Source: a virus
Reading direction: 5' to 3' (one strand)
Length of the DNA stretch: 64,000 nucleotides
IMG/VR virus record: IMGVR_UViG_3300042472_000301
Coordinates: 28,901 to 92,900 of that record
How positions within the stretch are numbered: position 1 is the first letter of the stretch; every line of letters starts with the position of its first letter. A model generated the notes under the pieces. That model saw nothing but the letters and a program-made list of their open reading frames with translations. It did not search any database and had not been told where the DNA came from. This document shows positions 1 through 64,000 of this stretch, in pieces. A program made the translations under genes and the position numbers.

Positions 1-1
1 G

Positions 2-202
2 TCAGATGACGGCGGTCACACTTGGTCAAACGAGCATTGGAAATCAATGGGCGGCGTAGGCGAGTACGGCACCCGCGTCATTTGGCGCCGCCTTGGTATG
101 ACTTTAAAACTGCGTGATCGGGTTTATGAGCTTTCAGGCACCGATCCGGTCAAGATTGCCATTATGGCGGCAGAACTTGACGTTGAGGCAACCAAAGCAT
201 GA
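2..202 (+). CDS. C-terminal fragment of P22 gp10-like tail nozzle / DNA stabilization protein (5' truncated)
   Basis: Frame 2 reads SDDGGHTWSNEHW...GEYGTRVIWRRLG..LRDRVYELSGTDPVKIAI, the typical C-terminus of the P22 gp10 family; the stop overlaps the next ATG (ATGA). Confidence 0.8.
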   Translation, partial: SDDGGHTWSNEHWKSMGGVGEYGTRVIWRRLGMTLKLRDRVYELSGTDPVKIAIMAAELDVEATKA

Positions 203-399
203 ACCCTACCCAAATCACCGCGCCACGCGTTCCGCTTGTAGACCCTAGAACGGGGCTAATCTCGCGCGAGTGGTTTAGGTTTCTTAACGCAATATACGAA
301 CAACTAGGCGGGGGCACGGGTGCTGCGTCCGGTACGTTTACCACAGCCGATTCTAAAACCGTGACGGTCGTCAACGGCATCATTACAGGGATAGTCTAA
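199..399 (+). CDS. small virion tail protein
   Basis: 66 aa, PRVPLVDPRTGLISREWFRFL motif typical of the gene after gp10-like nozzles; translationally coupled on both sides. Confidence 0.6.
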   Translation: MNPTQITAPRVPLVDPRTGLISREWFRFLNAIYEQLGGGTGAASGTFTTADSKTVTVVNGIITGIV

Positions 400-1022
400 T
401 GTCGATCAATCTTTCAGCCTTTGCCGGTGCGGGCGCTCAATTCCTAGACGCCAATGGCGCACCGCTCACGGGCGGCTTGCTGTACAGCTACCTGTCGGGC
501 ACAACTACGCCAGCTACAACCTACACTTCGCGTGATGGTGGAACTAACAACACCAACCCGATTGTGTTGGATGCAGCAGGGCGCACACCGGCTGAGATTT
601 GGTTAGACGGCGGGGTGCTGTACAAGTTTGTGTTGACCTCTTCGACTTACGCACAAATTGGCACCTATGACAGTATCCCTGCAATTAACGACACCACAAG
701 CATTAGCAACCTCATTACGGTTTCCGGTACAAATGCGCTGACAGGCTTGGCTACGCCTACGTTGGGCGGTTATGCTGCGGGCGCACAATACAGCTTTATT
801 GCACAAAACACCAACACCGGCGCGGTCACAATTGACATCGACACGTTGGGTGTCAAGTCAATTACCAAGTTTGGCACTACACCTTTAGCGGCGGGCGATA
901 TTACTGCCGGTGCGTTGACGTTGATTGAGTATGACGGTACGCGATTTCAACTACTTAATGTTAATACACTTAGCAAAACTACCGCTCTCTCAATTGCTTT
1001 CTCAATTATTTTTGGACTATAA
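399..1022 (+). CDS. tail fibre/spike anchor protein
   Basis: AQFLDANGAPLTGGLLYSY...NTNPIVLDAAGR resembles virion-attachment N-terminal domains of podophage spikes. Confidence 0.6.
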   Translation: MSINLSAFAGAGAQFLDANGAPLTGGLLYSYLSGTTTPATTYTSRDGGTNNTNPIVLDAAGRTPAEIWLDGGVLYKFVLTSSTYAQIGTYDSIPAINDTTSISNLITVSGTNALTGLATPTLGGYAAGAQYSFIAQNTNTGAVTIDIDTLGVKSITKFGTTPLAAGDITAGALTLIEYDGTRFQLLNVNTLSKTTALSIAFSIIFGL

Positions 1023-1025
1023 ATC

Positions 1026-1400
1026 ATGGCTGCTCCTAATATTGTTAACGTCACAGCAATTTATGGCAAAGTCGTAACCGCCGATTTAACGACAACTTCG
1101 GCAACTTCAGTTTTAAGCAACGCTGCGTCAAGCGGCAAAGTGTTTAAACTTGATTCGCTTGTGGTCGCCAATATTGATACTGTAAACGCCGTGACGGTTA
1201 CGGTTAATCACTATTCTGCTGCGGCGCTTGGCGGCACAGCTACGGCAATGGCGTCTACTGTTTCAATTCCGGCTGCGTCAACTTTGGTGGTCATTAGTAA
1301 ACTCAATATGATTTATCTTGAGGAGAATATGTCGATTGGTGCGGTTGCAGGCACAGCGTCAAAACTGAAAGTTGTTTGCAGCTATGAGGACATATCGTGA
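1026..1400 (+). CDS. putative tail fibre adaptor protein
   Basis: MAAPNIVNV...SYEDIS beta-rich protein between the fibre anchor and the Gly-rich gene. Confidence 0.5.
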   Translation: MAAPNIVNVTAIYGKVVTADLTTTSATSVLSNAASSGKVFKLDSLVVANIDTVNAVTVTVNHYSAAALGGTATAMASTVSIPAASTLVVISKLNMIYLEENMSIGAVAGTASKLKVVCSYEDIS

Positions 1401-2218
1401 GCAATGGCGGCGTAATCGGCACATCCCTTGCACCCAACCAATCGGGCATTTGGACGCTTGAGGATTATCAATTAGCTAAATCTTATCCATTTATTACCGC
1501 TGCAATTTTAGCTATCGGCGGCGGTGGCAATGGCGGAAGTAACGCAAGCACAGCCGGTGGCGGGGGTGGTGGCGGAGGATTTATTGCTGCGTCTAATTTT
1601 GCTCTTCAAAAAGGTGTAACTTACACCGTAACGGTAGGGTCAGGCGGTGGTAATGCTTCATCTCTTGGCGGATTTATTGGATCAATTGGTGGTGGTACTG
1701 GTGGCAATGTAACCGCTACTGGCGGTTCAGGTGCTTCAGGTGGTGGCGGTGGTGGTGGCGCTGGGGGCACATCTCCTAGCGGTGGTGGTGCAATTACCTA
1801 TGGTGTTTCTTTAGGTAGCAACGGCGGCACCGGCGGCAACCTTGCAGGCGGCGGCGGCGGTGGTGCTGGCGCAGCGGGCTCTACAGGAGGAAATACTACC
1901 GGCGGCGCAGGAGGTGCTGGTTCTAGTTCATCTATTACCGGATCATCCGTTACTTATAGTGGCGGTGGTGGTGGAGCAGGACAAGACGCAGGTGGTGCAG
2001 GTGGGTCAGGCGGCGGCGGCAGCGGAAACGGCGGGAACGGCACAGCCAACACCGGCGGCGGCGGAGGAGGAGGCAATGGATTGGGCGGATCAGGCGTTGT
2101 AATCCTTTTAGTTCCAACTTTCTTTTACACCGGCACGGTAACCGGCTCGCCAACTGTTACGACTAGCGGCGCAAATACAATTATCAAGTTCACTTCTTCA
2201 GGGACTTATAAAGCATGA
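1397..2218 (+). CDS. glycine-rich tail adhesin
   Basis: IGGGG..GGGGGG runs, ANTGGGGGG, GSGVVIL, C-terminal IKFTSSGTYKA; paralogous to 59792, 60860 and 61893. Confidence 0.7.
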   Translation: MSNGGVIGTSLAPNQSGIWTLEDYQLAKSYPFITAAILAIGGGGNGGSNASTAGGGGGGGGFIAASNFALQKGVTYTVTVGSGGGNASSLGGFIGSIGGGTGGNVTATGGSGASGGGGGGGAGGTSPSGGGAITYGVSLGSNGGTGGNLAGGGGGGAGAAGSTGGNTTGGAGGAGSSSSITGSSVTYSGGGGGAGQDAGGAGGSGGGGSGNGGNGTANTGGGGGGGNGLGGSGVVILLVPTFFYTGTVTGSPTVTTSGANTIIKFTSSGTYKA

Positions 2219-2619
2219 GTAATTTTGCACACGTTCCGGTTATGGAAAGCGGAAAAGGTATTGTTCAATCCGTCATTGTCATTGACCAAGAGGTAATAGA
2301 TACAGGCGCGTTTGGCGATCCGTCAACGTATTGGCAGACGTCATATAACACCCGTGGCGGCATTTATTATCTGCCCGACTCAAATACACCTGACCCTGAC
2401 CAATCAAAAGAACTGAGAGCCAACTACGCGCTTCCAGGCTACACTTTGGACACAACGGTAATTGAGAATGGCGTGGTCGGGGTGTTCTACGCACCACAGC
2501 CTTTCCCGTCGTGGACAATCAGCGCACCGACTTGGCTTTGGCAACCGCCAGTACCATACCCAACTGACGGCAATAATTATGTTTGGAATGAAACAACACT
2601 ATCTTGGGTGCTTGTGTGA
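2215..2619 (+). CDS. partner protein of Gly-rich adhesin (putative fibre chaperone)
   Basis: QTSYNTRGG..RANYA..FYAPQPFPSW..WQPPVPYP..Y.W.E; clear homolog of 63345..63725; ATGA-coupled to the Gly-rich gene. Confidence 0.6.
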   Translation: MSNFAHVPVMESGKGIVQSVIVIDQEVIDTGAFGDPSTYWQTSYNTRGGIYYLPDSNTPDPDQSKELRANYALPGYTLDTTVIENGVVGVFYAPQPFPSWTISAPTWLWQPPVPYPTDGNNYVWNETTLSWVLV

Positions 2620-3089
2620 AAGTAACCTTTAACCTTGACTTTCTAAAGCCTACCTTGCAGCAGAAGATTGACGTGTTGCAAGACGAACTTTTGAAAATGC
2701 CACAGGCCGACATCGTTACAACGCACGTTTTTAAAGACGGGCAATACATTCGCACGATGATTGTGCCGCCCAACACGGTCATCGTGGGCGCGGCGCATAA
2801 ATCACCCTATAAAGTTAGACTTGAAAAAGGTACAATTTCAGTCAACTTAGGTGATGAACTGCACACCCTAACCGCACCGCTAGAATTAGATGCGCCAGCG
2901 GGTACGCGCCGAGTGGGTTGGGTGGGTAACGAAGAACTTGTATGGGTTGACATCTACGACAACCCTAGTGGCTGCACCGACATAGACGAAATAGAAGAAT
3001 TACTTTATGTCATTCCTGAATGTGGAATGTTAGATAAAAGATTGGCGTTAGCAAACAATAATGCTAGGCTAGTCTTAACGGAGAATTAA
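2616..3089 (+). CDS. cupin-fold-like phage protein
   Basis: GTG start overlapping the upstream TGA; THVF..GQYIRTM.VP..VGAAHK...APAGTRRVG beta-barrel pattern. Confidence 0.5.
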   Translation: MKVTFNLDFLKPTLQQKIDVLQDELLKMPQADIVTTHVFKDGQYIRTMIVPPNTVIVGAAHKSPYKVRLEKGTISVNLGDELHTLTAPLELDAPAGTRRVGWVGNEELVWVDIYDNPSGCTDIDEIEELLYVIPECGMLDKRLALANNNARLVLTEN

Positions 3090-3090
3090 C

Positions 3091-4170
3091 ATGGCTGGAA
3101 TTATTACTGGTGCGGTAATTAGCGCGGGCGCGGGTCTAATCGGCAGCGCAAACAGCGCCAAAGCGTCAAGACAAGCCTCCGAAGCGCAAAGAGAAGCCGC
3201 CGAACAAGCCAATGTTATTGCCGCAAATGCAGCGGAGAATCAAATTGCAACGTTGCGCGACGGGCTTAACCGTGGCATTTTGACGCAACAGCAATACCTT
3301 GATAAGCAAAATGAAATCATCGGCGGTATTTCTGAAGAGCAGAAAACTCTTCTTGCTGATCGTCTGAAATTTGCAGAAGGCATCTATACCCAACAGCGCA
3401 GCGATTATCAGCCTTACCGCGAATCGGGCGTTGCAGCCACCAATCAACTTAATACGTTGTTGGGTATTGGGGGTAACACGGGCGCTGCCGATTATGGCAG
3501 ATATTCAAGCGCTGAGTTTACCCCCGCTGACTTTGCTGCGGGTAAAGACCCAGGCTACGGTTTCCGTATGTCCGAGGGTTTAAAAGCCGTGGATCGCCAA
3601 GCTGCTGCGCGTGGCGGGCTAATCTCCGGCAATGCTCTCAAAGCCTCACAAGCGTTTGGTCAAGAAGCAGCCTCGCAAGAATATCAAAACGCGTTTAATC
3701 GTTTTCAGACTATGCGCGGTAACACGTTATCACCTTTTGCCTCGCTGTCGGGTCAAGGTCTAAACGCAGCATCGCTTACTGGTCAAGCAGGGGCGCAGTA
3801 CGGCGCGGCAGGGCAGCAAGCCTATGGTGACTATGGCACTTCACTAAACAATCGCCAAGCATCTGCTTTGGGTGCTACTGGCGCAGCTTCCCAAGGCATT
3901 TCAGGTATGTACGGCAACTACGGCAATGCAAGCGCAACAGCCTATGGCAATTACGCTACCAACGCCACCAATGCGCTGACCGGCGGGGCCAACGCTCAAG
4001 CGGCGGGTATCATTGGTGGGGCGAACGCGTTTAACCAAGGGGTAAGCGGCATCAGCAATCTTGCCAACACTTATTACCTTAATAAACTGCTTCAGGGTAG
4101 AAATACTCAAACAGCCGGTTTAACAGGATCAGACCTTACGTCGGGAATTGATTTTACTTACCGAGGTTAA
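3091..4170 (+). CDS. DNA ejection protein (P22 gp7-like)
   Basis: Hydrophobic Gly/Ala N-terminus, coiled coil, DPGYGFRMSEGLKAVDRQAAARGGLISGNALKA motif. Confidence 0.65.
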   Translation: MAGIITGAVISAGAGLIGSANSAKASRQASEAQREAAEQANVIAANAAENQIATLRDGLNRGILTQQQYLDKQNEIIGGISEEQKTLLADRLKFAEGIYTQQRSDYQPYRESGVAATNQLNTLLGIGGNTGAADYGRYSSAEFTPADFAAGKDPGYGFRMSEGLKAVDRQAAARGGLISGNALKASQAFGQEAASQEYQNAFNRFQTMRGNTLSPFASLSGQGLNAASLTGQAGAQYGAAGQQAYGDYGTSLNNRQASALGATGAASQGISGMYGNYGNASATAYGNYATNATNALTGGANAQAAGIIGGANAFNQGVSGISNLANTYYLNKLLQGRNTQTAGLTGSDLTSGIDFTYRG

Positions 4171-4184
4171 TAAAGGATTAAGTC

Positions 4185-5957
4185 ATGGCACTCGACACTA
4201 ACATTGCGCTAGGCATTAAGCCCGTAGAGCAGCCCAATATGCTTGCCCAAATGGGGCAGATGATGCAAATTCGGCAAGCGCAGCAAGGCTTTGAAAGCGA
4301 AAACGCTTTGCGTGATTTTTACGCGCAAGGCGGGGATCCGTCAAGCGCCGAAGGTAGGCGCCAATTGTTGTCGCGCAACCCCTCAGCGGGTATGAAAATT
4401 ATTGGGCAGCTAAGTGAAAACTCTGCGCGCGATATAAACACGGCGGAGAAGTCTTTAGGTTTGTATAAAGATCAAGTGGGCTTTATTAAATCGCCTGACG
4501 ACGCAGCAAGGTGGTTGAGTAATTTTTATGCAAACCCTCTTACCCGTCCTTACGTTGAATCGGTTGCGCCGATGGATGTTGCATTGGCAGCAATCCCTAA
4601 AAATGACCCTGCCGCATTTCAAAACTGGTTAAAAAATGCGTCGTTAAAAGCCGAAAAATTGTTTGTTGACGCTAATACAGAAGCGACAAACAAAACGCGT
4701 ATTCAAGCAGCCGGTATTAGCGCGGCAGCGGGCAACCGCCAAGCGACAATTGCTGAACAACGCTATGCTCAAGATTTAGCTGATCGGGCCGAGGCCGACA
4801 GATTGGCGGGCAGACCTTCTACGCCGCCGTTTGTTGCGCCTACAACCGGCGGTGGTGGTGGCGGTGGGGCGCCTTTTACTTTGCCTATGACTAGCGGCGG
4901 TACAGCGCCCGCAGTTACTAACGCGTTACCTGCAATAGTGGGCGCGGCCCCCGCCGCACCGGCGTCGACCAATATGCTAGTGCCTGGCGCGCAAGCACCG
5001 GCAACGGCGCCTGTTACTCCTGTTGCACCAACGGCGGCGCCTGTTACTCCGGTTGCACCTGTTACCGCTGCTGCACCAGTAAGAGATGCAAACACGCGGA
5101 TACAAGATATTAGCGCTGAAATTGAACGCCTTAGACCGTATATGGGCAATCCTAAAGTTGCGTTGAATGTTCAGCAACTTGCTACCGAACGTACTCAATT
5201 GATAGCGGCGGCTAAACAAGAAGCGCCTACATTAACTAGAATTGACGACCCAACTACACCAGGCCAAAGGCTAGAGATTAACGCGCGCGAATACAAAGGC
5301 GGCGGGTTAGGCTCACCAGGCGTGTTGGGCGTTGCGCGTACGGATAAATTGACGCCACAACAAACGGTTAAATTAAAAGCCGAAATAGGCAAAGATTTTA
5401 AAGCCGTTGAAAGAACTATTGCTGAAACTGACGCGCTGCTTGAGTCTATTGACGCAGTTAGAAACAGCAACCTAGAACGTGTGGCGGGCCCAATTGATGC
5501 GCGTACGTTCACAATGACTAACGAAGGAAAACTTGCTGAAACAAGGTTTGAAAACCTTAAGGGCAAAGTCACCGCAATTGCTAAAACGGCGGCTACTATG
5601 ACCGGCGCAATTGGCTCTATTGCTAACCAAGAATGGCAAATTTTGGCCAATCAAATTGCGGTGCTTGACCTCAAAAATGGTAAAGAACCTAGCCTTGAGC
5701 AAATTGACCAGTTAGAGCGTCAAGCAATGAGTATTGCTAATCGTATGCGCGATGGGTTTAGTCGTCAGTACGGCGAGTATTTGGACGAACTCGGGCCACA
5801 GTACAGAGAAATACCAAACGTGACATACACGCCAGGCTCGGCAGGGTACACCCCAACAGGTAAGAAAACTCCCGCTCGAAACAGCGCAACACCGGCCAAT
5901 ACAGGTAACATAGCTACCAATCCGACCATTGACGCATTGCTTAACAAGTACAAATAA
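4185..5957 (+). CDS. internal virion / ejection protein
   Basis: 590 aa, helical with a Pro/Ala/Thr linker; second of a three-gene ejection cluster. Confidence 0.55.
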   Translation: MALDTNIALGIKPVEQPNMLAQMGQMMQIRQAQQGFESENALRDFYAQGGDPSSAEGRRQLLSRNPSAGMKIIGQLSENSARDINTAEKSLGLYKDQVGFIKSPDDAARWLSNFYANPLTRPYVESVAPMDVALAAIPKNDPAAFQNWLKNASLKAEKLFVDANTEATNKTRIQAAGISAAAGNRQATIAEQRYAQDLADRAEADRLAGRPSTPPFVAPTTGGGGGGGAPFTLPMTSGGTAPAVTNALPAIVGAAPAAPASTNMLVPGAQAPATAPVTPVAPTAAPVTPVAPVTAAAPVRDANTRIQDISAEIERLRPYMGNPKVALNVQQLATERTQLIAAAKQEAPTLTRIDDPTTPGQRLEINAREYKGGGLGSPGVLGVARTDKLTPQQTVKLKAEIGKDFKAVERTIAETDALLESIDAVRNSNLERVAGPIDARTFTMTNEGKLAETRFENLKGKVTAIAKTAATMTGAIGSIANQEWQILANQIAVLDLKNGKEPSLEQIDQLERQAMSIANRMRDGFSRQYGEYLDELGPQYREIPNVTYTPGSAGYTPTGKKTPARNSATPANTGNIATNPTIDALLNKYK

Positions 5958-5959
5958 TC

Positions 5960-8329
5960 ATGGCGACTATTGAAGAACTTAGTTCAGCGTTGGTTAAGGC
6001 AGACGCGGCGGGTAATACTGCGGATGCTAAAGCATTTGCGGATGCCATTCGCAATATGCGATCTAGCGAAGGTATGCCTAAAGAGCGAACCGTAATGCAA
6101 GAGGTCATGCAAATACCCGCTGGTATTTACAAAGGCTTTAAAAACGTAACAGATACGTTGATTAAAGGCGGCGCAAGCGCGTTAGATTATGCGGCAGGCA
6201 CTAACACCCGCGCAACAGTTGACGAAGCATCTAAGCGCGCAAACGAAGAATACAACCAAGTATATGGGGCTAGCACATTAGGTAAGTCAGGTGAGATTTT
6301 AGGTGAGATCGGCGCAACAATGCTGCCTATTGCGGGCTTGTCTAAAATCGTTGCCAAGGGTGCTGAGTTAGCCCCCTCGCTTGCCAAATTTCTAACCCCT
6401 GTTTCCAAGTCTATTGCCTCGGGCGGGTTTAATACCGGCTTGGCGGGCGGTGCGGTAAACACAGGCGTCAGAGCGCTAGGCGGTGCAGCGGGCGGCGCAA
6501 TTGGTGCGGGGCTAGTCAACCCTGAAAATGCTGGTGTTGGTGCTGCTTTTGGCGCGGCTGTACCTGCATTGGCGTTGCCAGCGGCTAAATTTGTTGTCGA
6601 GCAAGGGCGTAAGATGTTTAGCCCTGGCACCGCAGCAATTAACCAAGCTGTTGGCGACAAGGGCGGTCAAATCATAAACGCGTTACGCGACCCTAACGCC
6701 GTGATTGTGCCTGGTTCCTCGCCCACCGCCGGTCAAGTGGCGGCGCCTGTGGGCAGTACGGGGTTCTCAGGGTTTACCAAAGACCTTGCAGCTAACCCCA
6801 AAGTAGCGCAACTTTACGCCGACAAAGCCGCGCAAACTAGTGAGGCTCAGTTAGCGCAACAAGCGCGTGTGGACACGCGTCTTCAAGGTGTGGTTGACCG
6901 CGTTACAAAAAAGATTGACGACAACCTTGCTACGGTCACACCATCTGAAACAGGTAACAGCCTTCGCGTCATTGGTGAAGCGGCTAAACAAAAGTTTAAA
7001 GACGACACACTTAAGCCTGGGTACGCCGCCGCGTTTAATTTAGCGGGCGACGGCAAGATTAACATTTCAAATGTAGTGACTAAAGCCGAAGAAATTTTAG
7101 GGCAAAAGTTGTCTACGTTTGCGCCTGAAACTGCGCCTACTACCGTCAAAAAACTATTGTCGTTTCAGCCTAAAGTGCCTGAAGCCAAACCTTTGGGCGG
7201 CGGCTTAGTGTCGTCAAAAGTTAAAACTGCACCGGCGGCACCTGAAGGGTTTGCTTCTGCTACGCTTGAAGAATTAGATGGTGTGCGTAAGGCTATTAAC
7301 GCAGATATTCAATCGGCCATAACGGGCAACAGGCCTACTGACCCCGCTACGTTGCGTAATTTGATGCAATTGCACAAAGAGATTGATGACGCAATTGGCA
7401 AGTCTACGGCAATCCCCGACGCAGCCAAAACCGCTTACGCTGACATTGTTAAGACGTACCGCACCGAGTATGTGCCTCGTTTTAAAGAAGGCGCTAACGC
7501 TAATTTGTTTAAACAAACTGCGTCTAACGAACTCAAAACTAGACCTGAAGATGTCATTACTAAATACTTTAACCCTGGTGGTGAGTCGGAGGCCAAGCAG
7601 TTTGTAAACCTGTTTGGCAGCGACCCCAACGCGTTAAAGATTGCCGGTAAAGGCATCGAAGATTTGTTCCGTCAAAAAGTGACGGACGCATCTACGGGCT
7701 TGGTTAAACCCGCAGCCCTTGCCAAATTTTTAAAAGATTACGCGCAACCCATTAAGATTATGGACGACGCGGGTATGGGGTTAAGTCAACGCTTTGCAAC
7801 CATTAGCAAAGATGTGCAGCGTTTGCAACGCGTAGAAGGTATGCAAACCACAAACGCCGCTAATCGGCTAGCGCCCGCCATCCCTGCTGGCCCCAACGCG
7901 CTTGCAGTCGAACAACGCATCAATCAATTAACCCAAGGGTTAACACCCAAGCAATTAAGCGCGGTCAACGCCGTGCGTGATGACTTGGCGCGTATGGCCG
8001 AGTACGAAAGGTTAGCGCAAGCGGGTAGCACTGGCACAGCGGGTAAGATTGCAACTGAAGCGGGTAAAGGGATTGGAATGCAATTTCCAAGCCTATTGAA
8101 CACTTCAGTTACCGCAGTCAATTTTGTTCTTAAACGCTTGGTTGGTAAAATGGATGATAAATTAGCGATTGCTTTAGCTACCGAATTAGCCAACCCCGCG
8201 TCTGCTGCAAACGCTATTCAACGCGCTATGGTTAAACGTGGTAGTCAGGAAATCAATAATCAGTTTGCTCGCAACGCCCTTCGCCCCGTCACAATGGGTG
8301 GCATCAACGCTTTAGCTGGACAAGAATAA
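5960..8329 (+). CDS. large internal virion / ejection protein
   Basis: 789 aa, MATIEELSSALVKADAAGN N-terminus, Gly/Ala hydrophobic segment, helical remainder. Confidence 0.55.
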   Translation: MATIEELSSALVKADAAGNTADAKAFADAIRNMRSSEGMPKERTVMQEVMQIPAGIYKGFKNVTDTLIKGGASALDYAAGTNTRATVDEASKRANEEYNQVYGASTLGKSGEILGEIGATMLPIAGLSKIVAKGAELAPSLAKFLTPVSKSIASGGFNTGLAGGAVNTGVRALGGAAGGAIGAGLVNPENAGVGAAFGAAVPALALPAAKFVVEQGRKMFSPGTAAINQAVGDKGGQIINALRDPNAVIVPGSSPTAGQVAAPVGSTGFSGFTKDLAANPKVAQLYADKAAQTSEAQLAQQARVDTRLQGVVDRVTKKIDDNLATVTPSETGNSLRVIGEAAKQKFKDDTLKPGYAAAFNLAGDGKINISNVVTKAEEILGQKLSTFAPETAPTTVKKLLSFQPKVPEAKPLGGGLVSSKVKTAPAAPEGFASATLEELDGVRKAINADIQSAITGNRPTDPATLRNLMQLHKEIDDAIGKSTAIPDAAKTAYADIVKTYRTEYVPRFKEGANANLFKQTASNELKTRPEDVITKYFNPGGESEAKQFVNLFGSDPNALKIAGKGIEDLFRQKVTDASTGLVKPAALAKFLKDYAQPIKIMDDAGMGLSQRFATISKDVQRLQRVEGMQTTNAANRLAPAIPAGPNALAVEQRINQLTQGLTPKQLSAVNAVRDDLARMAEYERLAQAGSTGTAGKIATEAGKGIGMQFPSLLNTSVTAVNFVLKRLVGKMDDKLAIALATELANPASAANAIQRAMVKRGSQEINNQFARNALRPVTMGGINALAGQE

Positions 8330-8583
8330 TGGATTGGCAAAACTTCATCAACTTAGGTGCCGGTGGTCTACTCGCGGTGGGTGGATGGTTTTGTCGTCAG
8401 TTATGGGATTCTGTTAAAGAGCTCAAGACTGACATTGCTAATCTCAAGCTGCACGTCAGCGATTCGTATGTCAAAAAATCCGAGATTGACACAATTAAGT
8501 CCGAGATGGACAAACGCTTTGACCGCGTCGAGATGTTGCTTGACCGCTTGTTCGATAAACTTGAAGCCAAGGCAGACAAATAA
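8329..8583 (+). CDS. small membrane protein of lysis cassette (N-terminal TM plus coiled coil)
   Basis: 84 aa; position ahead of holin and endolysin. Confidence 0.5.
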   Translation: MDWQNFINLGAGGLLAVGGWFCRQLWDSVKELKTDIANLKLHVSDSYVKKSEIDTIKSEMDKRFDRVEMLLDRLFDKLEAKADK

Positions 8584-8999
8584 TGTTCCCTATCATGGAT
8601 GTGCTTGGCGTTGGCATGAAGATTTTGGATAAGTTTTTTCCTGATCCCGAACAAAAGGCCAAAGCGCAACTTGAGTTAATGCAGATGCAGCAGAACGGCG
8701 AACTCGCCAAGATGCAAGCCGATATGCAAGAGCAGGGCGAACTCACCAAGCGTCAAGAGAACGACATGAGGTCTGACTCTTGGTTGAGTAAAAACATTCG
8801 TCCTATGACCCTCATAGCCATCCTAGCGGGCTACTTCATCTTCGCCATGATGTCAGCGTTTGATCTTGATACAAACGAGAAGTATGTTGAGTTGCTTGGG
8901 CAATGGGGCATGTTAATAATGAGCTTCTATTTCGGTGGTCGCACCCTTGAAAAGATCATCGACATGAAAAACAAAACGCCCGAAAAGAGCGACAAGTAA
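8583..8999 (+). CDS. holin (3TM, GTA-holin type)
   Basis: DKFFPDP..KA.A.LEL, SDSWLSKNIRP, two C-terminal TMs, FYFGGRTLEK. Confidence 0.75.
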   Translation: MFPIMDVLGVGMKILDKFFPDPEQKAKAQLELMQMQQNGELAKMQADMQEQGELTKRQENDMRSDSWLSKNIRPMTLIAILAGYFIFAMMSAFDLDTNEKYVELLGQWGMLIMSFYFGGRTLEKIIDMKNKTPEKSDK

Positions 9000-9661
9000 T
9001 GGTAACGGCTAAAAAGCCTGCGGTTAAACGAGCGCCAGTAAAACGGGTTGCAAAACCTGCGCCTGTTAGGAACCCAGACTTTACAGACAAGGTTGTTGAT
9101 CTTATCAAGTGGGTAGACAGTCCGTTCAAGCTGATCTCGGTGGTGCTGATTGCCTTTGTTGCGTTTGCTGGGTACTTTGCTTGGGACTCACGGCAAGTCA
9201 TTTTGAATGCAATCAGTAGCAAAAAGACAGAGCTAAAAGAGCCGTTGTTGGTTGAGGCTATTGCCAAGTCTTTGATCTACGATCTAAGCGCGGATGTGGT
9301 GATTGTGAATTCAGTCAATCTTCAATCAAACAGTCGCACAACCATTTTGGCAATGAGCAATCAGGGGCGTGAAAAGTCTCTCGAAGGCGCAATCAACGCT
9401 TTGTTTACCAGTTCGCCTGAACGCAACCGTGCAGTCATCACGATGTTCCAAGGAGAGGTGCATTGCGAGACGTTTGTGCCAAGCTCAAAGATTGGAGAGT
9501 ACGTTGTTAAACATGGCGTGACGTATATGTGTCGTGGCTCTGTACCGCCAGAACAAGGCAGGTTTGTAGGCTACATTGCGGTAGGCTTTAAGATACCGCC
9601 TAAGGATATTATTCAAGCGAAGACTCGCATTAACTTAGCAAGCACGGAGATGAGTAAATGA
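8999..9661 (+). CDS. single-TM membrane protein with C-terminal soluble domain (lysis cassette)
   Basis: Basic N-terminus, one TM (LISVVLIAFVAFAGYFAW), then a soluble alpha/beta domain; lies between holin and endolysin. Confidence 0.55.
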   Translation: MVTAKKPAVKRAPVKRVAKPAPVRNPDFTDKVVDLIKWVDSPFKLISVVLIAFVAFAGYFAWDSRQVILNAISSKKTELKEPLLVEAIAKSLIYDLSADVVIVNSVNLQSNSRTTILAMSNQGREKSLEGAINALFTSSPERNRAVITMFQGEVHCETFVPSSKIGEYVVKHGVTYMCRGSVPPEQGRFVGYIAVGFKIPPKDIIQAKTRINLASTEMSK

Positions 9662-10194
9662 TTGATAACTGGAAACTAGCTTTTGAACAGATGCTCAAAA
9701 GTGAAGGTGGCTTCACAGACGACGAGCGTGATGACGGCAACAAGTTACCAGATGGGCGTAAAGGCTCAACCATGCTTGGCGTGACTCAATTTAATTGGGA
9801 ACAGCACGTTGGGCATCAGGTCACCCACGACGATATGCGTAAGCTCACTCCTGCGGATGTAGAACCCCTGTACAAGAAAAAGTATTGGGACGTTGTGCGG
9901 GCTGACGAATTGCCTTCTGGGATTGATTACCTAGTCTTTGATATGGGTGTGAACGCCGGTCCGGGTCGCTCTATCAAAATCATGCAAACCGCTTTGGGCG
10001 TACCTGCTGACGGTGGTTTTGGTCCGATGACAATGGCTGCTGTCTTAGCTGCTGACCCTGTTGTGTTAATTGAGAAGTTCAGTCAAGAGAAAGAGGCGTT
10101 TTACCGTGGTCTTGAAAAGTTCACTGTATACGGTGAAGGCTGGCTTAATCGTGTTGCAGCAGTTAAGGTCAAGGCAAGCTCGATGCTCGGCTAA
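9658..10194 (+). CDS. endolysin, glycoside hydrolase family 108 with C-terminal PG-binding domain
   Basis: EGG motif, T.LGVT, Y.KKYWD, FDMGVNAG, C-terminal GWLNRV. Confidence 0.85.
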   Translation: MIDNWKLAFEQMLKSEGGFTDDERDDGNKLPDGRKGSTMLGVTQFNWEQHVGHQVTHDDMRKLTPADVEPLYKKKYWDVVRADELPSGIDYLVFDMGVNAGPGRSIKIMQTALGVPADGGFGPMTMAAVLAADPVVLIEKFSQEKEAFYRGLEKFTVYGEGWLNRVAAVKVKASSMLG

Positions 10195-10224
10195 ATTGTG
10201 GTTTTAAATTAGTGCGATAAAGGT

Positions 10225-10269
10225 TAAAATGTCAAATCAAGCGCTTTGTGATAAAACGCTCTCAAAATT
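10225..10269 (+). promoter_or_regulatory. putative late promoter/leader element
   Basis: TAAAAT, ATCAAG, hairpin around TTTGTGATAAA, then CAAAATT; same order as 51293-51344. Confidence 0.4.
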
Positions 10270-10287
10270 ACTTTTGTGGGTGGCGCT

Positions 10288-10917
10288 ATGACCGCGAGCT
10301 TTGTTCTAACTTACGACAACTTAGTCACAACGATCGAGCAGTACCTCGAGCGTAATGACGCCGCCGTTGTCTCTCAGATCCCTGTATTTATCACGCTAGC
10401 TGAGTTTGAGATTGCTCAGCAGATCAAGACGCTCGGTCAGATCGAGGTTGCGCAAGGCGTGATGTCAATCGGCAACCCGATCATTCAGAAGCCCGCTCGT
10501 TGGCGCAAGACCGTGTCAATGTCGGTCACCTCGGGCGGTGAGAAGACGCCCGTTTTCTTACGCAAGTACGAGTACCTGACCAACTACAGCGCGGAGAGCG
10601 CGAACGGTCTGCCCCTGTACTACGCGGATTACAACTACGACAACTGGTTCGTGTCGCCTACGCCCGATCAGGCGTACACGTTTGAGGTGCTTATTTATCA
10701 GCGCCTACAGCCCCTGTCCTCAACAAATCAGACCAACTGGATCACAAACAACGCCCCCAACGCAATGCTCTTCGGGGCGCTCTTGCAGGCTGTGATCTAC
10801 CTAAAAGACGACGCACGTCAGATATTCCAACAGAAGTACGACATGGCAATGCAGGCGCTTAAAGTCGAGGACGTGACCCGCGTGGGTGACCGCTCAGCAA
10901 TCGCTGTGGACTCTTAG
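10288..10917 (+). CDS. head-tail adaptor protein
   Basis: TYDNL...YLER.D...IPVFITLAE...PTPDQAY..E..Y...NW..NAP.A.LFGAL, typical podophage adaptor pattern. Confidence 0.7.
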   Translation: MTASFVLTYDNLVTTIEQYLERNDAAVVSQIPVFITLAEFEIAQQIKTLGQIEVAQGVMSIGNPIIQKPARWRKTVSMSVTSGGEKTPVFLRKYEYLTNYSAESANGLPLYYADYNYDNWFVSPTPDQAYTFEVLIYQRLQPLSSTNQTNWITNNAPNAMLFGALLQAVIYLKDDARQIFQQKYDMAMQALKVEDVTRVGDRSAIAVDS

Positions 10918-10925
10918 AGGTAACT

Positions 10926-12152
10926 ATGACCAACACCTACGTCAACCCGATCACGGGACAGACAATCAACCCGAGTCAGATCGGCTACGAAGCACTGACG
11001 ATCTCGGCAGACACGGAGCTCGACTGGCCAATCAACGGCACGACAAGCACAGACGTTGTTGCCGCAATCATTCAGGTCACCGCAACCGTGGGCAGCTTAA
11101 AGCTGTACCTGCCCTCTGCGCTGCAGGTGAGCACGGGTCAGAGCGTGCTGATTCAGAACATTGGCGCAATCACCTTTACGGTCACGGATATCTCAGGCAA
11201 CACAATTGTTTCAATTGCCTCGGGTATCGCTCAGTACATCTTCTTAACTAATAACACAACAAACAACGGCACTTGGTCTACTGTCACGTTTGGAGCTGGC
11301 ACCTCGTCGGCGAACGCTGCGGCTTTAGCAGGGTACGGTCTGACCGCAATTAGCACGACGCTCAATCAGCAATACGCTGAAAGTTCAATTTTCTCAAACC
11401 TCACATTAAACTCAACTTACCGCGCTCAGTTCTTAGTTTGGTCAAGCGGCGTGGGCACGATCACGCTGCCCACAGCGTCTACGGTCGGTAACGGTTGGTT
11501 TGTCATGGTGCGCAACGGCGGCACAGGCATCCTGACGCTTACCCCAAGCGGCACAGACACGATAGACGCAGCAGCTACGCAGCAACTTCAATTGACTGAG
11601 TCGTTGGTCATCGTCTCAAACGGCATTAATGGCTACTCTACGTTTGCCTACGGGCGCTCAAACACGTTCGCTTATACCCAGTTAGCCAAGGTCGTCACGG
11701 GAGGCACCACGACCCTCACGGCTGTTGAGTACGCCAACGTCGTGCAGGGTTACTCAGGGGCTTTGCTTTCAAACCAGATTGTCGTGCTGCCTTCAACCGT
11801 TCAGATTTATTACCTGAACAACCAGACGACTGGCTCGTTCTCGCTCACGTTCAAGACCTCAGCCGTCAGCGCAGCGACGGTTACTGTGCCTCAAGGTCAG
11901 ACCTTGACTGTGGTCTGTGACGGCACAAACGTCTACAACTCGTCGAGCGCCTCTGGCGGCACGGTCACGACGCTCACGATTAACTCAGGCTCGGCTGCTG
12001 CGCCCTCGTTGAACTTTACAGGCAACACGAACACGGGCATGTACCAACCTGCAACGAATCAGGTAGGCTTTGCTCTGAACGGCGCAAACGCACTCACGCT
12101 CACCACGTCCGGTTTGTTCGTGCCTGCAGGTGTTTCGGGAGGCGCGTTTTGA
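10926..12152 (+). CDS. tail structural protein
   Basis: Thr/Ser-rich beta protein between adaptor and nozzle; C-terminal GSAAAPSLNF..NTNTGMY and VSGGAF. Confidence 0.6.
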   Translation: MTNTYVNPITGQTINPSQIGYEALTISADTELDWPINGTTSTDVVAAIIQVTATVGSLKLYLPSALQVSTGQSVLIQNIGAITFTVTDISGNTIVSIASGIAQYIFLTNNTTNNGTWSTVTFGAGTSSANAAALAGYGLTAISTTLNQQYAESSIFSNLTLNSTYRAQFLVWSSGVGTITLPTASTVGNGWFVMVRNGGTGILTLTPSGTDTIDAAATQQLQLTESLVIVSNGINGYSTFAYGRSNTFAYTQLAKVVTGGTTTLTAVEYANVVQGYSGALLSNQIVVLPSTVQIYYLNNQTTGSFSLTFKTSAVSAATVTVPQGQTLTVVCDGTNVYNSSSASGGTVTTLTINSGSAAAPSLNFTGNTNTGMYQPATNQVGFALNGANALTLTTSGLFVPAGVSGGAF

Positions 12153-14173
12153 CAGCAAAAGTTATCTCGCTCAACATCAAGCCGGGCATCCAGCGCGATG
12201 GCACGCAGTTTGATGCGCCTGTCTATGTGGACGGCAAGTGGGTGCGCTTTCAACGCGGTCGCCCGCGTAAGGTAGGCGGCTACCGAGGGATTTTTCAGAA
12301 CGCCTCAGGCATTAGTCGCGGCATGATCATGAGTTCAGAGGATGGCCTGAACTACGTCTACTCAGGTTGGAGTGGCGGTCTACAAGAGTGGGTCACGGAT
12401 GATGACGACGGCGTGGGCTCGGGTCCGACCAACATTCAATTTTCTGGTGCTATTTTAACGATACCTACTTTGGTGGGTGGTAGTGCATACACAAACGGTA
12501 CTTATTCTGGTGTTTCACTAACTGGAGGCTCAGGCTCTGGTGCTATTGCGGATATCACAGTTGCAGGGGCTGTCGTTACCGTGGTGACGTTGGTTTCAGG
12601 CGGTATTGGTTATTTGGCTGGTGATGTACTCAGTGCTCCTGCAGCAAGCATTGGCGGCACTGGTACTGGATTTTCTGTTACCGTCGCCACTGTTGCTTCA
12701 AGTTTTACCGCAAACGCAAACAATCTCTGGCAGTTTGACATTGGCTTTGACTCAGGTGGCTCGGGCAATCAGACGATTGTGGCGCATCCGGGTCTAAATC
12801 TCGTGCACATTGACAACACGCTCAACACGCCAGTATTGATCGGTAACTTCCCAACAGGCGCGATGAGTCAGGTCGGCGTCTTCACGGCTGCTGGCACGAT
12901 GGTGATCGGTCCGCCTAGCGTGTTCACGATCGCCTCAGTCAACGCACTCATCGCAGTCGGTCAGACGGTGACAGGTACAGGTGTGCCTGCCAACACAACA
13001 GTGAGCATCGTGGCTGTGGGCGCGAGCACCACGACTGTGACGCTCTCAAACACGGTCTCAACGTCAGGCGCTTTGACGTTGACTTTTAACAACAACATCA
13101 GCGTGTCTGGTGGCTGCGTCATGCTGCACCCGTACCTCTTTGTGTACGGCAACAACGGGCTGATTAAGAACTGCTCAGCGGGTAACTTTCAAGACTGGGT
13201 CTCGGCTGACTCAAACGAAAACACTGTCTCTGCGGGCAAGATCGTCAAGGGTTTGCCCGTCAGGGGCGGCACGACTGCGCCATCAGGGCTCTTCTGGTCG
13301 CTTGACTCGCTTATTCGCGTGAGCTACGCGCCTACAACTGTGGGCGCGAGCACGATCTACTGGCGCTACGACATCGTGACGAGCCAGAGCTCAATCCTGT
13401 CGTCATCAAGCGTGATTGAGTACGACGGGCTGTTCTTTTGGTGCGGCGTAGATCGCTTCTTAATGTACAACGGCGTTGTGAGCGAGGTTGCTAACAACAC
13501 GAACATCAACTACTTCTTTGACAACGTCAACTACGCGCAACGTCAGAAAGTCTGGGCGACGAAGATACCCCGTTGGGGCGAAGTCTGGTGGTTTTACCCC
13601 AAGGGTGACGCCACGGAGTGCACGGACGCAATCATCTATAACGTGCGCGACAAGATTTGGTACGACGCGGGCGAGGCTCTAGGCGCTCGTCGCGCTGCAG
13701 GCACGTTTTCTGAGGTGTTTCGTCGCCCGATCTGGGCAGGCACCGAGACTAATGACTCGGGCACCTACACGCTCTGGCAGCACGAGACGGGCACGAACCT
13801 TGTGAATTTGAGTCAGCAAAGCGCGATTCAGAGTTACTTTGAGACGGACAGCATTGGCTGGGTCAACGGTGGTCCAAACCAAAACGACGCTGTGGGTATG
13901 AACAACTACATCAGGCTCGAGCGCGTTGAGCCCGACTTTATACAGTCCGAGGACATGAACCTGTACGTCACAGGCAAGGGCTACGCATCTGACGTGGATC
14001 AGGTGAGCGCGGCTTACGTGTTCTCGCCCACGACGCTCAAGATTGACTTGCGCGAGCAACGCCGAGAGATGCGCTTGCGCTTTGAGAGCAACGTGGTCAA
14101 CGGCAACTACGAGTGCGGTCTGAACCTGCTCTCAGCAGACGTGGGCGACATGCGCAGCACAGGCAACCCGTAA
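12149..14173 (+). CDS. tail nozzle / tail tubular protein
   Basis: PGIQRDGT, WVRFQRGRPRK.GG, propeller-like pattern, EVWWFYP; carries beta-rich insertions. Confidence 0.7.
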   Translation: MTAKVISLNIKPGIQRDGTQFDAPVYVDGKWVRFQRGRPRKVGGYRGIFQNASGISRGMIMSSEDGLNYVYSGWSGGLQEWVTDDDDGVGSGPTNIQFSGAILTIPTLVGGSAYTNGTYSGVSLTGGSGSGAIADITVAGAVVTVVTLVSGGIGYLAGDVLSAPAASIGGTGTGFSVTVATVASSFTANANNLWQFDIGFDSGGSGNQTIVAHPGLNLVHIDNTLNTPVLIGNFPTGAMSQVGVFTAAGTMVIGPPSVFTIASVNALIAVGQTVTGTGVPANTTVSIVAVGASTTTVTLSNTVSTSGALTLTFNNNISVSGGCVMLHPYLFVYGNNGLIKNCSAGNFQDWVSADSNENTVSAGKIVKGLPVRGGTTAPSGLFWSLDSLIRVSYAPTTVGASTIYWRYDIVTSQSSILSSSSVIEYDGLFFWCGVDRFLMYNGVVSEVANNTNINYFFDNVNYAQRQKVWATKIPRWGEVWWFYPKGDATECTDAIIYNVRDKIWYDAGEALGARRAAGTFSEVFRRPIWAGTETNDSGTYTLWQHETGTNLVNLSQQSAIQSYFETDSIGWVNGGPNQNDAVGMNNYIRLERVEPDFIQSEDMNLYVTGKGYASDVDQVSAAYVFSPTTLKIDLREQRREMRLRFESNVVNGNYECGLNLLSADVGDMRSTGNP

Positions 14174-14406
14174 TGGTGACCTATGATCCTCGCGGCCACA
14201 CTTGGGACTCATGGTGCTCGCTCATGAATGAGCTGTTTGCGCCACAACAACTAGGCGTTGTCACCGAGGACAAGTGGCGCGAGTGGGCAGACGGCATGTC
14301 AGGTAACGGTTACTTCATGAGTTCAAACATACCCGACAGCCGCAGCTTTGCTGATTGGCCAGACTGGGCGGCTTCACTTGTTGGCATTATGAGCATACAG
14401 CCATGA
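14173..14406 (+). CDS. small Trp-rich tail protein
   Basis: ATG overlaps the nozzle TAA; DPRGHTW..W...F.DW.DWA. Confidence 0.6.
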   Translation: MVTYDPRGHTWDSWCSLMNELFAPQQLGVVTEDKWREWADGMSGNGYFMSSNIPDSRSFADWPDWAASLVGIMSIQP

Positions 14407-17400
14407 AGTACGCATTAGACAAAATGTTGCCGTTGAGAGCTTTTCAAGGGCGCGGTACGCCTATTGGCGGACGTGGTCTACGGTTATATGGTGATGGCGG
14501 TTACACTTCAGGCAATTACGACCCTAATTGGCTTGACAATACATTTCCAGAACCTGCTCCCTCTTATCAAGCCCCTGCCGACGCTGCGCCTGCGCCTGCT
14601 CCTGCCAATCAGTGGCAGCAAACGGTTAGCGACATCTATCAGCAAGAGTTTGGCAGAGCCCCTGACGCGAGCGGCATGGAGTCATTTAGCGCTGCGTTAA
14701 ATTCGGGCATGACGGGCGAGCAGATGCGTGAGACGCTCAGATCGAGCGCTGAAGGTCAGTCTTACGGTTTGTCACCAGACACGGGCGGTGGCGCGTTACC
14801 GACTGCCCTTACCCCAACCGAAGACTGGCAGTATCAGCCAGAGTCCTACGCCGAGTTCACAAACGCTTACTCTGCACCCTATTATTTGGACGTAAACAGT
14901 GGCGAAAGACAGGACGTAGCGCCTGTTCAGTATTCAGGTATTAACCTAGTTGACCCAAACACCTTGGCGCAGCATTTAGCACCAAACTTTGAAGGCACGC
15001 CAACGCAGTTTTACGACGAGCAAGGCAACTTGAAGGGCGTCCTAGTTGACACGGTTCGTGCGGGGTTGGGTACACGAGAAGGTGAGTTAATTCTTGACCC
15101 AATGTCCCTTGGACTGGCACTTAAACCGAACGAGACAGCATCGCTTGACAGCAAAATTCAGCAGCGCAACGAGCAGGGTCAGTTGTTGTTTGTTGACCCT
15201 TTGACGGGTGGCACAACAATCTATAACACTGGTGTGCCTGCTGAAACTGGCAGCACGGTTAAAGATCTGCTGTACATAAACGAAAGAAAGTACGGCGGCC
15301 AGATTCCTGCCGATATGGCGCAAGGTGCGTTACTACTTGCCGCTACGATGGCCACAGGCGGCGTTGGTGGCGCGTTGATGAACGCCGCAGGATTTGGTGC
15401 AGGGGCGGGTCTAACTGCAGCAGAAGCAGCTACTTTAATGGGCGGCACTCTTTCTGAAGCAGGCGCTGCAGCAACTATGGGCGGTCAACTCGCCTCTCAA
15501 GGCATCAACTGGGGCGCTGCTGCAACGCAGGCCGCAAAGACCGCTGCAATCAACGCCGCAGTTACCGCTGCACAAGGCGGCAACGTTGGCGACGTGCTAA
15601 AGGCAGGCGCTTTGGGTGCCGTTGCAGGTGGCGCAGGCGTTGCAGGCGCTGACTTGTTAGGCGGTGGCACACTTGCTCAGATTGGCACCCAGACTGCGAT
15701 TGCAACGGCAATTGCTGCCGCAAGGGGTCAAGATCCGCTCCAAGCAGCGCTGAGCGGTGCCATCACGGCAACGCTTTCAACCGTTATCCCTGCAGGCACA
15801 TCAGACGTATTGAACGGTGCGGGCATTACAGACCCTAGCATTCAGAAAGCAATTAACTCGGCGATTTCTAGCTCTGTTGTTGCGGCCGTCAGAGGCGGCG
15901 ATATTGGCACGGCTGCAATCATGGGCGCGGTCAACTCAGCGTTGACAAGCGTTGCGGGCATGATCGGCAACAGCCAAGTCGTGCAGGACATTAAAGCCAA
16001 CATCACAAACGCACTCACATCAACCATTGACTCAGTCAAGTACGAGATAGGCGCAACAAACGCTCAGGCGCTGCCTATTGAGGGGTCAAACAGGTCGCCC
16101 GTTGGCACTGAATTAGACACAGCGCCTTATGATGCAGATGCAGAGCTTGATAGAGTTATTCAGAACCTGCCTAGCAGCGCCTCGGGCGTTGAGTACATAT
16201 CTGCTGCGCCCCCTTTAGTGCAACAGGCAATCAATCAGAACACAAGCAATCCAGAGGATTTAAATCAGTTCTTTGCTAACTACACACCTAACGTTGGTGC
16301 GCCCTTAGGCACTTATGCCGGCGCTGTGACGAGTGATGTAAACCCGCCTGCCTTATCCTCTGGCGATGACTACATATATTACCGAGATGCTCAAGGCAAC
16401 GAGGTGTACGGACCAAGGAGCATGGCTCCTAGCACCGATACCACCGCGGGCAGCTTCTTAGGCGAGTACGGTGACTTAGCGCCGGCACAGAGTAGATTGG
16501 CGACTTTTGGCCAAGGCGTTGCCTCGGCTTTAGACAACACAGTGGGCGCTATCATACCTAGCGTTGCCCAGATGGCGTCTTACCTTGGTCTGCGAACGGG
16601 CGACCAAATAGCCCAACTGACTGCGTCTATGATTGGCAAGGACTACCAAGCCAACCCAGAGCTGATGCGTGAAATATCGAACAGGGTAGCCGAGGCGCTT
16701 AGTAACCCGTTTGGTAAGGCGTTTGGCGTAACTAACACCTCGGGCTACACGAGCGAGGCAAGCGGTCAAGCCCTACGTTTTATCAGCGAGAACTTAGATA
16801 AGGGCGCTGATTATTTGGCTGAGAAGACAGGCTTGCCCGCGGGCGATATCCGGTTAATAACAGACTCTATTTTGATGCGCCCCGGTACCGCCCTATCTAC
16901 GGTTAGAGAGGCCGGTGCGGCCGTCAAAGACGTTGGTCGTGGCTACGCTGATGCAGCCACAGGCGTTGTGAACGAAAGCCCCACAGGCGCTTACAACTTA
17001 GGCGCTACCGTTGCTGACTTGACTCGAGCGCCAGACACTAGCTTGATGCGTGGTGATCCCCCTACAAGAAACATCAACCTCGGTGAGATCATTGACGAGG
17101 CACCATCTTATGTAAGCCCTGAGAGGTTGTCAGCACCTGCGCCTGCTTTGGGTTATACACCAGCCGAAGTGGTTGCACCGTCTAGAGACGTTGCAAGCAT
17201 TTTTAATGACGCATTTGATGCGGCTGATCGTATTCCGACTTACGACGTACCTGAGGTATCAAGAGCCGCGCCTGTCACGCAGCTTGCGCCTGAGTCTCGT
17301 GGTGCGTTACCTACAACGCTTGCAGAGCCCACAGTTAGTCCAATAAACTTAGGCCCACGGCTCGATGCAAACTCGTTGGCAACCATCACCGAGCTCAAGA

Positions 17401-18884
17401 GCGTTATTGATCAAAGCAGAGACGGTCGCGCTGAGCCGCAACGGCAGGCTGAGAAGTCGTTGATTGACACTACGGTTAAGACTTACGCGCCAGAGGGCGT
17501 TAAGCCGTCTGTTATAGATTTTTGGAATAAAACGTTTACTGAGGGTGCGTACTCTGACGACGTTATTGACGGTATTAAAAACACCTTTGATAATAAAGCC
17601 GCCCCACCAGAGGTCATCTTAAAGCAGGTTGATAAAGCTACTGACCCGCTTAGCGCTGACGAGAAACTACCCGCTAAGCTAGAGATGCTCAGTAACGCAT
17701 CCAAGCTCGGTATCACGCCCGCTGAGGCGATTAAGCTTGGGTTGCTAAATAACAACGGCACAAAGACTGAGCTAGGCGAGATGGTTTCGCCTACGCCTAA
17801 ACCGCAGCCTAAGCCACAACCTAAACCTCAACCAGAGTCTGTGGCACCGCTCAGGCCAGTCAGGCCAGTGCTGCCAGTTAAGCCTGTTCTGCCGCCTAAC
17901 CCACCGCCGCCAGCTGTCTATCCACCGCCGAGCGTCAACCCGCCTATACCAACACCGCCAAGCGTCATCCCACCGATTGACGTAGTACCCCCAATCAATA
18001 TAAACCCACCTATCCCAACCCCACCACCCTTGGTTCAGGCAGCGATCACGCCACCTACGGTTGCGCCTAAAGCATCAGCACAGGGCGCTGCGATGACTCC
18101 ATCGTATATGTACGCAGGTGCTCAAGGCTCGGGTCCGGGGGCGTTGCCCGGTAACTTACAAAGTACATTCTTGCAAGGTGTGAACGTGAACGAATACAAC
18201 CCATTTGAGAACTACAACGTCTATCAGCAACTAGGCTCACCAGCGCCTGTACGCGCCGCTGAGGGTGGTAGCCCGCTACAGCTTGCGCAGATGCAACAAA
18301 GCGTCTCTGGGGTTGATCCAAGACTCTACAGCGTGCTGCAAAAACGCCAAGCACCTAACTACTTCACCTACGGTCAAGATGCGTCTGGCGGCAATCCTAC
18401 GACGTTTGCGGGTAGCCAATTGATGGGCAAGCCAACACCCGGCATCCCAGTGATCCCCACGGGTCAAAAAGCAGCAGCCGACTGGCTCTACCAAGGCTCG
18501 GGCACCAACCCTCTTGCAATGGCTGGTACAGGAATTGCCAACCTACCCACTGGCATGATGGCAGAGGGTGGGCAGGCTCATGGCGGCGAGGACGAGCATA
18601 TTCCTGAGTTCATCACGGGTGCGACTGGGCACTACGTCAGGGGGCGCGGCGACGGGCAGTCAGACGACATCCCCGCAATGTTGGCAGACGGCGAGTACGT
18701 CTTTGACGCATCGACCGTGTCAACGCTTGGCAATGGCTCATCTGACGCAGGCGCTAAGCTCCTAGACGCGTTTCGCGAGTCGCTCAGAGATCACACGAGG
18801 TCAGCACCCGCTGATAAAATACCACCAAAAGCGTCGCCTCTTGAGTACATGAAAGAAGCGCTACAAAACGTAGGAAGGAAATAA
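14403..18884 (+). CDS. large internal virion / ejection protein (leader, DUF4214-like repeat, Gly/Ala helices, Pro-rich linker, C-terminal GDGQSDDIPAMLADGEYV domain)
   Basis: ATGA-coupled start at 14403; domain patterns read from the translation. Confidence 0.65.
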   Translation: MKYALDKMLPLRAFQGRGTPIGGRGLRLYGDGGYTSGNYDPNWLDNTFPEPAPSYQAPADAAPAPAPANQWQQTVSDIYQQEFGRAPDASGMESFSAALNSGMTGEQMRETLRSSAEGQSYGLSPDTGGGALPTALTPTEDWQYQPESYAEFTNAYSAPYYLDVNSGERQDVAPVQYSGINLVDPNTLAQHLAPNFEGTPTQFYDEQGNLKGVLVDTVRAGLGTREGELILDPMSLGLALKPNETASLDSKIQQRNEQGQLLFVDPLTGGTTIYNTGVPAETGSTVKDLLYINERKYGGQIPADMAQGALLLAATMATGGVGGALMNAAGFGAGAGLTAAEAATLMGGTLSEAGAAATMGGQLASQGINWGAAATQAAKTAAINAAVTAAQGGNVGDVLKAGALGAVAGGAGVAGADLLGGGTLAQIGTQTAIATAIAAARGQDPLQAALSGAITATLSTVIPAGTSDVLNGAGITDPSIQKAINSAISSSVVAAVRGGDIGTAAIMGAVNSALTSVAGMIGNSQVVQDIKANITNALTSTIDSVKYEIGATNAQALPIEGSNRSPVGTELDTAPYDADAELDRVIQNLPSSASGVEYISAAPPLVQQAINQNTSNPEDLNQFFANYTPNVGAPLGTYAGAVTSDVNPPALSSGDDYIYYRDAQGNEVYGPRSMAPSTDTTAGSFLGEYGDLAPAQSRLATFGQGVASALDNTVGAIIPSVAQMASYLGLRTGDQIAQLTASMIGKDYQANPELMREISNRVAEALSNPFGKAFGVTNTSGYTSEASGQALRFISENLDKGADYLAEKTGLPAGDIRLITDSILMRPGTALSTVREAGAAVKDVGRGYADAATGVVNESPTGAYNLGATVADLTRAPDTSLMRGDPPTRNINLGEIIDEAPSYVSPERLSAPAPALGYTPAEVVAPSRDVASIFNDAFDAADRIPTYDVPEVSRAAPVTQLAPESRGALPTTLAEPTVSPINLGPRLDANSLATITELKSVIDQSRDGRAEPQRQAEKSLIDTTVKTYAPEGVKPSVIDFWNKTFTEGAYSDDVIDGIKNTFDNKAAPPEVILKQVDKATDPLSADEKLPAKLEMLSNASKLGITPAEAIKLGLLNNNGTKTELGEMVSPTPKPQPKPQPKPQPESVAPLRPVRPVLPVKPVLPPNPPPPAVYPPPSVNPPIPTPPSVIPPIDVVPPININPPIPTPPPLVQAAITPPTVAPKASAQGAAMTPSYMYAGAQGSGPGALPGNLQSTFLQGVNVNEYNPFENYNVYQQLGSPAPVRAAEGGSPLQLAQMQQSVSGVDPRLYSVLQKRQAPNYFTYGQDASGGNPTTFAGSQLMGKPTPGIPVIPTGQKAAADWLYQGSGTNPLAMAGTGIANLPTGMMAEGGQAHGGEDEHIPEFITGATGHYVRGRGDGQSDDIPAMLADGEYVFDASTVSTLGNGSSDAGAKLLDAFRESLRDHTRSAPADKIPPKASPLEYMKEALQNVGRK
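17790..18060 (+). repeat. Pro-rich low-complexity coding repeats (PKPQ x3, PV[RLK]P, NPPIPTPP x2)
   Basis: Visible in the translation of 14403..18884. Confidence 0.7.
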
Positions 18885-18886
18885 TC

Positions 18887-20041
18887 ATGGCTGACATTGA
18901 TCTGACAACTTTTGACCCGACGTCTGTGCCAGTCTCCCCACTGACTGCCGCGGCGGCTACTCCTGCGGCACCCACACCGGGCGCAACGTTCAACGCCGCG
19001 ACGGGTCCGAACCTGACCGCTGCGCCGTCAAACTATGTGACCCCGCCTCAGTTGGGCACACCCTCTACGCCATCAAGCGGATCGTTCACGCAGGGTGCGG
19101 CGCTTCCTAGCATCACGACTACGCAGCAGCAGGCTACAGCGGCTCCTGCGTGGTACATGGACTACCTAAACAACTTAGCCGGCACGAGCACCCAAGCTGG
19201 TGCAAACGCTCAGTACATTGGTGCGCAGCCCCTGCAGCAGCAGGCGTTTAATCAGACGGCTGCAAACGTGGGTAACTACCAGCCTAATCTAGCCTCTGCC
19301 AACGCGCTCACGATGAACGCCGCGACGACGGGTGCGCCTGACTTAGCTCAAGGCTACATGAACCCGTACATGCGAAACGTCGTTGATGAGGCAGGTCGCT
19401 TAGGTTTACAAAACATTCGCAACACGATCTCGCCTCAGGCAACTGCTGGTGCGGTGGGTAGCGGTCAGTTTGGCTCGACTCGTGGTGCTAACGTGCTCGG
19501 TCAGAACGTCACTAACGCTCTGCAGACGCTCGGCGGTCAGCAGCAGGGCTTGCTCGCGAGCGGTTACCAGAACGCGCTGACCGCAGCGCAGGCTGATCTG
19601 CAGCGTCAGATGATGGGCGGCTCTCAGATGGGTGCCTTAGGCACCACGACGCAGAACTTGGGCATGGGTGACGTGAACGCGCTCAGCACGATGGGCGGTC
19701 AGCAGCAGCAGATGGCTCAGAACCAGCAGCTGTTCCCGTTGCAGGTTGCAGCGCAGCAAGCAGCTCTGATGAAAGGTTTCACGATTCCGACGTCTGTGTC
19801 GTCTACGTACACAGGTCCAATACCGGGCGCGTATCAGACCTCGCCGCTCATGCAGCTCGGCTCGTTGGGTACAGGCGTTGCTGGCTTGTTTCAGACGCCT
19901 TCAGGCGGTGGTAAAAACACTATTAGCAACATTGGCGATTGGCTGAGCAAGACTTTTGGTAGCAGCGGTGGAGGTGGCGGTAGCGGGTCGTTTGACCCAA
20001 GTACAGCCACAGACATTGGTCAGATATCACCCGGCGATTAA
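18887..20041 (+). CDS. internal virion / ejection protein
   Basis: Gln/Gly/Ala-rich, YMNPY and AVGSGQFGSTRG motifs typical of podophage pilot proteins. Confidence 0.6.
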   Translation: MADIDLTTFDPTSVPVSPLTAAAATPAAPTPGATFNAATGPNLTAAPSNYVTPPQLGTPSTPSSGSFTQGAALPSITTTQQQATAAPAWYMDYLNNLAGTSTQAGANAQYIGAQPLQQQAFNQTAANVGNYQPNLASANALTMNAATTGAPDLAQGYMNPYMRNVVDEAGRLGLQNIRNTISPQATAGAVGSGQFGSTRGANVLGQNVTNALQTLGGQQQGLLASGYQNALTAAQADLQRQMMGGSQMGALGTTTQNLGMGDVNALSTMGGQQQQMAQNQQLFPLQVAAQQAALMKGFTIPTSVSSTYTGPIPGAYQTSPLMQLGSLGTGVAGLFQTPSGGGKNTISNIGDWLSKTFGSSGGGGGSGSFDPSTATDIGQISPGD

Positions 20042-20057
20042 ATTGAAGGAATAAATC

Positions 20058-21686
20058 ATGGCTCTCCCAACAACAGCACTACCCGCCGCGCCAACAGGCA
20101 TGAGCTTGGCTGATCCTGACATTCAGAAGCAGTACTCCGAGTCGGTTGACAAGGTGCTCGCTGCGCTTGAAAACAGGGGCAGCTCTATACCTTGGTTCAA
20201 GATCTCTGCAGCCTTGGCAGACCCCGGTCGCACAGGCTCGGCTGCTGAGGGCTTTGGTCGCGCAATGGGCGTTCTTGGTCAGCAGCGCGAAGTGGAAGAA
20301 CAACAAGCCCTGCCAATCGCCCAGATGCGTGCGCAGTTGGTTGGCCAGAAGTACGAGATGGGTAAGGAGGCGCAAGCCCTTAACGCGTTTGCTAAGGTGC
20401 TCGGCACGACCCCGCAAGACATTCAGTCAGGCATCTCTCAGGCACGGACCAACCCCGCCATGATGCAGCGCCTGAACGCCGCGATGCCGTTGTTTTACGG
20501 TTCGCCCAAGATTACGGAACTAGCCAAGACCATGTTCGGCCAGTACAAGGACATGGCAAACACGCTGCTTGAAGAGTTCAAGGCGGGCATGACGCAGGCC
20601 GACTTGATTGCTAAGTATGGTCCTGAGATCGTTCCGATGATCCGTGGCATGGGCGGCATTCAACCGAGCGGGGCTGGGCAACCACGGGCAACCCCTGCAG
20701 GTGGCGGCACTGCCGAACCCGCGCCCACTGGCAACGGTATGATGGGCGAACCTCCCCCAAGAGCAGCAGGCGAAGAGGCTGACTTTCATGGCACTGAACA
20801 AAACAATAGACCTGCCGCACCTGCCGCAGCACCAACTCCCGCGGCTACTACTGGCACAGTCAGAACGGCCACCGAGGCTCTTGGTCCGATTAGGGTTGAA
20901 GGTAACCGCATCATTGCCCCGGATGGGGAAGTGCTGGCCGAGCGGGGGTCAACAACGCTTGCCACTTGGCAAGACACAATAAAAACGACCCGTGCAGAAT
21001 ACGATAAGCGCAGGGCTGAGACTATTAAGTTTGAGCGCGATCAGATTGCGAACGCCAGTAAAGAACGCGGAGAGAGTTTTGCGCCAAGAATCAAGGAGGT
21101 CGGCACGATCAACCCCGACGACATCATGCGCACACAGGGTCTGTATGACTCGCTTGATAACCTCGTCAACAGTGACCCCGACATGAAGAAGGCGCTCGGC
21201 TTGATGTTCAAGCAGGGTGCTGGTGCTGCGATGTATGAGCTGGCAAAGAGCGGGGTCAAGGTCAACAACTTTGGCATCGGTGTCGACGCCTATCCTGCGT
21301 TTGTAAAACAATTGCCACCCGAAAAGCAGGAGAAGCTGCGTCAGATGGATATGATTCTGTCAACCATCTTTATACAGAAGGCTAAGGACGGCAAGTCGGC
21401 GTTCGGCCCGGCCATCAGTAACTTTGACGTGCTCACGCAGAAAGAGCAGATGGCATCGATTCGCGACACGGCCAAGATCATCAACAGCTGGTTGGCTCAG
21501 GAGCGCGCGTTGGCCGACCAGAGGCTTGAAATTGCCGGCGCGTTTGGCGACTACGTGACGTCCACCGAGGGCACGAACAAGAAGCCGTACCAGTTCTTTA
21601 CCTCGCAGGAGTACAAGGATATTGCCAAGAAGTACGGCCAGCTTTATCGTGACCTAGCAATCACCACATACGGAGCGCCCAAATAA
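20058..21686 (+). CDS. internal virion / ejection protein
   Basis: DPGRTGS..EGFGRA N-terminal motif, helical; within ejection cluster. Confidence 0.55.
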   Translation: MALPTTALPAAPTGMSLADPDIQKQYSESVDKVLAALENRGSSIPWFKISAALADPGRTGSAAEGFGRAMGVLGQQREVEEQQALPIAQMRAQLVGQKYEMGKEAQALNAFAKVLGTTPQDIQSGISQARTNPAMMQRLNAAMPLFYGSPKITELAKTMFGQYKDMANTLLEEFKAGMTQADLIAKYGPEIVPMIRGMGGIQPSGAGQPRATPAGGGTAEPAPTGNGMMGEPPPRAAGEEADFHGTEQNNRPAAPAAAPTPAATTGTVRTATEALGPIRVEGNRIIAPDGEVLAERGSTTLATWQDTIKTTRAEYDKRRAETIKFERDQIANASKERGESFAPRIKEVGTINPDDIMRTQGLYDSLDNLVNSDPDMKKALGLMFKQGAGAAMYELAKSGVKVNNFGIGVDAYPAFVKQLPPEKQEKLRQMDMILSTIFIQKAKDGKSAFGPAISNFDVLTQKEQMASIRDTAKIINSWLAQERALADQRLEIAGAFGDYVTSTEGTNKKPYQFFTSQEYKDIAKKYGQLYRDLAITTYGAPK

Positions 21687-22513
21687 TGGCTGACGAAAAA
21701 AAGTCCCCCTACGAGGAGGCCGCCGAGCGCCTGCGCGGCATGGGCGGCCACTACGCGACCCACGTTGACCGCATGGAGGAGTCGTTCAAGGAACCCACCA
21801 CCGGATCCGACATCGACGCCAACTTGGTGCCCGCAGGCATCGGTGCTGTAATGGGTGCCCCTGTGGCGGCCTACAGGGCGCTTCGACCAACACCTGCACC
21901 CACGGCCTCAGTGGCCGACATCGCACGCACTGTGGCCGCCGAGGGCGCCCCTGCGGCCGCTGGCGCGCCCGGCGCTATGCCCAGAGCCACGGGACGTGGT
22001 GCCGCGGTCATCAACTACGCAAACCAAGTGACCCCCGCAATTACTAACCTTGAGGCCTCCCGAGCTGGTAACTACGGCGCAGTGTGGGACGAGGCTCGCA
22101 GGGCGCAGGCGCTTGCTAGCCAGACGCGGGGCTTCGTGCCCGGTGAGAACCTGATGCTGCCGCGTGAAATTCAAGAGCAGCAGGCCGCGCGTCAGGCGGT
22201 CGAGGCACGCAGGGCGGCTAATCCATCGGCAAGTCAGACCATTAGAAACGTTATAGGCGGTGCTGGCGACATTTTGGCAAAGAGCAAGGTGATGCCGATT
22301 GTGGGTGGCGCGGCCTCGGGCTACGACATTGCAAGCGCAATTGACGAATACAACCAAGGTGACTACGCTAACGCGGCCATATCAGGATTAGGCGGCGCAG
22401 GCGGGCTCATGATGATGTCGCGCAATCCACTGCGCATCGGCGCGGGTGCGTTGATGCAGGCACCTGCGCTCGCTCGCGCTGGCTACAGGTACCTCACAAA
22501 GCCTAAGGAGTAG
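21686..22513 (+). CDS. putative internal virion protein
   Basis: Last rightward gene of the cluster; Gly/Ala hydrophobic C-terminus. Confidence 0.5.
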   Translation: MADEKKSPYEEAAERLRGMGGHYATHVDRMEESFKEPTTGSDIDANLVPAGIGAVMGAPVAAYRALRPTPAPTASVADIARTVAAEGAPAAAGAPGAMPRATGRGAAVINYANQVTPAITNLEASRAGNYGAVWDEARRAQALASQTRGFVPGENLMLPREIQEQQAARQAVEARRAANPSASQTIRNVIGGAGDILAKSKVMPIVGGAASGYDIASAIDEYNQGDYANAAISGLGGAGGLMMMSRNPLRIGAGALMQAPALARAGYRYLTKPKE

Positions 22514-22646
22514 GTTTTTCCTGTGTAATGCGCGCCTGCTCCCACGCCTCTAGCCAGATGTTGTAGGGGTCCTCGAGCAGGTCGCGTGCGTTGGCGTCGT
22601 CGAGCAGTTTGAGCCAGTCTTGGTATGCCTGTTCACATTCGTTCAA
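22503..22646 (-). CDS. small hypothetical protein (47 aa, not in ORF track)
   Basis: GGAG RBS then TTG start: MNECEQAYQDWLKLLDD...EKPTP; overlaps the convergent gene end by 11 bp. Confidence 0.5.
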   Translation of the reverse strand: MNECEQAYQDWLKLLDDANARDLLEDPYNIWLEAWEQARITQEKPTP

Positions 22647-22854
22647 GGTATTTCTCCAGTTTGGTAAATTTATCAGCGCTTGGCTCGTACTTGCCCAAGA
22701 ACCACGCGTACACCGCGGTGCGTGACACCTCTAGGTGATCGGCAATATCCACAATGCTCACGTCAAGCTCGATGGCCTTCATGGCCAAGCGTGTGAAGGG
22801 CGTGAAGGGCGTGTCGTTGATCTGCTTGATCAGTGATAGCGAGTAGCCGGCCAC
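22633..22854 (-). CDS. XRE/Cro-type helix-turn-helix protein
   Basis: SIVDIADHLEVSRTAVYAWFLGKYEP; probable GTG start overlapping the upstream TAG. Confidence 0.7.
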   Translation of the reverse strand: MAGYSLSLIKQINDTPFTPFTRLAMKAIELDVSIVDIADHLEVSRTAVYAWFLGKYEPSADKFTKLEKYLERM

Positions 22855-22997
22855 TACGAGCTCCCCTGCTCGGCAATCATCTTTTGCGCCATCTCGTTGG
22901 CCAAGTGCGGGATTAAATCCCAAGGCACCTTGGCGGCCGTTATCAGGGCCTGCATCGCCATGCCGGCGTACAGTTTGAACAGCTCGTCGTCATTCAT
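22854..22997 (-). CDS. small hypothetical protein (MNDDELFKLYAGMAMQAL)
   Basis: Likely true start inside track ORF 22854..23180; AGMAMQAL motif common in phage small genes. Confidence 0.5.
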   Translation of the reverse strand: MNDDELFKLYAGMAMQALITAAKVPWDLIPHLANEMAQKMIAEQGSS

Positions 22998-23214
22998 CGT
23001 GATTCCAAAAAATAATAGGGGTGGCTTCACCGTGGTAACCGCCCTCGATGTTGAAGTCGCAGTACTCGCGTGCCTCACCCTGCGGCATGTCTCGCATGAG
23101 CAGCTTGATGATCTTCTCGCCGTCGTAGACTGCCCGGGTGACACGGTTACCGTCCGGTTGCCAAACTTCGGCTGTGCCAACTAGGGCGCTTTCAAGCCCG
23201 TCAAATGTTTTCAT
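22990..23214 (-). CDS. hypothetical phage protein
   Basis: DGLESALVG...AVYD...EAREY.DFNI.G.Y.G..TPI, a recurrent phage small-protein pattern. Confidence 0.6.
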   Translation of the reverse strand: MKTFDGLESALVGTAEVWQPDGNRVTRAVYDGEKIIKLLMRDMPQGEAREYCDFNIEGGYHGEATPIIFWNHDE

Positions 23215-23464
23215 CGCTCACCTCAATAAGTTTCTGTAGGTAGTGCTGCGCCTTCTTCAGGTCCTCAACGCCGCCCTTGTCCTTCCACCTACTAACGTAC
23301 TTCACTACGTTGCCCTCTAGATAGCCCAAGTTGTTGGCGATGATGTAATCCCACGGCTGTATGGCCTTGACTGCGTAGTGTGCGCCACCTACTTGTTGCG
23401 CGTTGGCGCGTATTGCTGCGCCTATTTGCGCAATACCTTTTAACTCTTGCTCGTTCAGTTCCAT
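23201..23464 (-). CDS. DUF3310 (SaV-like) protein
   Basis: QVGG.HY...IQPWDYI...LGYLEGNVVKYVSRW..KGGVEDLKKA.HYL. Confidence 0.85.
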   Translation of the reverse strand: MELNEQELKGIAQIGAAIRANAQQVGGAHYAVKAIQPWDYIIANNLGYLEGNVVKYVSRWKDKGGVEDLKKAQHYLQKLIEVSDENI

Positions 23465-23474
23465 GTCGGACCCC

Positions 23475-23768
23475 TTAACCATGCCGCTGCTTCGTTAGCC
23501 TATCGCGGATCTGCGTTGCGAGCTGCTCGAGCGCCACGTCCAGCACCATCGGCACGTCCACACCATCGAGCCCCTTGCGCATCGCGTCAACGAGCTTGGC
23601 GCATTCGTCGCGCTCGATTGAAATCGCGGTCTTGGTCGTGTTGATCGCGATCTGCATGATCTCGGCCCGGGCAATTGCAAGGGACTGATCAAACTCCTCC
23701 TGCGTGAACAGCGTGGCACCTGTGCCGCGGGCAAAGAACTTCTTTTGAAAATCGGTTAGTTCTTTCAT
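23475..23768 (-). CDS. hypothetical protein
   Basis: ERDECAKL...QIRDR module; part of leftward small-gene array. Confidence 0.55.
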   Translation of the reverse strand: MKELTDFQKKFFARGTGATLFTQEEFDQSLAIARAEIMQIAINTTKTAISIERDECAKLVDAMRKGLDGVDVPMVLDVALEQLATQIRDRLTKQRHG

Positions 23769-23857
23769 TTAAACCACCATTTAAAAAATAATATCAGTGC
23801 GCACCATGCGCCGTAAAACCACATCATCCATATTGGCAGGTCAGCGGGGATGTTCAT
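23765..23857 (-). CDS. 30-aa hydrophobic membrane peptide
   Basis: MNIPADLPIWMMWFYGAWCALILFFKWWFK; TGA overlaps the ATG of 23768. Confidence 0.4.
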   Translation of the reverse strand: MNIPADLPIWMMWFYGAWCALILFFKWWFK

Positions 23858-24146
23858 CTTTCTTCCTCTGCTCTGTATACATCCCTGCGCGATAGCCGAT
23901 CTCATACGCCTTGCGTAGCGTCATCATGCCCAGTTCGATTGCGTCACTCTCCGATATGAAGTGCAACGCACTCTCTTGTGCTGCGCGGCGTATGCTGTCC
24001 TCGACCCGCTGCTGTTGGGCGCGTTCAATTGCGTCAAAGGCTTCGTCTTCTTCAGTCATCGTTTTTGTCCTTGCTTTAATCACTTGTATGTGGTCAAACA
24101 TCTTTTTGCCAAGGTCGTAAAACTCCTTGTCCTTGTTATCTTTCAT
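23841..24146 (-). CDS. hypothetical protein
   Basis: ATGA-coupled ORF in small-gene array. Confidence 0.5.
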   Translation of the reverse strand: MKDNKDKEFYDLGKKMFDHIQVIKARTKTMTEEDEAFDAIERAQQQRVEDSIRRAAQESALHFISESDAIELGMMTLRKAYEIGYRAGMYTEQRKKDEHPR

Positions 24147-24358
24147 TCTTCCACCCCATCAATCCATTGATCCAGTTTGTCGTGCATCTCTTTGCGGCGA
24201 GCCTGCGCAATCGTCATGTCTTGACCGCCGACAATGACTTCTATGGTGTTTGCCATTTCATTTTCAAACTGCTCACCTTTTTTGAACATAATTTCTTGAG
24301 AAGTTGTGCCAACTGTAAAAACAATACCCTGCAAGTTAATTGCTGATTGGACTTTCAT
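24143..24358 (-). CDS. hypothetical protein
   Basis: Start MKVQSA overlaps the upstream stop; AAGGA RBS. Confidence 0.5.
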   Translation of the reverse strand: MKVQSAINLQGIVFTVGTTSQEIMFKKGEQFENEMANTIEVIVGGQDMTIAQARRKEMHDKLDQWIDGVEE

Positions 24359-24678
24359 GTGTTTAATTCCTTTAGTTTGGCTTCGATAGCAAGACACATT
24401 CGTTCGGGGTATCCAACATTTGCTGCAAAGATATGATTTATTTCTGTTCCGGTCAGCCCGACCCATTCACGCTTAGGCGCACGAACCTTTACAGTTAGTT
24501 CTTTGATTGCCTCGTCATAGCCATAACCAATCACTTGCGTTGCTACCTCATTGACTACATCTTCCATTTGTACAGCTAAACGTTTTTTGAGTTCCTCTCG
24601 CATTTGCCATTCGAGTGATGGTATTAAAATTGACAGCAGATCATCTGCCTTTGACTTACCTGATTTAAACAGACCCAT
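24355..24678 (-). CDS. hypothetical protein with REWVGLT...AIEAKLKE C-terminal module
   Basis: AGGAG RBS; modular C-terminus. Confidence 0.55.
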   Translation of the reverse strand: MGLFKSGKSKADDLLSILIPSLEWQMREELKKRLAVQMEDVVNEVATQVIGYGYDEAIKELTVKVRAPKREWVGLTGTEINHIFAANVGYPERMCLAIEAKLKELNT

Positions 24679-24746
24679 AATTCTTCTCCTTTAGTTTGGC
24701 TTCAATAGCACGATAGCGCATCAATAATTAAGTCAATCTTGCTCAT
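24675..24746 (-). pseudogene. internally deleted remnant of a small gene
   Basis: MSKIDLIIDAL joined out of frame to RAIEAKLKEKN, the same tail as 24355..24678. Confidence 0.5.
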
Positions 24747-25050
24747 GATTACCCCTTGCTCTGATTTCATCTGCGGCATAAGTAACGTAAGGCTGTCGTT
24801 CAGTTGGCTCATATTTAAGAGCAATCTTCGCACAAAGCTCACGTTCATCAAGCCTTGCAGCCTCAACCGCATCACAGCAATCTTGCAGGTAGTCGGCAGC
24901 ACAAGCCTCACGCTCGTCTTGGCGCACAAGGTCGGCAAAGTGTTCAAGGTGTTCGGCTCGTACATCAGGGTGATTTAATGAGCACCAGTCGCCATCACCA
25001 AGCTCTTCCAACCCCGCTTGTTCAGCCAACTCTTTTAATCGTTCGTTCAT
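24733..25050 (-). CDS. hypothetical protein
   Basis: MNERLKELAEQAG...DEREACA...DERELCAK...IRARG modules. Confidence 0.55.
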   Translation of the reverse strand: MNERLKELAEQAGLEELGDGDWCSLNHPDVRAEHLEHFADLVRQDEREACAADYLQDCCDAVEAARLDERELCAKIALKYEPTERQPYVTYAADEIRARGNHEQD

Positions 25051-25211
25051 GCGTCATCTCCCATTGGCATAGCAAACATCTGACCTGAGAAGGCGTTCAG
25101 GATCGCAGCCTTAGCCTCCTCACGCTCGTCTTCAGGGTAGTCAGCAACAACATCGTCAAGTATCTTCAAGATGTGCGCTGCAAGTTGTTTTGATGTGATT
25201 GGTGTGGTCAT
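25047..25211 (-). CDS. small hypothetical protein (54 aa, not in track)
   Basis: MTTPITSKQLAAHILK...MGDDA; ATGA overlaps at both ends. Confidence 0.55.
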   Translation of the reverse strand: MTTPITSKQLAAHILKILDDVVADYPEDEREEAKAAILNAFSGQMFAMPMGDDA

Positions 25212-25402
25212 AGCTTGCCCCTTGTTTCAGCAATTTCGTCACAATCTTTAATGCATTGCAACACTTGCTCTTGCATTCCATAACTCATAACAAACGAAAG
25301 ATTTACTTTATTTAACAAAAACCCCGCCACCATACAAACCGTTTCCAAATGCTTAATGCGTTTAATACAATCTTCATGGTTGTCAGTAATTTTGATTGTC
25401 AT
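25208..25402 (-). CDS. hypothetical protein
   Basis: ATGA-coupled ORF (start MTIKIT). Confidence 0.45.
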   Translation of the reverse strand: MTIKITDNHEDCIKRIKHLETVCMVAGFLLNKVNLSFVMSYGMQEQVLQCIKDCDEIAETRGKL

Positions 25403-25650
25403 ACTGCCCACCTCGGTGTCATAAATGATGCGTGTTGTCGAGCCTTAGCCCTGCGTGTTGCCTTGCGCTGTTTAAACGGCATCAAGTGCTTCTTGTGCTT
25501 GCCGTGCATCACAAAGATAGCCTTGCGTAACCACTTGCGCGGCACAATCAACTTTGTTGGACGTACTGTAATACGCTCACCTGACTCATCAATTGCGTTC
25601 CACAAAGACAAAAGGGCTTGCTCAAGTGCGTTAGAGGTTAGGTCTATCAC
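25399..25650 (-). CDS. hypothetical basic protein
   Basis: GGAGG RBS, GTGA overlap. Confidence 0.45.
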   Translation of the reverse strand: MIDLTSNALEQALLSLWNAIDESGERITVRPTKLIVPRKWLRKAIFVMHGKHKKHLMPFKQRKATRRAKARQHASFMTPRWAV

Positions 25651-25922
25651 GGCATCACCTCCGCTGATTTCAACCTGCCCTTGCCATCAATAACAATCTT
25701 GATACACTCATGCCCGACTTGGTCGTCAACCTCTACCCACGACTTCAGACCACAGATTAGATACTTCACTACATCAGGCTTTGGTTCAGGCTTGATGCGA
25801 TATTGCCAACTTTTATCCCAAGACGGGTGTCTTAAATCGCGCCATTCCACATACTCACTTTTACCTTGAATCTTCGCACCATCCGCCCAAGCGTGGATAA
25901 GGTCTGCGTGTTTGTGTTTCAT
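25647..25922 (-). CDS. hypothetical protein
   Basis: KHADLI.AWADGA.IQ...P.W....YRIKP, a recurrent phage family. Confidence 0.6.
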   Translation of the reverse strand: MKHKHADLIHAWADGAKIQGKSEYVEWRDLRHPSWDKSWQYRIKPEPKPDVVKYLICGLKSWVEVDDQVGHECIKIVIDGKGRLKSAEVMP

Positions 25923-26128
25923 TTCACCTTCTCCTTCACATACCCAAACTTTTTAGCAAGCGTTTTAAATTGCACCTCATTGATGAAGTACCAATCTTTC
26001 TGTACGCTCTTGTATACAGGAGTTGATTGAATCAACTCATCGTCAAGCTCAATTGCATGTTCTGTCAGCATCACGGACCGTGGTGCGCCGTTGATGAATA
26101 CAACATGTGCTACGGGTTCCTTGTTCAT
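25919..26128 (-). CDS. hypothetical protein
   Basis: ATGA-coupled ORF. Confidence 0.45.
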   Translation of the reverse strand: MNKEPVAHVVFINGAPRSVMLTEHAIELDDELIQSTPVYKSVQKDWYFINEVQFKTLAKKFGYVKEKVK

Positions 26129-26367
26129 TTCACACCCCCCGCCATAGCACGATCAACCTCGTCGTTCATCTGCTGCTCGGTCACCATGAACAACTGGCTG
26201 GTGTACTTGTTCAGCCAGCGGTAGCGTGCCGCATCAGCCGCCAGACCGCGGTGTATCCTAGTCGTTCGATCAAGCGTCGCGCTTAAGAAGTCAATCCTAT
26301 CTGACTGCGCCTTAATATGAGCGTTGAGCTCGTCGACGTGCGTCTGCATTTCGCGTTGTTCTTTCAT
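26125..26367 (-). CDS. hypothetical protein (DAARYRWL family)
   Basis: Coiled coil plus DAARYRWL...VDRAM motif. Confidence 0.55.
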   Translation of the reverse strand: MKEQREMQTHVDELNAHIKAQSDRIDFLSATLDRTTRIHRGLAADAARYRWLNKYTSQLFMVTEQQMNDEVDRAMAGGVK

Positions 26368-26726
26368 TGCAGCCTCATGAACTCGATGACGTTGTTTTTA
26401 ATGGTGCTTATGACCGAGCCGTTGCCCCACAGCTTGCACCCACGCGACACGGCCGCCGATCGCAACGACTCGGCGTCAAACTCGCCGGGTTCAAGTAAAA
26501 ACACGTCACTGGGTTGCATTTTGTCAAAGTCTTTGCCGGTTAAAAAGGTGCTGTACGTGCCGTAGGGTACCGTCATCTGACGCCTCTTACGCTCGCGCGG
26601 TGCGACCACCTCAAGCGAGCCCTCGTTGATGATTGGCTCATCCGGTATCTGGATGACGTACTCGGCCTTGATGGCCTTTAATAAAACAATGGCTTTGTTC
26701 AATGCGATCTGTGTAATTTGTTCCAC
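26364..26726 (-). CDS. hypothetical protein
   Basis: AAGGA RBS, GTG start, coupled to the next gene. Confidence 0.55.
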   Translation of the reverse strand: MEQITQIALNKAIVLLKAIKAEYVIQIPDEPIINEGSLEVVAPRERKRRQMTVPYGTYSTFLTGKDFDKMQPSDVFLLEPGEFDAESLRSAAVSRGCKLWGNGSVISTIKNNVIEFMRLQ

Positions 26727-26729
26727 GGT

Positions 26730-26909
26730 TTAATCCTTTTTAATGTGTAGGGCGGTTTCTGATAACAACGAGAGACTCTTGTAGTAGTCCCACTTGGCAA
26801 TGGTTTCTGAATCTTTTGAGGGTGGGGTCCAGCCGTATTTTTTCCAAGTGCGTTGCACGTTGGTGGCCGAGGCTGGGGCGTAGGGTAAGTGCTCTGGTTT
26901 GAGTTCCAT
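26730..26909 (-). CDS. hypothetical protein
   Basis: Y.PA.ATNVQRTWKK.GW.PPS motif. Confidence 0.5.
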   Translation of the reverse strand: MELKPEHLPYAPASATNVQRTWKKYGWTPPSKDSETIAKWDYYKSLSLLSETALHIKKD

Positions 26910-26911
26910 GA

Positions 26912-27004
26912 TCACATCCCGTAAGAAATAACAAAGTACAGGATGAAGATGGAATACAGAATTACTGAGGCCTTAACTACAAAAGCAAGATATCGTGTGA
27001 GCAT
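26912..27004 (-). CDS. 30-aa hydrophobic membrane peptide
   Basis: ACACGGAG RBS; MLTRYLAFVVKASVILYSIFILYFVISYGM. Confidence 0.45.
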   Translation of the reverse strand: MLTRYLAFVVKASVILYSIFILYFVISYGM

Positions 27005-27021
27005 GTGTTTCTCCGTGTGAA

Positions 27022-27055
27022 TTGACAATGTAAAGCTTTTTTTTAACTGAGTCAA
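27022..27055 (-). promoter_or_regulatory. sigma70-type promoter with two overlapping palindromic operators
   Basis: TTGACT-17-TACATT on the minus strand; TTGACAATGTAAA (27022-34) and TTAACTGAGTCAA (27043-55). Confidence 0.65.
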
Positions 27056-28800
27056 TAAAGTTTATGAAGACCTACGTCTATCAGAATCTTAATCGCCTCG
27101 CTCATGTACCACTGGTAGTCGATATCAGTGGGTAAAACTTCTGGCAGCTCCATGATTGGCACCGCGTTGTCTGACTTGGGTACCTTGTTGCCGTTCTTCT
27201 TGTAGCGTATGAAGTCACCCTCAGTAGCGCGGTACCAGCGCACCACCTTGCCCAAGTACCTGCCCCTGTAGATCGCACCTGTGCGCACCGCACGCACCGT
27301 GGCAAAGAGCGTGATGTCCTCGCAGCCGTAGATGGTCTGCCTGATCGGTGTGCCCTCTGCCAAGTACTTCACGGCCGCGATCGAGCATATCTCGTTAGCC
27401 GGGCTCTTTGAGAGCGTGGTGGCAGCATACGCACCCTTGAGCTTGACGCGGCCGTCTGGCTTGATGGCCACGTAGCTGTTCACGTCACGCGAGTGCAGCG
27501 CGCGGTAGGCGGCCTCCTCGGTCACAAAGCCCGTGCACTTCTCCCACTTAACCACAGCCTCCTGCACGGCCACGTAGCGCGTCTTCTTGCCCCGTATCAC
27601 GATGCCGTCGGTGTTTGCACTCACCACCTGCGCGCCCGCGCCCTCTACCATCGCGATCAGGTCAAGTAGTGCTAACTGGCCGGTGAGCGTGACCTGCACG
27701 AGCAGGCCCGGTGAGTACAGGCAGCTATACCTGCTGCCAAGCTTACCGAAGGTGCCGTTAAGCGCAATCTTGAGCGTGTCCGAGGTCACCTTGTCACCCG
27801 CGGCCTTGGCGGCCAGCCTGCGCTCGTAGATGGTCGTGTACACGTCAAGGAAGGCCTCGCCCATCGTCTCTGGGTACAGGCCGCACTGCAGGATGATCGA
27901 GGGGTAGTAGGACGCCACGTCGCGCTCGATTAAGAACTCGTCCTCGGCCACGATGTGCGTGATCGCGCTCTCGGTGCTGTGCAGGCCGCCGATCCCCATG
28001 CGGTAGTTGCCAGCGCGGTAGTTGCCAGCGCGGTAGTTGTCTAGCGCCTCGCACTTGGGTGAGCCTGTGTCGGCGATCACGAAGTCGCACGCGCGCACGA
28101 AATCAAGCGCTTCGCTCTCTTGGATGAATGGGGGTGCCTTGTACTTAAACACCTTGCCGATCGTCACACGGGGCTTGCCAACGGGCTTACCGGTCACGTT
28201 GTGCACCTCGGCCTTGATCACGGCCTCTGCAATCTGCGCGTCGGACTTGCTGCGCAGGTCTTGGCCGTACTGGTCGCCTAACTTCTCACGCAACGCGATC
28301 TGGGGCTGCAGGCGCTCGTAGAGCATGAGGGTCACATTTAGGTCGTTCTCGCAGTACTCGCGCAGCGCCACGCGGTCGGTAGGCGTGATGCTTGCCGATG
28401 GCTCGATGGGTAAATCCTGCATCTTGGGTGCGCCCATACGCCCGGCGTAGTTCTTAAGCCCTGTGAGCCCCGGTGCGACCTCGATTAAGTCGATGTGGTT
28501 CACACCCTTGGGCGCGCGCAGGTCAAGCTCCCACGGCCGTGTGTCGTGCACGATGATGTTGTCTGAGTGATCTTTAAGCTCTTGGCAGCTCGCGCCCTCG
28601 AGCGCGGCGTTCAAGAGCGGCATGTCGTAGCCGTTGCCGTTAAACGTCACCACGCAGACCTTGCTCAGCACGCTGCGCAGTGCGTCGCGGTTCAGGTCGT
28701 GGCCTTCGTACATCTCGTAGTACATCGTCTTTTGCTGGTCTTTCAGCATGACGAGGAAGTAATCCTTGTAGACCTCAATATCTAGTGCGACCGTTTTCAT
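27052..28800 (-). CDS. DNA polymerase, family-B-like, with N-terminal 3'-5' exonuclease
   Basis: Exo motifs LDIE, FNG.GYD, YCENDL; polymerase motifs DVASYYPS, KIALNG.FGK, NTDG; GGAG RBS before 28800. Confidence 0.85.
   Translation of the reverse strand: MKTVALDIEVYKDYFLVMLKDQQKTMYYEMYEGHDLNRDALRSVLSKVCVVTFNGNGYDMPLLNAALEGASCQELKDHSDNIIVHDTRPWELDLRAPKGVNHIDLIEVAPGLTGLKNYAGRMGAPKMQDLPIEPSASITPTDRVALREYCENDLNVTLMLYERLQPQIALREKLGDQYGQDLRSKSDAQIAEAVIKAEVHNVTGKPVGKPRVTIGKVFKYKAPPFIQESEALDFVRACDFVIADTGSPKCEALDNYRAGNYRAGNYRMGIGGLHSTESAITHIVAEDEFLIERDVASYYPSIILQCGLYPETMGEAFLDVYTTIYERRLAAKAAGDKVTSDTLKIALNGTFGKLGSRYSCLYSPGLLVQVTLTGQLALLDLIAMVEGAGAQVVSANTDGIVIRGKKTRYVAVQEAVVKWEKCTGFVTEEAAYRALHSRDVNSYVAIKPDGRVKLKGAYAATTLSKSPANEICSIAAVKYLAEGTPIRQTIYGCEDITLFATVRAVRTGAIYRGRYLGKVVRWYRATEGDFIRYKKNGNKVPKSDNAVPIMELPEVLPTDIDYQWYMSEAIKILIDVGLHKLY
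28000..28039 (-). repeat. 15-bp in-frame tandem repeat (NYRAG) inside polymerase
   Basis: gcggtagttgccagc x2 plus a 10-bp partial copy. Confidence 0.85.
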
Positions 28801-28823
28801 CGTGTTCTCCGTTTTAGTTGTTG

Positions 28824-29029
28824 GCATACTACTCGCTGCACCGTGGCAAGCTGTTCTCAGCGACTATCTAGAATGGCTGCTGGGCGCTACCCATCACCAC
28901 AGCATCTGCTTTCACATACCAACACGGCTGAGGACTGCTATTCGGGCATAGGGTCTTACGACTTGCTGCTCTGTGGTTACGGCAATCCCCATGCGTGTTG
29001 GTGCCGGGCTTTGGGTTCAGGTGCCCGGC
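28824..29029 (-). ncRNA. candidate structured RNA cassette upstream of DNA polymerase
   Basis: Three adjacent stem-loops; two contain G-U pairs valid only on the minus strand. Confidence 0.4.
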
Positions 29030-29043
29030 GACCTGTAATGACT

Positions 29044-29607
29044 TTACCAGTCCTCGCCTGATGCCTCGTAGGCACCGAGCTCGTTGACCGCGTCGGTCAT
29101 GGCCTTGGCTGCGCCACCGAACGGTGTGCCGTCGGCGACCTTCTGCACGACGTTGAGCTCGAGCGTCACGCCACCCTTTTGTGAGGTGCCGTAGGCCTTG
29201 GCGTTCAGGCTGGCGCGCACGTAGCAGCCACCGTAGACCTCGAGCTCGTCAAGAATCTCGGCGCTGTTGGCGTCCACGATGCGCGGGCGCTGCTTGTTGC
29301 TCGCCTTGATGACCCAGTTGCCCTTGGCCGCAGGGTCGTCGACCTCGTCGCCGTCGGTGATACCCCAGCGCTCAAAGTTCGTGGGCACCTTGGTCGGGTA
29401 GAGCTCCTTCACCGCGGCGTCTTGGGCTGCGCGCAGGTCGTCGATAAACTTCTTCTCGGCCTTGGGCACGAGCAGGCTGATCGAGTACTTCGGGTCACCC
29501 TCGCCTTGGAAGGCTGTGGGCTTGAAGATGTGCGGATAGGACGCACGTGCTTTGGGTGAGTTAACTCGTGAAGAGCGTGTAACTTGGATTTTAGCGGCGG
29601 TTGCCAT
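29044..29607 (-). CDS. ssDNA-binding protein (DUF2815 family)
   Basis: RASYPHIF.P, KYSISLL.PK, DGD, VYGGCY.RA, L..VQKV.DG.PFGG, acidic C-terminal tail. Confidence 0.85.
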   Translation of the reverse strand: MATAAKIQVTRSSRVNSPKARASYPHIFKPTAFQGEGDPKYSISLLVPKAEKKFIDDLRAAQDAAVKELYPTKVPTNFERWGITDGDEVDDPAAKGNWVIKASNKQRPRIVDANSAEILDELEVYGGCYVRASLNAKAYGTSQKGGVTLELNVVQKVADGTPFGGAAKAMTDAVNELGAYEASGEDW

Positions 29608-29628
29608 AGTAGGACCTTTTTAACGTGT

Positions 29629-30726
29629 TTAAGAACGCAGCAACTCGGCGAGCGCTGCATCGTTTGTGCTGAGTTCCGATCGCTTGTCCTCGATCGTTGT
29701 CAGCGTGGGTTTACCGGGCGGCTTGGTAATTAAATCACCAAGTAACTCGGTAAATTTCTTCTTGCCAACGAGGGTTTCGATGGCACCTATTCCAAGCAGC
29801 TTTGTAGCATAAATATGTTCGGACTTGAAGTCGTTTGTTAAAAGCCTGTCTGCAACCTTTGCATCGTCTGACCAACTGCGCACGCTGCGACCTTCGACCA
29901 ACTTCAAACCCGGTAACTTCACGCCAGTCTCTGCACGCTTAAGCGCTTGATCCTGCAAGTCGTTTGCCCACGCGACGATGCCAGCAAGTTTGGGGTAGAT
30001 GGCTGCAAGCTCTGCATCGGCCATCAGCTCGCCTGCGGGTTGGTCAGACACTGTTGCAATCATCATGTCAGCGCGTGCCCGGCACGAGTGACGCGCCTTG
30101 CAGAACCGGCAGTGGTCACCTGCAACAGCCTCGCCCTCGCCCTTAAACGCGATCTCAGCAATTGGCTTGACTGTCTCGCCCCATGCAAGGAGTGCGTCAA
30201 CGTTGGTGGCCCACGAGCTGATGTTATGAATGCGTGGCTGCACGATGTGGAGCACGATGTCAGTGAAGGGCCCGTACACCAAGTCGTACTCGTTAATCGC
30301 ACCCAAGCCGTAGAGCATGGCCTGTGAATTATTCTCAACGTCCACGGCCACACCCTTGCCGTGCTTGTAGTCAAAGACGTGGATGGTCTGGCGATCGATC
30401 AGCACGCAGTCGCTCGTACCAAAGCCTTCGGGCACCCACGGGCTCACGTCAAGCTTAACCTCCACCAGCATGTGCTCGTGCTTGAACGAGCGCACGTAAT
30501 CGAGGTAGATCTGCACCGCGTCGCGCATCTCTTGGCTGTAGTCACCGATAATTTCATCGGCCGGTTTGCCTGTCACCAGCGCGCGCTCACCGAGCTCGTG
30601 CGCCAGACGACCCTCGGCCGCGTATGGGCTCTGCTCGTCGGGGAAGTGCGACTCAAGCCGCACACTCGGTGTGCAATTTAACCACTGGTGGCTCTTGGAG
30701 CATCCGAGGTAGGCGTGCTCACTCAT
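29629..30726 (-). CDS. DUF2800 PD-(D/E)XK (Cas4-like) nuclease
   Basis: HA.L..S...WL.C.PS, A.EG..AHEL.E, GFGTSD, DYKHGKG, Q..LYGLGA, HCRFC. Confidence 0.85.
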   Translation of the reverse strand: MSEHAYLGCSKSHQWLNCTPSVRLESHFPDEQSPYAAEGRLAHELGERALVTGKPADEIIGDYSQEMRDAVQIYLDYVRSFKHEHMLVEVKLDVSPWVPEGFGTSDCVLIDRQTIHVFDYKHGKGVAVDVENNSQAMLYGLGAINEYDLVYGPFTDIVLHIVQPRIHNISSWATNVDALLAWGETVKPIAEIAFKGEGEAVAGDHCRFCKARHSCRARADMMIATVSDQPAGELMADAELAAIYPKLAGIVAWANDLQDQALKRAETGVKLPGLKLVEGRSVRSWSDDAKVADRLLTNDFKSEHIYATKLLGIGAIETLVGKKKFTELLGDLITKPPGKPTLTTIEDKRSELSTNDAALAELLRS

Positions 30727-31063
30727 GGCGGTTGCTCAACTTGGCGGCCAGCTCGTCGCGCTGCTCGTCGGTCATGGCCTTGATGCCGCCGGTGCTGTAG
30801 GACGAGATCATCGCCTTGACTGCGGGGCTACCAACCTCCGCGGCCGTGGCCACGCACAGCGCCTGCAGGTCTTCGACACTGATGTGCTCGGGCTCTTTTT
30901 TCTTGCGGGTCTTGGGTGGTGTGACGGGCGTGGCTTCCTCTGCGACTGGTGGCTCGTCGGCCACCATCACCGCGTTGCTAATCGTGGATATCGCGCTACT
31001 TAAATCAGATACCTTGCGGCGTAGCTCTTCAATTGTCTGGGCTTGGATATTGATCGTAAACAT
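30719..31063 (-). CDS. hypothetical protein upstream of DUF2800
   Basis: ACACGGAG RBS; coiled coil, Pro linker, small helical C-terminal domain. Confidence 0.6.
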   Translation of the reverse strand: MFTINIQAQTIEELRRKVSDLSSAISTISNAVMVADEPPVAEEATPVTPPKTRKKKEPEHISVEDLQALCVATAAEVGSPAVKAMISSYSTGGIKAMTDEQRDELAAKLSNRHE

Positions 31064-31106
31064 TTGTGTTTCTCCGTGTTTGTGAAATTAAATAGTAGCA
31101 CGGATT

Positions 31107-31119
31107 TTAACTGTGTTAA
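31107..31119. promoter_or_regulatory. palindromic operator in divergent control region
   Basis: TTAACTGTGTTAA, matching TTDAC-N3-GTHAA. Confidence 0.5.
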
Positions 31120-31145
31120 TATTTTTGCTCTTTCGGAGGTTTTGT

Positions 31146-31328
31146 ATGTTCAAGTTCAGTAAGTATTATGCCTCGCTGACTGCGCAGCAAAAGCGTGATC
31201 TTGCGCTTGGCGTGCACAGCAGCATGAGCTATCTTGGAATGATCGCGCACGGGAAGCGCAAACCCTCGGAGCGCTTCGCAGCAGCGCTGAGTTTGGCCGC
31301 GGGTAAGAAATTCAACTACAAGGTTTGA
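31146..31328 (+). CDS. Cro-like helix-turn-helix regulator
   Basis: GGAGG RBS; QKRDLA...SSMSYL..IAHGKRKPS; first gene of the rightward replication unit. Confidence 0.7.
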   Translation: MFKFSKYYASLTAQQKRDLALGVHSSMSYLGMIAHGKRKPSERFAAALSLAAGKKFNYKV

Positions 31329-31329
31329 T

Positions 31330-33813
31330 ATGACAGACACGATAACGTTGCTTAAAACGATGAACGGTCGCAGGATGACCAAGTTATGGAAACAAGACGG
31401 TACGATCGATGGCTACGAGGACGCCAAGCACTTTAAGATGCGCCGCGAGCAGGTCGCAAGTTTAGACGAGCTCGGCGCGATGCTCAAGAGGATTGAGGGT
31501 AATCCCGACGTGTGCCTGATACGCGGGGCTTACGTGGGTGACGAGCTCGCTGAGAAGTCAGAGTACTCGGGCTACGTGCGTCGTGCTCTGGTTAACTTTA
31601 CTGACCAGCCGCTGCACGCGGTCATGTTTGACGTTGATAACTTCGAGCACGAGGGCGCGCCCGAGGAGGCGATCGACGCGTGGATCGAGACCACGCTGCC
31701 TGCGTTCGCTGGTGTGCGCTACTGGTGGCAGCTCTCGTCGTCTGCAGGGCGCACACCCGGTGTGCTCAAGGCGCACGTGTGGTTCTGGTTGGCCGAGCCT
31801 CGCACGAGCGCTCAGCTACGTGCGTGGGGTATCGGCATCGCAGGCCTTGATCACTCGGTCTTTAACCCAGTGCAGGCGCACTACACGGCCGCGCCTGTGT
31901 TCGAGGCCGGTGTGGCTGACCCGGTCGGTGCTCGCTCAGGCATGTCGTCTGGCTGGTTTGACTCGGTCGCAATCGACGTGTCGGACGTGAAGGTGCCTGA
32001 GTACGAGGGGTCGTACACGATGAGTGACCCTCGCGAGAAGCCCGGCGTGGTGGGCGCGTTCTGTCGCGCGTTTAGCGTGGAGGAGGTGATCGTGCGCTGG
32101 CTCCCGGATAAGTTCCGCTTCCAGATGGATGACAACGAGCGCCGGCTCACCTACAAGGCCGGTGGCGGCTCAGTGGGTGGTGCCTTTATCAGCGACGACC
32201 GTATGCACGTGGTCAACAAGCACGCGACCGACCCGTGTCTGGGGCGCGCGGTTAACGTCTTCGATTTGGTGCGGGTGCACAAGTTCGGGCACCTCGATGA
32301 GGGTGCTGACCCGCTCGATCTGGTGCAGATACAGTCACACCCCTCGCAGCTGGCCATGCTCAAGATGTGCGAGGGTTTGCCAGAAATCGCCGCGGAAAAG
32401 ACAGCGGCCGTCGCCAGTTGGTCGGAGCGCATCGCGGCGGCCGCTTTAACAGATTTGGAGGCGCTCACGGCAGAGATCGGTTTGGACGTTGGGCAGGTTG
32501 AGCAGGCGGCACTCGTGCAGGCGCTTAGGCGTCGCTTTGCGGAGCTGGGGGCGAACATGCCAGTTGCCGACATCCGGCGCATGATGCGCCCACGGCGTGC
32601 GCAGGTGGCGCTGCCTGACATGAACGCCGAGGGCGCGCCCCAGCAGACGATTGAGAACGTGGCAGCGGTCTGCCAGAACGCGGGGATAGTCGTGCGCTAC
32701 AACTGCATCAACAAGCACGACGAGATCCTCGTGCCCGGCGCGGGGTGGACGATGGACAACGCGGCCGAGGCCTCGCTCACGGTGATCCGCTCGATGTGCC
32801 ACAAGTCCGAGATCAGGACGCAGTACCTGAAGAGCATCGTCACGACCATCGCCGACATGAACGTCTACAACCCGGTGGTCGAGTGGGTGAGTAGCAAGCC
32901 GTGGGACGGGATGAGCCGGCTGCAGAGCTGGTACGACACGCTGGTGGAGGTGACCGAGGCCATCGAGCGCGGGCGCAAGGAGCTGCTCATGCGCAAGTGG
33001 GCGCTCTCGGCGATTGCCGCGGCCTACTCGCCCGACGGGGTGATGGCTCGCGGCGTGTTGGTGCTCCAAGGCGCGCAGTACATCGGCAAGACCCGGTGGC
33101 TGACTTCGCTTGTGCCGGCGAACTTGAACCTAGTCAACACCGGCAAGAGCCTGAACGTGCACGACAAGGACTCGCTCATGAACGTGCTCTCGGGCTGGCT
33201 GGCTGAGCTGGGTGAGCTTGATGCGACGTTTAAGAAGAGCGACATCGCGGCGCTCAAGGCGTTCCTCACCCAGACGGTGGACGAGATACGCAGACCCTAT
33301 GCCGCGGCGTCTTCGCGCTACGCCCGGCGCACGGTGTTCGCGGCCTCGGTGAACGACGAGACGTTCTTGGGTGACCCCACGGGCAACAGTCGCTTCTGGG
33401 TGATCCCGGTGAGTGCTGTCGTGCACGACCACTCGATCGACATGCAGCAGCTCTGGGCGGAGGTGCTGGCGCTCTGGAAGGCTGGCGAGGTGCACTACCT
33501 GAGCCAGTCGGAGATGGGCGAGGTGAGCGTGCATAACAACCAGTTTGAGCAGTCCGACCCGATTGTGGAGCTCATAACGGACGGTTTGGCGTGGGCGGAT
33601 TTCAGCGAAACGCGGTGTAAGTGGATGAGCGCCTCAGAGATTCTGAGGTGGCTGGACGTGAGGAGTCCCAGTAAAAGGGACACCAGTTTGGCGGGTGCGG
33701 CGGTGCTGAAGTTGAACGGTGGGCTCAAAAAACGGCTCTCAACGGGCCGTTATCTGGCTGTTCCGCTGAGCAAGGCGATGGGGGTTGTGGACGTTGGGGG
33801 CGAGGTATGGTGA
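31330..33813 (+). CDS. primase-helicase (N-terminal primase-like, C-terminal VirE/VapE P-loop)
   Basis: FDVD and AHVWFWL N-terminal motifs; KPG.VGAFCRA; LVLQGAQYIGKT Walker A, ELGEL, R.PY, GNSRFWVI. Confidence 0.85.
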   Translation: MTDTITLLKTMNGRRMTKLWKQDGTIDGYEDAKHFKMRREQVASLDELGAMLKRIEGNPDVCLIRGAYVGDELAEKSEYSGYVRRALVNFTDQPLHAVMFDVDNFEHEGAPEEAIDAWIETTLPAFAGVRYWWQLSSSAGRTPGVLKAHVWFWLAEPRTSAQLRAWGIGIAGLDHSVFNPVQAHYTAAPVFEAGVADPVGARSGMSSGWFDSVAIDVSDVKVPEYEGSYTMSDPREKPGVVGAFCRAFSVEEVIVRWLPDKFRFQMDDNERRLTYKAGGGSVGGAFISDDRMHVVNKHATDPCLGRAVNVFDLVRVHKFGHLDEGADPLDLVQIQSHPSQLAMLKMCEGLPEIAAEKTAAVASWSERIAAAALTDLEALTAEIGLDVGQVEQAALVQALRRRFAELGANMPVADIRRMMRPRRAQVALPDMNAEGAPQQTIENVAAVCQNAGIVVRYNCINKHDEILVPGAGWTMDNAAEASLTVIRSMCHKSEIRTQYLKSIVTTIADMNVYNPVVEWVSSKPWDGMSRLQSWYDTLVEVTEAIERGRKELLMRKWALSAIAAAYSPDGVMARGVLVLQGAQYIGKTRWLTSLVPANLNLVNTGKSLNVHDKDSLMNVLSGWLAELGELDATFKKSDIAALKAFLTQTVDEIRRPYAAASSRYARRTVFAASVNDETFLGDPTGNSRFWVIPVSAVVHDHSIDMQQLWAEVLALWKAGEVHYLSQSEMGEVSVHNNQFEQSDPIVELITDGLAWADFSETRCKWMSASEILRWLDVRSPSKRDTSLAGAAVLKLNGGLKKRLSTGRYLAVPLSKAMGVVDVGGEVW

Positions 33814-34078
33814 CATGGCTAAAAACTGTTGGCGTATGTCACCGTATGGGTGACATGGTGACATGCGGTGTAAAAAGTAGGCAAAAAAGGGCTTTCATGT
33901 CACTATACGGTGACATGAAAGGGGGGTAGTGACATTAGGTGTCATCATAGGGAACATGTCACCTATGTCACTATATTTATATATATTTTATATAGGGTAA
34001 CTGTGATGGTAGGTGGTAACACACTACATACTTCCTATATAGAGTTAGCAAAGCTGGTCATAGTGTCATGGGTGACAT
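33810..34078. other. probable replication origin (iteron cluster plus AT-rich tract)
   Basis: 10 exact GTGACAT/ATGTCAC copies in both orientations, an 11-bp inverted repeat at 33893-33920, and an AT-only run at 33972-33994. Confidence 0.65.
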
Positions 34079-34472
34079 GGAAAAGGACGTAGAAAAGCGT
34101 TTAGTGGGGGGTATAAAGCGGCTTGGTGGGCAGGCGGTGAAGTTCGTCAGCCCGGCCTCGGCGGGGTGGCCTGATCGCTTGGTTTTGATGCCGGGCGGGC
34201 GGGTGACGTTCATCGAGTTGAAGACAGGCACAGGAAAACTTAGTGAGTTGCAAAAGTACCGGCTGAAGGTTTTGGGTGACTTGGGGTTTGATGCCCGGGT
34301 CCTGTATGGGCACGATGAGGTTAAAGGATTCTTAGATGAAACTGCACGATTATCAGTTGAGGATGGCCGAGCACATGGTGGAGCACCGCGGGGCGATGTG
34401 TTGGTCGGAGGTGGGGCTGGGCAAGACCGCAGCGACCCTGCAGGCGCTTCGGATGATGAAGGCAAGGGGTGA
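34077..34472 (+). CDS. VRR-NUC domain nuclease
   Basis: EKDVE...GG...KFVSP...GWPDRLV...FIELK...GKLS.LQ. Confidence 0.85.
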   Translation: MEKDVEKRLVGGIKRLGGQAVKFVSPASAGWPDRLVLMPGGRVTFIELKTGTGKLSELQKYRLKVLGDLGFDARVLYGHDEVKGFLDETARLSVEDGRAHGGAPRGDVLVGGGAGQDRSDPAGASDDEGKG

Positions 34473-35634
34473 GCCTATCCAAGTGCTGATCGTGGCTCCT
34501 AAGCGTGTTTCTGAGCACGTGTGGGAGGCTGAGCGCGATCTTTGGGCACCCAAGATGCCGATGCTGGTGATTAAGGGCAACCAAGCGCAGCGACGACGTG
34601 CGCTCAGGACACCGTGCGCGGTCAAGGTGATCGGGCGAGACAACGTGAAGTGGCTGGTGGACGAGCTCAAGGATCGTTGGCCGTTCAATGTTTTGGTGGT
34701 GGACGAGAGCCAAGGGTTCAAGAGCCCGTCCACGGCGCGTTTTAAGGCCCTTAGGCGCGTTAAGTTTGACCGGGTGATACTCCTGAGTGCCACACCGGCC
34801 TCAGAGGGCTTGCTGGGGCTCTGGAGCCAGTGCTACTTGGCTGACAGGGGCGAGAGGCTGGGCAGGACCTACACGGGCTACATCAACGCGTTCTTTGTGG
34901 GCGATTACATGGGCTGGAACCTCGCACCGCGGCCCAACGCAGAGAAGGAGATACACGCAAGGGTTAAGGACATCACGGTGGCCATGCGGGCTGAGGACTA
35001 CCTCGACCTGCCTGAGCGCATCAACAGCAACACGGTGGTCGAGATGCTGCCCGGTGAGCTCAAGGTCTACGAGCAGCTCAGACGCGACGCGCTGTTGCCC
35101 ATCACAAACGGCGAGCCGATCACGGCGGCCAACGCCGCGGTGCTTTGGGGCAAGCTGCACCAGCTCTCGGGCGGGGCGATCTACGACGAGGACAAGGCCG
35201 TGCACGTGTTCTCCAACGTGAAGCTCGCAGGCCTGCAGGATGTGATCACGGCCGCGAACGGCAACCCGGTGCTGGTGTTCTACGGCTACAGGCACGAGAT
35301 CGAGCGCATACAGGCCGCCACGGGTGCCGAGCTGCTGGACGTTGATAAGTGGAACGCCGGCCTGCAGAAGGTCGCCTTAGCGCACCCTGACTCGTGCGGG
35401 GCGGGGCTGAACTTGCAGCACGGGGGAAGTATCGCGGTGTGGTTCACACTCCCGGCAAGCCTTGGGCAGTACATTCAGGCTTGCGGGAGGTTGCACCGTC
35501 AGGGTCAGACAAGGCCGGTTTTTATCCACCACCTCGTTGTGGCGGGTACGACAGATGAGGTGGTGTTGGCGCGGCTGGGGGAAAAGAGCACGACGCAGGT
35601 CGAGCTCTTGCGCGCGATGGTTAGACCCGCTTGA
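34336..35634 (+). CDS. SNF2-family helicase
   Basis: LHDYQ, GLGKT, VVDES, SATP, GLNLQ, Q..GRLHRQGQ. Confidence 0.9.
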   Translation: MKLHDYQLRMAEHMVEHRGAMCWSEVGLGKTAATLQALRMMKARGEPIQVLIVAPKRVSEHVWEAERDLWAPKMPMLVIKGNQAQRRRALRTPCAVKVIGRDNVKWLVDELKDRWPFNVLVVDESQGFKSPSTARFKALRRVKFDRVILLSATPASEGLLGLWSQCYLADRGERLGRTYTGYINAFFVGDYMGWNLAPRPNAEKEIHARVKDITVAMRAEDYLDLPERINSNTVVEMLPGELKVYEQLRRDALLPITNGEPITAANAAVLWGKLHQLSGGAIYDEDKAVHVFSNVKLAGLQDVITAANGNPVLVFYGYRHEIERIQAATGAELLDVDKWNAGLQKVALAHPDSCGAGLNLQHGGSIAVWFTLPASLGQYIQACGRLHRQGQTRPVFIHHLVVAGTTDEVVLARLGEKSTTQVELLRAMVRPA

Positions 35635-35830
35635 TGGCGAGCGTGGACTGCAGGTTGTCGAGCAGTCTGAAGAGCGTCGAGGCGGTCGAGTAGTTGCCGG
35701 CCTCGGTGGCGACGGTGATCTGGTTCATGATCGCGTTCATCATGACGGTGTTGGCCGCGTTCCAGCCCGTGCACACTGCGTGCTTGGCGAGGTCATCGGG
35801 GTAGGACGCGAGCAGTTGTTCGTAGTTCAT
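35621..35830 (-). CDS. hypothetical early protein
   Basis: Coupled to the upstream gene; last of leftward cluster. Confidence 0.5.
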   Translation of the reverse strand: MNYEQLLASYPDDLAKHAVCTGWNAANTVMMNAIMNQITVATEAGNYSTASTLFRLLDNLQSTLAIKRV

Positions 35831-36051
35831 AAGTTTCCTAAGTCCTCTAGGGCGTTTTCAAGGCTGTTAATGGCGTTTTCGATGCCGACCATACCCTCGG
35901 ACATCTTCTCACCGCGTTCGCTTTGCTGGAGGCTTTCTGGCATGTTGCCAAAGGCCTCATCTTCTTGGTTAAAAACTTCCTGCAGCTGGCTAAGCGCCTC
36001 TTCGATGGCGGCGATCTGGGCACTGATGATTTTGCGGCGTTCGTTGTTCAT
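35827..36051 (-). CDS. small acidic helical protein
   Basis: Start MNNERRK after AAGGA; E.EAF.NMPESLQ.SERGE.M motif. Confidence 0.65.
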   Translation of the reverse strand: MNNERRKIISAQIAAIEEALSQLQEVFNQEDEAFGNMPESLQQSERGEKMSEGMVGIENAINSLENALEDLGNL

Positions 36052-36085
36052 AAAAATCCTTGAGCCCCCGAAGGGGCTGGTGAGT

Positions 36086-36388
36086 TTACTTGCGGGCTTT
36101 GACGCGGACTTGGAACGAGGCAGACTGCTTGGTGTACTTGGCGTACTCGGCCTCGCCAAACTGCTTGACGAACTTTTCTTTGTCGAAGATGGTGCTGTTG
36201 AATTCGCTGTAGGTCGCGCGAAACAACGAGCCTTCGACGAACGCGACGCCGTCGGCATCGATCTCGAGGTTGCCGTCGGCACCGCGTTCTTTAACGACTT
36301 TCTTGATGGCGTCGGCTTGCTTGGTGAGGTCGGCGATTTGGGCGAGGAGGAGACCGAGTTGGTCGACTGCTGAGGGGGTGAAGTTCAT
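36086..36388 (-). CDS. hypothetical early protein
   Basis: ACACGGAG RBS; D.LG.LLAQIADL...EG.LFRAT. Confidence 0.65.
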   Translation of the reverse strand: MNFTPSAVDQLGLLLAQIADLTKQADAIKKVVKERGADGNLEIDADGVAFVEGSLFRATYSEFNSTIFDKEKFVKQFGEAEYAKYTKQSASFQVRVKARK

Positions 36389-36430
36389 TTTTAAGGCTCC
36401 GTGTTTGTCGTGTTTGGGTACTGAAACTAC

Positions 36431-36459
36431 AGTTTACATTGTAAAGTTATTTTGTGCAA
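36431..36459 (-). promoter_or_regulatory. sigma70-type promoter with perfect palindromic operator
   Basis: TTGCAC-17-TAAACT; TTTACATTGTAAA at 36433-36445. Confidence 0.65.
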
Positions 36460-36461
36460 AC

Positions 36462-36485
36462 GGGGCCGAAGCCCCTGTTGTTTTT
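36462..36485. terminator. GC hairpin after DUF932 gene, possible terminator
   Basis: GGGGC-TTCG-GCCCC on the minus strand, with T-rich flanks. Confidence 0.45.
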
Positions 36486-37299
36486 ATGCCGCAAGCTTGG
36501 CGTATTCGTCGGCCAGCGTCCAGAGCGCCTTGTTCAACTTGACGTTCTCGGTCACGCCACCCACAGCACGGGTTGACATGTTGCGACCGTTAGCTGTACG
36601 ACCCTGCACGCCGCCCTTGATCATGTTCTCCTGCACACGATTGAACGTCGTCCAGAGGTTGTCCTTGTTGTCATCCCAGCGGCGCAGGGTGAGCAGGCGA
36701 TCAGAGGTGATGGGTGCGGCACCGTCGTCGTAGCGCAGTGCCAACGCGGCGCGTGCGAAGAGCTCTTGGTGGGGGCGATCCATCGTCACGGCCTTGTAGT
36801 CGTCGATGCGCGAGCCCACAGCGTTGAGCTCGTCGATCACGCGGTAGGACGCGTCCACCACGTCGTCAACTACGCGCCCGGTGTGACGCACGCGGCAGTC
36901 CGCGGCCACGTCGCCGGCGATGATGCCGTTGGCGCACACCATCCTAAAGAAGCCCGACATGAGCTGGAACGAGCTCGTGCCGTCGTGCGAGTTCAGCAGG
37001 ATGATCTCACCATGGCCTTCGTCGTTCTTGAGCGCCGTGGGGTGACGCAGGCGCAGCAGGTGCTTGGTGTGCTCGCGCTTGTTCAGATCACGCACGCGGG
37101 TCTGGCGAACCTCGTAGGGCTCAAAGCCCTCGGCGCGCAGGCCGTCGAGCACGTCGCTGGTTGGGATGAAGGCGTAGCGCTCACCACGGCTGTCGTGGGC
37201 TTCCTGAGCGAACACAGAGGGCGCGTAGCGCGCGATCATTGCGTTGTCCAGTGGGCTCTGTGAGCGAAAGGCTGTTGGTGCTGACATTTTGATGTTCAT
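36484..37299 (-). CDS. DUF932 family protein
   Basis: APSVFA..AH.SR.ERY.FIPT, EHTKH.LRLR, LLNSHDGTSSFQL..G.FR.VCANG, LWT.FNR.QEN. Confidence 0.9.
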   Translation of the reverse strand: MNIKMSAPTAFRSQSPLDNAMIARYAPSVFAQEAHDSRGERYAFIPTSDVLDGLRAEGFEPYEVRQTRVRDLNKREHTKHLLRLRHPTALKNDEGHGEIILLNSHDGTSSFQLMSGFFRMVCANGIIAGDVAADCRVRHTGRVVDDVVDASYRVIDELNAVGSRIDDYKAVTMDRPHQELFARAALALRYDDGAAPITSDRLLTLRRWDDNKDNLWTTFNRVQENMIKGGVQGRTANGRNMSTRAVGGVTENVKLNKALWTLADEYAKLAA

Positions 37300-37332
37300 G
37301 GTGTTTTCCGTGTGGTTGGGTAGAAAGATTTT

Positions 37333-37362
37333 AGTATAAAGCGGCTTACTTAACATTGTCAA
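37333..37362 (-). promoter_or_regulatory. sigma70-type promoter with operator over the -35
   Basis: TTGACA-18-TATACT; TTGACAATGTTAA at 37350-37362. Confidence 0.7.
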
Positions 37363-37759
37363 CTACGTTGTACGAGTACGACTTAAACTTGGCTATCGCG
37401 GCCGCGTCCTGCTCTGCAGTAAGTGTGAGCCGGGGCTTGAAAGCTTGGCGGTACTCGTGACGCGCCTCAAGCGTAGTGATGTACCATCCAGTGGCGATAC
37501 GCCCAAACTCAATGTAGGTCACAAGGCGTGAGAACTTGTAGGCGTTAGGTAAGGCCTGCCCACTGCGATACGCAGCGCGTGCACCTTCAAAAAGTTTTTT
37601 GTTGGGTAACAACTTACCAAGTTCAGATTCAAAAAACATGGTGATCTCAGGGATTGCCCAAGCTGCAGTTAGTACGTGCTCGGTTGCGCGCCCGTTTGCG
37701 GCGTCCAACAGGGCCTGAATTTTAGGTAAGTTTGCTTCGCTGACTTTGATCGGTTTCAT
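37346..37759 (-). CDS. hypothetical early protein
   Basis: Start MKPIKV after ACACGGAG RBS. Confidence 0.6.
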   Translation of the reverse strand: MKPIKVSEANLPKIQALLDAANGRATEHVLTAAWAIPEITMFFESELGKLLPNKKLFEGARAAYRSGQALPNAYKFSRLVTYIEFGRIATGWYITTLEARHEYRQAFKPRLTLTAEQDAAAIAKFKSYSYNVVDNVK

Positions 37760-37956
37760 GGTGTGACTCCGTGTTTGCGTTGAAGGAATGCGAACAACTT
37801 GCTGCTGGCACAGCGAGCGCAACGATGCTCGGCTGACGTGGCAACAAACTCTGCGTGGGGGTAGGTGAAGTGCTCGCCACGCAACGAGCCGCCCGTGCGA
37901 CCGCGTTGACAAGCTGGGCCACCGTGGACGGTGTGTTGTAGGTGATTTTTGTGCAT
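37756..37956 (-). CDS. small Cys/His-rich early protein
   Basis: ACACGGAG RBS; H...C...CARC; ATGA overlap with the next gene. Confidence 0.55.
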   Translation of the reverse strand: MHKNHLQHTVHGGPACQRGRTGGSLRGEHFTYPHAEFVATSAEHRCARCASSKLFAFLQRKHGVTP

Positions 37957-37995
37957 TTAGATCTCCGTGTTTGTCGTGTTTTGTACTGAGCCTCT

Positions 37996-38025
37996 ACAAT
38001 AATCCTGTCCTGTTTACATTGTCAA
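37996..38025 (-). promoter_or_regulatory. sigma70-type early promoter with operator over the -35
   Basis: TTGACA-18-TATTGT; TTGACAATGTAAA at 38013-38025. Confidence 0.65.
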
Positions 38026-38104
38026 CCGATTATTTTATTATCGGAAACCCTAATGCAAAAATACAACGGTGGTATAAAATCGCGAGAATCACGGGAGGTT
38101 TGCT

Positions 38105-38578
38105 ATGGGAAGGCCTAAGGGTTCAGGGAGTCTGTACACGCAAGAGCTCGCGGCTCACATCTGCGAGCGCCTGTCGATGGGTGAGACGTTGGTGAGCATT
38201 TTGCAGTCGCCGGGGATGCCAAAGCGCTCTACCGTGCAGCACTGGGTGACCGACCTGCCCGAGTTCGGAGAAATGTACGCGCGCGCGAGAGACGCAGGCT
38301 TCGACGTTTTGGCCGAAGACACCATCAGAATCATCGACGAGGAACCCGAGCGGATCACCGGCGAAGGGGGCGGTCGGCGTGACAGCGCCTACGTCCAGTG
38401 GCAAAAGAACCGCGTCGAGCTCAGGCTGCGCCTGCTCAAGAGCTGGTGCCCCAAGCGCTACGGCGATCGCCAAGTGCTGGTCGGCGAGGCCGAGAACCCG
38501 CTCACGTTGGCATTTACCCCCGAGACGCTCATCTCGCTGGCCGACGGCCTGCAGACCGAGCGCCAAGATGGCAAGTAG
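38105..38578 (+). CDS. terS: terminase small subunit (Sf6-like)
   Basis: GRP...YT.E.A..ICE.L..GE.L..I.....MP..STV..W...F...YARAR; GGAGG RBS; directly upstream of TerL. Confidence 0.8.
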   Translation: MGRPKGSGSLYTQELAAHICERLSMGETLVSILQSPGMPKRSTVQHWVTDLPEFGEMYARARDAGFDVLAEDTIRIIDEEPERITGEGGGRRDSAYVQWQKNRVELRLRLLKSWCPKRYGDRQVLVGEAENPLTLAFTPETLISLADGLQTERQDGK

Positions 38579-39992
38579 TCTGGCCAAGAGGCTGCTCGAT
38601 CCCGCGTTCCAGCGCGAGTACGCAGCTTACCCACCCGAACACCGCGCGGCCTTTGAGGCCCGCGTCGCGTGGCTTAAGAAGGCCCACGCGCACCAGATCC
38701 TGCCGGCCGGCGACTGGTGGTCGATCTGGCTGCTGCTGGCTGGGCGCGGCGCTGGCAAGACGCGCACCGCGGCCGAGCAGGTCTGGTGGTGGGCGTGGAC
38801 CCAACCCAACACGCGCTGGCTGGTATCCGCCCCCACGTCGGGTGACGTGCGTGCGACCTGCTTTGAGGGCGATAGCGGCATTTTAAACGTGATGCCCAAG
38901 GTCTTACTGGCCGACTACAACAAGAGCCTCTCTGAGATCGTTTTAACCAACGGCAGCCTGATCAAGGGTATACCCGCATCCGAGCCCGAGCGGTTCCGCG
39001 GCCCGCAGTTTCACGGCGCGTGGCTCGACGAGCTGGCCGCATGGGAGTACTTAGACGACGCGTGGGATCAGATCCAGTTCGGCGTGCGGCTGGGCAAGCG
39101 CACGACCATCATCGCGTCCACCACGCCGCGCCCCAAGGACCTGATCAGCGCGTTGGCCGACCGTGACGGCGAGGACGTGTACCTGACCACGGCCAGCACC
39201 TACGCCAACCTTGACAACCTCGCCCCCAGCTTTCGCGACCAGATCCTGCAGTACGAGGGCACACGATTAGGCGACCAAGAGATTCACGCCTCGATCCTCT
39301 CGAGCGAGGACACCGGTATCGTCAAGCGCGCGTGGTTCAAGCTCTGGGGTGCTGAGAAGCCCCTGCCCCAGTTTGAGTACGTGGTGCAGTCATATGACTG
39401 CGCGACCAGCACCCGCACGGCGGCCGACCCCACGGCGTGTGTCGTGCTTGGCGTGTTTAAGCCGAGCGAGGACAAGGGCATGAGCGTCATGTTGATCGAC
39501 TGCTGGAGCGAGCGCATCCAGTACCCCGAGCTGCGCCCCAAGGTGATCTCGGAGAGCGAGGAGATTTATGGCGACGAGAACGAGTTCGGCAACGGCAAGA
39601 AGGTCGACCTGATCCTGATCGAGGACAAGTCGGCCGGTATCGTGCTGCTGCAGGACTTACAGCGTGCCGGGCTGCCTGTGCGCTCTTACAATCCGGGCAA
39701 CGCCGACAAGACCATGCGGCTAAACATCGTGAGCCCGCTGATTGCACGCGGCCGGGTCTACCTGCCCGAGTCGACGGTCAACCCCGGCTGCGCGCGTGAT
39801 TGGTGCGACGCGTTCCTCAGTCAGGTCTGCAGCTTCCCCGACAGCAAGCACGACGACTACGTCGACGCGCTCAGTCAGGCGCTCAGGGTGCTGCGCGACA
39901 TGGGCTTCGTAAACATTGACCCGGTCGCCGACCCTGACCTATACTACGCCGACGACGACCGCCCCAAGCGCGACAACCCCTATGCAGCATAG
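38568..39992 (+). CDS. terL: terminase large subunit
   Basis: AGRGAGKT Walker A, WLDE Walker B, nuclease SYDCA, IEDK, HDDYVDA; likely start MASSLAK. Confidence 0.92.
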   Translation: MASSLAKRLLDPAFQREYAAYPPEHRAAFEARVAWLKKAHAHQILPAGDWWSIWLLLAGRGAGKTRTAAEQVWWWAWTQPNTRWLVSAPTSGDVRATCFEGDSGILNVMPKVLLADYNKSLSEIVLTNGSLIKGIPASEPERFRGPQFHGAWLDELAAWEYLDDAWDQIQFGVRLGKRTTIIASTTPRPKDLISALADRDGEDVYLTTASTYANLDNLAPSFRDQILQYEGTRLGDQEIHASILSSEDTGIVKRAWFKLWGAEKPLPQFEYVVQSYDCATSTRTAADPTACVVLGVFKPSEDKGMSVMLIDCWSERIQYPELRPKVISESEEIYGDENEFGNGKKVDLILIEDKSAGIVLLQDLQRAGLPVRSYNPGNADKTMRLNIVSPLIARGRVYLPESTVNPGCARDWCDAFLSQVCSFPDSKHDDYVDALSQALRVLRDMGFVNIDPVADPDLYYADDDRPKRDNPYAA

Positions 39993-39999
39993 GTAAACC

Positions 40000-42900
40000 A
40001 TGAGCCGTATTAAACGAGCAGTCAAGGGTTTTATCGATCCCATTACCACGAAGGTGGAAGACTGGAAGTGGCGGGCGCTTGCTGACGTCGACAAGGAGCT
40101 CAAGCTCAAGGAAGTACCCGACTACATTCAAGGCGGCTACGGCGGCTTCATGGCCGACCAGCTCAAGCGCGCAGAGGCCGGCGACCTTAACGCCCGCGAC
40201 CTCATCAAGGCGTACACCATTACTCAGTCATCGATCGGGCGCGGTGGCCTGTCGCACGCGACGGCAACCAAGCGCGGCTTGAAGCTGCCCGACACCGGGG
40301 GTGAAGTGCGCCCCGAGGGTGCCTTTGCCGAGTGGCTGGGCTCGCCCTTAGGGCAGCGCTACCTCGACATGGCCGAGCGCGGCGAGCTCGATTCCAAGGC
40401 GCTCAAAGAAATCCAAGCGGCGTTCGCGCCCTTTGGCAAGCAGAACGATCAGGTGGCCAAGATGGAGTGGGCGGCGCAGAACCTGCCCGGCATGGCCACC
40501 GACCTCAATACCCGCGTGACCGGTTCGCTCGGCGACTGGCGCAACTACACCGACGAATTGCGCGGCATCGCGGCCGCCAAGTCTGGCTTCGTTGGCTCGC
40601 TGCTCGGCCGCGGCGACGTGCCCACGCTGGACGCGCGTCAGCTCAACCTGCACGGCACCACGCCCCCAGTCGGGCTGGGCTCGATTCAGAACCGCGGGGG
40701 CGGTACAGGCGGGCGCGAGCTCGTCGATCGCCTGAGCGCACGCCAAGAGGCGCTGGGGCTTAAGCTCGACCCAAGCCTTGACCCGTTCTACCAGCACCTT
40801 GGCCACCACGCCGTCTGGGACAAGATCGGCAACACAGAAACCACACATGCGGACTTGGTGCGAGCGATGCGCGACTACAACAAGGGCGGTGCCGTACACA
40901 TGGCTGGCGGCAGCTTAGTCAAGAAGGCTGCCAAGGCCGCCACCAGCCGCATTGACATGAACTACAAGGACGTGACTCAGCGCACGCCTGAGCTGCAAGA
41001 TGCGGCCAACAAGCTCATCGGTGGCGAGCTCTCGGCGGCCGAGTACGACGCGCTGGTCAACCAATACAAACCCGTCACGCCCTACGCCACGGTGCCCACA
41101 CCCGCCACGCGCGAGGAGGCCACCGGCGCACTCACGGCCGATAAGCGCGAGCGCTACGGCCTGCCATCGCAGACGCTGGAGCAAGGCCACCCGGTCGGAC
41201 TGCGCCTTGACATCCCGTCGTACAGCAACCACGGCGTCTGGGTGCCCACCGTGCACGAGCAGGAACCCGGCTTTGGGGCTGGCAAGAGCATCGGGCACGA
41301 GAGCGTGGCAAGCGTGCTTAACCCGCAGTTTGGCATGTCCGAGAAGGCCGCGCTGGCCATCGCGAGCGGTAAGCCCAAGGGCACGATCGCAACGATCAAG
41401 GGCGACTGGAATAAGCTGAGTGAGCAGGAGGCCGTCGAGCGCGCAAAGGAGTACCTGAAGAGCCCCGAGTGGCGTCAGGTGGGCATGGATCCCGAGCGGC
41501 ACTCGTACTTCTACGACCGCGCGACTATGCAGCCCGTCACGAGCGCCGACGAGGCGCTGCAGATCGGTCCGCTCGTGCTGGTGAAGAACCCCGTGTATGG
41601 CAAGAAGGAGGACTTTAAGTACGCCGCGGGCGGGATGGTTGACTCGGTGCCCGAGGAGGCGATCAAGAACATGGTTAAAGACCCACAGGCAGCACGACTG
41701 CTCGACCTTGATCTCGCCAAGTACGCGCTGATGAACCAGCCGCAGAAGATGGCCGCGGGCGGTATCGCGCGCATGGCCGGCGGTGGTGCGCGCAAAGTAG
41801 CTAGGGACGCCTCAAGTTCAATTTTGAACAAAGGGTTTGAAGCACTGGAAGCGCAAGCAGCGCAAGCAGCCGCAGCCAACACGATTAAAGCCGCCGACCG
41901 GGCAGCAGCCGGGCGCGCAGCGGCAGCACAGATTGAAGCCCAGCCTGAAGTACCAATGTCAGAGGCGCTGGGCAATCTGAACACCGAGGGCAAACGGATA
42001 GTTGGCACCCAAGCCGATCGTACCCGCGTTGGGGGCGGCAACATTGGTGGTGCTCCCTTTTCCGCAATATCGCTGGCCGATCCTAACTACCAAGGTAAGG
42101 TCTGGGGCGTGGGTAGCCAAAGCGCTGCAAGTACGCTCACTAATCAAAACGACCCACGCACAATTTGGACAACACTGCTGGGTTCAAAATTCCAGCTTAA
42201 GACCAATCCGATTGTGTTTGCCAAGCTTGAAAAAGAATTTAGACAAGCAATGAAAGACGGGAAACTAAGCCCCGAGCTCGAAGCCAAGATCAATCACAAC
42301 TTAGCGCTTAACTTTGGCGAGGGCGCTGACATCCGCGATCCGAACATTTGGAAGGCAGCCGACAGCTTTGATCGCCGCGCGGCATTGTCCGATATCATGA
42401 TCGGCGAAGGCATCCCTCCTAGCAAGGGCGGCGTAGCGTTGGGCGGCGCGAAGAGCGGCAAGGGGGTTATTTTTGATCCGCTTAGCATCCTCACTCGTGA
42501 GACGGAGCCCAGCCTTCGCGGCGATGTACCCACCTTTTCGCTCGGCCCGCGTCTGTTCACGATGAGTGGCGAGACGTCGTTTCGCCCTGACTTACATCCC
42601 GGCTTTCCAATGCTGCTTCACGGCGAAGACCTTGGGTTTAACGTGCGTCCGGTGCCCAACGAGATTGCGCTGCCTGATTATCGTACCGAGTTTGCACGAC
42701 GTAATCCTACGCGCGATCCCAGCTACTACGATCTGACCAAAGGCTTTAAGGGTGAAGGCCTGCCCAGCCAGATGATCACTGAAGAGTGGTTGAGTCATTT
42801 GCAAAAGCACGGCCATAAGGACGGCGGCGCGGTGCATATGAAGGACGGCGGCAAGGCCGACGAGGACCTCTTCGCGCTCAAGCCCCAGCCCAAGCCGGCC

Positions 42901-45900
42901 ATCCCGACGGTGCGAGAGCTCGTTGCTGAGATCGGCAAGAACCCTGCGCGCTACGAAGCACCATACCCACCCAAGGATGCTACGCCGCTGAGCTTGCAGG
43001 CATATCACCTGATGCAGGCCGCCAAGACGACGCCCGACGCTAATCGCTACCTCGAGTCGTTGAACCCGTACTTTGATTCGCAACTTCGCTTTGACATCGG
43101 AGCGGGCAGCGACGCAGGCTACGTGAAGTTCAAGGAGCCGAACATCGCGGTGATGCAGAAACTCGAGGACGTGAAGAACACGATCCCGCATGAGCTCACG
43201 CACACGCTGCAGCTCGGCAAGGGCGCGAACGTTAACCTTGAGCGCGACCGCCAAGTCATGCAGCGTGCGCAAGGGTTGCCCGCTGCAACGCAACAAAGCG
43301 TGCTGCCTTCAACAAATCGTTTTGAGAACATGAAGGAAGTCTGGGCGAACATCAACGCTCGGGCGCATGAGGTTAACGCAGCGGGCGGTGACTTCATCAA
43401 CACACCCGAGGGCAGGGCGCTCTTCCCCACACCTGAGGCGCAGCGCGAGTACTACACGAAGTCGATGCCGGGCGTGAACAGCATGACTCCTAGCACTGGC
43501 ACATTTGTGCCGAATCGCCGATATGGTGAAGGCGGTGGTGTATTTAACCCACAGGGGTCTGACTACGACTACCAGACGGCTCGCGCTTACGGCATGGGAC
43601 AAGGGGACAACGGTCATTGGGGCTCGGTCGCACCCGCGTCAGAAAGCGAGCGCAAGCTGCACGGCTTGCCCGAGGACAGCTACCTCATGCTCAAGGGCGC
43701 AGAGCACCCAACGTGGAGTAAGGCTGTTGAGGCAGAAGAGTCTCGCGGCTCAAAAATCGTCAAGTACGGCGATCGCTACTACTCTGTGCCCAAGAAGGCC
43801 AACGGCGGTCAAGTGCAGCGTTTTGATGACGGCGGCGAAGTCAGCCAGTCAGAGCTTGATCGCATGCGCTTCGAGATTGCACAACAACAGAACCCTAGCA
43901 GCCCTGTCATGCAGGCGACGCCACGCAGCCCGATACAGGACGCCATCGGCACGTTCGGTGGCTACATGGATCGTGCCGGCAAGTTCGTGAGCGAGGCGAT
44001 TGCGCCGACCGCCGAGAAGCACCCGGTCAAGCATTTCCTCGCGGATCTGATTCTGGCTTCGTCGCTCAAGAGCGCCGGCACCGCGCTGCAGGACTACACG
44101 GGCACCGCACGCGAGGCAGACGAGGACAACCCCGTGCGTGGCCTCATCGACAAGGACTGGCGCAAGCTCAGCACAGGCACCGAGCCGCTGCTCGACCCGC
44201 GGGCGCTGGACATCGCGGGCTTTGCAACACCAGTCGTCAGGGGTGCAACGAAGCTTGCCCGAGTGGGTGCGAAAGCCGTTGCCCCGTTTGCAACGAGGGT
44301 CGACGACATGGTGCGTGAACTCAGCGCGTCAGGCGCGATCCCGCAGCCGGGTCTATCTATCAAGGATGTCACCCCCAAGGTGCTCGCCCCCGCCAACGCG
44401 CAGGGGTTCTACTCGCCGACCGAGGCGGCGGCATTGAACCTGCAGCGCCAGTCTGGCAGCGGGCAGGCGTTGCTAAATGACATATTAAAGGGCGAGAACG
44501 TGCGCGCGGAGGAGGTCAGCGGGATGGGGCTCGATACGTTCTTGAAGGACAAGCCCAACGCTACGGCCGCCGAGGTGCAGGACTACATCGCCAAGAATAA
44601 ACTACAACTGGGCGACAGGACCTACAAAAAAGAAAACGTGACGTGGGGCAAGAATGAAAACGGCGAGATAGTCACTGAGAACTTGCCGAACCCGTACACG
44701 ATTTCAAGCGAGTACGGTAAGACGTACATCACCAATTCCAAAAACAATACGTTAGGCATAACGTTTAAAAACGAGGCAGAAGCTAAGAAGTACATCGAGG
44801 ACTTGGTCGTCGATGACGCCCTGCTGCCCAACGACCTGAAGTGGGCGCAGTGGTCACTACCCGGTGGCGAGAACCACCGCGAAGTCACCCTGAACCTGCC
44901 AAGCGGCAAGCGCGAGGACATGGTCTACAAGGAGCAGAGCCTTGAAGCGCTCAAAAGAGGGGCGCTAGATTACGCGGCAATGGGCGACCTCAGCAGCGCC
45001 AAGCAGCTCTCAACAAGAGCCGAGAAGCTCGAGCGCGAGATCGAGCAGTTAAAGCGTCAACCACAGAACCGCACGCCCGAGTTTCCCAAGCAAGCCGAGA
45101 TTGATGACTTAGACGCGCGCATGGCGCAGCTAAAGGCCGAGGGTAATCGTGAAGAATTTGGCAAGCTACAGAGTGAAAGAACCGAGCTGCGTGCTGAGCG
45201 CAGTGCGTACTTAGCGCGCGAAGAAGCGCGGCTTCAAAAGGAAGCATACGCAAATCAATTCCGCGAATCGCACTGGGAGGACCCCAACGTGCTTGCCCAC
45301 CTGCGCATGAGCGACCGCGTGACCGACGGCAAGAAGACGCTGCTGGTCGACGAGTTGCAGTCCGACTGGCACCAGAAGGGGCGTGAGCGCGGCTACAGGG
45401 GCGATGAGATTGACACCAAGGGCTGGACGGTCGAGAGCCTCTACGTCACCAAGCCGGAGGAGGTCGCCGTATATGACGCCCGGGGTAAGGAAATCTGGGC
45501 GGGTAAGTCAAAAGGTGACGAGGCACAGACCATAGCAAAGGTCGTGGAGGAGTTAAAGAAGAAGCAGGTACCACAGGCACCCTACAAGGACGACTACTAC
45601 CAGCTCGCGTTACGCCGTGCTATTAAAGACGCGATTGACGGCGGCTACGACCGCGTGGCGCTGCCCACGGGTTCGCGTGTGGCCGAGCGGTTTGGCACGG
45701 GTAGTCGCATCGATCGTCTTGACTACAACAAAAACTCCGACGGCACCTACGGCATGTCGGCCATCAAAAACGGCCGCGAAGTCGCCGCAAGGGAGTACCT
45801 TAGCGAGGACGAGTTCTTCGGTCTTATTGGCAAAGATATTGCAAAAAAAGTTGTTGACGAGGAGGGTGGTGTATCTAAAGAGGTTAAGGGTCGTTGGGGA

Positions 45901-46212
45901 CCTGATGACGACTACTTTGAAAATTTCAAATCGCTTACAGGCCTTGACCATGTTATTGGCGGCAAGGGCATGAAGAAGTACTACGACGAGATTTACCCCG
46001 GCTACCTCAAGAAGTTTGGCAAGAAGTACGGCGCAAATGTTGGCAACACAACCGTTGACGCTGACGGCGTGGCCGAGCCTTTGTTCTACATGGACATCAC
46101 TCCTGCGATGCGCAAGGAGTTCAGCACTGGCATTCACATGAAGCGTGGCGGCAAGGTGTCGTTCGCCTCAAATGTTGACGCGATGCGTTACGAATTAAAT
46201 AAAAGGCAATAA
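40000..46212 (+). CDS. giant multi-module (polyvalent) virion-associated protein, 2070 aa
   Basis: Single ORF between TerL and portal; HELTH zincin motif, HhH-like module, ELQSDWHQ module, repeated xxGG linkers. Confidence 0.75.
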   Translation: MSRIKRAVKGFIDPITTKVEDWKWRALADVDKELKLKEVPDYIQGGYGGFMADQLKRAEAGDLNARDLIKAYTITQSSIGRGGLSHATATKRGLKLPDTGGEVRPEGAFAEWLGSPLGQRYLDMAERGELDSKALKEIQAAFAPFGKQNDQVAKMEWAAQNLPGMATDLNTRVTGSLGDWRNYTDELRGIAAAKSGFVGSLLGRGDVPTLDARQLNLHGTTPPVGLGSIQNRGGGTGGRELVDRLSARQEALGLKLDPSLDPFYQHLGHHAVWDKIGNTETTHADLVRAMRDYNKGGAVHMAGGSLVKKAAKAATSRIDMNYKDVTQRTPELQDAANKLIGGELSAAEYDALVNQYKPVTPYATVPTPATREEATGALTADKRERYGLPSQTLEQGHPVGLRLDIPSYSNHGVWVPTVHEQEPGFGAGKSIGHESVASVLNPQFGMSEKAALAIASGKPKGTIATIKGDWNKLSEQEAVERAKEYLKSPEWRQVGMDPERHSYFYDRATMQPVTSADEALQIGPLVLVKNPVYGKKEDFKYAAGGMVDSVPEEAIKNMVKDPQAARLLDLDLAKYALMNQPQKMAAGGIARMAGGGARKVARDASSSILNKGFEALEAQAAQAAAANTIKAADRAAAGRAAAAQIEAQPEVPMSEALGNLNTEGKRIVGTQADRTRVGGGNIGGAPFSAISLADPNYQGKVWGVGSQSAASTLTNQNDPRTIWTTLLGSKFQLKTNPIVFAKLEKEFRQAMKDGKLSPELEAKINHNLALNFGEGADIRDPNIWKAADSFDRRAALSDIMIGEGIPPSKGGVALGGAKSGKGVIFDPLSILTRETEPSLRGDVPTFSLGPRLFTMSGETSFRPDLHPGFPMLLHGEDLGFNVRPVPNEIALPDYRTEFARRNPTRDPSYYDLTKGFKGEGLPSQMITEEWLSHLQKHGHKDGGAVHMKDGGKADEDLFALKPQPKPAIPTVRELVAEIGKNPARYEAPYPPKDATPLSLQAYHLMQAAKTTPDANRYLESLNPYFDSQLRFDIGAGSDAGYVKFKEPNIAVMQKLEDVKNTIPHELTHTLQLGKGANVNLERDRQVMQRAQGLPAATQQSVLPSTNRFENMKEVWANINARAHEVNAAGGDFINTPEGRALFPTPEAQREYYTKSMPGVNSMTPSTGTFVPNRRYGEGGGVFNPQGSDYDYQTARAYGMGQGDNGHWGSVAPASESERKLHGLPEDSYLMLKGAEHPTWSKAVEAEESRGSKIVKYGDRYYSVPKKANGGQVQRFDDGGEVSQSELDRMRFEIAQQQNPSSPVMQATPRSPIQDAIGTFGGYMDRAGKFVSEAIAPTAEKHPVKHFLADLILASSLKSAGTALQDYTGTAREADEDNPVRGLIDKDWRKLSTGTEPLLDPRALDIAGFATPVVRGATKLARVGAKAVAPFATRVDDMVRELSASGAIPQPGLSIKDVTPKVLAPANAQGFYSPTEAAALNLQRQSGSGQALLNDILKGENVRAEEVSGMGLDTFLKDKPNATAAEVQDYIAKNKLQLGDRTYKKENVTWGKNENGEIVTENLPNPYTISSEYGKTYITNSKNNTLGITFKNEAEAKKYIEDLVVDDALLPNDLKWAQWSLPGGENHREVTLNLPSGKREDMVYKEQSLEALKRGALDYAAMGDLSSAKQLSTRAEKLEREIEQLKRQPQNRTPEFPKQAEIDDLDARMAQLKAEGNREEFGKLQSERTELRAERSAYLAREEARLQKEAYANQFRESHWEDPNVLAHLRMSDRVTDGKKTLLVDELQSDWHQKGRERGYRGDEIDTKGWTVESLYVTKPEEVAVYDARGKEIWAGKSKGDEAQTIAKVVEELKKKQVPQAPYKDDYYQLALRRAIKDAIDGGYDRVALPTGSRVAERFGTGSRIDRLDYNKNSDGTYGMSAIKNGREVAAREYLSEDEFFGLIGKDIAKKVVDEEGGVSKEVKGRWGPDDDYFENFKSLTGLDHVIGGKGMKKYYDEIYPGYLKKFGKKYGANVGNTTVDADGVAEPLFYMDITPAMRKEFSTGIHMKRGGKVSFASNVDAMRYELNKRQ

Positions 46213-46214
46213 CT

Positions 46215-48767
46215 ATGGCTACTGAAATGCCAATCCCGCAAGACTACGGCCGCTTCATCCCGCCCGCGGCGCAGGGTGACAACGAGTTTGCAAGCAGCGA
46301 GTTCGGTGACACCGCGGAGGTCGATCTGTTTGATCAACCCGACGTCGAGGAGCAGGACGACGGCTCAGCGATTGTGCGTCTAGATGATGACACGCTGGGG
46401 CCAGAAGACTCACCGGACTTCTACGAGAACTTAGCCGAAAGCATCCGTGCGTATGACTTATCGGGCATTGCGTCTAAGTACATCGAGCTCGTTGAGAAGG
46501 ACAAGGACGCCCGCGAGGGACGTGATAAACAGTACGAAGAGGGCCTGCGTCGCACGGGACTTGGGCAAGACGCCCCCGGTGGTGCGTCGTTTATGGGGGC
46601 GAGTAAGGTCGTGCATCCGATCATGGCCGAGGGCTGCGTGGACTTTGCGGCGCGAGCCATCAAGGAGCTCTTCCCACCAGACGGGCCAGTGCGCTCAAAG
46701 ATTCTGGGCGAGGTGACTGAGCAGAAGACGATGATCGCCGAGCGCAAGCGCGATTACATGAACTACCAGTTGACCGAGAAGATCGAGGAGTACCGTGACG
46801 AGGAAGAGCAGCTCTTAACCCAGTTACCGCTCGGTGGCTCGCAGTACATGAAGATCTGGTACGACGAGAGCAAGCGTCGTCCGTGCGCCGAGTTCCTGCC
46901 GATCGATAACGTGTACTTGCCCTTTGCCGCGGCGAACTTTTACACCGCGAGCCGTGTGACCGAGGTCAACGACATCACGCAGGACGACTTTGAGGCTCGC
47001 GTCTCATCAGGTCTGTACATCGATCTAGATATCTACCGTGCGAGCCAAGAGCCTGAGGAGAGTAAGCCTGAGAAGGCGAACAACAAGATTGAGGGTCGCA
47101 AGTCAGAGTCTGACAACATCGACGGCGTGCGGCGCGTGTTCCACATCTACACTTGGATGGAGCTCGAGGACGATCAGAAGTCCAAGGGCGAGCGTGCGCC
47201 CTACATCCTGATGATCGATGACCTGTCATCCGAGGTTGTGGGGCTGTACCGCAACTGGGAAGACGGCGACGAGCTCATGACTAAGCTCGACTGGATCGTT
47301 GAGTTTAAGTTCATCCCTTGGCGAGGTGCGTATGCAGTGGGTTTGCCCCATCTTATTGGCGGTCTGTCTGCTGCTCTTACTGGCGCTCTGCGGGCTCTGC
47401 TTGATTCTGCTCATATAAACAACGCCCCCACGATGCTTAAGCTCAAGGGCGGCAAGGTCTCAGGGCAGAGCATTGTTGTTGAGCCCACGCAGGTCACGGA
47501 GATCGAGGGTGCGCCGGGCGTGGACGACGTGAGAAAGATCGCGATGCCGATGCCGTTTAACCAACCCTCTGCGGTGTTGTTTCAGCTCTTAGGCTGGCTC
47601 ACATCGGCGGCTAAGGGTGTGGTCACCACGGCCGAAGAAAAGATCGCTAACGTCACCTCTAACGCCCCCGTAGGCACCACGCAGGCGCTGATCGAGCAGG
47701 GTGCTGCGGTGTTCTCATCCATCCACGCGCGGCTGCACACAAGCCAAGCACGGGTGCTCAAGATCATCGGGCGCTTGAACCGCTGGTACTTGGATGACAA
47801 CCCTGACGAGATGAGCCAAGAGTTAGGCGTCACCTCAAAGGACTTTGAGAAGAACTCTGACGTTGTACCAGTGTCTGATCCCCACATCTTTGCGGAGTCA
47901 CAACGCTATGCACAAGTACAGGCTCTCGCCGCACGCGCGCAGGCGAATCCAGACTTATACAATCGACTGGCTGTTGAAAAGCGAATTCTTAAGCAGATCA
48001 AGCTTCCTGATATCAATGAAGTGCTACCTGATCCGCAAGACGTTAAGGAAATGAACCCCGCGCTTGAGAACGTCGCCATGACGCTTGGTAAGCCCGTGGG
48101 CGCGTTTCCCAACCAAGAGCACTTAGCGCACATGCAAGTTCACTTGGACTACGCCAAGGACCCTATGTACGGCGCAAGTCCTATCATGGCCCCGGTGTTT
48201 ATCCCCGCGATGCTTGAGCACTTAAAGCAGCACTTGACGCTCTGGTACCTGAACTCGATGGACCGGTACGCATCCAATGCGCTAGGCGAGCAGTTTGACA
48301 TCCTGAAGGTGCAACCCATCATTCAGGAGGCGCAGAAATTGCTTGCAGCGAGCTCGCAGCACGTGCACCAAGACACGCAGCAGCAGTTTGCGGGTGTGGT
48401 GCCGATCATGCAGCAGATGATCCAGACCATCCAGCAACTCAAAGCGCAGCAACAGCCTACTGATCCGTCAGTGCAGGCGCTTGTTCAGACCCAGATGGCC
48501 GAGACTAACCGTAAGGCGGCCGATGATCAGGCTCGTTTACAGCTTGATGGCGCAAAGCTCGCGGCAGATACGAAGGCCAAGCAGGAGAAGAACGTTGCCG
48601 ACCAGCAGATTAAGGCGGCAGAGCTCACGCACGACATCAACTTACTCACGCTTGAGCAGCAGCACGAAGCACAGCGTCAACAACTCGCAGCACAACAGCA
48701 ACAACAATTAGCAGCACAACAAGCAGCACAACAATCCCAACCTGAAGCACCACCCCAAGGAGTTTAA
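46215..48767 (+). CDS. portal protein
   Basis: 850 aa; F.ENLAE, GASKVVHP..AE..V.F.ARA..EL.P..GPV, APVGTT.AL.EQG, Gln-rich coiled-coil C-terminus. Confidence 0.85.
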   Translation: MATEMPIPQDYGRFIPPAAQGDNEFASSEFGDTAEVDLFDQPDVEEQDDGSAIVRLDDDTLGPEDSPDFYENLAESIRAYDLSGIASKYIELVEKDKDAREGRDKQYEEGLRRTGLGQDAPGGASFMGASKVVHPIMAEGCVDFAARAIKELFPPDGPVRSKILGEVTEQKTMIAERKRDYMNYQLTEKIEEYRDEEEQLLTQLPLGGSQYMKIWYDESKRRPCAEFLPIDNVYLPFAAANFYTASRVTEVNDITQDDFEARVSSGLYIDLDIYRASQEPEESKPEKANNKIEGRKSESDNIDGVRRVFHIYTWMELEDDQKSKGERAPYILMIDDLSSEVVGLYRNWEDGDELMTKLDWIVEFKFIPWRGAYAVGLPHLIGGLSAALTGALRALLDSAHINNAPTMLKLKGGKVSGQSIVVEPTQVTEIEGAPGVDDVRKIAMPMPFNQPSAVLFQLLGWLTSAAKGVVTTAEEKIANVTSNAPVGTTQALIEQGAAVFSSIHARLHTSQARVLKIIGRLNRWYLDDNPDEMSQELGVTSKDFEKNSDVVPVSDPHIFAESQRYAQVQALAARAQANPDLYNRLAVEKRILKQIKLPDINEVLPDPQDVKEMNPALENVAMTLGKPVGAFPNQEHLAHMQVHLDYAKDPMYGASPIMAPVFIPAMLEHLKQHLTLWYLNSMDRYASNALGEQFDILKVQPIIQEAQKLLAASSQHVHQDTQQQFAGVVPIMQQMIQTIQQLKAQQQPTDPSVQALVQTQMAETNRKAADDQARLQLDGAKLAADTKAKQEKNVADQQIKAAELTHDINLLTLEQQHEAQRQQLAAQQQQQLAAQQAAQQSQPEAPPQGV

Positions 48768-48769
48768 TC

Positions 48770-49051
48770 ATGTCAGACGCAATTTCACAACACAAACGCA
48801 TGGCAATGGGCGAGTCTGTGCCTATGGCTAAGGGCAAGTCAGTCATTCAAAAGTACGCCAAGGGCGGCGCAGTCATGGCAGAGGGCGGCGCAGCTAATCT
48901 GCCAGCAAGAGGCGGCGTTCTAGAGCCAATGAAATCAACGGGCGCAAAGATTGCCAGCCTTAAAAAAGGCGGCGCAGTGCCTAAGAAGGGCATGGGCTTG
49001 ACGATCGCCATTGGCATCCCAGTGCGCAAAGCGGCCGGCCGTGGTCGTTAA
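48770..49051 (+). CDS. small basic protein with three xxGG motifs
   Basis: AGGAG RBS; YAKGGAV, MAEGG, LKKGGAV. Confidence 0.65.
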   Translation: MSDAISQHKRMAMGESVPMAKGKSVIQKYAKGGAVMAEGGAANLPARGGVLEPMKSTGAKIASLKKGGAVPKKGMGLTIAIGIPVRKAAGRGR

Positions 49052-49232
49052 CCCAGTCAGCGACCTGATCGGCAAGATAAAGGAGCGGCGCTTAGAGTTG
49101 GCGCTGTCGCTTGCTGACGGCTACGCGATAAATATTGAGTCCTATCATCGGCTTGTCGGAACGTATCAGGGCTTAGGTGAAGCTCTAGACATACTTGACG
49201 AGATTTTGACAGAGAAAGACGAAGATTTGTAA
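49041..49232 (+). CDS. small head-module protein
   Basis: Y..LVG.YQGL..AL motif typical of the gene before phage GroES. Confidence 0.6.
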   Translation: MVVNPVSDLIGKIKERRLELALSLADGYAINIESYHRLVGTYQGLGEALDILDEILTEKDEDL

Positions 49233-49302
49233 CGCCTTTAGCAAGCGGGGTCGGGCTTTTGATAAGGGTCACCGACCTAACCACTCGGCTTTAGAGTTGA
49301 CG

Positions 49303-49365
49303 CCTCGGAAAGACGAGGATAACCGCGCCGAATGGCGCTTTTAACCAAGTGCCGAATGGCGCTTT
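49303..49365 (+). repeat. hairpin plus duplicated 17-nt hairpin in GroES leader
   Basis: CCTCG-GAAAGA-CGAGG; G(C/T)GCCGAATGGCGCTTT at 49325 and 49349. Confidence 0.6.
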
Positions 49366-49376
49366 AAGGAGTAGGT

Positions 49377-49787
49377 ATGAAGGACTTTGAGACCCTCGAC
49401 GAGGCGTTCCCGCAGTGTGTGCACGGCATTACCCCACTGGGCGCTCGAGTGTTGTTACAGCTCAAAAGCGTCAAAAAAGCGAGTAAAGGCGGCATCATTC
49501 TAGTAGAAGAAACACGCGAAACTGAGCGTGCGCAGTCAATGATCGGCAAGGTCTTAGCACTTGGCCCGATCGCATTCAAAAACCGTGACACTTTATCCGA
49601 ATGGGGCGAAGGCATCTGGTGCCAAGTCGGTGATTACGTGCGCGTGCCTCGCTGGTCAGGCGATCGGTTCACGGTTCCCAACCCAAACAACGCAGAAGAC
49701 CAAGTTTCGCTGCAAATCCTGAACGATTTTGAGTTATGGGCAAAGGTTGACCCTGACCAAGTCTTAACCATGAGGCAATTCGTATGA
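49377..49787 (+). CDS. groES: phage co-chaperonin (GroES/Cpn10-like)
   Basis: PLGARVL, SKGGIIL, GKVLALGP, VGD.V. Confidence 0.85.
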   Translation: MKDFETLDEAFPQCVHGITPLGARVLLQLKSVKKASKGGIILVEETRETERAQSMIGKVLALGPIAFKNRDTLSEWGEGIWCQVGDYVRVPRWSGDRFTVPNPNNAEDQVSLQILNDFELWAKVDPDQVLTMRQFV

Positions 49788-50734
49788 ACTCAACAGAAAA
49801 AATGGAAATGCAGGTTGACGAGGAGCAAGACGGCTCCGCGATCGCCCAGTTACCCGAGGGCGAAGCGCCCGAAGCCGAAGAAAAACCCGAACTTGCCGAG
49901 GGTGGTGAGGTCGAAACTAACGACGGGCTCGATTCTGACCCCGATCGTGAGCAAATTCGTGCTGCCCGACGCGAAGAGCGCAAGCTCAAGAAGCAAATTC
50001 ATCGTGAAAAGACCAAAGAATCCAGTCACCTTATCAACAACTTAAGAACACAGAACCAGCAGCTCTCGGAGCGCTTAGCGCACCTTGAAAAGCGCACCTC
50101 GGGGGCTGAATTAGCGCGTGTGGACAAGGCGATTGACGACACCGAGGTGCAGATCGAGTACGCAAAGATGAAAATGCGTGAAGCGGTCGCAAATCAGGAC
50201 GGCGACGCAGTTGTTAAGGCTCAGGAGCTGATGTACGAGTCGCAACGCAAGGTCGAGTCGCTTAAATCTATCAAAGATCAGGCAACCCGGCAGATGTCGC
50301 AGCCACCTAAGCCCACGATGAACGTGCCCGACCCGTCTGTTCAGCGCAATGCCGCGGAGTGGATGGAGCGCAACCCGTGGTACGACCCACAGGCAAAGGA
50401 CATGGACTCTGAAATCGCTCAGCGCTTGGACAAAAAGCTCACCGACGAGGGTTACGACCCATCTTCGCCCGATTACTGGGATGAGCTTGATGATCGCGTC
50501 TCAAAGTACCTGCCGCATCGCACCGGCAATGCTGCACCGCAACGTTCTGCCCAACGCCCACGCATGACGGGCTCAGGGCGTGAGTCTGCACCAACTGGGC
50601 GCGGTAACGAGTTCAGGCTCTCTGCGGATCGTGTGCAGGCAATTAAGGACATGGGCGCGTGGGATAACCCCGATCAACGCGCAAAGATGATCAAATCCTA
50701 CGCAAAGTATGACCGTGAAAACAAAAGGAACTAA
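49784..50734 (+). CDS. capsid scaffolding protein
   Basis: Acidic N-terminus, long coiled coil, W..RNPWY, basic C-terminal helix; upstream of capsid genes. Confidence 0.7.
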   Translation: MNSTEKMEMQVDEEQDGSAIAQLPEGEAPEAEEKPELAEGGEVETNDGLDSDPDREQIRAARREERKLKKQIHREKTKESSHLINNLRTQNQQLSERLAHLEKRTSGAELARVDKAIDDTEVQIEYAKMKMREAVANQDGDAVVKAQELMYESQRKVESLKSIKDQATRQMSQPPKPTMNVPDPSVQRNAAEWMERNPWYDPQAKDMDSEIAQRLDKKLTDEGYDPSSPDYWDELDDRVSKYLPHRTGNAAPQRSAQRPRMTGSGRESAPTGRGNEFRLSADRVQAIKDMGAWDNPDQRAKMIKSYAKYDRENKRN

Positions 50735-50736
50735 TC

Positions 50737-51264
50737 ATGGATAGCCGCTTAAAACGCAGTGCCGGCGAGAGCCGCAACAACCGCACCGAGCAGGACGCAT
50801 CGCGTGCAGCGCCCGAGGAGAACTTTCCGATCGTGCGCGAGCGTCGTCGTGCGCGTAACGAGTTTCAGCAGACCGTGCTACCGAATATCCCCGAGATACC
50901 CGGATTTCACCTGTGCTGGCTCGCTACAAACAGCCAGTATGACCCGATTCACCGCCGGTTTTCACTAGGTTACATGCCTGTACGCGCCGACGAGATGCCG
51001 GGCTACGACATGTACAAGGTCAAGGAAGGCGATCAGTCGGGCCACATCATGTGCAACGAGATGCTGCTTTGCAAGATGCCGATGGATGTTTATCAAGACA
51101 TCATGCTCGAGCACCACCACTTCCAGCCGATGGACGAGGCCGACAAGATTCGCGTCGACCAAGAGCAACTCGTGAGCCAGCGCGACCGATCAGGCAAGGC
51201 GGCGGGTAGCATTGAGGGTAGCTTGCCAGATGAAAGTAACGTGAAATTGCCACACTTTAGTTGA
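50737..51264 (+). CDS. head-module protein of unknown function
   Basis: P.IPG.H..W, GY.PV...E, LLCKMP. Confidence 0.6.
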   Translation: MDSRLKRSAGESRNNRTEQDASRAAPEENFPIVRERRRARNEFQQTVLPNIPEIPGFHLCWLATNSQYDPIHRRFSLGYMPVRADEMPGYDMYKVKEGDQSGHIMCNEMLLCKMPMDVYQDIMLEHHHFQPMDEADKIRVDQEQLVSQRDRSGKAAGSIEGSLPDESNVKLPHFS

Positions 51265-51292
51265 AATAGTTTTACTTTTTGTAAAAACGTAT

Positions 51293-51396
51293 TAAAATCA
51301 GCATCAAGTCGCCCGTTTTGTATAAAGCGGGTGACAACAAAATTTAGTCCTAAAAATCATGTTTCAGATGATTTTGCCTGTAGCTTTGAAGAAAGC
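51293..51396 (+). promoter_or_regulatory. putative late promoter and structured leader of capsid operon
   Basis: TAAAAT; hairpins GTCGCCCG/CGGGTGAC, AAAATCAT/ATGATTTT and GCTTT/AAAGC. Confidence 0.5.
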
Positions 51397-51435
51397 GAAA
51401 ACATTATCCCTTTAACTGTTTTTTAGGAGCATCCT

Positions 51436-52023
51436 ATGAGTGCAACCTCTGCACCTTTTGGCCTGCGACCTGCGTATTTCCCAACAGGGTTGGAACGCGC
51501 ACAAGCACTGGCTAATGGAATTACTTCAGGCTACGGCACATCAATCCTGAAGGGTCAAGCTGTTCAGTACTCGCCTAACGCTGGCGTCATCTTGCCAGTT
51601 CTGGACACAACAACCAACAGCGGTCAAGTCTCTGGTGCCTTCGCAGGCGTCGAGTGGACTGACACAACTGGTCGTCGCCGTGTCTCTAACTACTGGCCTG
51701 CAAGCACTACTGCAATCGCCGGTAGCGTCGTCGCCTATTTCTACAACGATCAGCAGATCGTCTACGAAATTCAGACTGACGGCACAATGGCTCAGACGGC
51801 AGTCGGCAACGAAGCCAATCTGAGCAACTTCACTGCGGGCTCAACAACTACAGGTCTGTCGCAAATGACCCTGTCAGCCTCCTTGGCTGGTTCAGGCTCT
51901 GCAGCCCAGTTCCGCATTGTTGATCTGGCTCCCTATGTAGACAATAACTGGGGTGACCCATACGTGATCGTTCGCGTACAAGTCAGCAAACCACAGTTCG
52001 TTGCTACTGTTAACGCTATCTAA
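51436..52023 (+). CDS. capsid cement/decoration protein
   Basis: APFGLRP N-terminus, G.FAGVE.TD, YEIQ.D; directly before the MCP. Confidence 0.65.
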   Translation: MSATSAPFGLRPAYFPTGLERAQALANGITSGYGTSILKGQAVQYSPNAGVILPVLDTTTNSGQVSGAFAGVEWTDTTGRRRVSNYWPASTTAIAGSVVAYFYNDQQIVYEIQTDGTMAQTAVGNEANLSNFTAGSTTTGLSQMTLSASLAGSGSAAQFRIVDLAPYVDNNWGDPYVIVRVQVSKPQFVATVNAI

Positions 52024-52036
52024 GGGGGACTAGAAA

Positions 52037-52951
52037 ATGGCCGCTCCAATGCGCAGTACGGACTTCCGATCGATTGTTGAGCCAATCCTCAACGAATGCT
52101 TCGACGGAATCTATGACCAACGAGCCGATGAGTGGAGCACAGTGTTCCGCGAGCAAATGGGCATCCCAAGAAACTACCACGAAGAACCCGTCCTGTACGG
52201 TTTCGGCGCGGCACCTCAGTTACCTGACGGCACCCCCGTCTCGTACCAGCAGGGCGGCGTGCTGTTCCTCCAACGCTATGTGTACAACGTTTATGGCTTA
52301 GCCTTCGCGTTGACCAAAGTCTTGGTTGAGGACGGCGATCACATCCGTATCGGTCAGGTCTACGCTAAACACTTAGCGCAGTCGTTGATTGAGACAAAAG
52401 AACTGCTCGCAGCTAACGTATTGAACCGTGCGTTCAATAGCAGCTACGTCGGCGGCGACGGCGTCTCACTCACCAACACCTCGCACCCGATCGTAAACGG
52501 CGTGTTCAGCAACCAGCTCACGACCGCAGCTAACTTGTCGCAAACTTCGCTTGAGCAGATGCTCATCCAAGTGCGCCAAGCTGTGGACAACAACGGCAAG
52601 AAGATCCGTCTTCAGCCGCTGAAGCTGATCGTTGCACCGGGCAACGTGTTCCAAGCAGAAGTTCTGCTCAAGTCTGTGCTCCGTACCGGCACCGCCAACA
52701 ACGACATCAACCCAGTCAAGTCGATTGGTCTGATGCCCGAGGGCGCTTCGGTACTGAGCCGTTTGACTTCAGCCACCAACTGGTGGGTGCAGACTGACGC
52801 GCCAGAAGGTCTGAAGTTGATGATGCGCCGTGGTCTTGAAAAGACTATGGAAGGCGACTTTGAGACTGACTCAATGCGCTACAAGGCAACAGAGCGGTAC
52901 ACGATTTCGTGGACTGACCCTCGCGCAGTGTACGGGACTCCCGGAGTCTAA
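52037..52951 (+). CDS. major capsid protein
   Basis: 304 aa; EEP.L.GFG.AP, GGDGVSL...HP, KLIV.P, EGDFET...RYKA.ERY...W.DPR; followed by a terminator. Confidence 0.85.
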   Translation: MAAPMRSTDFRSIVEPILNECFDGIYDQRADEWSTVFREQMGIPRNYHEEPVLYGFGAAPQLPDGTPVSYQQGGVLFLQRYVYNVYGLAFALTKVLVEDGDHIRIGQVYAKHLAQSLIETKELLAANVLNRAFNSSYVGGDGVSLTNTSHPIVNGVFSNQLTTAANLSQTSLEQMLIQVRQAVDNNGKKIRLQPLKLIVAPGNVFQAEVLLKSVLRTGTANNDINPVKSIGLMPEGASVLSRLTSATNWWVQTDAPEGLKLMMRRGLEKTMEGDFETDSMRYKATERYTISWTDPRAVYGTPGV

Positions 52952-52960
52952 AGTAGAACA

Positions 52961-52989
52961 GGGGCTAGCATAAAACCTAGCCCCTTTTT
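52961..52989 (+). terminator. rho-independent terminator after MCP
   Basis: GGGGCTAG-8nt-CTAGCCCC-TTTTT. Confidence 0.8.
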
Positions 52990-53027
52990 CAATCAACCCG
53001 AGTGGTTCAAGCCACAGGAGATTAAAA

Positions 53028-54005
53028 ATGCCTCAGTTTTCAGACGACCTATTCTTAGGTTCCGCTATTACCGTTCAGGGTATGGATGCTTACCCTGCTG
53101 TCTCAACTTTTACTGGTTCAATTGCTACCACTACATTAACTGTCACCGCAATGCTTTCTGGTGACCCAATATTTGTGGGTATGTTTATTGACAGTTCAAC
53201 ATCACTTACCAATGGAACTTACATTACCGCTTTTGGTACAGGTTCTGGCGGTACAGGCACTTACACTGTAAGCGCCTCACAAACTGTAGCAAGCGCCACA
53301 ATCATTGGTTCTGGTAATGCTTTGTTGCAAAACCCATCTCCAATGAGCGTAGGTGTTGGTCCGGTGGGTCGCCTTTATGTTTGGGATGCTGTCCCACAGG
53401 CAAAACTGACAACAAACATCGTCGCCGCTGTTATCACAACTGCTACTACGCTCACGCTCGCAGCAGGTGCAGGCGTGACATCAGCCACGATCACAGGTGG
53501 CGGTACAGGCTTGCAACTCGACTGCCCTCGTGCGGTCTCTACGACCACAGGCGCGGGTAGCCCGACTACTGTAAACATTACTGTCTCTGGTTACGACTAC
53601 TACGGTCAAGCCATGAGCGAAGTCATTGCAACAGGAACAGTGGCATCAACAACCGTCAGCGGTAAAAAAGCCTTTTACCAAATCGCCAGTGTTGTCTCTT
53701 CTGGCGCAAGCGTGGTGACCGTCGCGGTAGGTACAACCGACATCTTAGGCGCGCCATTACGCATTACTGATGCTGGATACATTACTCGTGCAGGTTGGAA
53801 CAACACTCTAGCAGAAGATGCTGGTACTTTTGCAGCCGCCGCTACTTTGACGGCTACGACAACCACGGGCGATGTGAGAGGTACTTATTTACCTTCCTCT
53901 GCTTGTGACGGTATCAAACGTCTTGTAATGGGAATAGCCCTGCCAGCCATTGCGGCAGGTCCAAATGCAACCCGTACTGGCGCTCTCGGCGTCACACAAG
54001 CCTAA
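53028..54005 (+). CDS. virion structural protein
   Basis: Thr/Ala-rich beta protein; G.DYYGQ..SE, TGDVRGT. Confidence 0.6.
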
Positions 54006-54015
54006 GGGGTAGATC

Positions 54016-54570
54016 ATGGGTTTCAAAGAGATGAAGATGATGAAGTCAACCGAGCCCTCAGTTGATGAGGCCGGCAAGGGCATGAAGAAGGGCGGCAAGC
54101 TAAAGATGCAAATGGGCGGTGCAATGCCTACTGCTCCTCTAGCCGCTGCAGCCCAACCTATGGGTCGTCGTCCCATGCCCTCGCGCCCAGCAATGGGTCG
54201 CCCAGCAATGGGTCGCAAGCCTGATCCTCGCGCAGCAATGCTCGAGGCCGCGATGGCTCAGCGTGCAGGCGCTGGTGCTGCCCCGATGATGCGCAAGAAA
54301 GGCGGCGAAGTTGAGAGCAAGGCGATGCACATGAAAGAAGAGCGCCAGATCAAGGGCATCAAGAAAGAGCTGATGTCTCATGAGGGCAAGCCAGCGTCTA
54401 AGGCTCACAAGGGTCTTAAAACTGGCGGCATGCCCAAGTATGCAACTGGCGGCGTTGTTCAGAAGTACGCAACCGGCGGTGTTGTGCAGAAGTTTGCAGA
54501 CGGTGGCTTCGCTAAAGTAGCGTGCAAAGACGGCGGCGGCTTTAAGGCGATGAAAAAAGGCGGTTGCTAG
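54016..54570 (+). CDS. Lys/Met/Gly-rich protein with nine xxGG motifs
   Basis: MKKGG, MQMGG, RKKGG, LKTGG, YATGG x2, FADGG, CKDGG, MKKGG. Confidence 0.7.
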   Translation: MGFKEMKMMKSTEPSVDEAGKGMKKGGKLKMQMGGAMPTAPLAAAAQPMGRRPMPSRPAMGRPAMGRKPDPRAAMLEAAMAQRAGAGAAPMMRKKGGEVESKAMHMKEERQIKGIKKELMSHEGKPASKAHKGLKTGGMPKYATGGVVQKYATGGVVQKFADGGFAKVACKDGGGFKAMKKGGC

Positions 54571-54580
54571 TAATAAATCG

Positions 54581-54600
54581 GGGGCGGCTTCGGTCGCCTC
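54581..54600 (+). other. UUCG-tetraloop hairpin between genes
   Basis: GGGGCGGC-TTCG-GTCGCCTC, no U tract. Confidence 0.5.
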
Positions 54601-54620
54601 AACTCAGCCAAGGAATAGCA

Positions 54621-55400
54621 ATGGGTACATATTCGTCAGCAACTCGTCAGGGTGCGTACGAGCCGTTTGAATTGCAAGTCGCTCGTAATCAAGTTGATGG
54701 TCACAAAACTTTGTTTAAATTTGGCATCAACGGCGATGTCGGCACATCCGTAGAAACAGTTTGGGCGCAAGGCGGGACATATGTGTACCCCGCTTCTGCC
54801 ACGGTAATGAAAATTTCTAGTTCAAGCGCAGACGACACTTCTGCTGGAACTGGAGCAAGAACAATTGCTATTTTTGGTCTTGATGCAGATTACAACGAAA
54901 TTAGCGAGTCTGTTCTTTTAGATGGGCAAACAGCAGTCAACACTGGCAACAGTTATTTGCGTATTTCTCGTATTTATGTGACCACCGCCGGTTCTGGTGC
55001 AACTGCCGCAGGTACTATTTACGCTGGCACAGGCACTGTCACTTCTGGTGTGCCTGCAATTGTTTACGGCATGATTACCCTTACTGCAAACCAAACACAG
55101 ATGGCGTTTTGGACAGTGCCAGCAGGGTACACACTGTATTTAATGGGAACTTTCTTCACATCTGCAAACTCAACCGCAAACGCATCGACCAACTTTCAGT
55201 TGATTCAACGTCCACTTGGTGGTGTTTTTATAATACAAAGTTCAGCGCGTACCCCCGGTAATGGAGACTTCGTGATTGACCTGCACACCCCTTTGGCTTT
55301 TACTGAAAAGACAGACATTGAAATTAGGGCGATTGCTTCAGCGGGGGCTTCAAATGTCTCTGCTGAGTTTGAAGGCATCTACATCAAGAACCCAGACTAA
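54621..55400 (+). CDS. virion structural protein
   Basis: AAGGA RBS; KFG.N.DV....ETVW, SSS.DDT..GTGART...GLD..Y. Confidence 0.6.
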   Translation: MGTYSSATRQGAYEPFELQVARNQVDGHKTLFKFGINGDVGTSVETVWAQGGTYVYPASATVMKISSSSADDTSAGTGARTIAIFGLDADYNEISESVLLDGQTAVNTGNSYLRISRIYVTTAGSGATAAGTIYAGTGTVTSGVPAIVYGMITLTANQTQMAFWTVPAGYTLYLMGTFFTSANSTANASTNFQLIQRPLGGVFIIQSSARTPGNGDFVIDLHTPLAFTEKTDIEIRAIASAGASNVSAEFEGIYIKNPD

Positions 55401-55402
55401 TC

Positions 55403-55915
55403 ATGCCGAGCAAATCACCTGCCCAAAAGCGCTTGATGCAGGCCGCCGCTCACACTAAGGGTGGGTTCGGCGGTGTGCCTCAGAAGGTCGGTAAAGAGTT
55501 TGCGGCGGCTGATAAGATGAAAAGCGGTGGGCTATACGCCAACATCCACAAAAAACAGGAACGTATTGCTGCGGGCTCGGGCGAGCGTATGCGCAAGGTA
55601 GGCAGCGCAGGAGCACCGACCGCAGCAGCTTTTAAGCAGTCTGCAAAGACTGCAAAGATGAAAGACGGCGGTGATGTCTCTTTAGCAGTCGGTCGGGGCG
55701 AGAAATTGCCAACAGATCAGGGCGCGGGACTCACAGCCAAAGGTCGTGCGAAGTACAATGCAGCAACAGGGTCGAACCTGAAAGCCCCTCAGCCAGAGGG
55801 CGGTAGCCGTAAAAATTCATTTTGCGCCAGAATGTCTGGTGTAGTCAAGCACGCAAGCGGCGATGCGCCACGCGCAAAAGCCTCCTTAAAACGCTGGAAA
55901 TGTCCGGGGTGGTAG
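55403..55915 (+). CDS. three-module basic protein ending in a DUF6321-like domain
   Basis: MPSKS.AQ..LM..AAH / GLYANIH.K...APT...FK / GLTAKGR..YN..TGSNLKAP...SFCARM..W.C, separated by MKSGG and MKDGG. Confidence 0.65.
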   Translation: MPSKSPAQKRLMQAAAHTKGGFGGVPQKVGKEFAAADKMKSGGLYANIHKKQERIAAGSGERMRKVGSAGAPTAAAFKQSAKTAKMKDGGDVSLAVGRGEKLPTDQGAGLTAKGRAKYNAATGSNLKAPQPEGGSRKNSFCARMSGVVKHASGDAPRAKASLKRWKCPGW

Positions 55916-56974
55916 ATGTCAACTAGCGGCACAGTCTCTCAGACCACAATCTCTGTCCAACAGCTAATCGATCACGGCGCACGCCGTGCGGGTAAGCTCG
56001 CCGAGGAGCTGACCGTCGAGCAGGTGCAGGCCGCTAAAGAGAGCCTGTACTACCTGCTCTCGAGCCTGAGTAACTACGGCGTCAATTACTGGGCGATCAA
56101 CAAAGTCATCGTTGGTCTGCAACCAAACAAGTACGAGTACTTCCTGCCCGTGGGCACGGTCGACGTGCTCAACGCCAACTACCGCACGCTCACCAACATC
56201 AGTACGGGTGCCAACAGCACGTCAGGAACGACCCTGAACGCATTTAACGGCGTAGGTGACCTGATATGTCAACTGAGCAACAACACGGGCTCTATCGGCA
56301 TTGCAAACGGCACGAGCAGCCCTGTCTACATCAGCACGATTGGTATCTTGCCTGCGGTGTCAGGTTCTGTGACCGTGAATCTGCAGTACTCGCAAGATGG
56401 CACGACTTGGGTGACGGTTTACGCACCCGGCGCAGAGACGTGGGCATCTGGCACTTGGATTTATTACGACCTTGACCCCTCTGAGACAGCGCCTTTCTGG
56501 CGTATCCAGCAGACTGCGGGTGTCAATATGGGCTTCTATCAGGTTGTATTTGGCACGATGCCGATGTCAATTAACATGTCGCGCATGAACCGTGACGATT
56601 ACAGCTCACTGCCTAACCGCTCGTTTACGGCGTTGCGCCCTTTGCAGTACTGGTTTAATCGCACGATCCCTCAGCCCAACATGGAAGTCTGGCCCGTGCC
56701 TGACAACATCAGCCCTCAGCTCGAGCTGTGGTTAAACCGCTATATTCAAGACGTCGGCGATCTAAGCGGCGAGATTGAGATCCCTCAATACTTTTACATG
56801 GCAATTCAAAACGGCTTGGCGCACCAAATGGCGTTGGAGTTGCCGCAAGTTGATGCCGCGCGTATAACGTACCTTGAGCAGCAGTACGAGAAGCACTTCA
56901 TGTTGGCTCAGAACGAGAACCGCGACAAGTCACCCATTATGATCTCGCCCAATATCAGCATGTACACGAGATAG
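55916..56974 (+). CDS. head-tail connector/adaptor-like protein with beta-domain insertion
   Basis: MSTSGT, R.DY..LPN....RP.QYW..R, VWPVP, GLA...A.E. Confidence 0.6.
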   Translation: MSTSGTVSQTTISVQQLIDHGARRAGKLAEELTVEQVQAAKESLYYLLSSLSNYGVNYWAINKVIVGLQPNKYEYFLPVGTVDVLNANYRTLTNISTGANSTSGTTLNAFNGVGDLICQLSNNTGSIGIANGTSSPVYISTIGILPAVSGSVTVNLQYSQDGTTWVTVYAPGAETWASGTWIYYDLDPSETAPFWRIQQTAGVNMGFYQVVFGTMPMSINMSRMNRDDYSSLPNRSFTALRPLQYWFNRTIPQPNMEVWPVPDNISPQLELWLNRYIQDVGDLSGEIEIPQYFYMAIQNGLAHQMALELPQVDAARITYLEQQYEKHFMLAQNENRDKSPIMISPNISMYTR

Positions 56975-56983
56975 GGGTATGAA

Positions 56984-57325
56984 ATGCCTCGCTTTTTGAA
57001 TACAATTGGTAACAGTAGTTTGAGTGTTTTCATATGCGACCGTTGCAAGATGAAAAGAGCTTATAGCGACATGCGTGCAGACGGCAACATACCCGCTATA
57101 AAGGTTTGCTCTGAGTCGTGTAGTGACCAGTTTGACCCATATAGGTTGCCGGCAAGGCAGTCTGAAAAGATTAGCTTACGTTTTCCTCGCCCAGATGAGG
57201 ATGTTGCAGAGCAGCACAACAACATTATCCTTGATCCTGACATTCAGAACAAAGATGACGTTGGCATCGCAACTGAGCAAGCGAATACGCCGAATGACGG
57301 TAATTTAGACGTACTTTCACCGTAG
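56984..57325 (+). CDS. small Cys-containing virion-module protein
   Basis: CDRC...VC...C.D..DP...PRPD. Confidence 0.6.
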   Translation: MPRFLNTIGNSSLSVFICDRCKMKRAYSDMRADGNIPAIKVCSESCSDQFDPYRLPARQSEKISLRFPRPDEDVAEQHNNIILDPDIQNKDDVGIATEQANTPNDGNLDVLSP

Positions 57326-57333
57326 AGATTTAT

Positions 57334-59076
57334 ATGGCCGATGTCAGGATCACAGCCCTACCCGCAGCTCAGGCCATCACAGGCACTGAGCTAGTGCCTG
57401 TCGTCCAGAACGGATTAACGGTTCAAACGACTGTCTCTGCGATTACCTCGAGCCCCTCGCTCACGCAAACATTTTTGACTGTTGGCCTGCAAACAACGCT
57501 GCCCAATAGCCGTTACTTCTCAACAGGCGTCGGGCTCGGCATCACAGACGGTGGTGCGCAAGGCGCGTATGCGATCAGTTTAAACGGCACTAGCGGCTCA
57601 TTAGAGACCGCAGGCACGGGCATCGTTGTTAAGACTGCTGCTAATACCATCACAGCACGATCGTTCGCTGTGAGCGGTTCTGGGCTGTCTTTGACCAACG
57701 GTAGCGGGGTAAGCGGTGACCCAACGCTCGCTTTGAGTGGTTTACCATTAGTCCTTGCAAACACGGTTGGCACGGGCTTATTGGCGGTCAACGGCGCGGC
57801 ACTTACGCCACTCACGATTACAGGCACTGCTAATGAAATCGCGGTCACAAGTGGCGACGGCGCAAGCGGCAACCCGATTATTGGCATTGCAACAAACCCA
57901 GTGCTACCGGGCACAGCCGCGGTGCAGGTACCAAGTGGCACGACCGCGCAACGCGCAGGCGCTGTTGGCGCGTTCAGGCTTAACTTAGACACAAACCTAT
58001 TTGAGGGCTTTAACGGCTCTTGGAACTCTTTTGCAGCGGGCTCAGGCGTCACCTCAATTTTAACGGGCACGGGATTAACAGGCGGTCCGATCACCTCCAC
58101 GGGCACGATTGCAATTGACTCAACGGTTGCCACGCTCGCAGGCACCCAGACGCTCACCAACAAGACGATTAGTGGCGCGAGCAACACGCTGAGCAATATT
58201 GCAAACGCATCATTGGCCAACTCTGCCATCACGATCAACGGCAACTCAGTCAGCCTTGGTGGCTCGACCACCGTGACAGCAACGGCGTCTAATCCACTTA
58301 CAATAGGCACTGGGCTTTCAGGTACAAGCTACGACGGCTCTGCTGCTGTGACTGTGGCGATTGCCAACACCGCGGTGACCGCTGCGGCGTATGGTTCTGC
58401 CTCGAGTGTGGCAACGTTTACCGTTAATGCTCAGGGTCAGTTAACGCTGGCTGCGTCGACAGCAATTGCGATTGCTGCGTCACAAGTCACTAGCGGCACG
58501 CTTGCAATTGCTCAGGGCGGTACAAATAGCTCCGCCACGCCGACTAATGGTGGTGTTGGTTACGGTACAGGTACGGCGTATGCGTTTTCTGCGGCAGGCA
58601 CATCAAGCGAGGTTTTAATCTCTGCAGGTGCAGCGTCGCCTACTTGGGCAAGTCAGTCAAGTCTAGCGGTTGGTACGTCTACTAACCTTGCAGGCGGTGC
58701 AACTGGATCATTGCCTTACCAGTCAGGCGCTGGTGCAACGACGTTCTTGCCTACAAGCACGAACGGTTACATCTTGACCTTGACCGCAGGTTTACCTTCT
58801 TGGCAACCAGCCCCAGCGTCTGGTGTTACAACATTTAGCGCAGGCACCACAGGTTTAACACCTAGCACTGCAACAAGCGGTGCGGTAACCTTAGCAGGTA
58901 CTTTAGCAATCGCTAACGGCGGAACAAATGGCACTGCCACGCCGACTAATGGTGGCGCGGCTTACGGAACAGGGACTGCTTACGCTTTCACTTCAGCTGG
59001 TACCGCTGGGCAAGTTCTAACATCAACAGGTGCAGGCGCACCAACTTGGTCAGACATTTCTGGAGGTACATTCTGA
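57334..59076 (+). CDS. tail fibre protein
   Basis: V.ITALP.A....GTELVPVVQNG N-terminus; GTLAIA.GGT repeats; C-terminal ISGGTF. Confidence 0.75.
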   Translation: MADVRITALPAAQAITGTELVPVVQNGLTVQTTVSAITSSPSLTQTFLTVGLQTTLPNSRYFSTGVGLGITDGGAQGAYAISLNGTSGSLETAGTGIVVKTAANTITARSFAVSGSGLSLTNGSGVSGDPTLALSGLPLVLANTVGTGLLAVNGAALTPLTITGTANEIAVTSGDGASGNPIIGIATNPVLPGTAAVQVPSGTTAQRAGAVGAFRLNLDTNLFEGFNGSWNSFAAGSGVTSILTGTGLTGGPITSTGTIAIDSTVATLAGTQTLTNKTISGASNTLSNIANASLANSAITINGNSVSLGGSTTVTATASNPLTIGTGLSGTSYDGSAAVTVAIANTAVTAAAYGSASSVATFTVNAQGQLTLAASTAIAIAASQVTSGTLAIAQGGTNSSATPTNGGVGYGTGTAYAFSAAGTSSEVLISAGAASPTWASQSSLAVGTSTNLAGGATGSLPYQSGAGATTFLPTSTNGYILTLTAGLPSWQPAPASGVTTFSAGTTGLTPSTATSGAVTLAGTLAIANGGTNGTATPTNGGAAYGTGTAYAFTSAGTAGQVLTSTGAGAPTWSDISGGTF

Positions 59077-59792
59077 TGGCACAAAGCGGCTTTACCCCAA
59101 TCAAACTTTACCTCTCGACGACCGCGGCGGCAGTGCCTACGGCTGGCAACTTAGAGCCCGGCGAGTTAGCGATCAACAACAACGACGGCAAGCTCTTCTA
59201 CGAAGACAGCTCGGGCGTTGTTCAAGTCATTGCCACAAAGGCGTCTGCTGCTAATTCTTTTTCCGCTGGCACAACAGGTCTCACGCCTAACACTGCTACT
59301 ACTGGTGCAGTAACCTTAGCGGGTACGTTGGCTTTAGCAAACGGTGGAACAAATGCCTCGCTGACGGCTGTAGCAGGTGCGGTGCCTTACTCCTCGGCAT
59401 CTGCGCTTGCTTTGACAGCGGCGGGTACAGCAGGTCAGGTCTTAACGTCAAACGGCGCAAGCGCACCTACATGGTCTACTCCTGCGGGTGGCGTGACACT
59501 TGCCAATGACACATCAACAACTTCTAACCTTTACCCCACATTTGCTGCGGCAACCTCTGGCTCTGTGTCTACTATTTACACGGGCAATGCAAACTTGCTG
59601 TACAAGCCAAGCACGGGCGAGCTTCAGTCAACAGCTTTGGTCGCAAGTAACGGCATCGTGGTAAACAGCGCAACAGTCGCAGCCAACTACACGATTGCAT
59701 CGGGTAACAACGCCATGTCTGCGGGTCCTGTGACGATTAACTCTGGCATTGTGGTCACGGTTAGTTCAGGTTCGGTCTGGGTGGTCGTGTAA
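59076..59792 (+). CDS. tail fibre/branching protein
   Basis: P.AGNL.PGELAIN..DGKLFY anchor-type N-terminus; shares a repeat with 57334. Confidence 0.65.
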   Translation: MAQSGFTPIKLYLSTTAAAVPTAGNLEPGELAINNNDGKLFYEDSSGVVQVIATKASAANSFSAGTTGLTPNTATTGAVTLAGTLALANGGTNASLTAVAGAVPYSSASALALTAAGTAGQVLTSNGASAPTWSTPAGGVTLANDTSTTSNLYPTFAAATSGSVSTIYTGNANLLYKPSTGELQSTALVASNGIVVNSATVAANYTIASGNNAMSAGPVTINSGIVVTVSSGSVWVVV

Positions 59793-60850
59793 TGGGACTG
59801 CGACTCAAAGCCTTCGCTCTAGGTACGGTTGAGGTCAACCCTGTTGACACAGCATCTAACGTGTCTGTGAACGTGCAGGCAGCGAACGGTGTCTTGTCGT
59901 ATGCAGACTCAGCGACTGGCGGTTTATATTTGCCATCAGGAACAACGGCACAGCGTCCTGCAAGTCCTGCAACAGGGCAGATGAGGTTCAATACCACGCT
60001 TGGCTACGCTGAGTTTTATGCGTTGGGGAATTGGTTCGCTGTGGGTGCTACGCCGACTCTTGCTATATCGTATTTAGTTGTGGCGGGCGGTGGTGGTGGT
60101 GGTGCAAGAGGTGCAGGTGGTGGTGGGGCAGGAGGGTTTTTAACAAGCACCACAATGTTAAGTTTAGGCACAACATATACAGTTACTGTTGGTGCTGGTG
60201 GTGCGGGTGGAGTCACTTCCGCCAAAGGCGCTCAAGGTTCTGATTCTGTATTTAACTCTATTACATCAACAGGTGGCGGTGGCGGTGGTACTTATGATGC
60301 TGCACCATCTAGTGGCGGTGGTTCTGGCGGCGGTGGTGGCGATAATGAAGCAAATAGCAGCGGCGTCGGCGCAACTGGAACTAGCGGTCAAGGAAATTCA
60401 GGCGGGACAGGCGCAAATAGCGCCCCTGCGTATGTTGGCGGCGGTGGGGGCGGCGCAGGCGCAGTAGGTGGAAATGCAAATACCGGAACAAATACTGGTG
60501 GTAGTGGTGGTGCTGGTACAGCTTCTAGCATTACAGGAACATCTGTTACTTATGCCGGTGGTGGTGGTGGTTCTAGCTTTAGTGGCACAGGCGGTAGTGG
60601 TGGTGCGGGCGGCGGCGGGGCGGCATTTACGGGGAACACAAATGGAGCAGCAGGTACAGCAAACACCGGCGGCGGCGGCGGTGCGGGTGGTTATCCAACA
60701 TCAACAGGCGGTGCTGGCGGCTCAGGCGTAGTCATCCTATCAGTACCCACGGTGTACTACTCAGGCACAACCACAGGATCACCAACTATTACTACCTCTG
60801 GCTCAAATACGATATTAAAATTTACCTCGTCGGGTTCTTACACGGCATAA
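59792..60850 (+). CDS. glycine-rich tail adhesin
   Basis: LPSGTTAQRP..G..RFNTT anchor; YLVVAGGGGG...GSGVVI...KFTSSGSYTA. Confidence 0.75.
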   Translation: MGLRLKAFALGTVEVNPVDTASNVSVNVQAANGVLSYADSATGGLYLPSGTTAQRPASPATGQMRFNTTLGYAEFYALGNWFAVGATPTLAISYLVVAGGGGGGARGAGGGGAGGFLTSTTMLSLGTTYTVTVGAGGAGGVTSAKGAQGSDSVFNSITSTGGGGGGTYDAAPSSGGGSGGGGGDNEANSSGVGATGTSGQGNSGGTGANSAPAYVGGGGGGAGAVGGNANTGTNTGGSGGAGTASSITGTSVTYAGGGGGSSFSGTGGSGGAGGGGAAFTGNTNGAAGTANTGGGGGAGGYPTSTGGAGGSGVVILSVPTVYYSGTTTGSPTITTSGSNTILKFTSSGSYTA

Positions 60851-60859
60851 GGAATAGAT

Positions 60860-61882
60860 ATGGCAGGCTCAATTAAGTTGAACGCACCATTAGGCGGAAG
60901 TGTCACACTCAACGCTGTGGACACCGCATCGAACTTTGTAATGACCGTACCTGCTGCGGCTGGCATCTTAATTAACGCTGACTCTGCTACGGGTGCTGCA
61001 CAACTTCCTGTTGGCACTACGGGGCAGAGACCTGCTTCGCCTGCTACTGGGCAGACTCGGTACAACAGCACGACAAATGCGCTTGAGATTTACGCAAATG
61101 GTGCTTGGGGCGCAATTAACGCGTATACGGGCAGTTATCTTGTTGTTGCAGGTGGCGGTAGCGGCGCTGGGTATATCGGTGGTGGCGGTGGCGCAGGTGG
61201 TTTGTTAACAGGAACAATGACTTTTTTTGCTAGTTCTGTGTATACGATAACAATTGGCGCAGGCAGTCCTGCATCAAGTAGTGGTGGTGTTGGGGCAAAC
61301 GGGTCAAATTCTACCGCGCTTGGTTTAACCCTTCTAGGCGGCGGCGGTGGCGGTAGCTATGTTGTAGCCCCATATACAGGTCTTGCTGGTGGGTCAGGTG
61401 GTGGCGGTTCTCAATCGCAAGCGGGCGGTGCAGGCACATCCGGTCAAGGAAATGCGGGAGGGTCAGGGAACAATACTGGCGCTAATCAGTATGGCGGGGG
61501 CGGAGGTGGTTCTGGTGCTGTGGGCGCAAATGCAAGCACAATTGCGGGAGGAAACGGCGGCGCAGGAACTTCAAGTTCTATTTCGGGTTCGGCAGCGTTT
61601 TATGCAGGCGGCGGCGGCGGGGGTACTGGCGGTGGTAGCACACCGGGTACTGGTGGCGCAGGCGGCGGCGGAGCTGGTGCTGCATCTGGTGCTGGTACAG
61701 CAGGTACGGCGAATACCGGTGGTGGTGGTGGTGGCACAGTAACCGGAATTAGTGGAGCAGGCGGTTCAGGCGTAGTCATCATCTCCTACGCTGGCGCACA
61801 ACGTGCTACTGGTGGAACCGTAACTAGCTCAGGCGGCAACACAATCCACACCTTCACCACATCTGGCACATTTACGGCGTAA
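60860..61882 (+). CDS. glycine-rich tail adhesin
   Basis: Same architecture as 59792; ends HTFTTSGTFTA. Confidence 0.75.
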   Translation: MAGSIKLNAPLGGSVTLNAVDTASNFVMTVPAAAGILINADSATGAAQLPVGTTGQRPASPATGQTRYNSTTNALEIYANGAWGAINAYTGSYLVVAGGGSGAGYIGGGGGAGGLLTGTMTFFASSVYTITIGAGSPASSSGGVGANGSNSTALGLTLLGGGGGGSYVVAPYTGLAGGSGGGGSQSQAGGAGTSGQGNAGGSGNNTGANQYGGGGGGSGAVGANASTIAGGNGGAGTSSSISGSAAFYAGGGGGGTGGGSTPGTGGAGGGGAGAASGAGTAGTANTGGGGGGTVTGISGAGGSGVVIISYAGAQRATGGTVTSSGGNTIHTFTTSGTFTA

Positions 61883-61892
61883 AGGAAAGAAC

Positions 61893-62849
61893 ATGACAGC
61901 ATATGTAGGCGGCTCAACAGGATTTGGCCCACCATCATGGACAACAGCAGGTCGCCCCGGCAGTCCTGTCTTAGGTCAGCTTGGTTGGAATACAACTTTG
62001 GCACAACTTGAGGCTTACAACGGCGTAAGTTGGCAGACGCTTGCGTCAACTGCATATTCTATTGACAGTTTAGTTGTAGCTGGCGGCGGTGGTGGGGCGG
62101 GTATTTCGGCAGGTGATGTTGGCGTTGGTGGAGGTGGCGCAGGTGGTGTATTAGTAGGGTCTGCCGCTTCTGTAAGCCCCGGGACTTCCTATACCGTCAC
62201 TATTGGCGCAGGCGGCGCAGGCGGCGCAGGATCACTTTCTATTACAGGAAAGGGAACTTCCGGCAGCAATTCATTGATAACTTCAATTGCAACTGCAATC
62301 GGCGGAGGTGGTGGTAGCAACAGATATTTTTCTGCTGATTCTGGCGGTTCGGGTGGTGGTGGATCATTTGGTACTGGTTTGCCCGGCTCAGGCACTGCTG
62401 GTCAAGGATTTGCAGGTGGCACAGGAACAGCCACAGTGAATTACGGCGGTGGTGGCGGCGGTGGTGGGAGCGCTTTGGGCGGAACAGGTACAGCAAGTGT
62501 TGGCGGTAATGGCGGTGCAGGAACGTCAAATGCTTATTCAGGCGCTTCGGTAACTTACGGCGGCGGCGGAGGAGGTGGAATTGCTGGTGGTACAACAGCC
62601 GGAACTGGCGGAGCGGGTGGCGGAGGAAATGGTGGCGCTGTTGCTGCGGGTTCAGCGGCTAGTGTAAACACCGGAGGTGGTGGTGGTGGTGCAGGGTCTA
62701 ACGGCGCTCAAGTAGGTGGCGCTGGTGGTTCAGGAATTGTCATCATCCGTTATACAGGTACTGTTGCTAGAGGCACAGGCGGCACAATCACCATTACAGG
62801 CGGTTACGTTATTCACACATTTACAACTAGCGGTACATTTACAGCATGA
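61893..62849 (+). CDS. glycine-rich tail adhesin
   Basis: WTTAGRP..G...NTT anchor; LVVAGGGGG...HTFTTSGTFTA. Confidence 0.75.
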   Translation: MTAYVGGSTGFGPPSWTTAGRPGSPVLGQLGWNTTLAQLEAYNGVSWQTLASTAYSIDSLVVAGGGGGAGISAGDVGVGGGGAGGVLVGSAASVSPGTSYTVTIGAGGAGGAGSLSITGKGTSGSNSLITSIATAIGGGGGSNRYFSADSGGSGGGGSFGTGLPGSGTAGQGFAGGTGTATVNYGGGGGGGGSALGGTGTASVGGNGGAGTSNAYSGASVTYGGGGGGGIAGGTTAGTGGAGGGGNGGAVAAGSAASVNTGGGGGGAGSNGAQVGGAGGSGIVIIRYTGTVARGTGGTITITGGYVIHTFTTSGTFTA

Positions 62850-63334
62850 TTACGCAAGAGCGCCTGAAAGAACTTTTTGACTACCAAGACGGGCAACTGA
62901 TTTGGAAAGTCAAGAAGGCTCGTGCAAACAAGGGTGATATTGCTGGTTGCAATGCACTAGCTAATGGCATTATGTATCGCCAAACCAAGATTGATGGCAA
63001 GCAGCATCGAGTTCATTGTTTAGTGTTTTTGTTGCACCACGGTTATTTGCCAAAACAAGTAGACCATATTGATGGTAACGGTTTAAACAACAGAATTGAA
63101 AACTTGCGAGCAGCAGACGCTAGTAGCAATGCGCTTAATTCAAAAATAAAATCATCAAATACATCAGGATGCAAAAATGTTTATTGGCATACTGAAGCAA
63201 ACAAATGGTTTGTAAGAATTACTTTAAAAAACAAATTGTATAGTTTTGGTATGTATGACGATTTAGAATTAGCAGATTTAGTAGCAACAGAAGTTCGTAG
63301 CAAATTTCATGGGCAGTTTGCCCGTCATTTTTAA
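62846..63334 (+). mobile_element. free-standing HNH homing endonuclease (HNH plus AP2-like domain)
   Basis: ITQERLKELF.Y, VDHIDGNGLNNRIENLR, NTSG.KNV.W; visibly AT-richer than flanks. Confidence 0.85.
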
Positions 63335-63344
63335 GGAGTATATT

Positions 63345-63725
63345 TTGAGCCACTACGCCAAAGTCGTTGACGGTAAGGTTGTATCAGTTATCGTTGCAGA
63401 AGCAGAATTTTTTGATACGTTTGTAGACTCTTCGCCCGGCGCTTGGGTCAAGACCTCATACAACACCCGTGGCAACGTCCACTATGTGCCTGACAGCAAC
63501 ACCCCAAGCGCAGATCAGTCAAAGGCACTGAGAGGCAACTACGCAGGCGTGGGTTATCACTACGACCCCGTAGCAGACGTTTTTTATGCACCACAGCCCT
63601 ACGCATCATGGGTACTAAGCCCATTGACTTTCTTGTGGGAAGCGCCTGTTGCTATGCCTGCTGACGGTAAAGCGTATGAGTGGGACGAAGCCACGACATC
63701 GTGGAAAGAATTGGTTACGGCTTAG
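63345..63725 (+). CDS. partner protein of Gly-rich adhesin (putative chaperone)
   Basis: AAGGAG RBS plus TTG start, (M)SHYAKV...TSYNTRG..LRGNYAG..FYAPQPY.SW; homolog of 2215. Confidence 0.65.
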   Translation: MSHYAKVVDGKVVSVIVAEAEFFDTFVDSSPGAWVKTSYNTRGNVHYVPDSNTPSADQSKALRGNYAGVGYHYDPVADVFYAPQPYASWVLSPLTFLWEAPVAMPADGKAYEWDEATTSWKELVTA

Positions 63726-63731
63726 AAAAAT

Positions 63732-63917
63732 ATGAAAGATAAACAACTGAAAGCTTTGTGTGAACAAGCTGGAATGGAATGTAGCTTGGGTCATTGGTAT
63801 GTCACAGATGCAAACCTTGAAAAGCTTGTCAGGTTGGTTGCCGAAGACACGGCATTGCTTCACAAATTGCGTAGTGATGTAACCACTGTTTCAATATCAC
63901 CAGACACAACACAGTAA
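63732..63917 (+). CDS. hypothetical protein
   Basis: LKALCEQAG...LEKLVRLV resembles early small-gene modules. Confidence 0.4.
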   Translation: MKDKQLKALCEQAGMECSLGHWYVTDANLEKLVRLVAEDTALLHKLRSDVTTVSISPDTTQ

Positions 63918-63926
63918 GGAAAGATC

Positions 63927-64000
63927 ATGGCTCTTGACGTACAAGGTACAGACTATTTAAAACTGCCGGTAGGTACTACGGGTCAACGTCCGTCTGTTCC
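63927..64000 (+). CDS. start of further fibre/adhesin gene (3' truncated)
   Basis: AAGGA RBS; MALDVQGTDYLKLPVGTTGQRPSV carries the same anchor motif. Confidence 0.6.
   Translation, partial: MALDVQGTDYLKLPVGTTGQRPSV

Follow-up and report, generated by a model that had tools for sequence, protein, structure and literature searches.

A conserved Gly-Gly peptide at the module junctions of phage cargo proteins and its possible role as a processing site

A short peptide, here called the seam, recurs about 29 times by direct translation in a 2070-aa protein, three small basic proteins, the scaffold and the large ejection protein of the phage genome studied here. It spans 7-9 residues, has the consensus hydrophobic-A/K-x-G-G-x-V and frequently occurs as a doublet, GGxVH[ML]xxGG. 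Only physical joints between two modules retain the seam, which is most likely a cutting or joint site and not an address label. Our preferred but tentative reading, to which we assign a probability of about 0.4, is that the seam is a processing site at which bead-on-a-string proteins are cut. The sequence analysed, referred to as the window, is a 64,000-nucleotide stretch of IMG/VR virus record IMGVR_UViG_3300042472_000301 (positions 28,901 to 92,900); all coordinates below are positions in the window. No published description of the motif was found in the literature on DUF6321, prohead protease, tape measure proteins, crAss001 or phiRIO-1 processing.

Definition and enrichment of the seam motif

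Seam counts for each protein had been made in an earlier note on this DNA, and they were reproduced by direct translation (3-4 in the ORF at 48770 and 2-3 in the ejection protein). The comparison with composition-shuffled controls proposed there, performed with the regular expression [FYMH][AK]xGG and 2000 shuffles per protein, gave an enrichment of 15-25 fold. Observed against expected numbers were 6 and 0.33 for the 2070-aa protein, 2 and 0.08 for the 93-aa protein, 5 and 0.23 for the 184-aa protein, and 2 and 0.08 for the 170-aa protein (p <= 0.0025 for each); for the 1509-aa ejection protein they were 2 and 0.23 (p about 0.02). The pairing of seams 7-9 residues apart is likewise borne out. 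Among 120 related proteins, the distance from one GG to the next has a sharp maximum at 8 (69 pairs, compared with 3-16 at neighbouring spacings). The motif had also been described as absent from TerL, the portal and the major capsid protein (MCP). This holds for TerL, which contains no GG at all, but the portal (LKLKGGKVS) and the MCP (SYQQGGVLF) each carry one look-alike, at invariant positions inside the conserved body of the protein.

The GG codons of the seam are nearly always GGC GGC/GGT, with GGA accounting for only 6 of 269 Gly codons. This codon usage rules out internal translation initiation at the conserved Met, for which GG would have to be encoded as a GGAGG Shine-Dalgarno sequence at spacer distance upstream. 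Two KYATGGVVQ units differ at four positions, all of them synonymous, which argues for selection at the peptide level. Several other known motifs were considered and rejected. The units read GGVVQKYAT or GGxVHMxx and do not match RTX nonapeptide repeats (GGxGxDxUx, with Gly 4 and Asp 6). A double-glycine leader for C39 export was ruled out, the motifs being internal and the contig lacking a C39-ABC exporter gene. Mimicry of the GroES mobile loop was ruled out as well, since the seams have no three consecutive hydrophobic residues after GG. The phage does encode a Cpn10-like gene with the sequence KGGIIL.

Seams mark module boundaries in the 2070-aa cargo protein

The largest number of seams lies in a polyvalent-type cargo protein encoded between TerL and the portal gene. 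Its features and their genomic context are as follows.

38379..39992, + strand: large terminase (TerL), context
40000..46212, + strand: 2070-aa polyvalent-type cargo protein in the TerL-portal interval; 11 seams; modules shuffled among relatives
40876..40911, + strand: seam doublet 1, residues 293-304, YNKGGAVHMAGG; AlphaFold2 pLDDT 26-33
40912..41619, + strand: module M2, residues about 305-540; AlphaFold2 pLDDT 80-96
41620..41640, + strand: single seam KYAAGGM, residues 541-547; homology to relatives ends here
41749..41787, + strand: seam doublet 2, residues 584-596, KMAAGGIARMAGG
42814..42852, + strand: seam doublet 3, residues 939-951, HKDGGAVHMKDGG; module M4 ends here in relatives
43189..43203, + strand: HExxH motif (HELTH) of a zincin-like module, the sole metallopeptidase motif in the contig
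43795..43887, + strand: residues 1266-1296, KANGGQVQRFDDGGEVSQSELDRMRFEI; seam doublet 4 together with a copy of the C-terminal tail inside the protein
46138..46209, + strand: C-terminal seam and short tail, HMKRGGKVSFASNVDAMRYELNKRQ; tail helical by sequence pattern
46215..48767, + strand: portal, context
52037..52951, + strand: major capsid protein (MCP), context

The seams of this protein read YNKGG/HMAGG, YAAGG, MAAGG/RMAGG, HKDGG/MKDGG, YGEGG, KANGG/FDDGG and MKRGG. Half of its homology-block ends fall within -6 to +12 residues of a seam, compared with 7.9 +/- 2.6% for random positions, and in alignments conservation breaks off right behind the seam. AlphaFold2 places the seams flanking M2 below pLDDT 50 and M2 itself at 80-96; the seam is thus predicted to be a disordered joint between folded modules. 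M2 is found in 41 of 121 proteins, more than any other module of the lineage, and no solved structural relative of it was found by Foldseek (E >= 0.25) or VIA (Z <= 3.1). The protein itself has no Pfam match, only the HExxH motif. The ending of seam plus tail is common to many giant proteins of the lineage, and the additional tail copy at doublet 4 suggests that two cargo genes were fused.

Conservation in homologs, another check proposed for this motif, is extensive. A DNA pattern for the doublet was used to collect 119 viral contigs, and in all 119 GGxVHMxxGG is in frame and lies within a giant ORF, with TerL beside it in 70 and the portal in 51. The gene order TerL, giant gene, portal is found here and in relatives. 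In 120 related multi-domain proteins there are 2.7 seams per 1000 aa. About 180 module families were distinguished in 121 proteins, none of them universal, and the only shared elements are the seam and the short C-terminal tail. Modules M1, M2, M4 and M7b recur in varying orders, and the proteins of relatives contain ART-PolyVal, LPD23, PcfJ, SLT, MuF, NUDIX and DUF6321 domains. More than 595 related capsid loci are present in IMG/VR. Seams also occur in a cultured phage: the post-portal protein gp58 of Roseobacter phage CRP-207 contains YAEGG, FAEGG and MAAGG and has MKDGG at its C-terminus.

Module exchange, reordering and splitting occur exactly at seams. Together with the nearly fixed GG codons, this is what would be expected if the peptide persisted mainly as coding microhomology for module exchange, with no role in the protein. 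We regard such a recombination scar as highly improbable; the repeat units have synonymous differences but an unchanged peptide, conservation spans very distant phage groups, and the motif is quickly lost after a joint is split (see below).

Small basic proteins, scaffold and ejection protein

Seams also occur in smaller proteins and in the ejection protein, as listed here.

18552..18794, + strand: 1509-aa ejection protein, element at the C-terminus, MMAEGGQAHGG ... SDDIPAMLADGEYVF; shared with tape measure proteins
48770..49051, + strand: 93-aa basic post-portal protein, pI 10.9; 3-4 seams
49892..49912, + strand: 316-aa scaffold-like protein, weak seam LAEGGEV within its acidic N-terminal part
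54016..54570, + strand: 184-aa Lys/Met-rich protein, pI 10.3; 9 seams; C-terminus KKGGC
55403..55915, + strand: 170-aa protein of three small modules with joints MKSGG and MKDGG; last module DUF6321

The seams KYAKGG and LKKGG of the 93-aa protein are invariant columns of its family. Counterparts of the 184-aa protein range from 150 to 506 aa and carry 3-15 seams, with KKGGxC as the family C-terminus. A site similar to that of the scaffold is found in 9 of 21 scaffold relatives. The 2-3 seams of the 1509-aa ejection protein are weaker than those elsewhere. This protein matches the tape measure family phrog_6090 and the tape measure genes of P1201, EvePickles and a Nitrincola phage. It contains the GxGxSDxIPAxLSxGE[YF]V element of the tape-measure C-terminal region, bracketed by hydrophobic-A-x-GG, and the flanking element SDDIPAxLxDGEYV is found in the ejection protein and in tape measure proteins alike.

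Fused and free-standing modules

DUF6321 modules occur both fused to other modules and as independent genes. Gly-Gly is present in 50 of 51 fused modules but in only 4 of 79 free-standing ones. The proteins upstream of free-standing modules show the corresponding loss: 17 of 34 retain an internal seam, without GG in the last 14 residues, and they typically end in TAKVK. Since GG is gone from both sides once a module is its own gene, use of the module does not require the seam. That the motif disappears quickly after a joint is split also implies that it is selected for some role there.

The motif had been interpreted in the earlier note as either a polyprotein cleavage site or an address tag for cargo loading. 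The polyprotein picture stands, in that seams mark module junctions, and by analogy with known systems the cleavage-site half of that interpretation is plausible; the address tag is disfavoured by the comparison of fused and free-standing modules. A related possibility is that the seam is a docking or packaging handle, which binds the capsid inner face, the portal, the scaffold or DNA and places cargo in the procapsid, with the multi-seam basic proteins acting as multivalent glue. Such a handle would account for the seam as the sole element shared by about 180 unrelated module families, for its multivalency in the basic proteins of 150-506 aa, for the usual C-terminus of seam plus tail, and for the weak copy in the scaffold N-terminus. 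It would also suit the 2070-aa protein, in which no MuF-type anchor domain was found. However, free-standing modules do without it, a single tag per chain would be enough and yet nearly every junction carries a seam, and tape measure proteins, which are not in the head, also have it. We therefore consider a docking role quite improbable.

Search for a protease

In line with the earlier remark that no recognisable prohead protease gene is present, Pfam and PHROGs searches detected none in the head module and no protease family elsewhere among the proteins of segment B. A JAB/MPN (DUB-like) protease was excluded by the lack of an HxHx(6-12)SxxD (JAMM) motif in any frame of the contig. The zincin-like module was rejected as a general seam protease, an MPTase-like module being found in only about 10% of seam proteins; counts of HExxH were 3/120 and 26/120 seam proteins, of which about 12 are MPTase-like, the remainder reading GHEGRHR. 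The protein p175 (50737-51264), with invariant H58, C60 and H127, was examined in case it is a hidden protease. Of five AlphaFold2 models only one attained pLDDT 69.5, and this weak model showed no protease-like match: Foldseek gave E >= 0.3, VIA gave Z <= 4.9 on a long helix only, and Atlas returned only unnamed viral clusters. Sequence searches of p175 and p195 against the PDB gave no match. Because no phage protease was found, any cutting at the seam is best ascribed, as leading candidates, to a host enzyme such as an OpdA-like oligopeptidase or to a self-cut triggered by assembly.

Comparison with known systems

Phage-type polyvalent proteins have the same giant multi-domain build, virion-gene neighbourhood and combinatorial shuffling of effector modules as the proteins described here. 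In the article describing them, processing into units after packaging or injection is proposed, with zincin-like MPTase domains named as the processing agent (Iyer, Burroughs, Anand, de Souza and Aravind 2017, PMC5512222). In the present lineage, by contrast, the MPTase-like module is rare (about 10%) and the seam is universal. A search of that article for linker, glycine, Gly-Gly, diglycine and other such terms found no junction peptide (PMC5512222).

Three phage proteins that exit the particle provide precedents for cutting near such a sequence. Cleavage behind R1127 divides the T5 tape measure protein pb2 into pb2* and pb2C (PMC10038345). This site reads FVPR↓AEGGMMY and contains the only GG in the C-terminal 700 residues of pb2; unlike the seam, it has no hydrophobic residue at -3. 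Lambda gpH is cut into gpH* and gpHC within a glycine-rich C-terminal region, the exact position being unmapped (PMC12617516). The sequences FATGG and YATGG, mentioned for gpH in the earlier note, are indeed present and adjoin the cut; FATGG occupies residues 733-737, where cleavage would yield fragments of about 79.8 and 12.5 kDa. Like the seam proteins, the T5 and lambda tape measure proteins exit via the tail and carry hydrophobic-A-x-GG near the C-terminus; however, they are cut once per protein during tail assembly, whereas the seam would provide many sites in a head setting. The third precedent is P22 gp7, from which oligopeptidase A of the host removes 20 residues before assembly (Conlin, Vimr and Miller 1992, as cited in PMC4992974 and GenBank). 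The gp7 site reads SYPE↓KGGKGG and the new N-terminus is KGGKGG, a partial motif match in an ejected podophage protein cut by a host enzyme, although a single N-terminal leader is removed there and the cutting up of a polyprotein is proposed here. Gly or Ala near the scissile bond is favoured by OpdA. In both T5 and P22 the site matches the motif in part, and both were looked up after cleavage had been conceived as an explanation. A cut after GG, previously suggested by analogy with ubiquitin, is not what they indicate, as both mapped cuts lie 1-2 residues before GG.

Outside phages, adenain cuts (M/I/L)XGG↓X and pS273R of African swine fever virus cuts GG↓X, both being dedicated clan CE cysteine proteases. 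In these viruses core and DNA-associated precursors are cut in the particle at hydrophobic-x-GG, with small basic peptides among the products. The adenain consensus requires a hydrophobic residue at P4, but in the seam the hydrophobic residue precedes the first Gly by three positions and would occupy P5 if the cut followed GG. Moreover, the proteases of these viruses are virus-encoded, whereas Pfam and PHROGs detected no clan CE protease in segment B, and they cut after GG, in contrast to the phage precedents.

The capsid-targeting sequence (CTS) of T4 and the cargo-loading peptides of encapsulins are short sequences shared by unrelated cargo of HK97-fold shells, the T4 tag being cleaved after loading. 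They are terminal, required and present once per cargo, whereas seams lie inside the chain in several copies and are lost from free-standing modules; the C-terminal tail beyond the last seam is a better analogue of the CTS than the seam itself. Short conserved peptides also mark the swap point of variable modules in CdiA (VENN), Rhs proteins (PxxxxDPxGL) and polyubiquitin, and in the latter two the marker is also the cut point. Polyubiquitin ends in GG plus one extra residue, like the KKGGC of the 184-aa family. Nevertheless, the sequences, proteins and biology of polymorphic toxins and polyubiquitin are unrelated to those of the seam.

Proposed function of the seam

Seam-bearing proteins are probably stored in the particle and exit through the tail channel. 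We propose that the exposed, disordered seam joins independent modules of such ejected proteins and that the chain may be cut at its seams, either during assembly or after injection. Cutting would release the separate modules and would reduce the seam-rich basic proteins to short basic peptides; by analogy with T5 and P22, it may occur 1-2 residues before GG. The tail past the last seam may bring the protein into the procapsid and then be removed, as in T4 internal proteins. In 16 of 88 giant proteins the last GG is 10 or fewer residues from the end. In these, and in proteins ending in KKGGxC, a cut would seem pointless unless it exposed or removed the terminus. Nor does the processing-site model explain why His and Met are so strongly conserved in the doublet.

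The same joints could instead be threading hinges, never cut, that allow extended storage, passage of the portal and tail channel module by module, and independent refolding. All carrier classes (tape measure, podophage ejection and polyvalent cargo proteins) travel, or are thought to travel, through the tail channel, the seams are predicted from structural models to be disordered and are confined to physical joints, and no protease was found. A pure hinge would predict just as well that the seam disappears when a gene is split. A near-fixed hydrophobic-A-x-GG-x-V-H-M sequence, conserved in hundreds of divergent proteins, is more than a hinge needs, however, and the hinge reading leaves unexplained both the proteins that are nearly all seam and the seams a few residues from a C-terminus. 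We therefore judge a hinge without cleavage unlikely and prefer a processing site.

A broader form of the processing-site reading is that the seam represents a general maturation code of ejected tailed-phage proteins, read by a host OpdA-like M3 oligopeptidase or by self-cutting. We consider this generalization speculative and rather improbable.

Implications

Polyvalent cargo is a main phage route for delivering anti-defence and takeover enzymes, and the lineage described here is very abundant. The junction peptide allows giant proteins to be parsed into modules from sequence alone. The seam is also a concrete site for mutation, and neo-termini next to GG would be a direct proteomic readout of cutting. 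Provided that its connection with T5, lambda and P22 processing holds, the seam would also bear on a 50-year-old question, namely the identity of the enzyme that cuts gpH and pb2 and the position of its cuts. Should the maturation code be true, one mechanism would account for the cuts in gpH and pb2 and for the OpdA dependence of P22, and it would also explain how polyvalent cargo sets free its effector modules and basic peptides in phages abundant in freshwater, the sea and the gut.

Gene context of the seam

The 92.9-kb contig contains two complete sets of structural genes, and the window covers its bases 28901-92900. Segment A (window 1 to ~10200 plus upstream sequence) encodes a DNA polymerase, a primase, a 506-aa TerL, a 720-aa portal and a 402-aa capsid protein. 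The short peptide hydrophobic-A/K-x-G-G-x-V, termed here the "seam", is found in the second structural set, segment B, which represents an RW/MW202545-like phage with its gene order wrapped around. Two adjacent elements or a chimeric assembly may account for the presence of two structural sets on one contig. The segment B capsid protein shares 87% identity with its counterpart in metagenomic phage MW202545, 78% with those of Caulobacter phages RW, RLK, KcrB and GB2A, and ~41% with those of Pelagibacter phage HTVC023P and Roseobacter phage CRP-901.

Segment B genes in order (window coordinates)
38379-39992: TerL
40000-46212: 2070-aa ORF, a polyvalent-type cargo protein
46215-48767: portal
48770-49051: 93-aa ORF
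49377-49787: Cpn10/GroES-like gene, with a KGGIIL mobile-loop motif
next: 316-aa coiled-coil scaffold-like protein
50737-51264: 175-aa protein
next: 195-aa protein
52037-52951: capsid protein
next: 325-aa protein
54016-54570: 184-aa protein
next: 278-aa protein
55403-55915: 170-aa protein
next: adaptor

The position of the Cpn10/GroES-like gene between portal and scaffold is kept across the lineage (21 loci), including Caulobacter phages without seam proteins. Repeated poly-glycine runs of up to 8 Gly occur in four ORFs (window 1397-2218 and 59792-62849); these are presumably fibre or spike proteins with no relation to the seam, and fibre genes with glycine runs are present in both segments.

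Motif counts and enrichment

Translation of the ORFs confirmed, almost site by site, the motif list of the earlier note. The seam count is 11 for the 2070-aa protein, 9 for the 184-aa protein, 3-4 for the 93-aa protein and 2 for the 170-aa protein; the scaffold has 1, and the 1509-aa ejection protein has 2-3 of a weaker type. Two KYATGGVVQ units in the 184-aa gene differ at four nucleotides, all synonymous. Each protein was shuffled 2000 times with its composition preserved; for the narrow pattern [FYMH][AK]xGG, the observed and expected numbers were 6 and 0.33 (2070-aa), 2 and 0.08 (93-aa), 5 and 0.23 (184-aa) and 2 and 0.08 (170-aa), an excess over shuffled controls in all four seam proteins (each p <= 0.0025). 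The same scan detected no comparable excess in TerL, portal, capsid or replication genes. The earlier note had not seen the motif in the first three; there is indeed no excess there, but portal and capsid hold one look-alike each, LKLKGGKVS (portal residues 409-417, window 47439-47465) and SYQQGGVLF (YQQGGVLF being capsid residues 71-78, window 52247-52270), both invariant in relatives and inside the conserved body. The portal peptide is close to the cargo-tail sequence MKRGGKVS. These resemblances may be coincidence or mimicry.

Conservation in relatives

The motif is kept in relatives. MW202545 carries it in the counterpart genes, encoding an 890-aa pre-portal protein, a 449-aa protein (~17 copies) and a 171-aa protein; in comparison with segment B, the Caulobacter phages lack both these counterparts and the motif. 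A search for longer relatives of the 170-aa protein gave 120 multi-domain proteins (SLT, ART-PolyVal, MuF, NUDIX, DUF6321) with 2.7 seams per 1000 residues. Their GG-to-GG spacing peaks sharply at 8, in agreement with the pairing at 7-9 aa seen in the earlier note, and the spacing-8 pairs give a doublet consensus of [FY]A[EDK]GGxVH[ML]xxGG. A degenerate DNA pattern for GGxVHMxxGG matched at least 119 viral contigs and was in frame within a large ORF in all 119 listed. Among these listed matches, TerL neighbours the large ORF in 70 loci and the portal in 51, together with the rest of a conserved head module (GroES-like, scaffold-like, ~181-aa and ~196-aa genes and the capsid gene). More than 595 loci in IMG/VR are related to the capsid gene alone, and the 80 best of them reach >=88% identity. 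By Pfam, the giant ORFs are polyvalent proteins (ART-PolyVal, LPD23, PcfJ, DUF6973).

Seams at module junctions

BLAST comparison of the 2070-aa protein with its relatives resolved discrete blocks whose order varies between relatives.

BLAST blocks of the 2070-aa protein
residues ~5-290: module M1
residues ~310-547: module M2 (the module itself at window 40912-41619)
residues ~650-951: module M4
residues ~1752-2038: C-terminal block

Positions -6 to +12 relative to a seam contain half of the block ends, compared with 7.9 +/- 2.6% of random positions. Splitting 121 giant proteins at seams yielded ~180 module families, of which 125 are singletons. No family is universal, and the commonest, M2, occurs in 41 of the 121. 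In 22 aligned proteins, M2 is conserved up to FxYAxGGxVHMxxGG and is followed by unrelated sequence, and four relatives have an ORF that begins directly after the upstream-seam position. An AlphaFold2 model of residues 285-600 gave M2 a pLDDT of 80-96 and both flanking seam regions values below 50. M2 has many invariant residues (LRLDIPxY, HGVWV, DPERH, FYDR) and a confident model, for which Foldseek and VIA detected no solved relative.

Loss of the seam in split genes

The 170-aa protein consists of three small modules joined at MKSGG and MKDGG, the last being DUF6321. It has thousands of short relatives, and split genes were counted in the best 120. Only 4 of 79 free-standing DUF6321 modules, which typically begin MAKKxPSLAVGRGE, keep the GG in front, whereas in 50 of 51 fused cases a GG precedes the module by no more than 12 residues. 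Thirty of 34 free-standing upstream proteins in the same set keep their internal seam, yet 17 of these 30 have no GG in the last 14 residues and typically end TAKVK, the exact point where the seam would start. Gly-Gly is therefore kept at physical joints and lost on both sides when the gene splits. An address tag on each module predicts retention, and a cutting site or joint predicts loss; this is the main reason for ranking the cargo-loading reading of the earlier note below processing.

C-terminal tails

Of 88 distinct giant proteins, 58 have their final GG no more than 30 residues from the C-terminus (median 19); among controls the figure is 29 of 197. Seams placed a few residues before the end are difficult to account for as sites of cutting, unless the purpose is to expose or remove that end. 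The 2070-aa protein and many giant proteins share the ending KKGGKVSFAxxxDAMRxEL. Because a copy of this usual ending also occurs internally, at residues 1278-1296 (GGEVSQSELDRMRFEI, within window 43795-43887), the sequence suggests that the 2070-aa gene arose by fusion of two cargo genes.

A seam-rich protein behind the capsid gene occurs throughout the lineage (150-506 aa, 3-15 seams), varying while the capsid protein stays >=88% identical, and usually ends KKGGxC or KKGGKCNY. All three small seam proteins have a strongly basic pI (10.3-10.9), and the invariant columns of the 93-aa family are the seams. Conserved Cys-containing tails (KKGGC, KKGGKCNY, KKMAKC, RWKCPGW) were observed on small basic seam proteins (54016-54570, 55403-55915; loci L125-L204); the terminal Cys suggests a possible disulfide, metal site or covalent link.

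Possible processing of ejected proteins

As the earlier note had stated for a prohead protease, no protease family was detected in segment B, whether within the conserved head module or outside it, and no JAMM motif was found. Only ~1/10 of seam proteins have a counterpart to the one HExxH module present in the 2070-aa protein. The 175-aa protein (50737-51264) has invariant residues G56, H58, C60, W61, L62, D69, N107, E108, M109 and H127; searches found no family or fold match for it, and its weak structure model gave no protease-like match.

Two mapped cuts bear on this point. T5 pb2 is cleaved after R1127 (PMC10038345), in the context FVPR|AEGGMMYPG, which adjoins the only GG of its last 700 residues. 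According to a GenBank note and PMC4992974, host oligopeptidase A removes the first 20 residues of P22 gp7 before assembly; the context is SYPE|KGGKGGADK. Both cuts lie 1-2 residues upstream of GG, and a rough estimate from the number of GG dipeptides in each protein puts the chance of such proximity at ~1% for T5 and ~7% for P22. A cut beside GG in an ejected protein thus needs no phage protease. We take these cases as support rather than proof, since they were looked up after the idea and the motif match is partial. The lambda gpH motifs named in the earlier note are present as KFHFATGG (to residue 737) and GYATGG (to 782), with QMRDGG near the end; a hypothetical cut at FATGG would give 79.8 and 12.5 kDa, near the fragment sizes reported for gpH cleavage (PMC12617516).

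The motif can be described as a seam that is conserved, predicted to be disordered, specific to junctions and carried by phage proteins that are probably ejected. Placement at module joints and loss on gene splitting fit the proposed polyprotein cleavage; that no protease was detected in segment B speaks against it. We tentatively give a probability of about 0.4 to the seam being a processing site, the C-terminal tail then being more likely to act as the loading signal. Of the rival readings, a threading hinge is unlikely, a docking handle is rated a little lower again, and a by-product of recombination is very improbable. None of the models accounts for the near-invariant His-Met of the doublet.

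The seam system falls within the known polyvalent-protein class, and no description of the seam was found in the literature searched, including that on polyvalent proteins. At its C-terminus the 1509-aa ejection protein hits a tape measure PHROG, and the same region matches the tape measure genes of three phages, Corynebacterium phage P1201, Arthrobacter phage EvePickles and one of Nitrincola. In all these proteins, and in a 580-aa protein of Caulobacter phage RW, the element GxGxSDxIPAxLSxGE[YF]V is flanked on both sides by hydrophobic-A-x-GG. Its bracketing in tape measure proteins argues that the seam is older and wider than this lineage and marks proteins that exit via the tail.

Follow-up and report, generated by a model that had tools for sequence, protein, structure and literature searches.

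A conserved glycine-glycine peptide joins the exchangeable modules of a polyvalent protein encoded between the terminase and portal genes of an uncultured podophage

Phages are believed to bring ready-made enzymes into the cell chiefly by means of polyvalent proteins. The class comprises polypeptides of phages and conjugative elements that each carry 2 to 15 unrelated domains, and its signature domains include ART-PolyVal, LPDs, MPTase and MuF, among others (Iyer et al. 2017, PMC5512222). Its members are predicted to enter the virion and to be delivered together with the DNA, and their processing by zincins was also predicted (PMC5512222). N4 vRNAP is a polyvalent protein that is packaged uncut (cited in PMC5512222), and the polyvalent protein gp47 of phi24B was found in virions by proteomics (bioRxiv 10.64898/2026.04.10.717836). 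The words 'linker', 'glycine' and 'low-complexity' are absent from the text of Iyer et al. 2017 (PMC5512222), which places the peptide and the tail described below outside the published description of the class.

We analysed a window of 64,000 nucleotides from an uncultured podophage (IMG/VR record IMGVR_UViG_3300042472_000301); all features given with coordinates below lie on the + strand. The gene at 40000..46212 is a single unbroken frame for 2070 aa, and P0004 is a colinear homologue of its product (94% identity, 2068 aa). It sits between the genes of the large terminase subunit (TerL) and the portal protein, here and in about 20 related loci. TerL (38568..39992, 474 aa) matches Pfam Terminase_6N at 4e-22 and Terminase_6C at 2e-09. 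Its true start is probably near 38568 and the listed GTG at 38379 too far upstream, since the 474-aa orthologue in L007 aligns from 38568. The portal protein (46215..48767, 850 aa) matches phrog_1216 at 7.5e-15, its tblastn matches are annotated portal or head-to-tail connecting proteins, and it shares 49-60% identity with the portal proteins of Caulobacter phage RW and of MW202545. A phage-encoded Cpn10/GroES homologue (Pfam 1.3e-07; phrog_3188) with the loop ..SKGGIIL.. adjoins the portal gene.

Like polyvalent proteins in general, the 2070-aa protein is very large and multi-domain, is encoded in the head/packaging module, belongs to a family with extreme mosaic architectures and has a putatively zincin-like module, and we assign it to that class (Iyer et al. 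2017, PMC5512222). It has no Pfam hit, to signature domains of the class or otherwise; relatives that share its modules carry PF18760 ART-PolyVal, PF18838 LPD23, ParB, SLT, GDSL and PcfJ. What is new is a conserved peptide, here called the seam, and a C-terminal tail made of a seam plus a helix. Neither is mentioned in the literature that we searched.

The seam is an 8-residue unit, [M/Y/F]-[A/K]-x-G-G-x-V-x, which is frequently doubled. GG sites of the 2070-aa protein are found at aa 296/303, 544, 587/594, 942/950, 1178, 1269/1278 and 2050. These are the xxGG motifs listed by the initial annotation and agree with its nucleotide positions; its residue count began at the 'xx' before GG. Nine of the 11 sites reach 13-29 bits with a seam profile, compared with 0.02-0.04 matches expected per shuffle of the query, and these scores are partly circular because the profile was built from 241 family members including the query's own family. 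The site at aa 594/595 is weak (7.8 bits) and that at aa 1178 does not rise above 4 bits. The latter is nonetheless a genuine module boundary, since homology to L018 resumes at aa 1177 and P0045 and P0059 match residues 1178-1271. Family-wide, 950 matches were found in the 241 homologues and 3 in shuffles, and tandem units are spaced by exactly 8 residues (201 cases). Residues are conserved on either side of the GG in an alternating pattern. The seam copies within the gene vary at synonymous sites while V-H-M-A-x-G-G is kept, which indicates that the peptide itself, and not merely its DNA, is maintained. The consensus also holds in L045 and L037, two phages with only about 30% identity to the query phage in portal and terminase.

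The seams divide the protein into at least seven modules, each distributed independently among relatives. Module M1 (40000..40878, aa 1-293) is shared by 78-96 family members and stands at the N- or C-end in relatives; an atlas lead to DUF7178 (0.86) is a lead only. It runs into the doubled seam 1 (40870..40914, aa 291-305, ..YNKGGAVHMAGGS..), with units of 23.5 and 15.9 bits. Module M2 (40915..41619, aa 306-540) occurs in 49-69 family members, shows weak similarity to Phage_L5_gp82/phrog_586 and has tblastn matches in Roseobacter phages CRP-207 and CRP-9. Seam 2, a conserved mini-module of 40 aa (Lk) and seam 3 follow at 41620..41802 (aa 541-601). This unit has 18 invariant columns in alignment A3 and is represented by only 46 representative clusters among 1.84 billion proteins. 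Module M3 (41803..42813, aa 602-938) is a recently exchanged cassette. Its GC3 is 0.587, against 0.75-0.855 in M1, M2, Lk and M4, and a GC dip is also seen, so the shift in codon style proposed earlier for about 41.8-42.8 kb is real. Seam 4 (42814..42855, aa 939-952, ..KDGGAVHMKDGGK..) is doubled and scores 23.2 and 20.0 bits.

Module M4 (42856..43521, aa 953-1174) is putatively zincin-like. The string P-H-E-L-x-H-T-x-Q, with its HExxH signature, and a downstream Glu are invariant in alignment A2, and there is no Pfam match. M4 is present in 24 of the 240 relatives and also exists as a stand-alone gene without seams. On a poor AF2 model (pLDDT 55), the best zincin matches, to the folds of Pro-Pro endopeptidases and lethal factor, were weak and reached only Z 3.3-4.1. 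The degenerate seam 5 (43522..43539, aa 1175-1180, ..YGEGGGV..) separates M4 from M5 (43540..43794, aa 1181-1265), a small, mobile module found in 15 relatives with varied neighbourhoods. Seam 6 (43795..43890, aa 1266-1297; 13.1 and 24.5 bits) is doubled and includes an internal copy of the tail helix (..SELDRMRFEI..): the helix predicted at aa 1283-1297 is similar to the ..DAMRxEL.. tails with which most family members terminate. The most widespread module is M6 (43891..46137, aa 1298-2046), which occurs in 123-136 of 240 relatives, is nearly always last (C-terminal in 114 of 136) and contains strongly conserved blocks in alignment A1. Its AF2 model (pLDDT 69) matched polyvalent proteins of uncultured phages in BFVD (E 1e-27 to 1e-4), whose entries carry names such as LPD- or ART-PolyVal-containing. 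Neither Foldseek against the PDB (E <= 0.001) nor a PDB sequence search gave a match for M6, and a GNAT-like fold is a weak lead (VIA-align Z 8-10.3 over 125-143 residues, discontinuous across the model). The protein ends with seam 7 and the C-terminal tail helix (46138..46209, aa 2047-2070), the seam scoring 28.6 bits.

Module borders and seams coincide across the family. Of 444 internal BLAST breakpoints, 47% lie within 10 aa of a seam, where 8.6% are expected, and cutting at seams yields 685 segments that fall into 112 families (alignment over at least 80% of both lengths). Rather than being colinear without exchange, the 241 proteins display 153 architectures. Exchange is visible directly in loci whose TerL and portal are 95-100% identical to those of the query at the protein level, with flanks about 94-96% identical at the DNA level. 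In L006/7/8/9/11/12/14/16/18 an unrelated cassette of 360 aa, X, stands in place of M3. The left breakpoint of this swap falls directly after ..MAGGGARKVA (seam 3), and at the right end the homology of L007 restarts exactly at ..KDGGKAD (seam 4). L018 has both M3 and M4 replaced. In L008, L009 and L014 one additional cassette, Y (177 aa), lies between two near-identical 13-aa copies of seam 1, and the 39-nt repeats of seam-coding DNA on its two sides differ by one base, so the cassette comes with one additional seam. Every observed recombination junction falls in seam-coding DNA. Seams are thus the places where phages gain, lose, replace and reorder whole cassettes relative to one another.

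AF2 models cover four of the seven seam clusters, and all four lie in low-confidence, apparently unfolded stretches outside confident folds: pLDDT is below 50 at 942/950, 1178, 1269/1278 and 2050 (seams 4, 5, 6 and 7), with a short helix in the region of seam 7. These confidence profiles, the homology breakpoints and the nucleotide-level cassette swaps together uphold the initial annotation in its division of the frame into unrelated modules. Cassette Y bears out its idea that the array can expand. It had also noted basic amphipathic starts of modules, and here the record is mixed. Over the 14 residues that follow the seam, a net charge of at least +3 occurs at 14% of 490 junctions against 5% of random windows, and the mean charge is no different. 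Its interpretation as an expandable array of injected effectors, each with its own tag, is supported as to the expandable array, injected counter-defence effectors and a tag being possible readings of it; none of the query's own modules has an assigned function, the only functional leads being the HExxH zincin signature of M4 and the weak GNAT-like fold of M6.

The seam is also a terminal feature, and it is not confined to the polyvalent protein. In 173 of 236 family proteins a seam lies 10-30 aa ahead of the stop, and in L021/L022/L027, where two genes take the place of one, each terminates in a seam plus tail. Downstream of the portal gene, the 93-aa protein p93 (48770..49051) has four GG sites, at least two of them seam-like. 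A scaffold-like 316-aa protein (49784..50734) carries a single seam-like site, ..LAEGGEV.., within its acidic N-terminal region; the seam profile also scores on its orthologues, at aa 37 in L022 and at aa 43 in L067. The Lys/Met-rich 184-aa protein p184 (54016..54570) has ten GG sites including the tandem ..KYATGGVVQ.., and the 170-aa protein p170 (55403..55915) has ..MKSGG.. and ..MKDGG.. followed by DUF6321 (Pfam 2.5e-15). Residues 1-40, 41-87 and 105-167 of p170 each match a separate PHROG family. Caulobacter phage RW lacks p93 and p184, and indeed the whole seam set (the polyvalent protein, p93, p184 and p170), but does share GroES, scaffold, p175 and p195, along with a capsid protein of 78% identity. 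The capsid protein of the query phage has no seam, and protein family searches recognised no prohead protease among the proteins encoded from portal to capsid.

The reading that we prefer, with a rough probability of 0.45, is that of a packed polyvalent array of cassettes whose seams serve both as exchange joints and as a processing signal. The polyvalent protein would be expressed alongside the head genes and is probably enclosed in the capsid, packaging and injection being suggested by gene position and by analogy. Its chain would hold at least seven independently folding cassettes, each trailed by an unstructured, conserved seam of one or two 8-residue units, and would terminate in a seam and a short amphipathic helix. 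Because the peptide is conserved, we infer that something reads it. Cleavage of the array at its seams may take place while the capsid assembles or afterwards, in the way that T4 gp21 and the phiKZ protease cleave head cargo at short motifs of their own, and it would release the modules and strip a terminal targeting helix; the putative zincin M4 is one candidate cutting enzyme for this phage. Processing is favoured by the presence of the seam on head-region proteins, since its occurrence on the scaffold-like protein, p93, p184 and p170 is, by analogy, the distribution expected of head-protease substrates. It is also favoured by the ending of nearly all polypeptides in a seam and a tail of 10-30 aa, by the predicted zincin processing of the class (PMC5512222) and by the occurrence of the motif in the glycine-rich C-terminal region of lambda gpH, within which that protein is cut (PMC12617516). 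Against processing count the lack of a recognisable prohead protease between the portal and capsid genes, the seamless capsid protein, the restriction of M4 to 24 of 240 relatives plus seamless stand-alone genes, the AF2 model of M4 and its flanking sequence (pLDDT 55, poor), which places no seam in the active site, and the packaging of some polyvalent proteins uncut (N4 vRNAP, PMC5512222).

With its alternating hydrophobic residues and its tandem repetition, the seam suits a binding strand equally well. It may then be an uncut handle for loading or anchoring, a short strand with flexible glycines that binds other seams or a partner in the capsid interior (capsid protein, portal or scaffold), so that modules and small seam-rich proteins are co-assembled into the procapsid, as with encapsulin cargo-loading peptides and the T4 capsid-targeting sequence. 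The joint absence of the polyvalent protein, p93, p184 and p170 from phage RW, as one accessory set, fits such a handle, as do the ten copies in p184, which suit a multivalent binder, the alternating conserved residues on both sides of the GG, and the split genes that each retain a terminal seam plus helix; a cargo protein of crAss001 binds the portal wing (PMC10172136). One handle per polypeptide should be enough, yet there is about one per module, and the comparison with RW reveals no phage gene specific to seam-bearing phages except the seam proteins themselves. We regard this alternative as unlikely on balance. Slightly less likely again is a seam that nothing reads, a tolerated flexible hinge which is the sole spot where in-frame recombination yields viable arrays, its conservation reflecting repeated copying of junctions rather than selection on the peptide. 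All observed junctions lie within seam DNA, cassette Y is flanked by 39-nt repeats one base apart, and the seams are disordered in the models, as a hinge would have it. Synonymous variation around a constant V-H-M-A-x-G-G argues otherwise, as does the same consensus at about 30% portal and terminase identity (L045, L037) and in unrelated small proteins, and a mere hinge has no need of the conserved Val, His, Met and Ala. We consider it very improbable that host GroEL is brought to each module by a seam that imitates the mobile loop of GroES (..K-x-G-G-I-V-L..), acting together with the phage GroES. The phage does encode a Cpn10/GroES with the loop ..SKGGIIL.., and GG with Val at +2 is common to seam and loop, but the likeness is confined to G-G-x-V, the seam lacks the GroES hydrophobic triplet, phage RW has a GroES gene and no seams, and a 2070-aa chain is too large for encapsulation.

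A wider proposal, tentative and in our view somewhat doubtful, is that the seam is a general 'cargo code' of tailed phages. Read by a conserved partner or by self-catalysis, it would mark virion cargo and direct its processing or loading across unrelated lineages (this podophage group, the phages with portals of about 30% identity and possibly the part of lambda gpH in which cleavage occurs), and would double as an in-frame recombination joint for rebuilding effector arrays. The locus displays the building rule of such arrays unusually cleanly, phages of about 95% identity differing by whole seam-joined cassettes. Should the seam prove to be a site of cutting or a handle for loading, cargo proteins and their domain borders could be recognised in metagenomes by a simple sequence rule, there would be a path to its protease or receptor, and engineered payloads delivered by phages would have a natural plug-in point. 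It may also bear on the cleavage of lambda gpH, so far unexplained.

Among known systems, the polyvalent protein phi24B gp47 differs from the query protein in having no seam (0 matches above 7 bits with the seam profile). P1 DarA/DarB share the general idea of anti-defence proteins packed in the capsid and differ in gene context, and no relatives of them appeared in the Pfam, PHROG and NCBIfam scans or among the tblastn matches to phage records. Lambda gpH contains ..FHFATGG.. (aa 731-737) and ..RGYATGGYV.. (aa 778-784), the second scoring 13.4 bits against the seam profile, and is cut within its glycine-rich C-terminal region by a catalyst still unidentified (PMC12617516). It is a tail (tape measure) protein and not head cargo, and the likeness is a motif of 7 residues, so it may be convergent or due to chance. 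T4 gp21 cleaves after L/I-x-E and removes the capsid-targeting sequence of internal proteins and Alt, and the head protease gp175 of phiKZ recognises S/A/G-x-E. As with their substrates, a short motif recurs here across many head-associated proteins, scaffold-like and small basic ones among them, and the short terminal peptide beside it could be a removable targeting signal. The motif is a different one, however, no protease homologue was found among the portal-to-capsid proteins, the capsid protein is not a substrate, and the terminal signal is N-terminal in T4 and C-terminal in the query family. Junction motifs are also reported from polymorphic toxins (VENN in CdiA, PxxxxDPxGL in Rhs) and, as His boxes, from T-even tail fibre genes; the Rhs junction motif doubles as a self-cleavage site. 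In these systems, too, a short conserved peptide borders variable modules that are exchanged by recombination. They have no sequence similarity to the seam and swap one C-terminal tip behind one motif, whereas in the present array every module is bracketed and the order of modules is permuted as well.

The polyvalent protein gene (40000-46212, + strand) is one uninterrupted frame of 2070 amino acids, which starts 8 nt downstream of the TerL gene (Pfam Terminase_6N/6C) and ends 2 nt upstream of the portal gene (phrog_1216). The frame is real, since a colinear homologue with 94% identity (P0004) exists. The closest named relatives of the portal protein come from Caulobacter phage RW, MW202545, Roseobacter podophages CRP-901/902 and Pelagibacter podophages HTVC023P/027P. 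The window forms the final 64 kb of an IMG/VR virus record of 92.9 kb (G000, 92,900 nt), in which two sets of podophage structural genes were seen: tail and ejection genes of "phage A" lie at 1-22.5 kb, and terminase, portal and capsid genes of "phage B" from 38 kb onward in the 23000-64000 part. Because of these two sets, and because the contigs related to phage B measure 44-57 kb, the record may be a chimeric or concatenated assembly.

The initial annotation had described xxGG linkers in the 2070-aa protein. These sites share far more than GG: nine of them score 13-29 bits in the query, against 0.02-0.04 expected. Over 241 family members the consensus of this "seam" is [I/V]-H-[M/Y/F]-[A/K]-x-G-G-x-V-[H]-[M]-[A], made of tandem copies of [M/Y/F]-[A/K]-x-G-G-x-V-x, an 8-residue unit; pairs spaced by exactly 8 residues occur in 201 cases. 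The seam profile matched 950 times in the family and 3 times in shuffled sequences. The site at 594/595 is weak, and that at 1178 is degenerate in sequence and a border in behaviour. The query has 32 GG dipeptides where 19 are expected. Four Gly-rich proteins with long GGxGxG-type runs (29-37% glycine; 1397-2218, 59792-60850, 60860-61882 and 61893-62849, all + strand) have no relation to the seam, yet they raise naive GG counts; they occur in both phages, three in tandem in phage B, and are probably fibre-like paralogues. Seam copies inside the query gene use differing synonymous codons, and therefore the peptide is what is kept; its conservation goes beyond that of its DNA.

Seams are borders between modules, unstructured where modelled, and the joints at which cassettes are exchanged. 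When the query was compared by BLAST with 120 large relatives, 444 internal alignment ends were obtained, 47% of which fall within 10 aa of a seam (8.6% expected); the other end clusters, at about aa 1400-1440 and 1630-1750, are internal to the last module, M6, and surround a variable coiled-coil insert. Cutting the 241 proteins at their seams yielded 685 segments with a minimum length of 60 aa, which form 112 families (alignment covering 80% or more of each partner) in 153 different orders, and the query modules were found in many different positions and neighbourhoods. In AF2 models, which cover four of the seven seam clusters, the seams at 942/950, 1178, 1269/1278 and 2050 have pLDDT below 50 and lie between better-predicted blocks.

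Gain and loss of modules at the linkers, which the initial annotation had suggested looking for, was seen directly when the window was compared with IMG/VR contigs that match it at 95-100% identity in the terminase and portal proteins and at about 94-96% in shared DNA. Four architectures were found. The window, L005, L010 and L013 have the order M1-M2-Lk-M3-M4-M5-M6, in which Lk is a 40-aa mini-module. L006, L007 and L011, and in diverged form L012 and L016, carry an unrelated 360-aa cassette X instead of M3; L008, L009 and L014 have X for M3 and a 177-aa cassette Y between M1 and M2; L018 has Y, X and another cassette replacing M4. Between the window and L007, nucleotide identity ends directly after ..MAGGGARKVA and restarts at ..KDGGKAD. 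A copy of ..DYNKGGAVHMAGG.. flanks cassette Y on either side, and the 39-nt coding stretches of the two differ by one base. The shift in codon style noticed earlier was borne out by a GC3 of 0.587 in M3 compared with 0.75-0.855 in M1, M2, Lk and M4, which fits the expectation for a recently arrived module.

The query had no match in Pfam, NCBIfam or PDB sequences; scans of the whole protein with Pfam, PHROGs and NCBIfam gave marginal matches at most, and PDB sequence searches with the query and with alignments of M6 (A1) and M4 (A2) gave none. In M4, an HExxH motif and a Glu downstream of it are invariant, and a poor AF2 model (aa 925-1300, pLDDT 55) shows weak resemblance to Pro-Pro endopeptidases and lethal factor (Z 3.3-4.1). 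Elsewhere M4 is found as a free-standing 280-aa gene that lacks seams, and in a reduced form accompanied by Lk, seam and tail. No module is more widespread than M6, which almost always comes last. In BFVD, the M6 model (pLDDT 69) matches large proteins from uncultured phages (E down to 1e-27), several of which are named LPD- or ART-PolyVal-containing. A discontinuous part of the M6 model resembles GNAT acetyltransferases (Z 8-10), which we treat as a lead only. Foldseek of M6 against PDB gave no match at E <= 0.001, and weak Hsp70/MreB rows, none reaching this threshold, were disregarded. ESM Atlas leads for M1 and M3 (DUF7178, DUF7841) score below 0.9.

Relatives with query modules also bear ART-PolyVal, LPD23, ParB-like nuclease, lytic transglycosylase, GDSL esterase, PcfJ and DUF6321. 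Because of these module findings, including the BFVD matches of M6, the query belongs to the polyvalent proteins of Iyer et al. 2017 (PMC5512222), as a real, seam-delimited and cassette-swapping member. The class is already known; new are the seam and the tail code. The words "linker" and "glycine" are absent from the texts of Iyer 2017 and Jamet 2017, and the latter also has no "conserved motif", "recombination" or "cleav". Virions of phi24B contain an abundant 2811-aa polyvalent protein (bioRxiv 10.64898/2026.04.10.717836), which by analogy supports packaging for the class. A seam scan of this protein, gp47, found none; the seam therefore marks a subset of the class.

In 173 of 236 family proteins the last seam lies 10-30 aa before the end. 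The tails behind it fall into few classes, the commonest an amphipathic ..[L/V]-D-A-M-R-x-E-L-x-K.. helix; others end in ..D-L-x-I-E-E-R-P-L or ..T-L-D-D-F-L-S-K-Q-G-Y. In L021 (1996-8152), L022 (1723-9184) and L027 (8924-14681) the array is split into two overlapping genes, and both products end with a seam and a ..DAMRxEL..-type tail, which suggests that genes fuse and split at seams. Residues 1283-1297 of the query, after the sixth seam, are an internal copy of the tail and look like a gene-fusion scar. Lk is conserved between seams 2 and 3; a profile search of 1.84 billion proteins found it in 46 clusters, confined to this phage group, which ruled it out as a general element.

Four further proteins of the same phage carry the seam: a 93-aa protein encoded downstream of the portal gene, a scaffold-like protein with the seam in its acidic N-terminal part, a 184-aa Lys/Met-rich protein with ten GG sites, and a 170-aa DUF6321 protein (55403-55915, + strand). 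The last matches three separate PHROG families at aa 1-40, 41-87 and 105-167, with borders at its two ..MK[S/D]GG.. sites, and is a miniature of the same cassette principle. The related phages MW202545 and MW202675 have the same distribution of seam-bearing proteins. Phage RW has in common with phage B the GroES, the scaffold protein, two small head proteins and a capsid protein (78% identical), and has neither the polyvalent gene nor any small seam-bearing protein. From this comparison the seam proteins form one accessory set. Comparison of the head-module stretches with RW revealed no gene, seam proteins aside, specific to seam-bearing phages; p175 (50737-51264), considered as a small Cys/His protease, was dropped because RW carries a homologue. 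The seam is also present in phages whose portal and terminase are about 30% identical (L045, L037).

Elsewhere in the head region, the GroES/Cpn10 homologue (49377-49787, + strand; Pfam 1.3e-07), between the portal and scaffold genes, is kept in RW and every relative examined. The phage B capsid protein has just 304 aa. Downstream of its gene, a 325-aa protein (53028-54005, + strand) has a GC3 of 0.396 compared with 0.63-0.69 in neighbours and is conserved among relatives at its two ends only; it is probably a further exchangeable head or fibre protein, possibly surface-exposed.

We infer that something reads the seam peptide. The reading we favour, at a probability of roughly 45% for the statement as a whole, is that the seam is a processing site: the peptide would be read as a cut site, and the terminal helix looks removable. 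Fitting points are the seams on scaffold-like and small head proteins, the one seam per module, the terminal helix and the autoprocessing predicted across the class, for which Iyer et al. 2017 (PMC5512222) proposed zincins. Its main weakness is that no protease was identified here and that the putative zincin M4 is rare among family members. An uncut loading handle, which we regard as a tentative possibility, accounts equally well for the multivalent small proteins and for the accessory-set behaviour. A complex prediction of the capsid protein with the Lk seam unit, run without controls, gave no answer (score 0.00) and is evidence neither way. That recombination alone maintains the seam as a passive hinge is unlikely, given the synonymous differences between copies and the conservation of the peptide across lineages. 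Mimicry of the GroES loop, for which the basis is G-G-x-V alone, is highly improbable.

T5 pb2 is cut after R1127, a site that is not obviously a seam. In the crAss001 atlas (PMC10172136), "proteoly" is absent and the passages with "processed" yield no cargo cleavage sites. The lambda tape measure protein gpH is cut in its glycine-rich region, by an activity that the source does not identify (PMC12617516), and has two seam copies there, one scoring 13.4 bits. Residues 731-800 of gpH, with ..FATGG.. then ..GEFVFTKEATSRIGVGN.. and ..YATGG.., resemble the C-terminus (18105-18884, + strand) of P0244, a 1509-aa ejection protein of phage A, with ..MMAEGG.. then ..GEYVFDASTVSTLGNG... They share the intervening GE[F/Y]VF..G.GN domain, and by sequence this end of P0244 looks like a C-terminal domain of tape-measure type carried by a podophage ejection protein. 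The seam distribution, the per-module seams, the terminal helix and the predicted autoprocessing fit the same pattern as substrates of the T4 and phiKZ head proteases.
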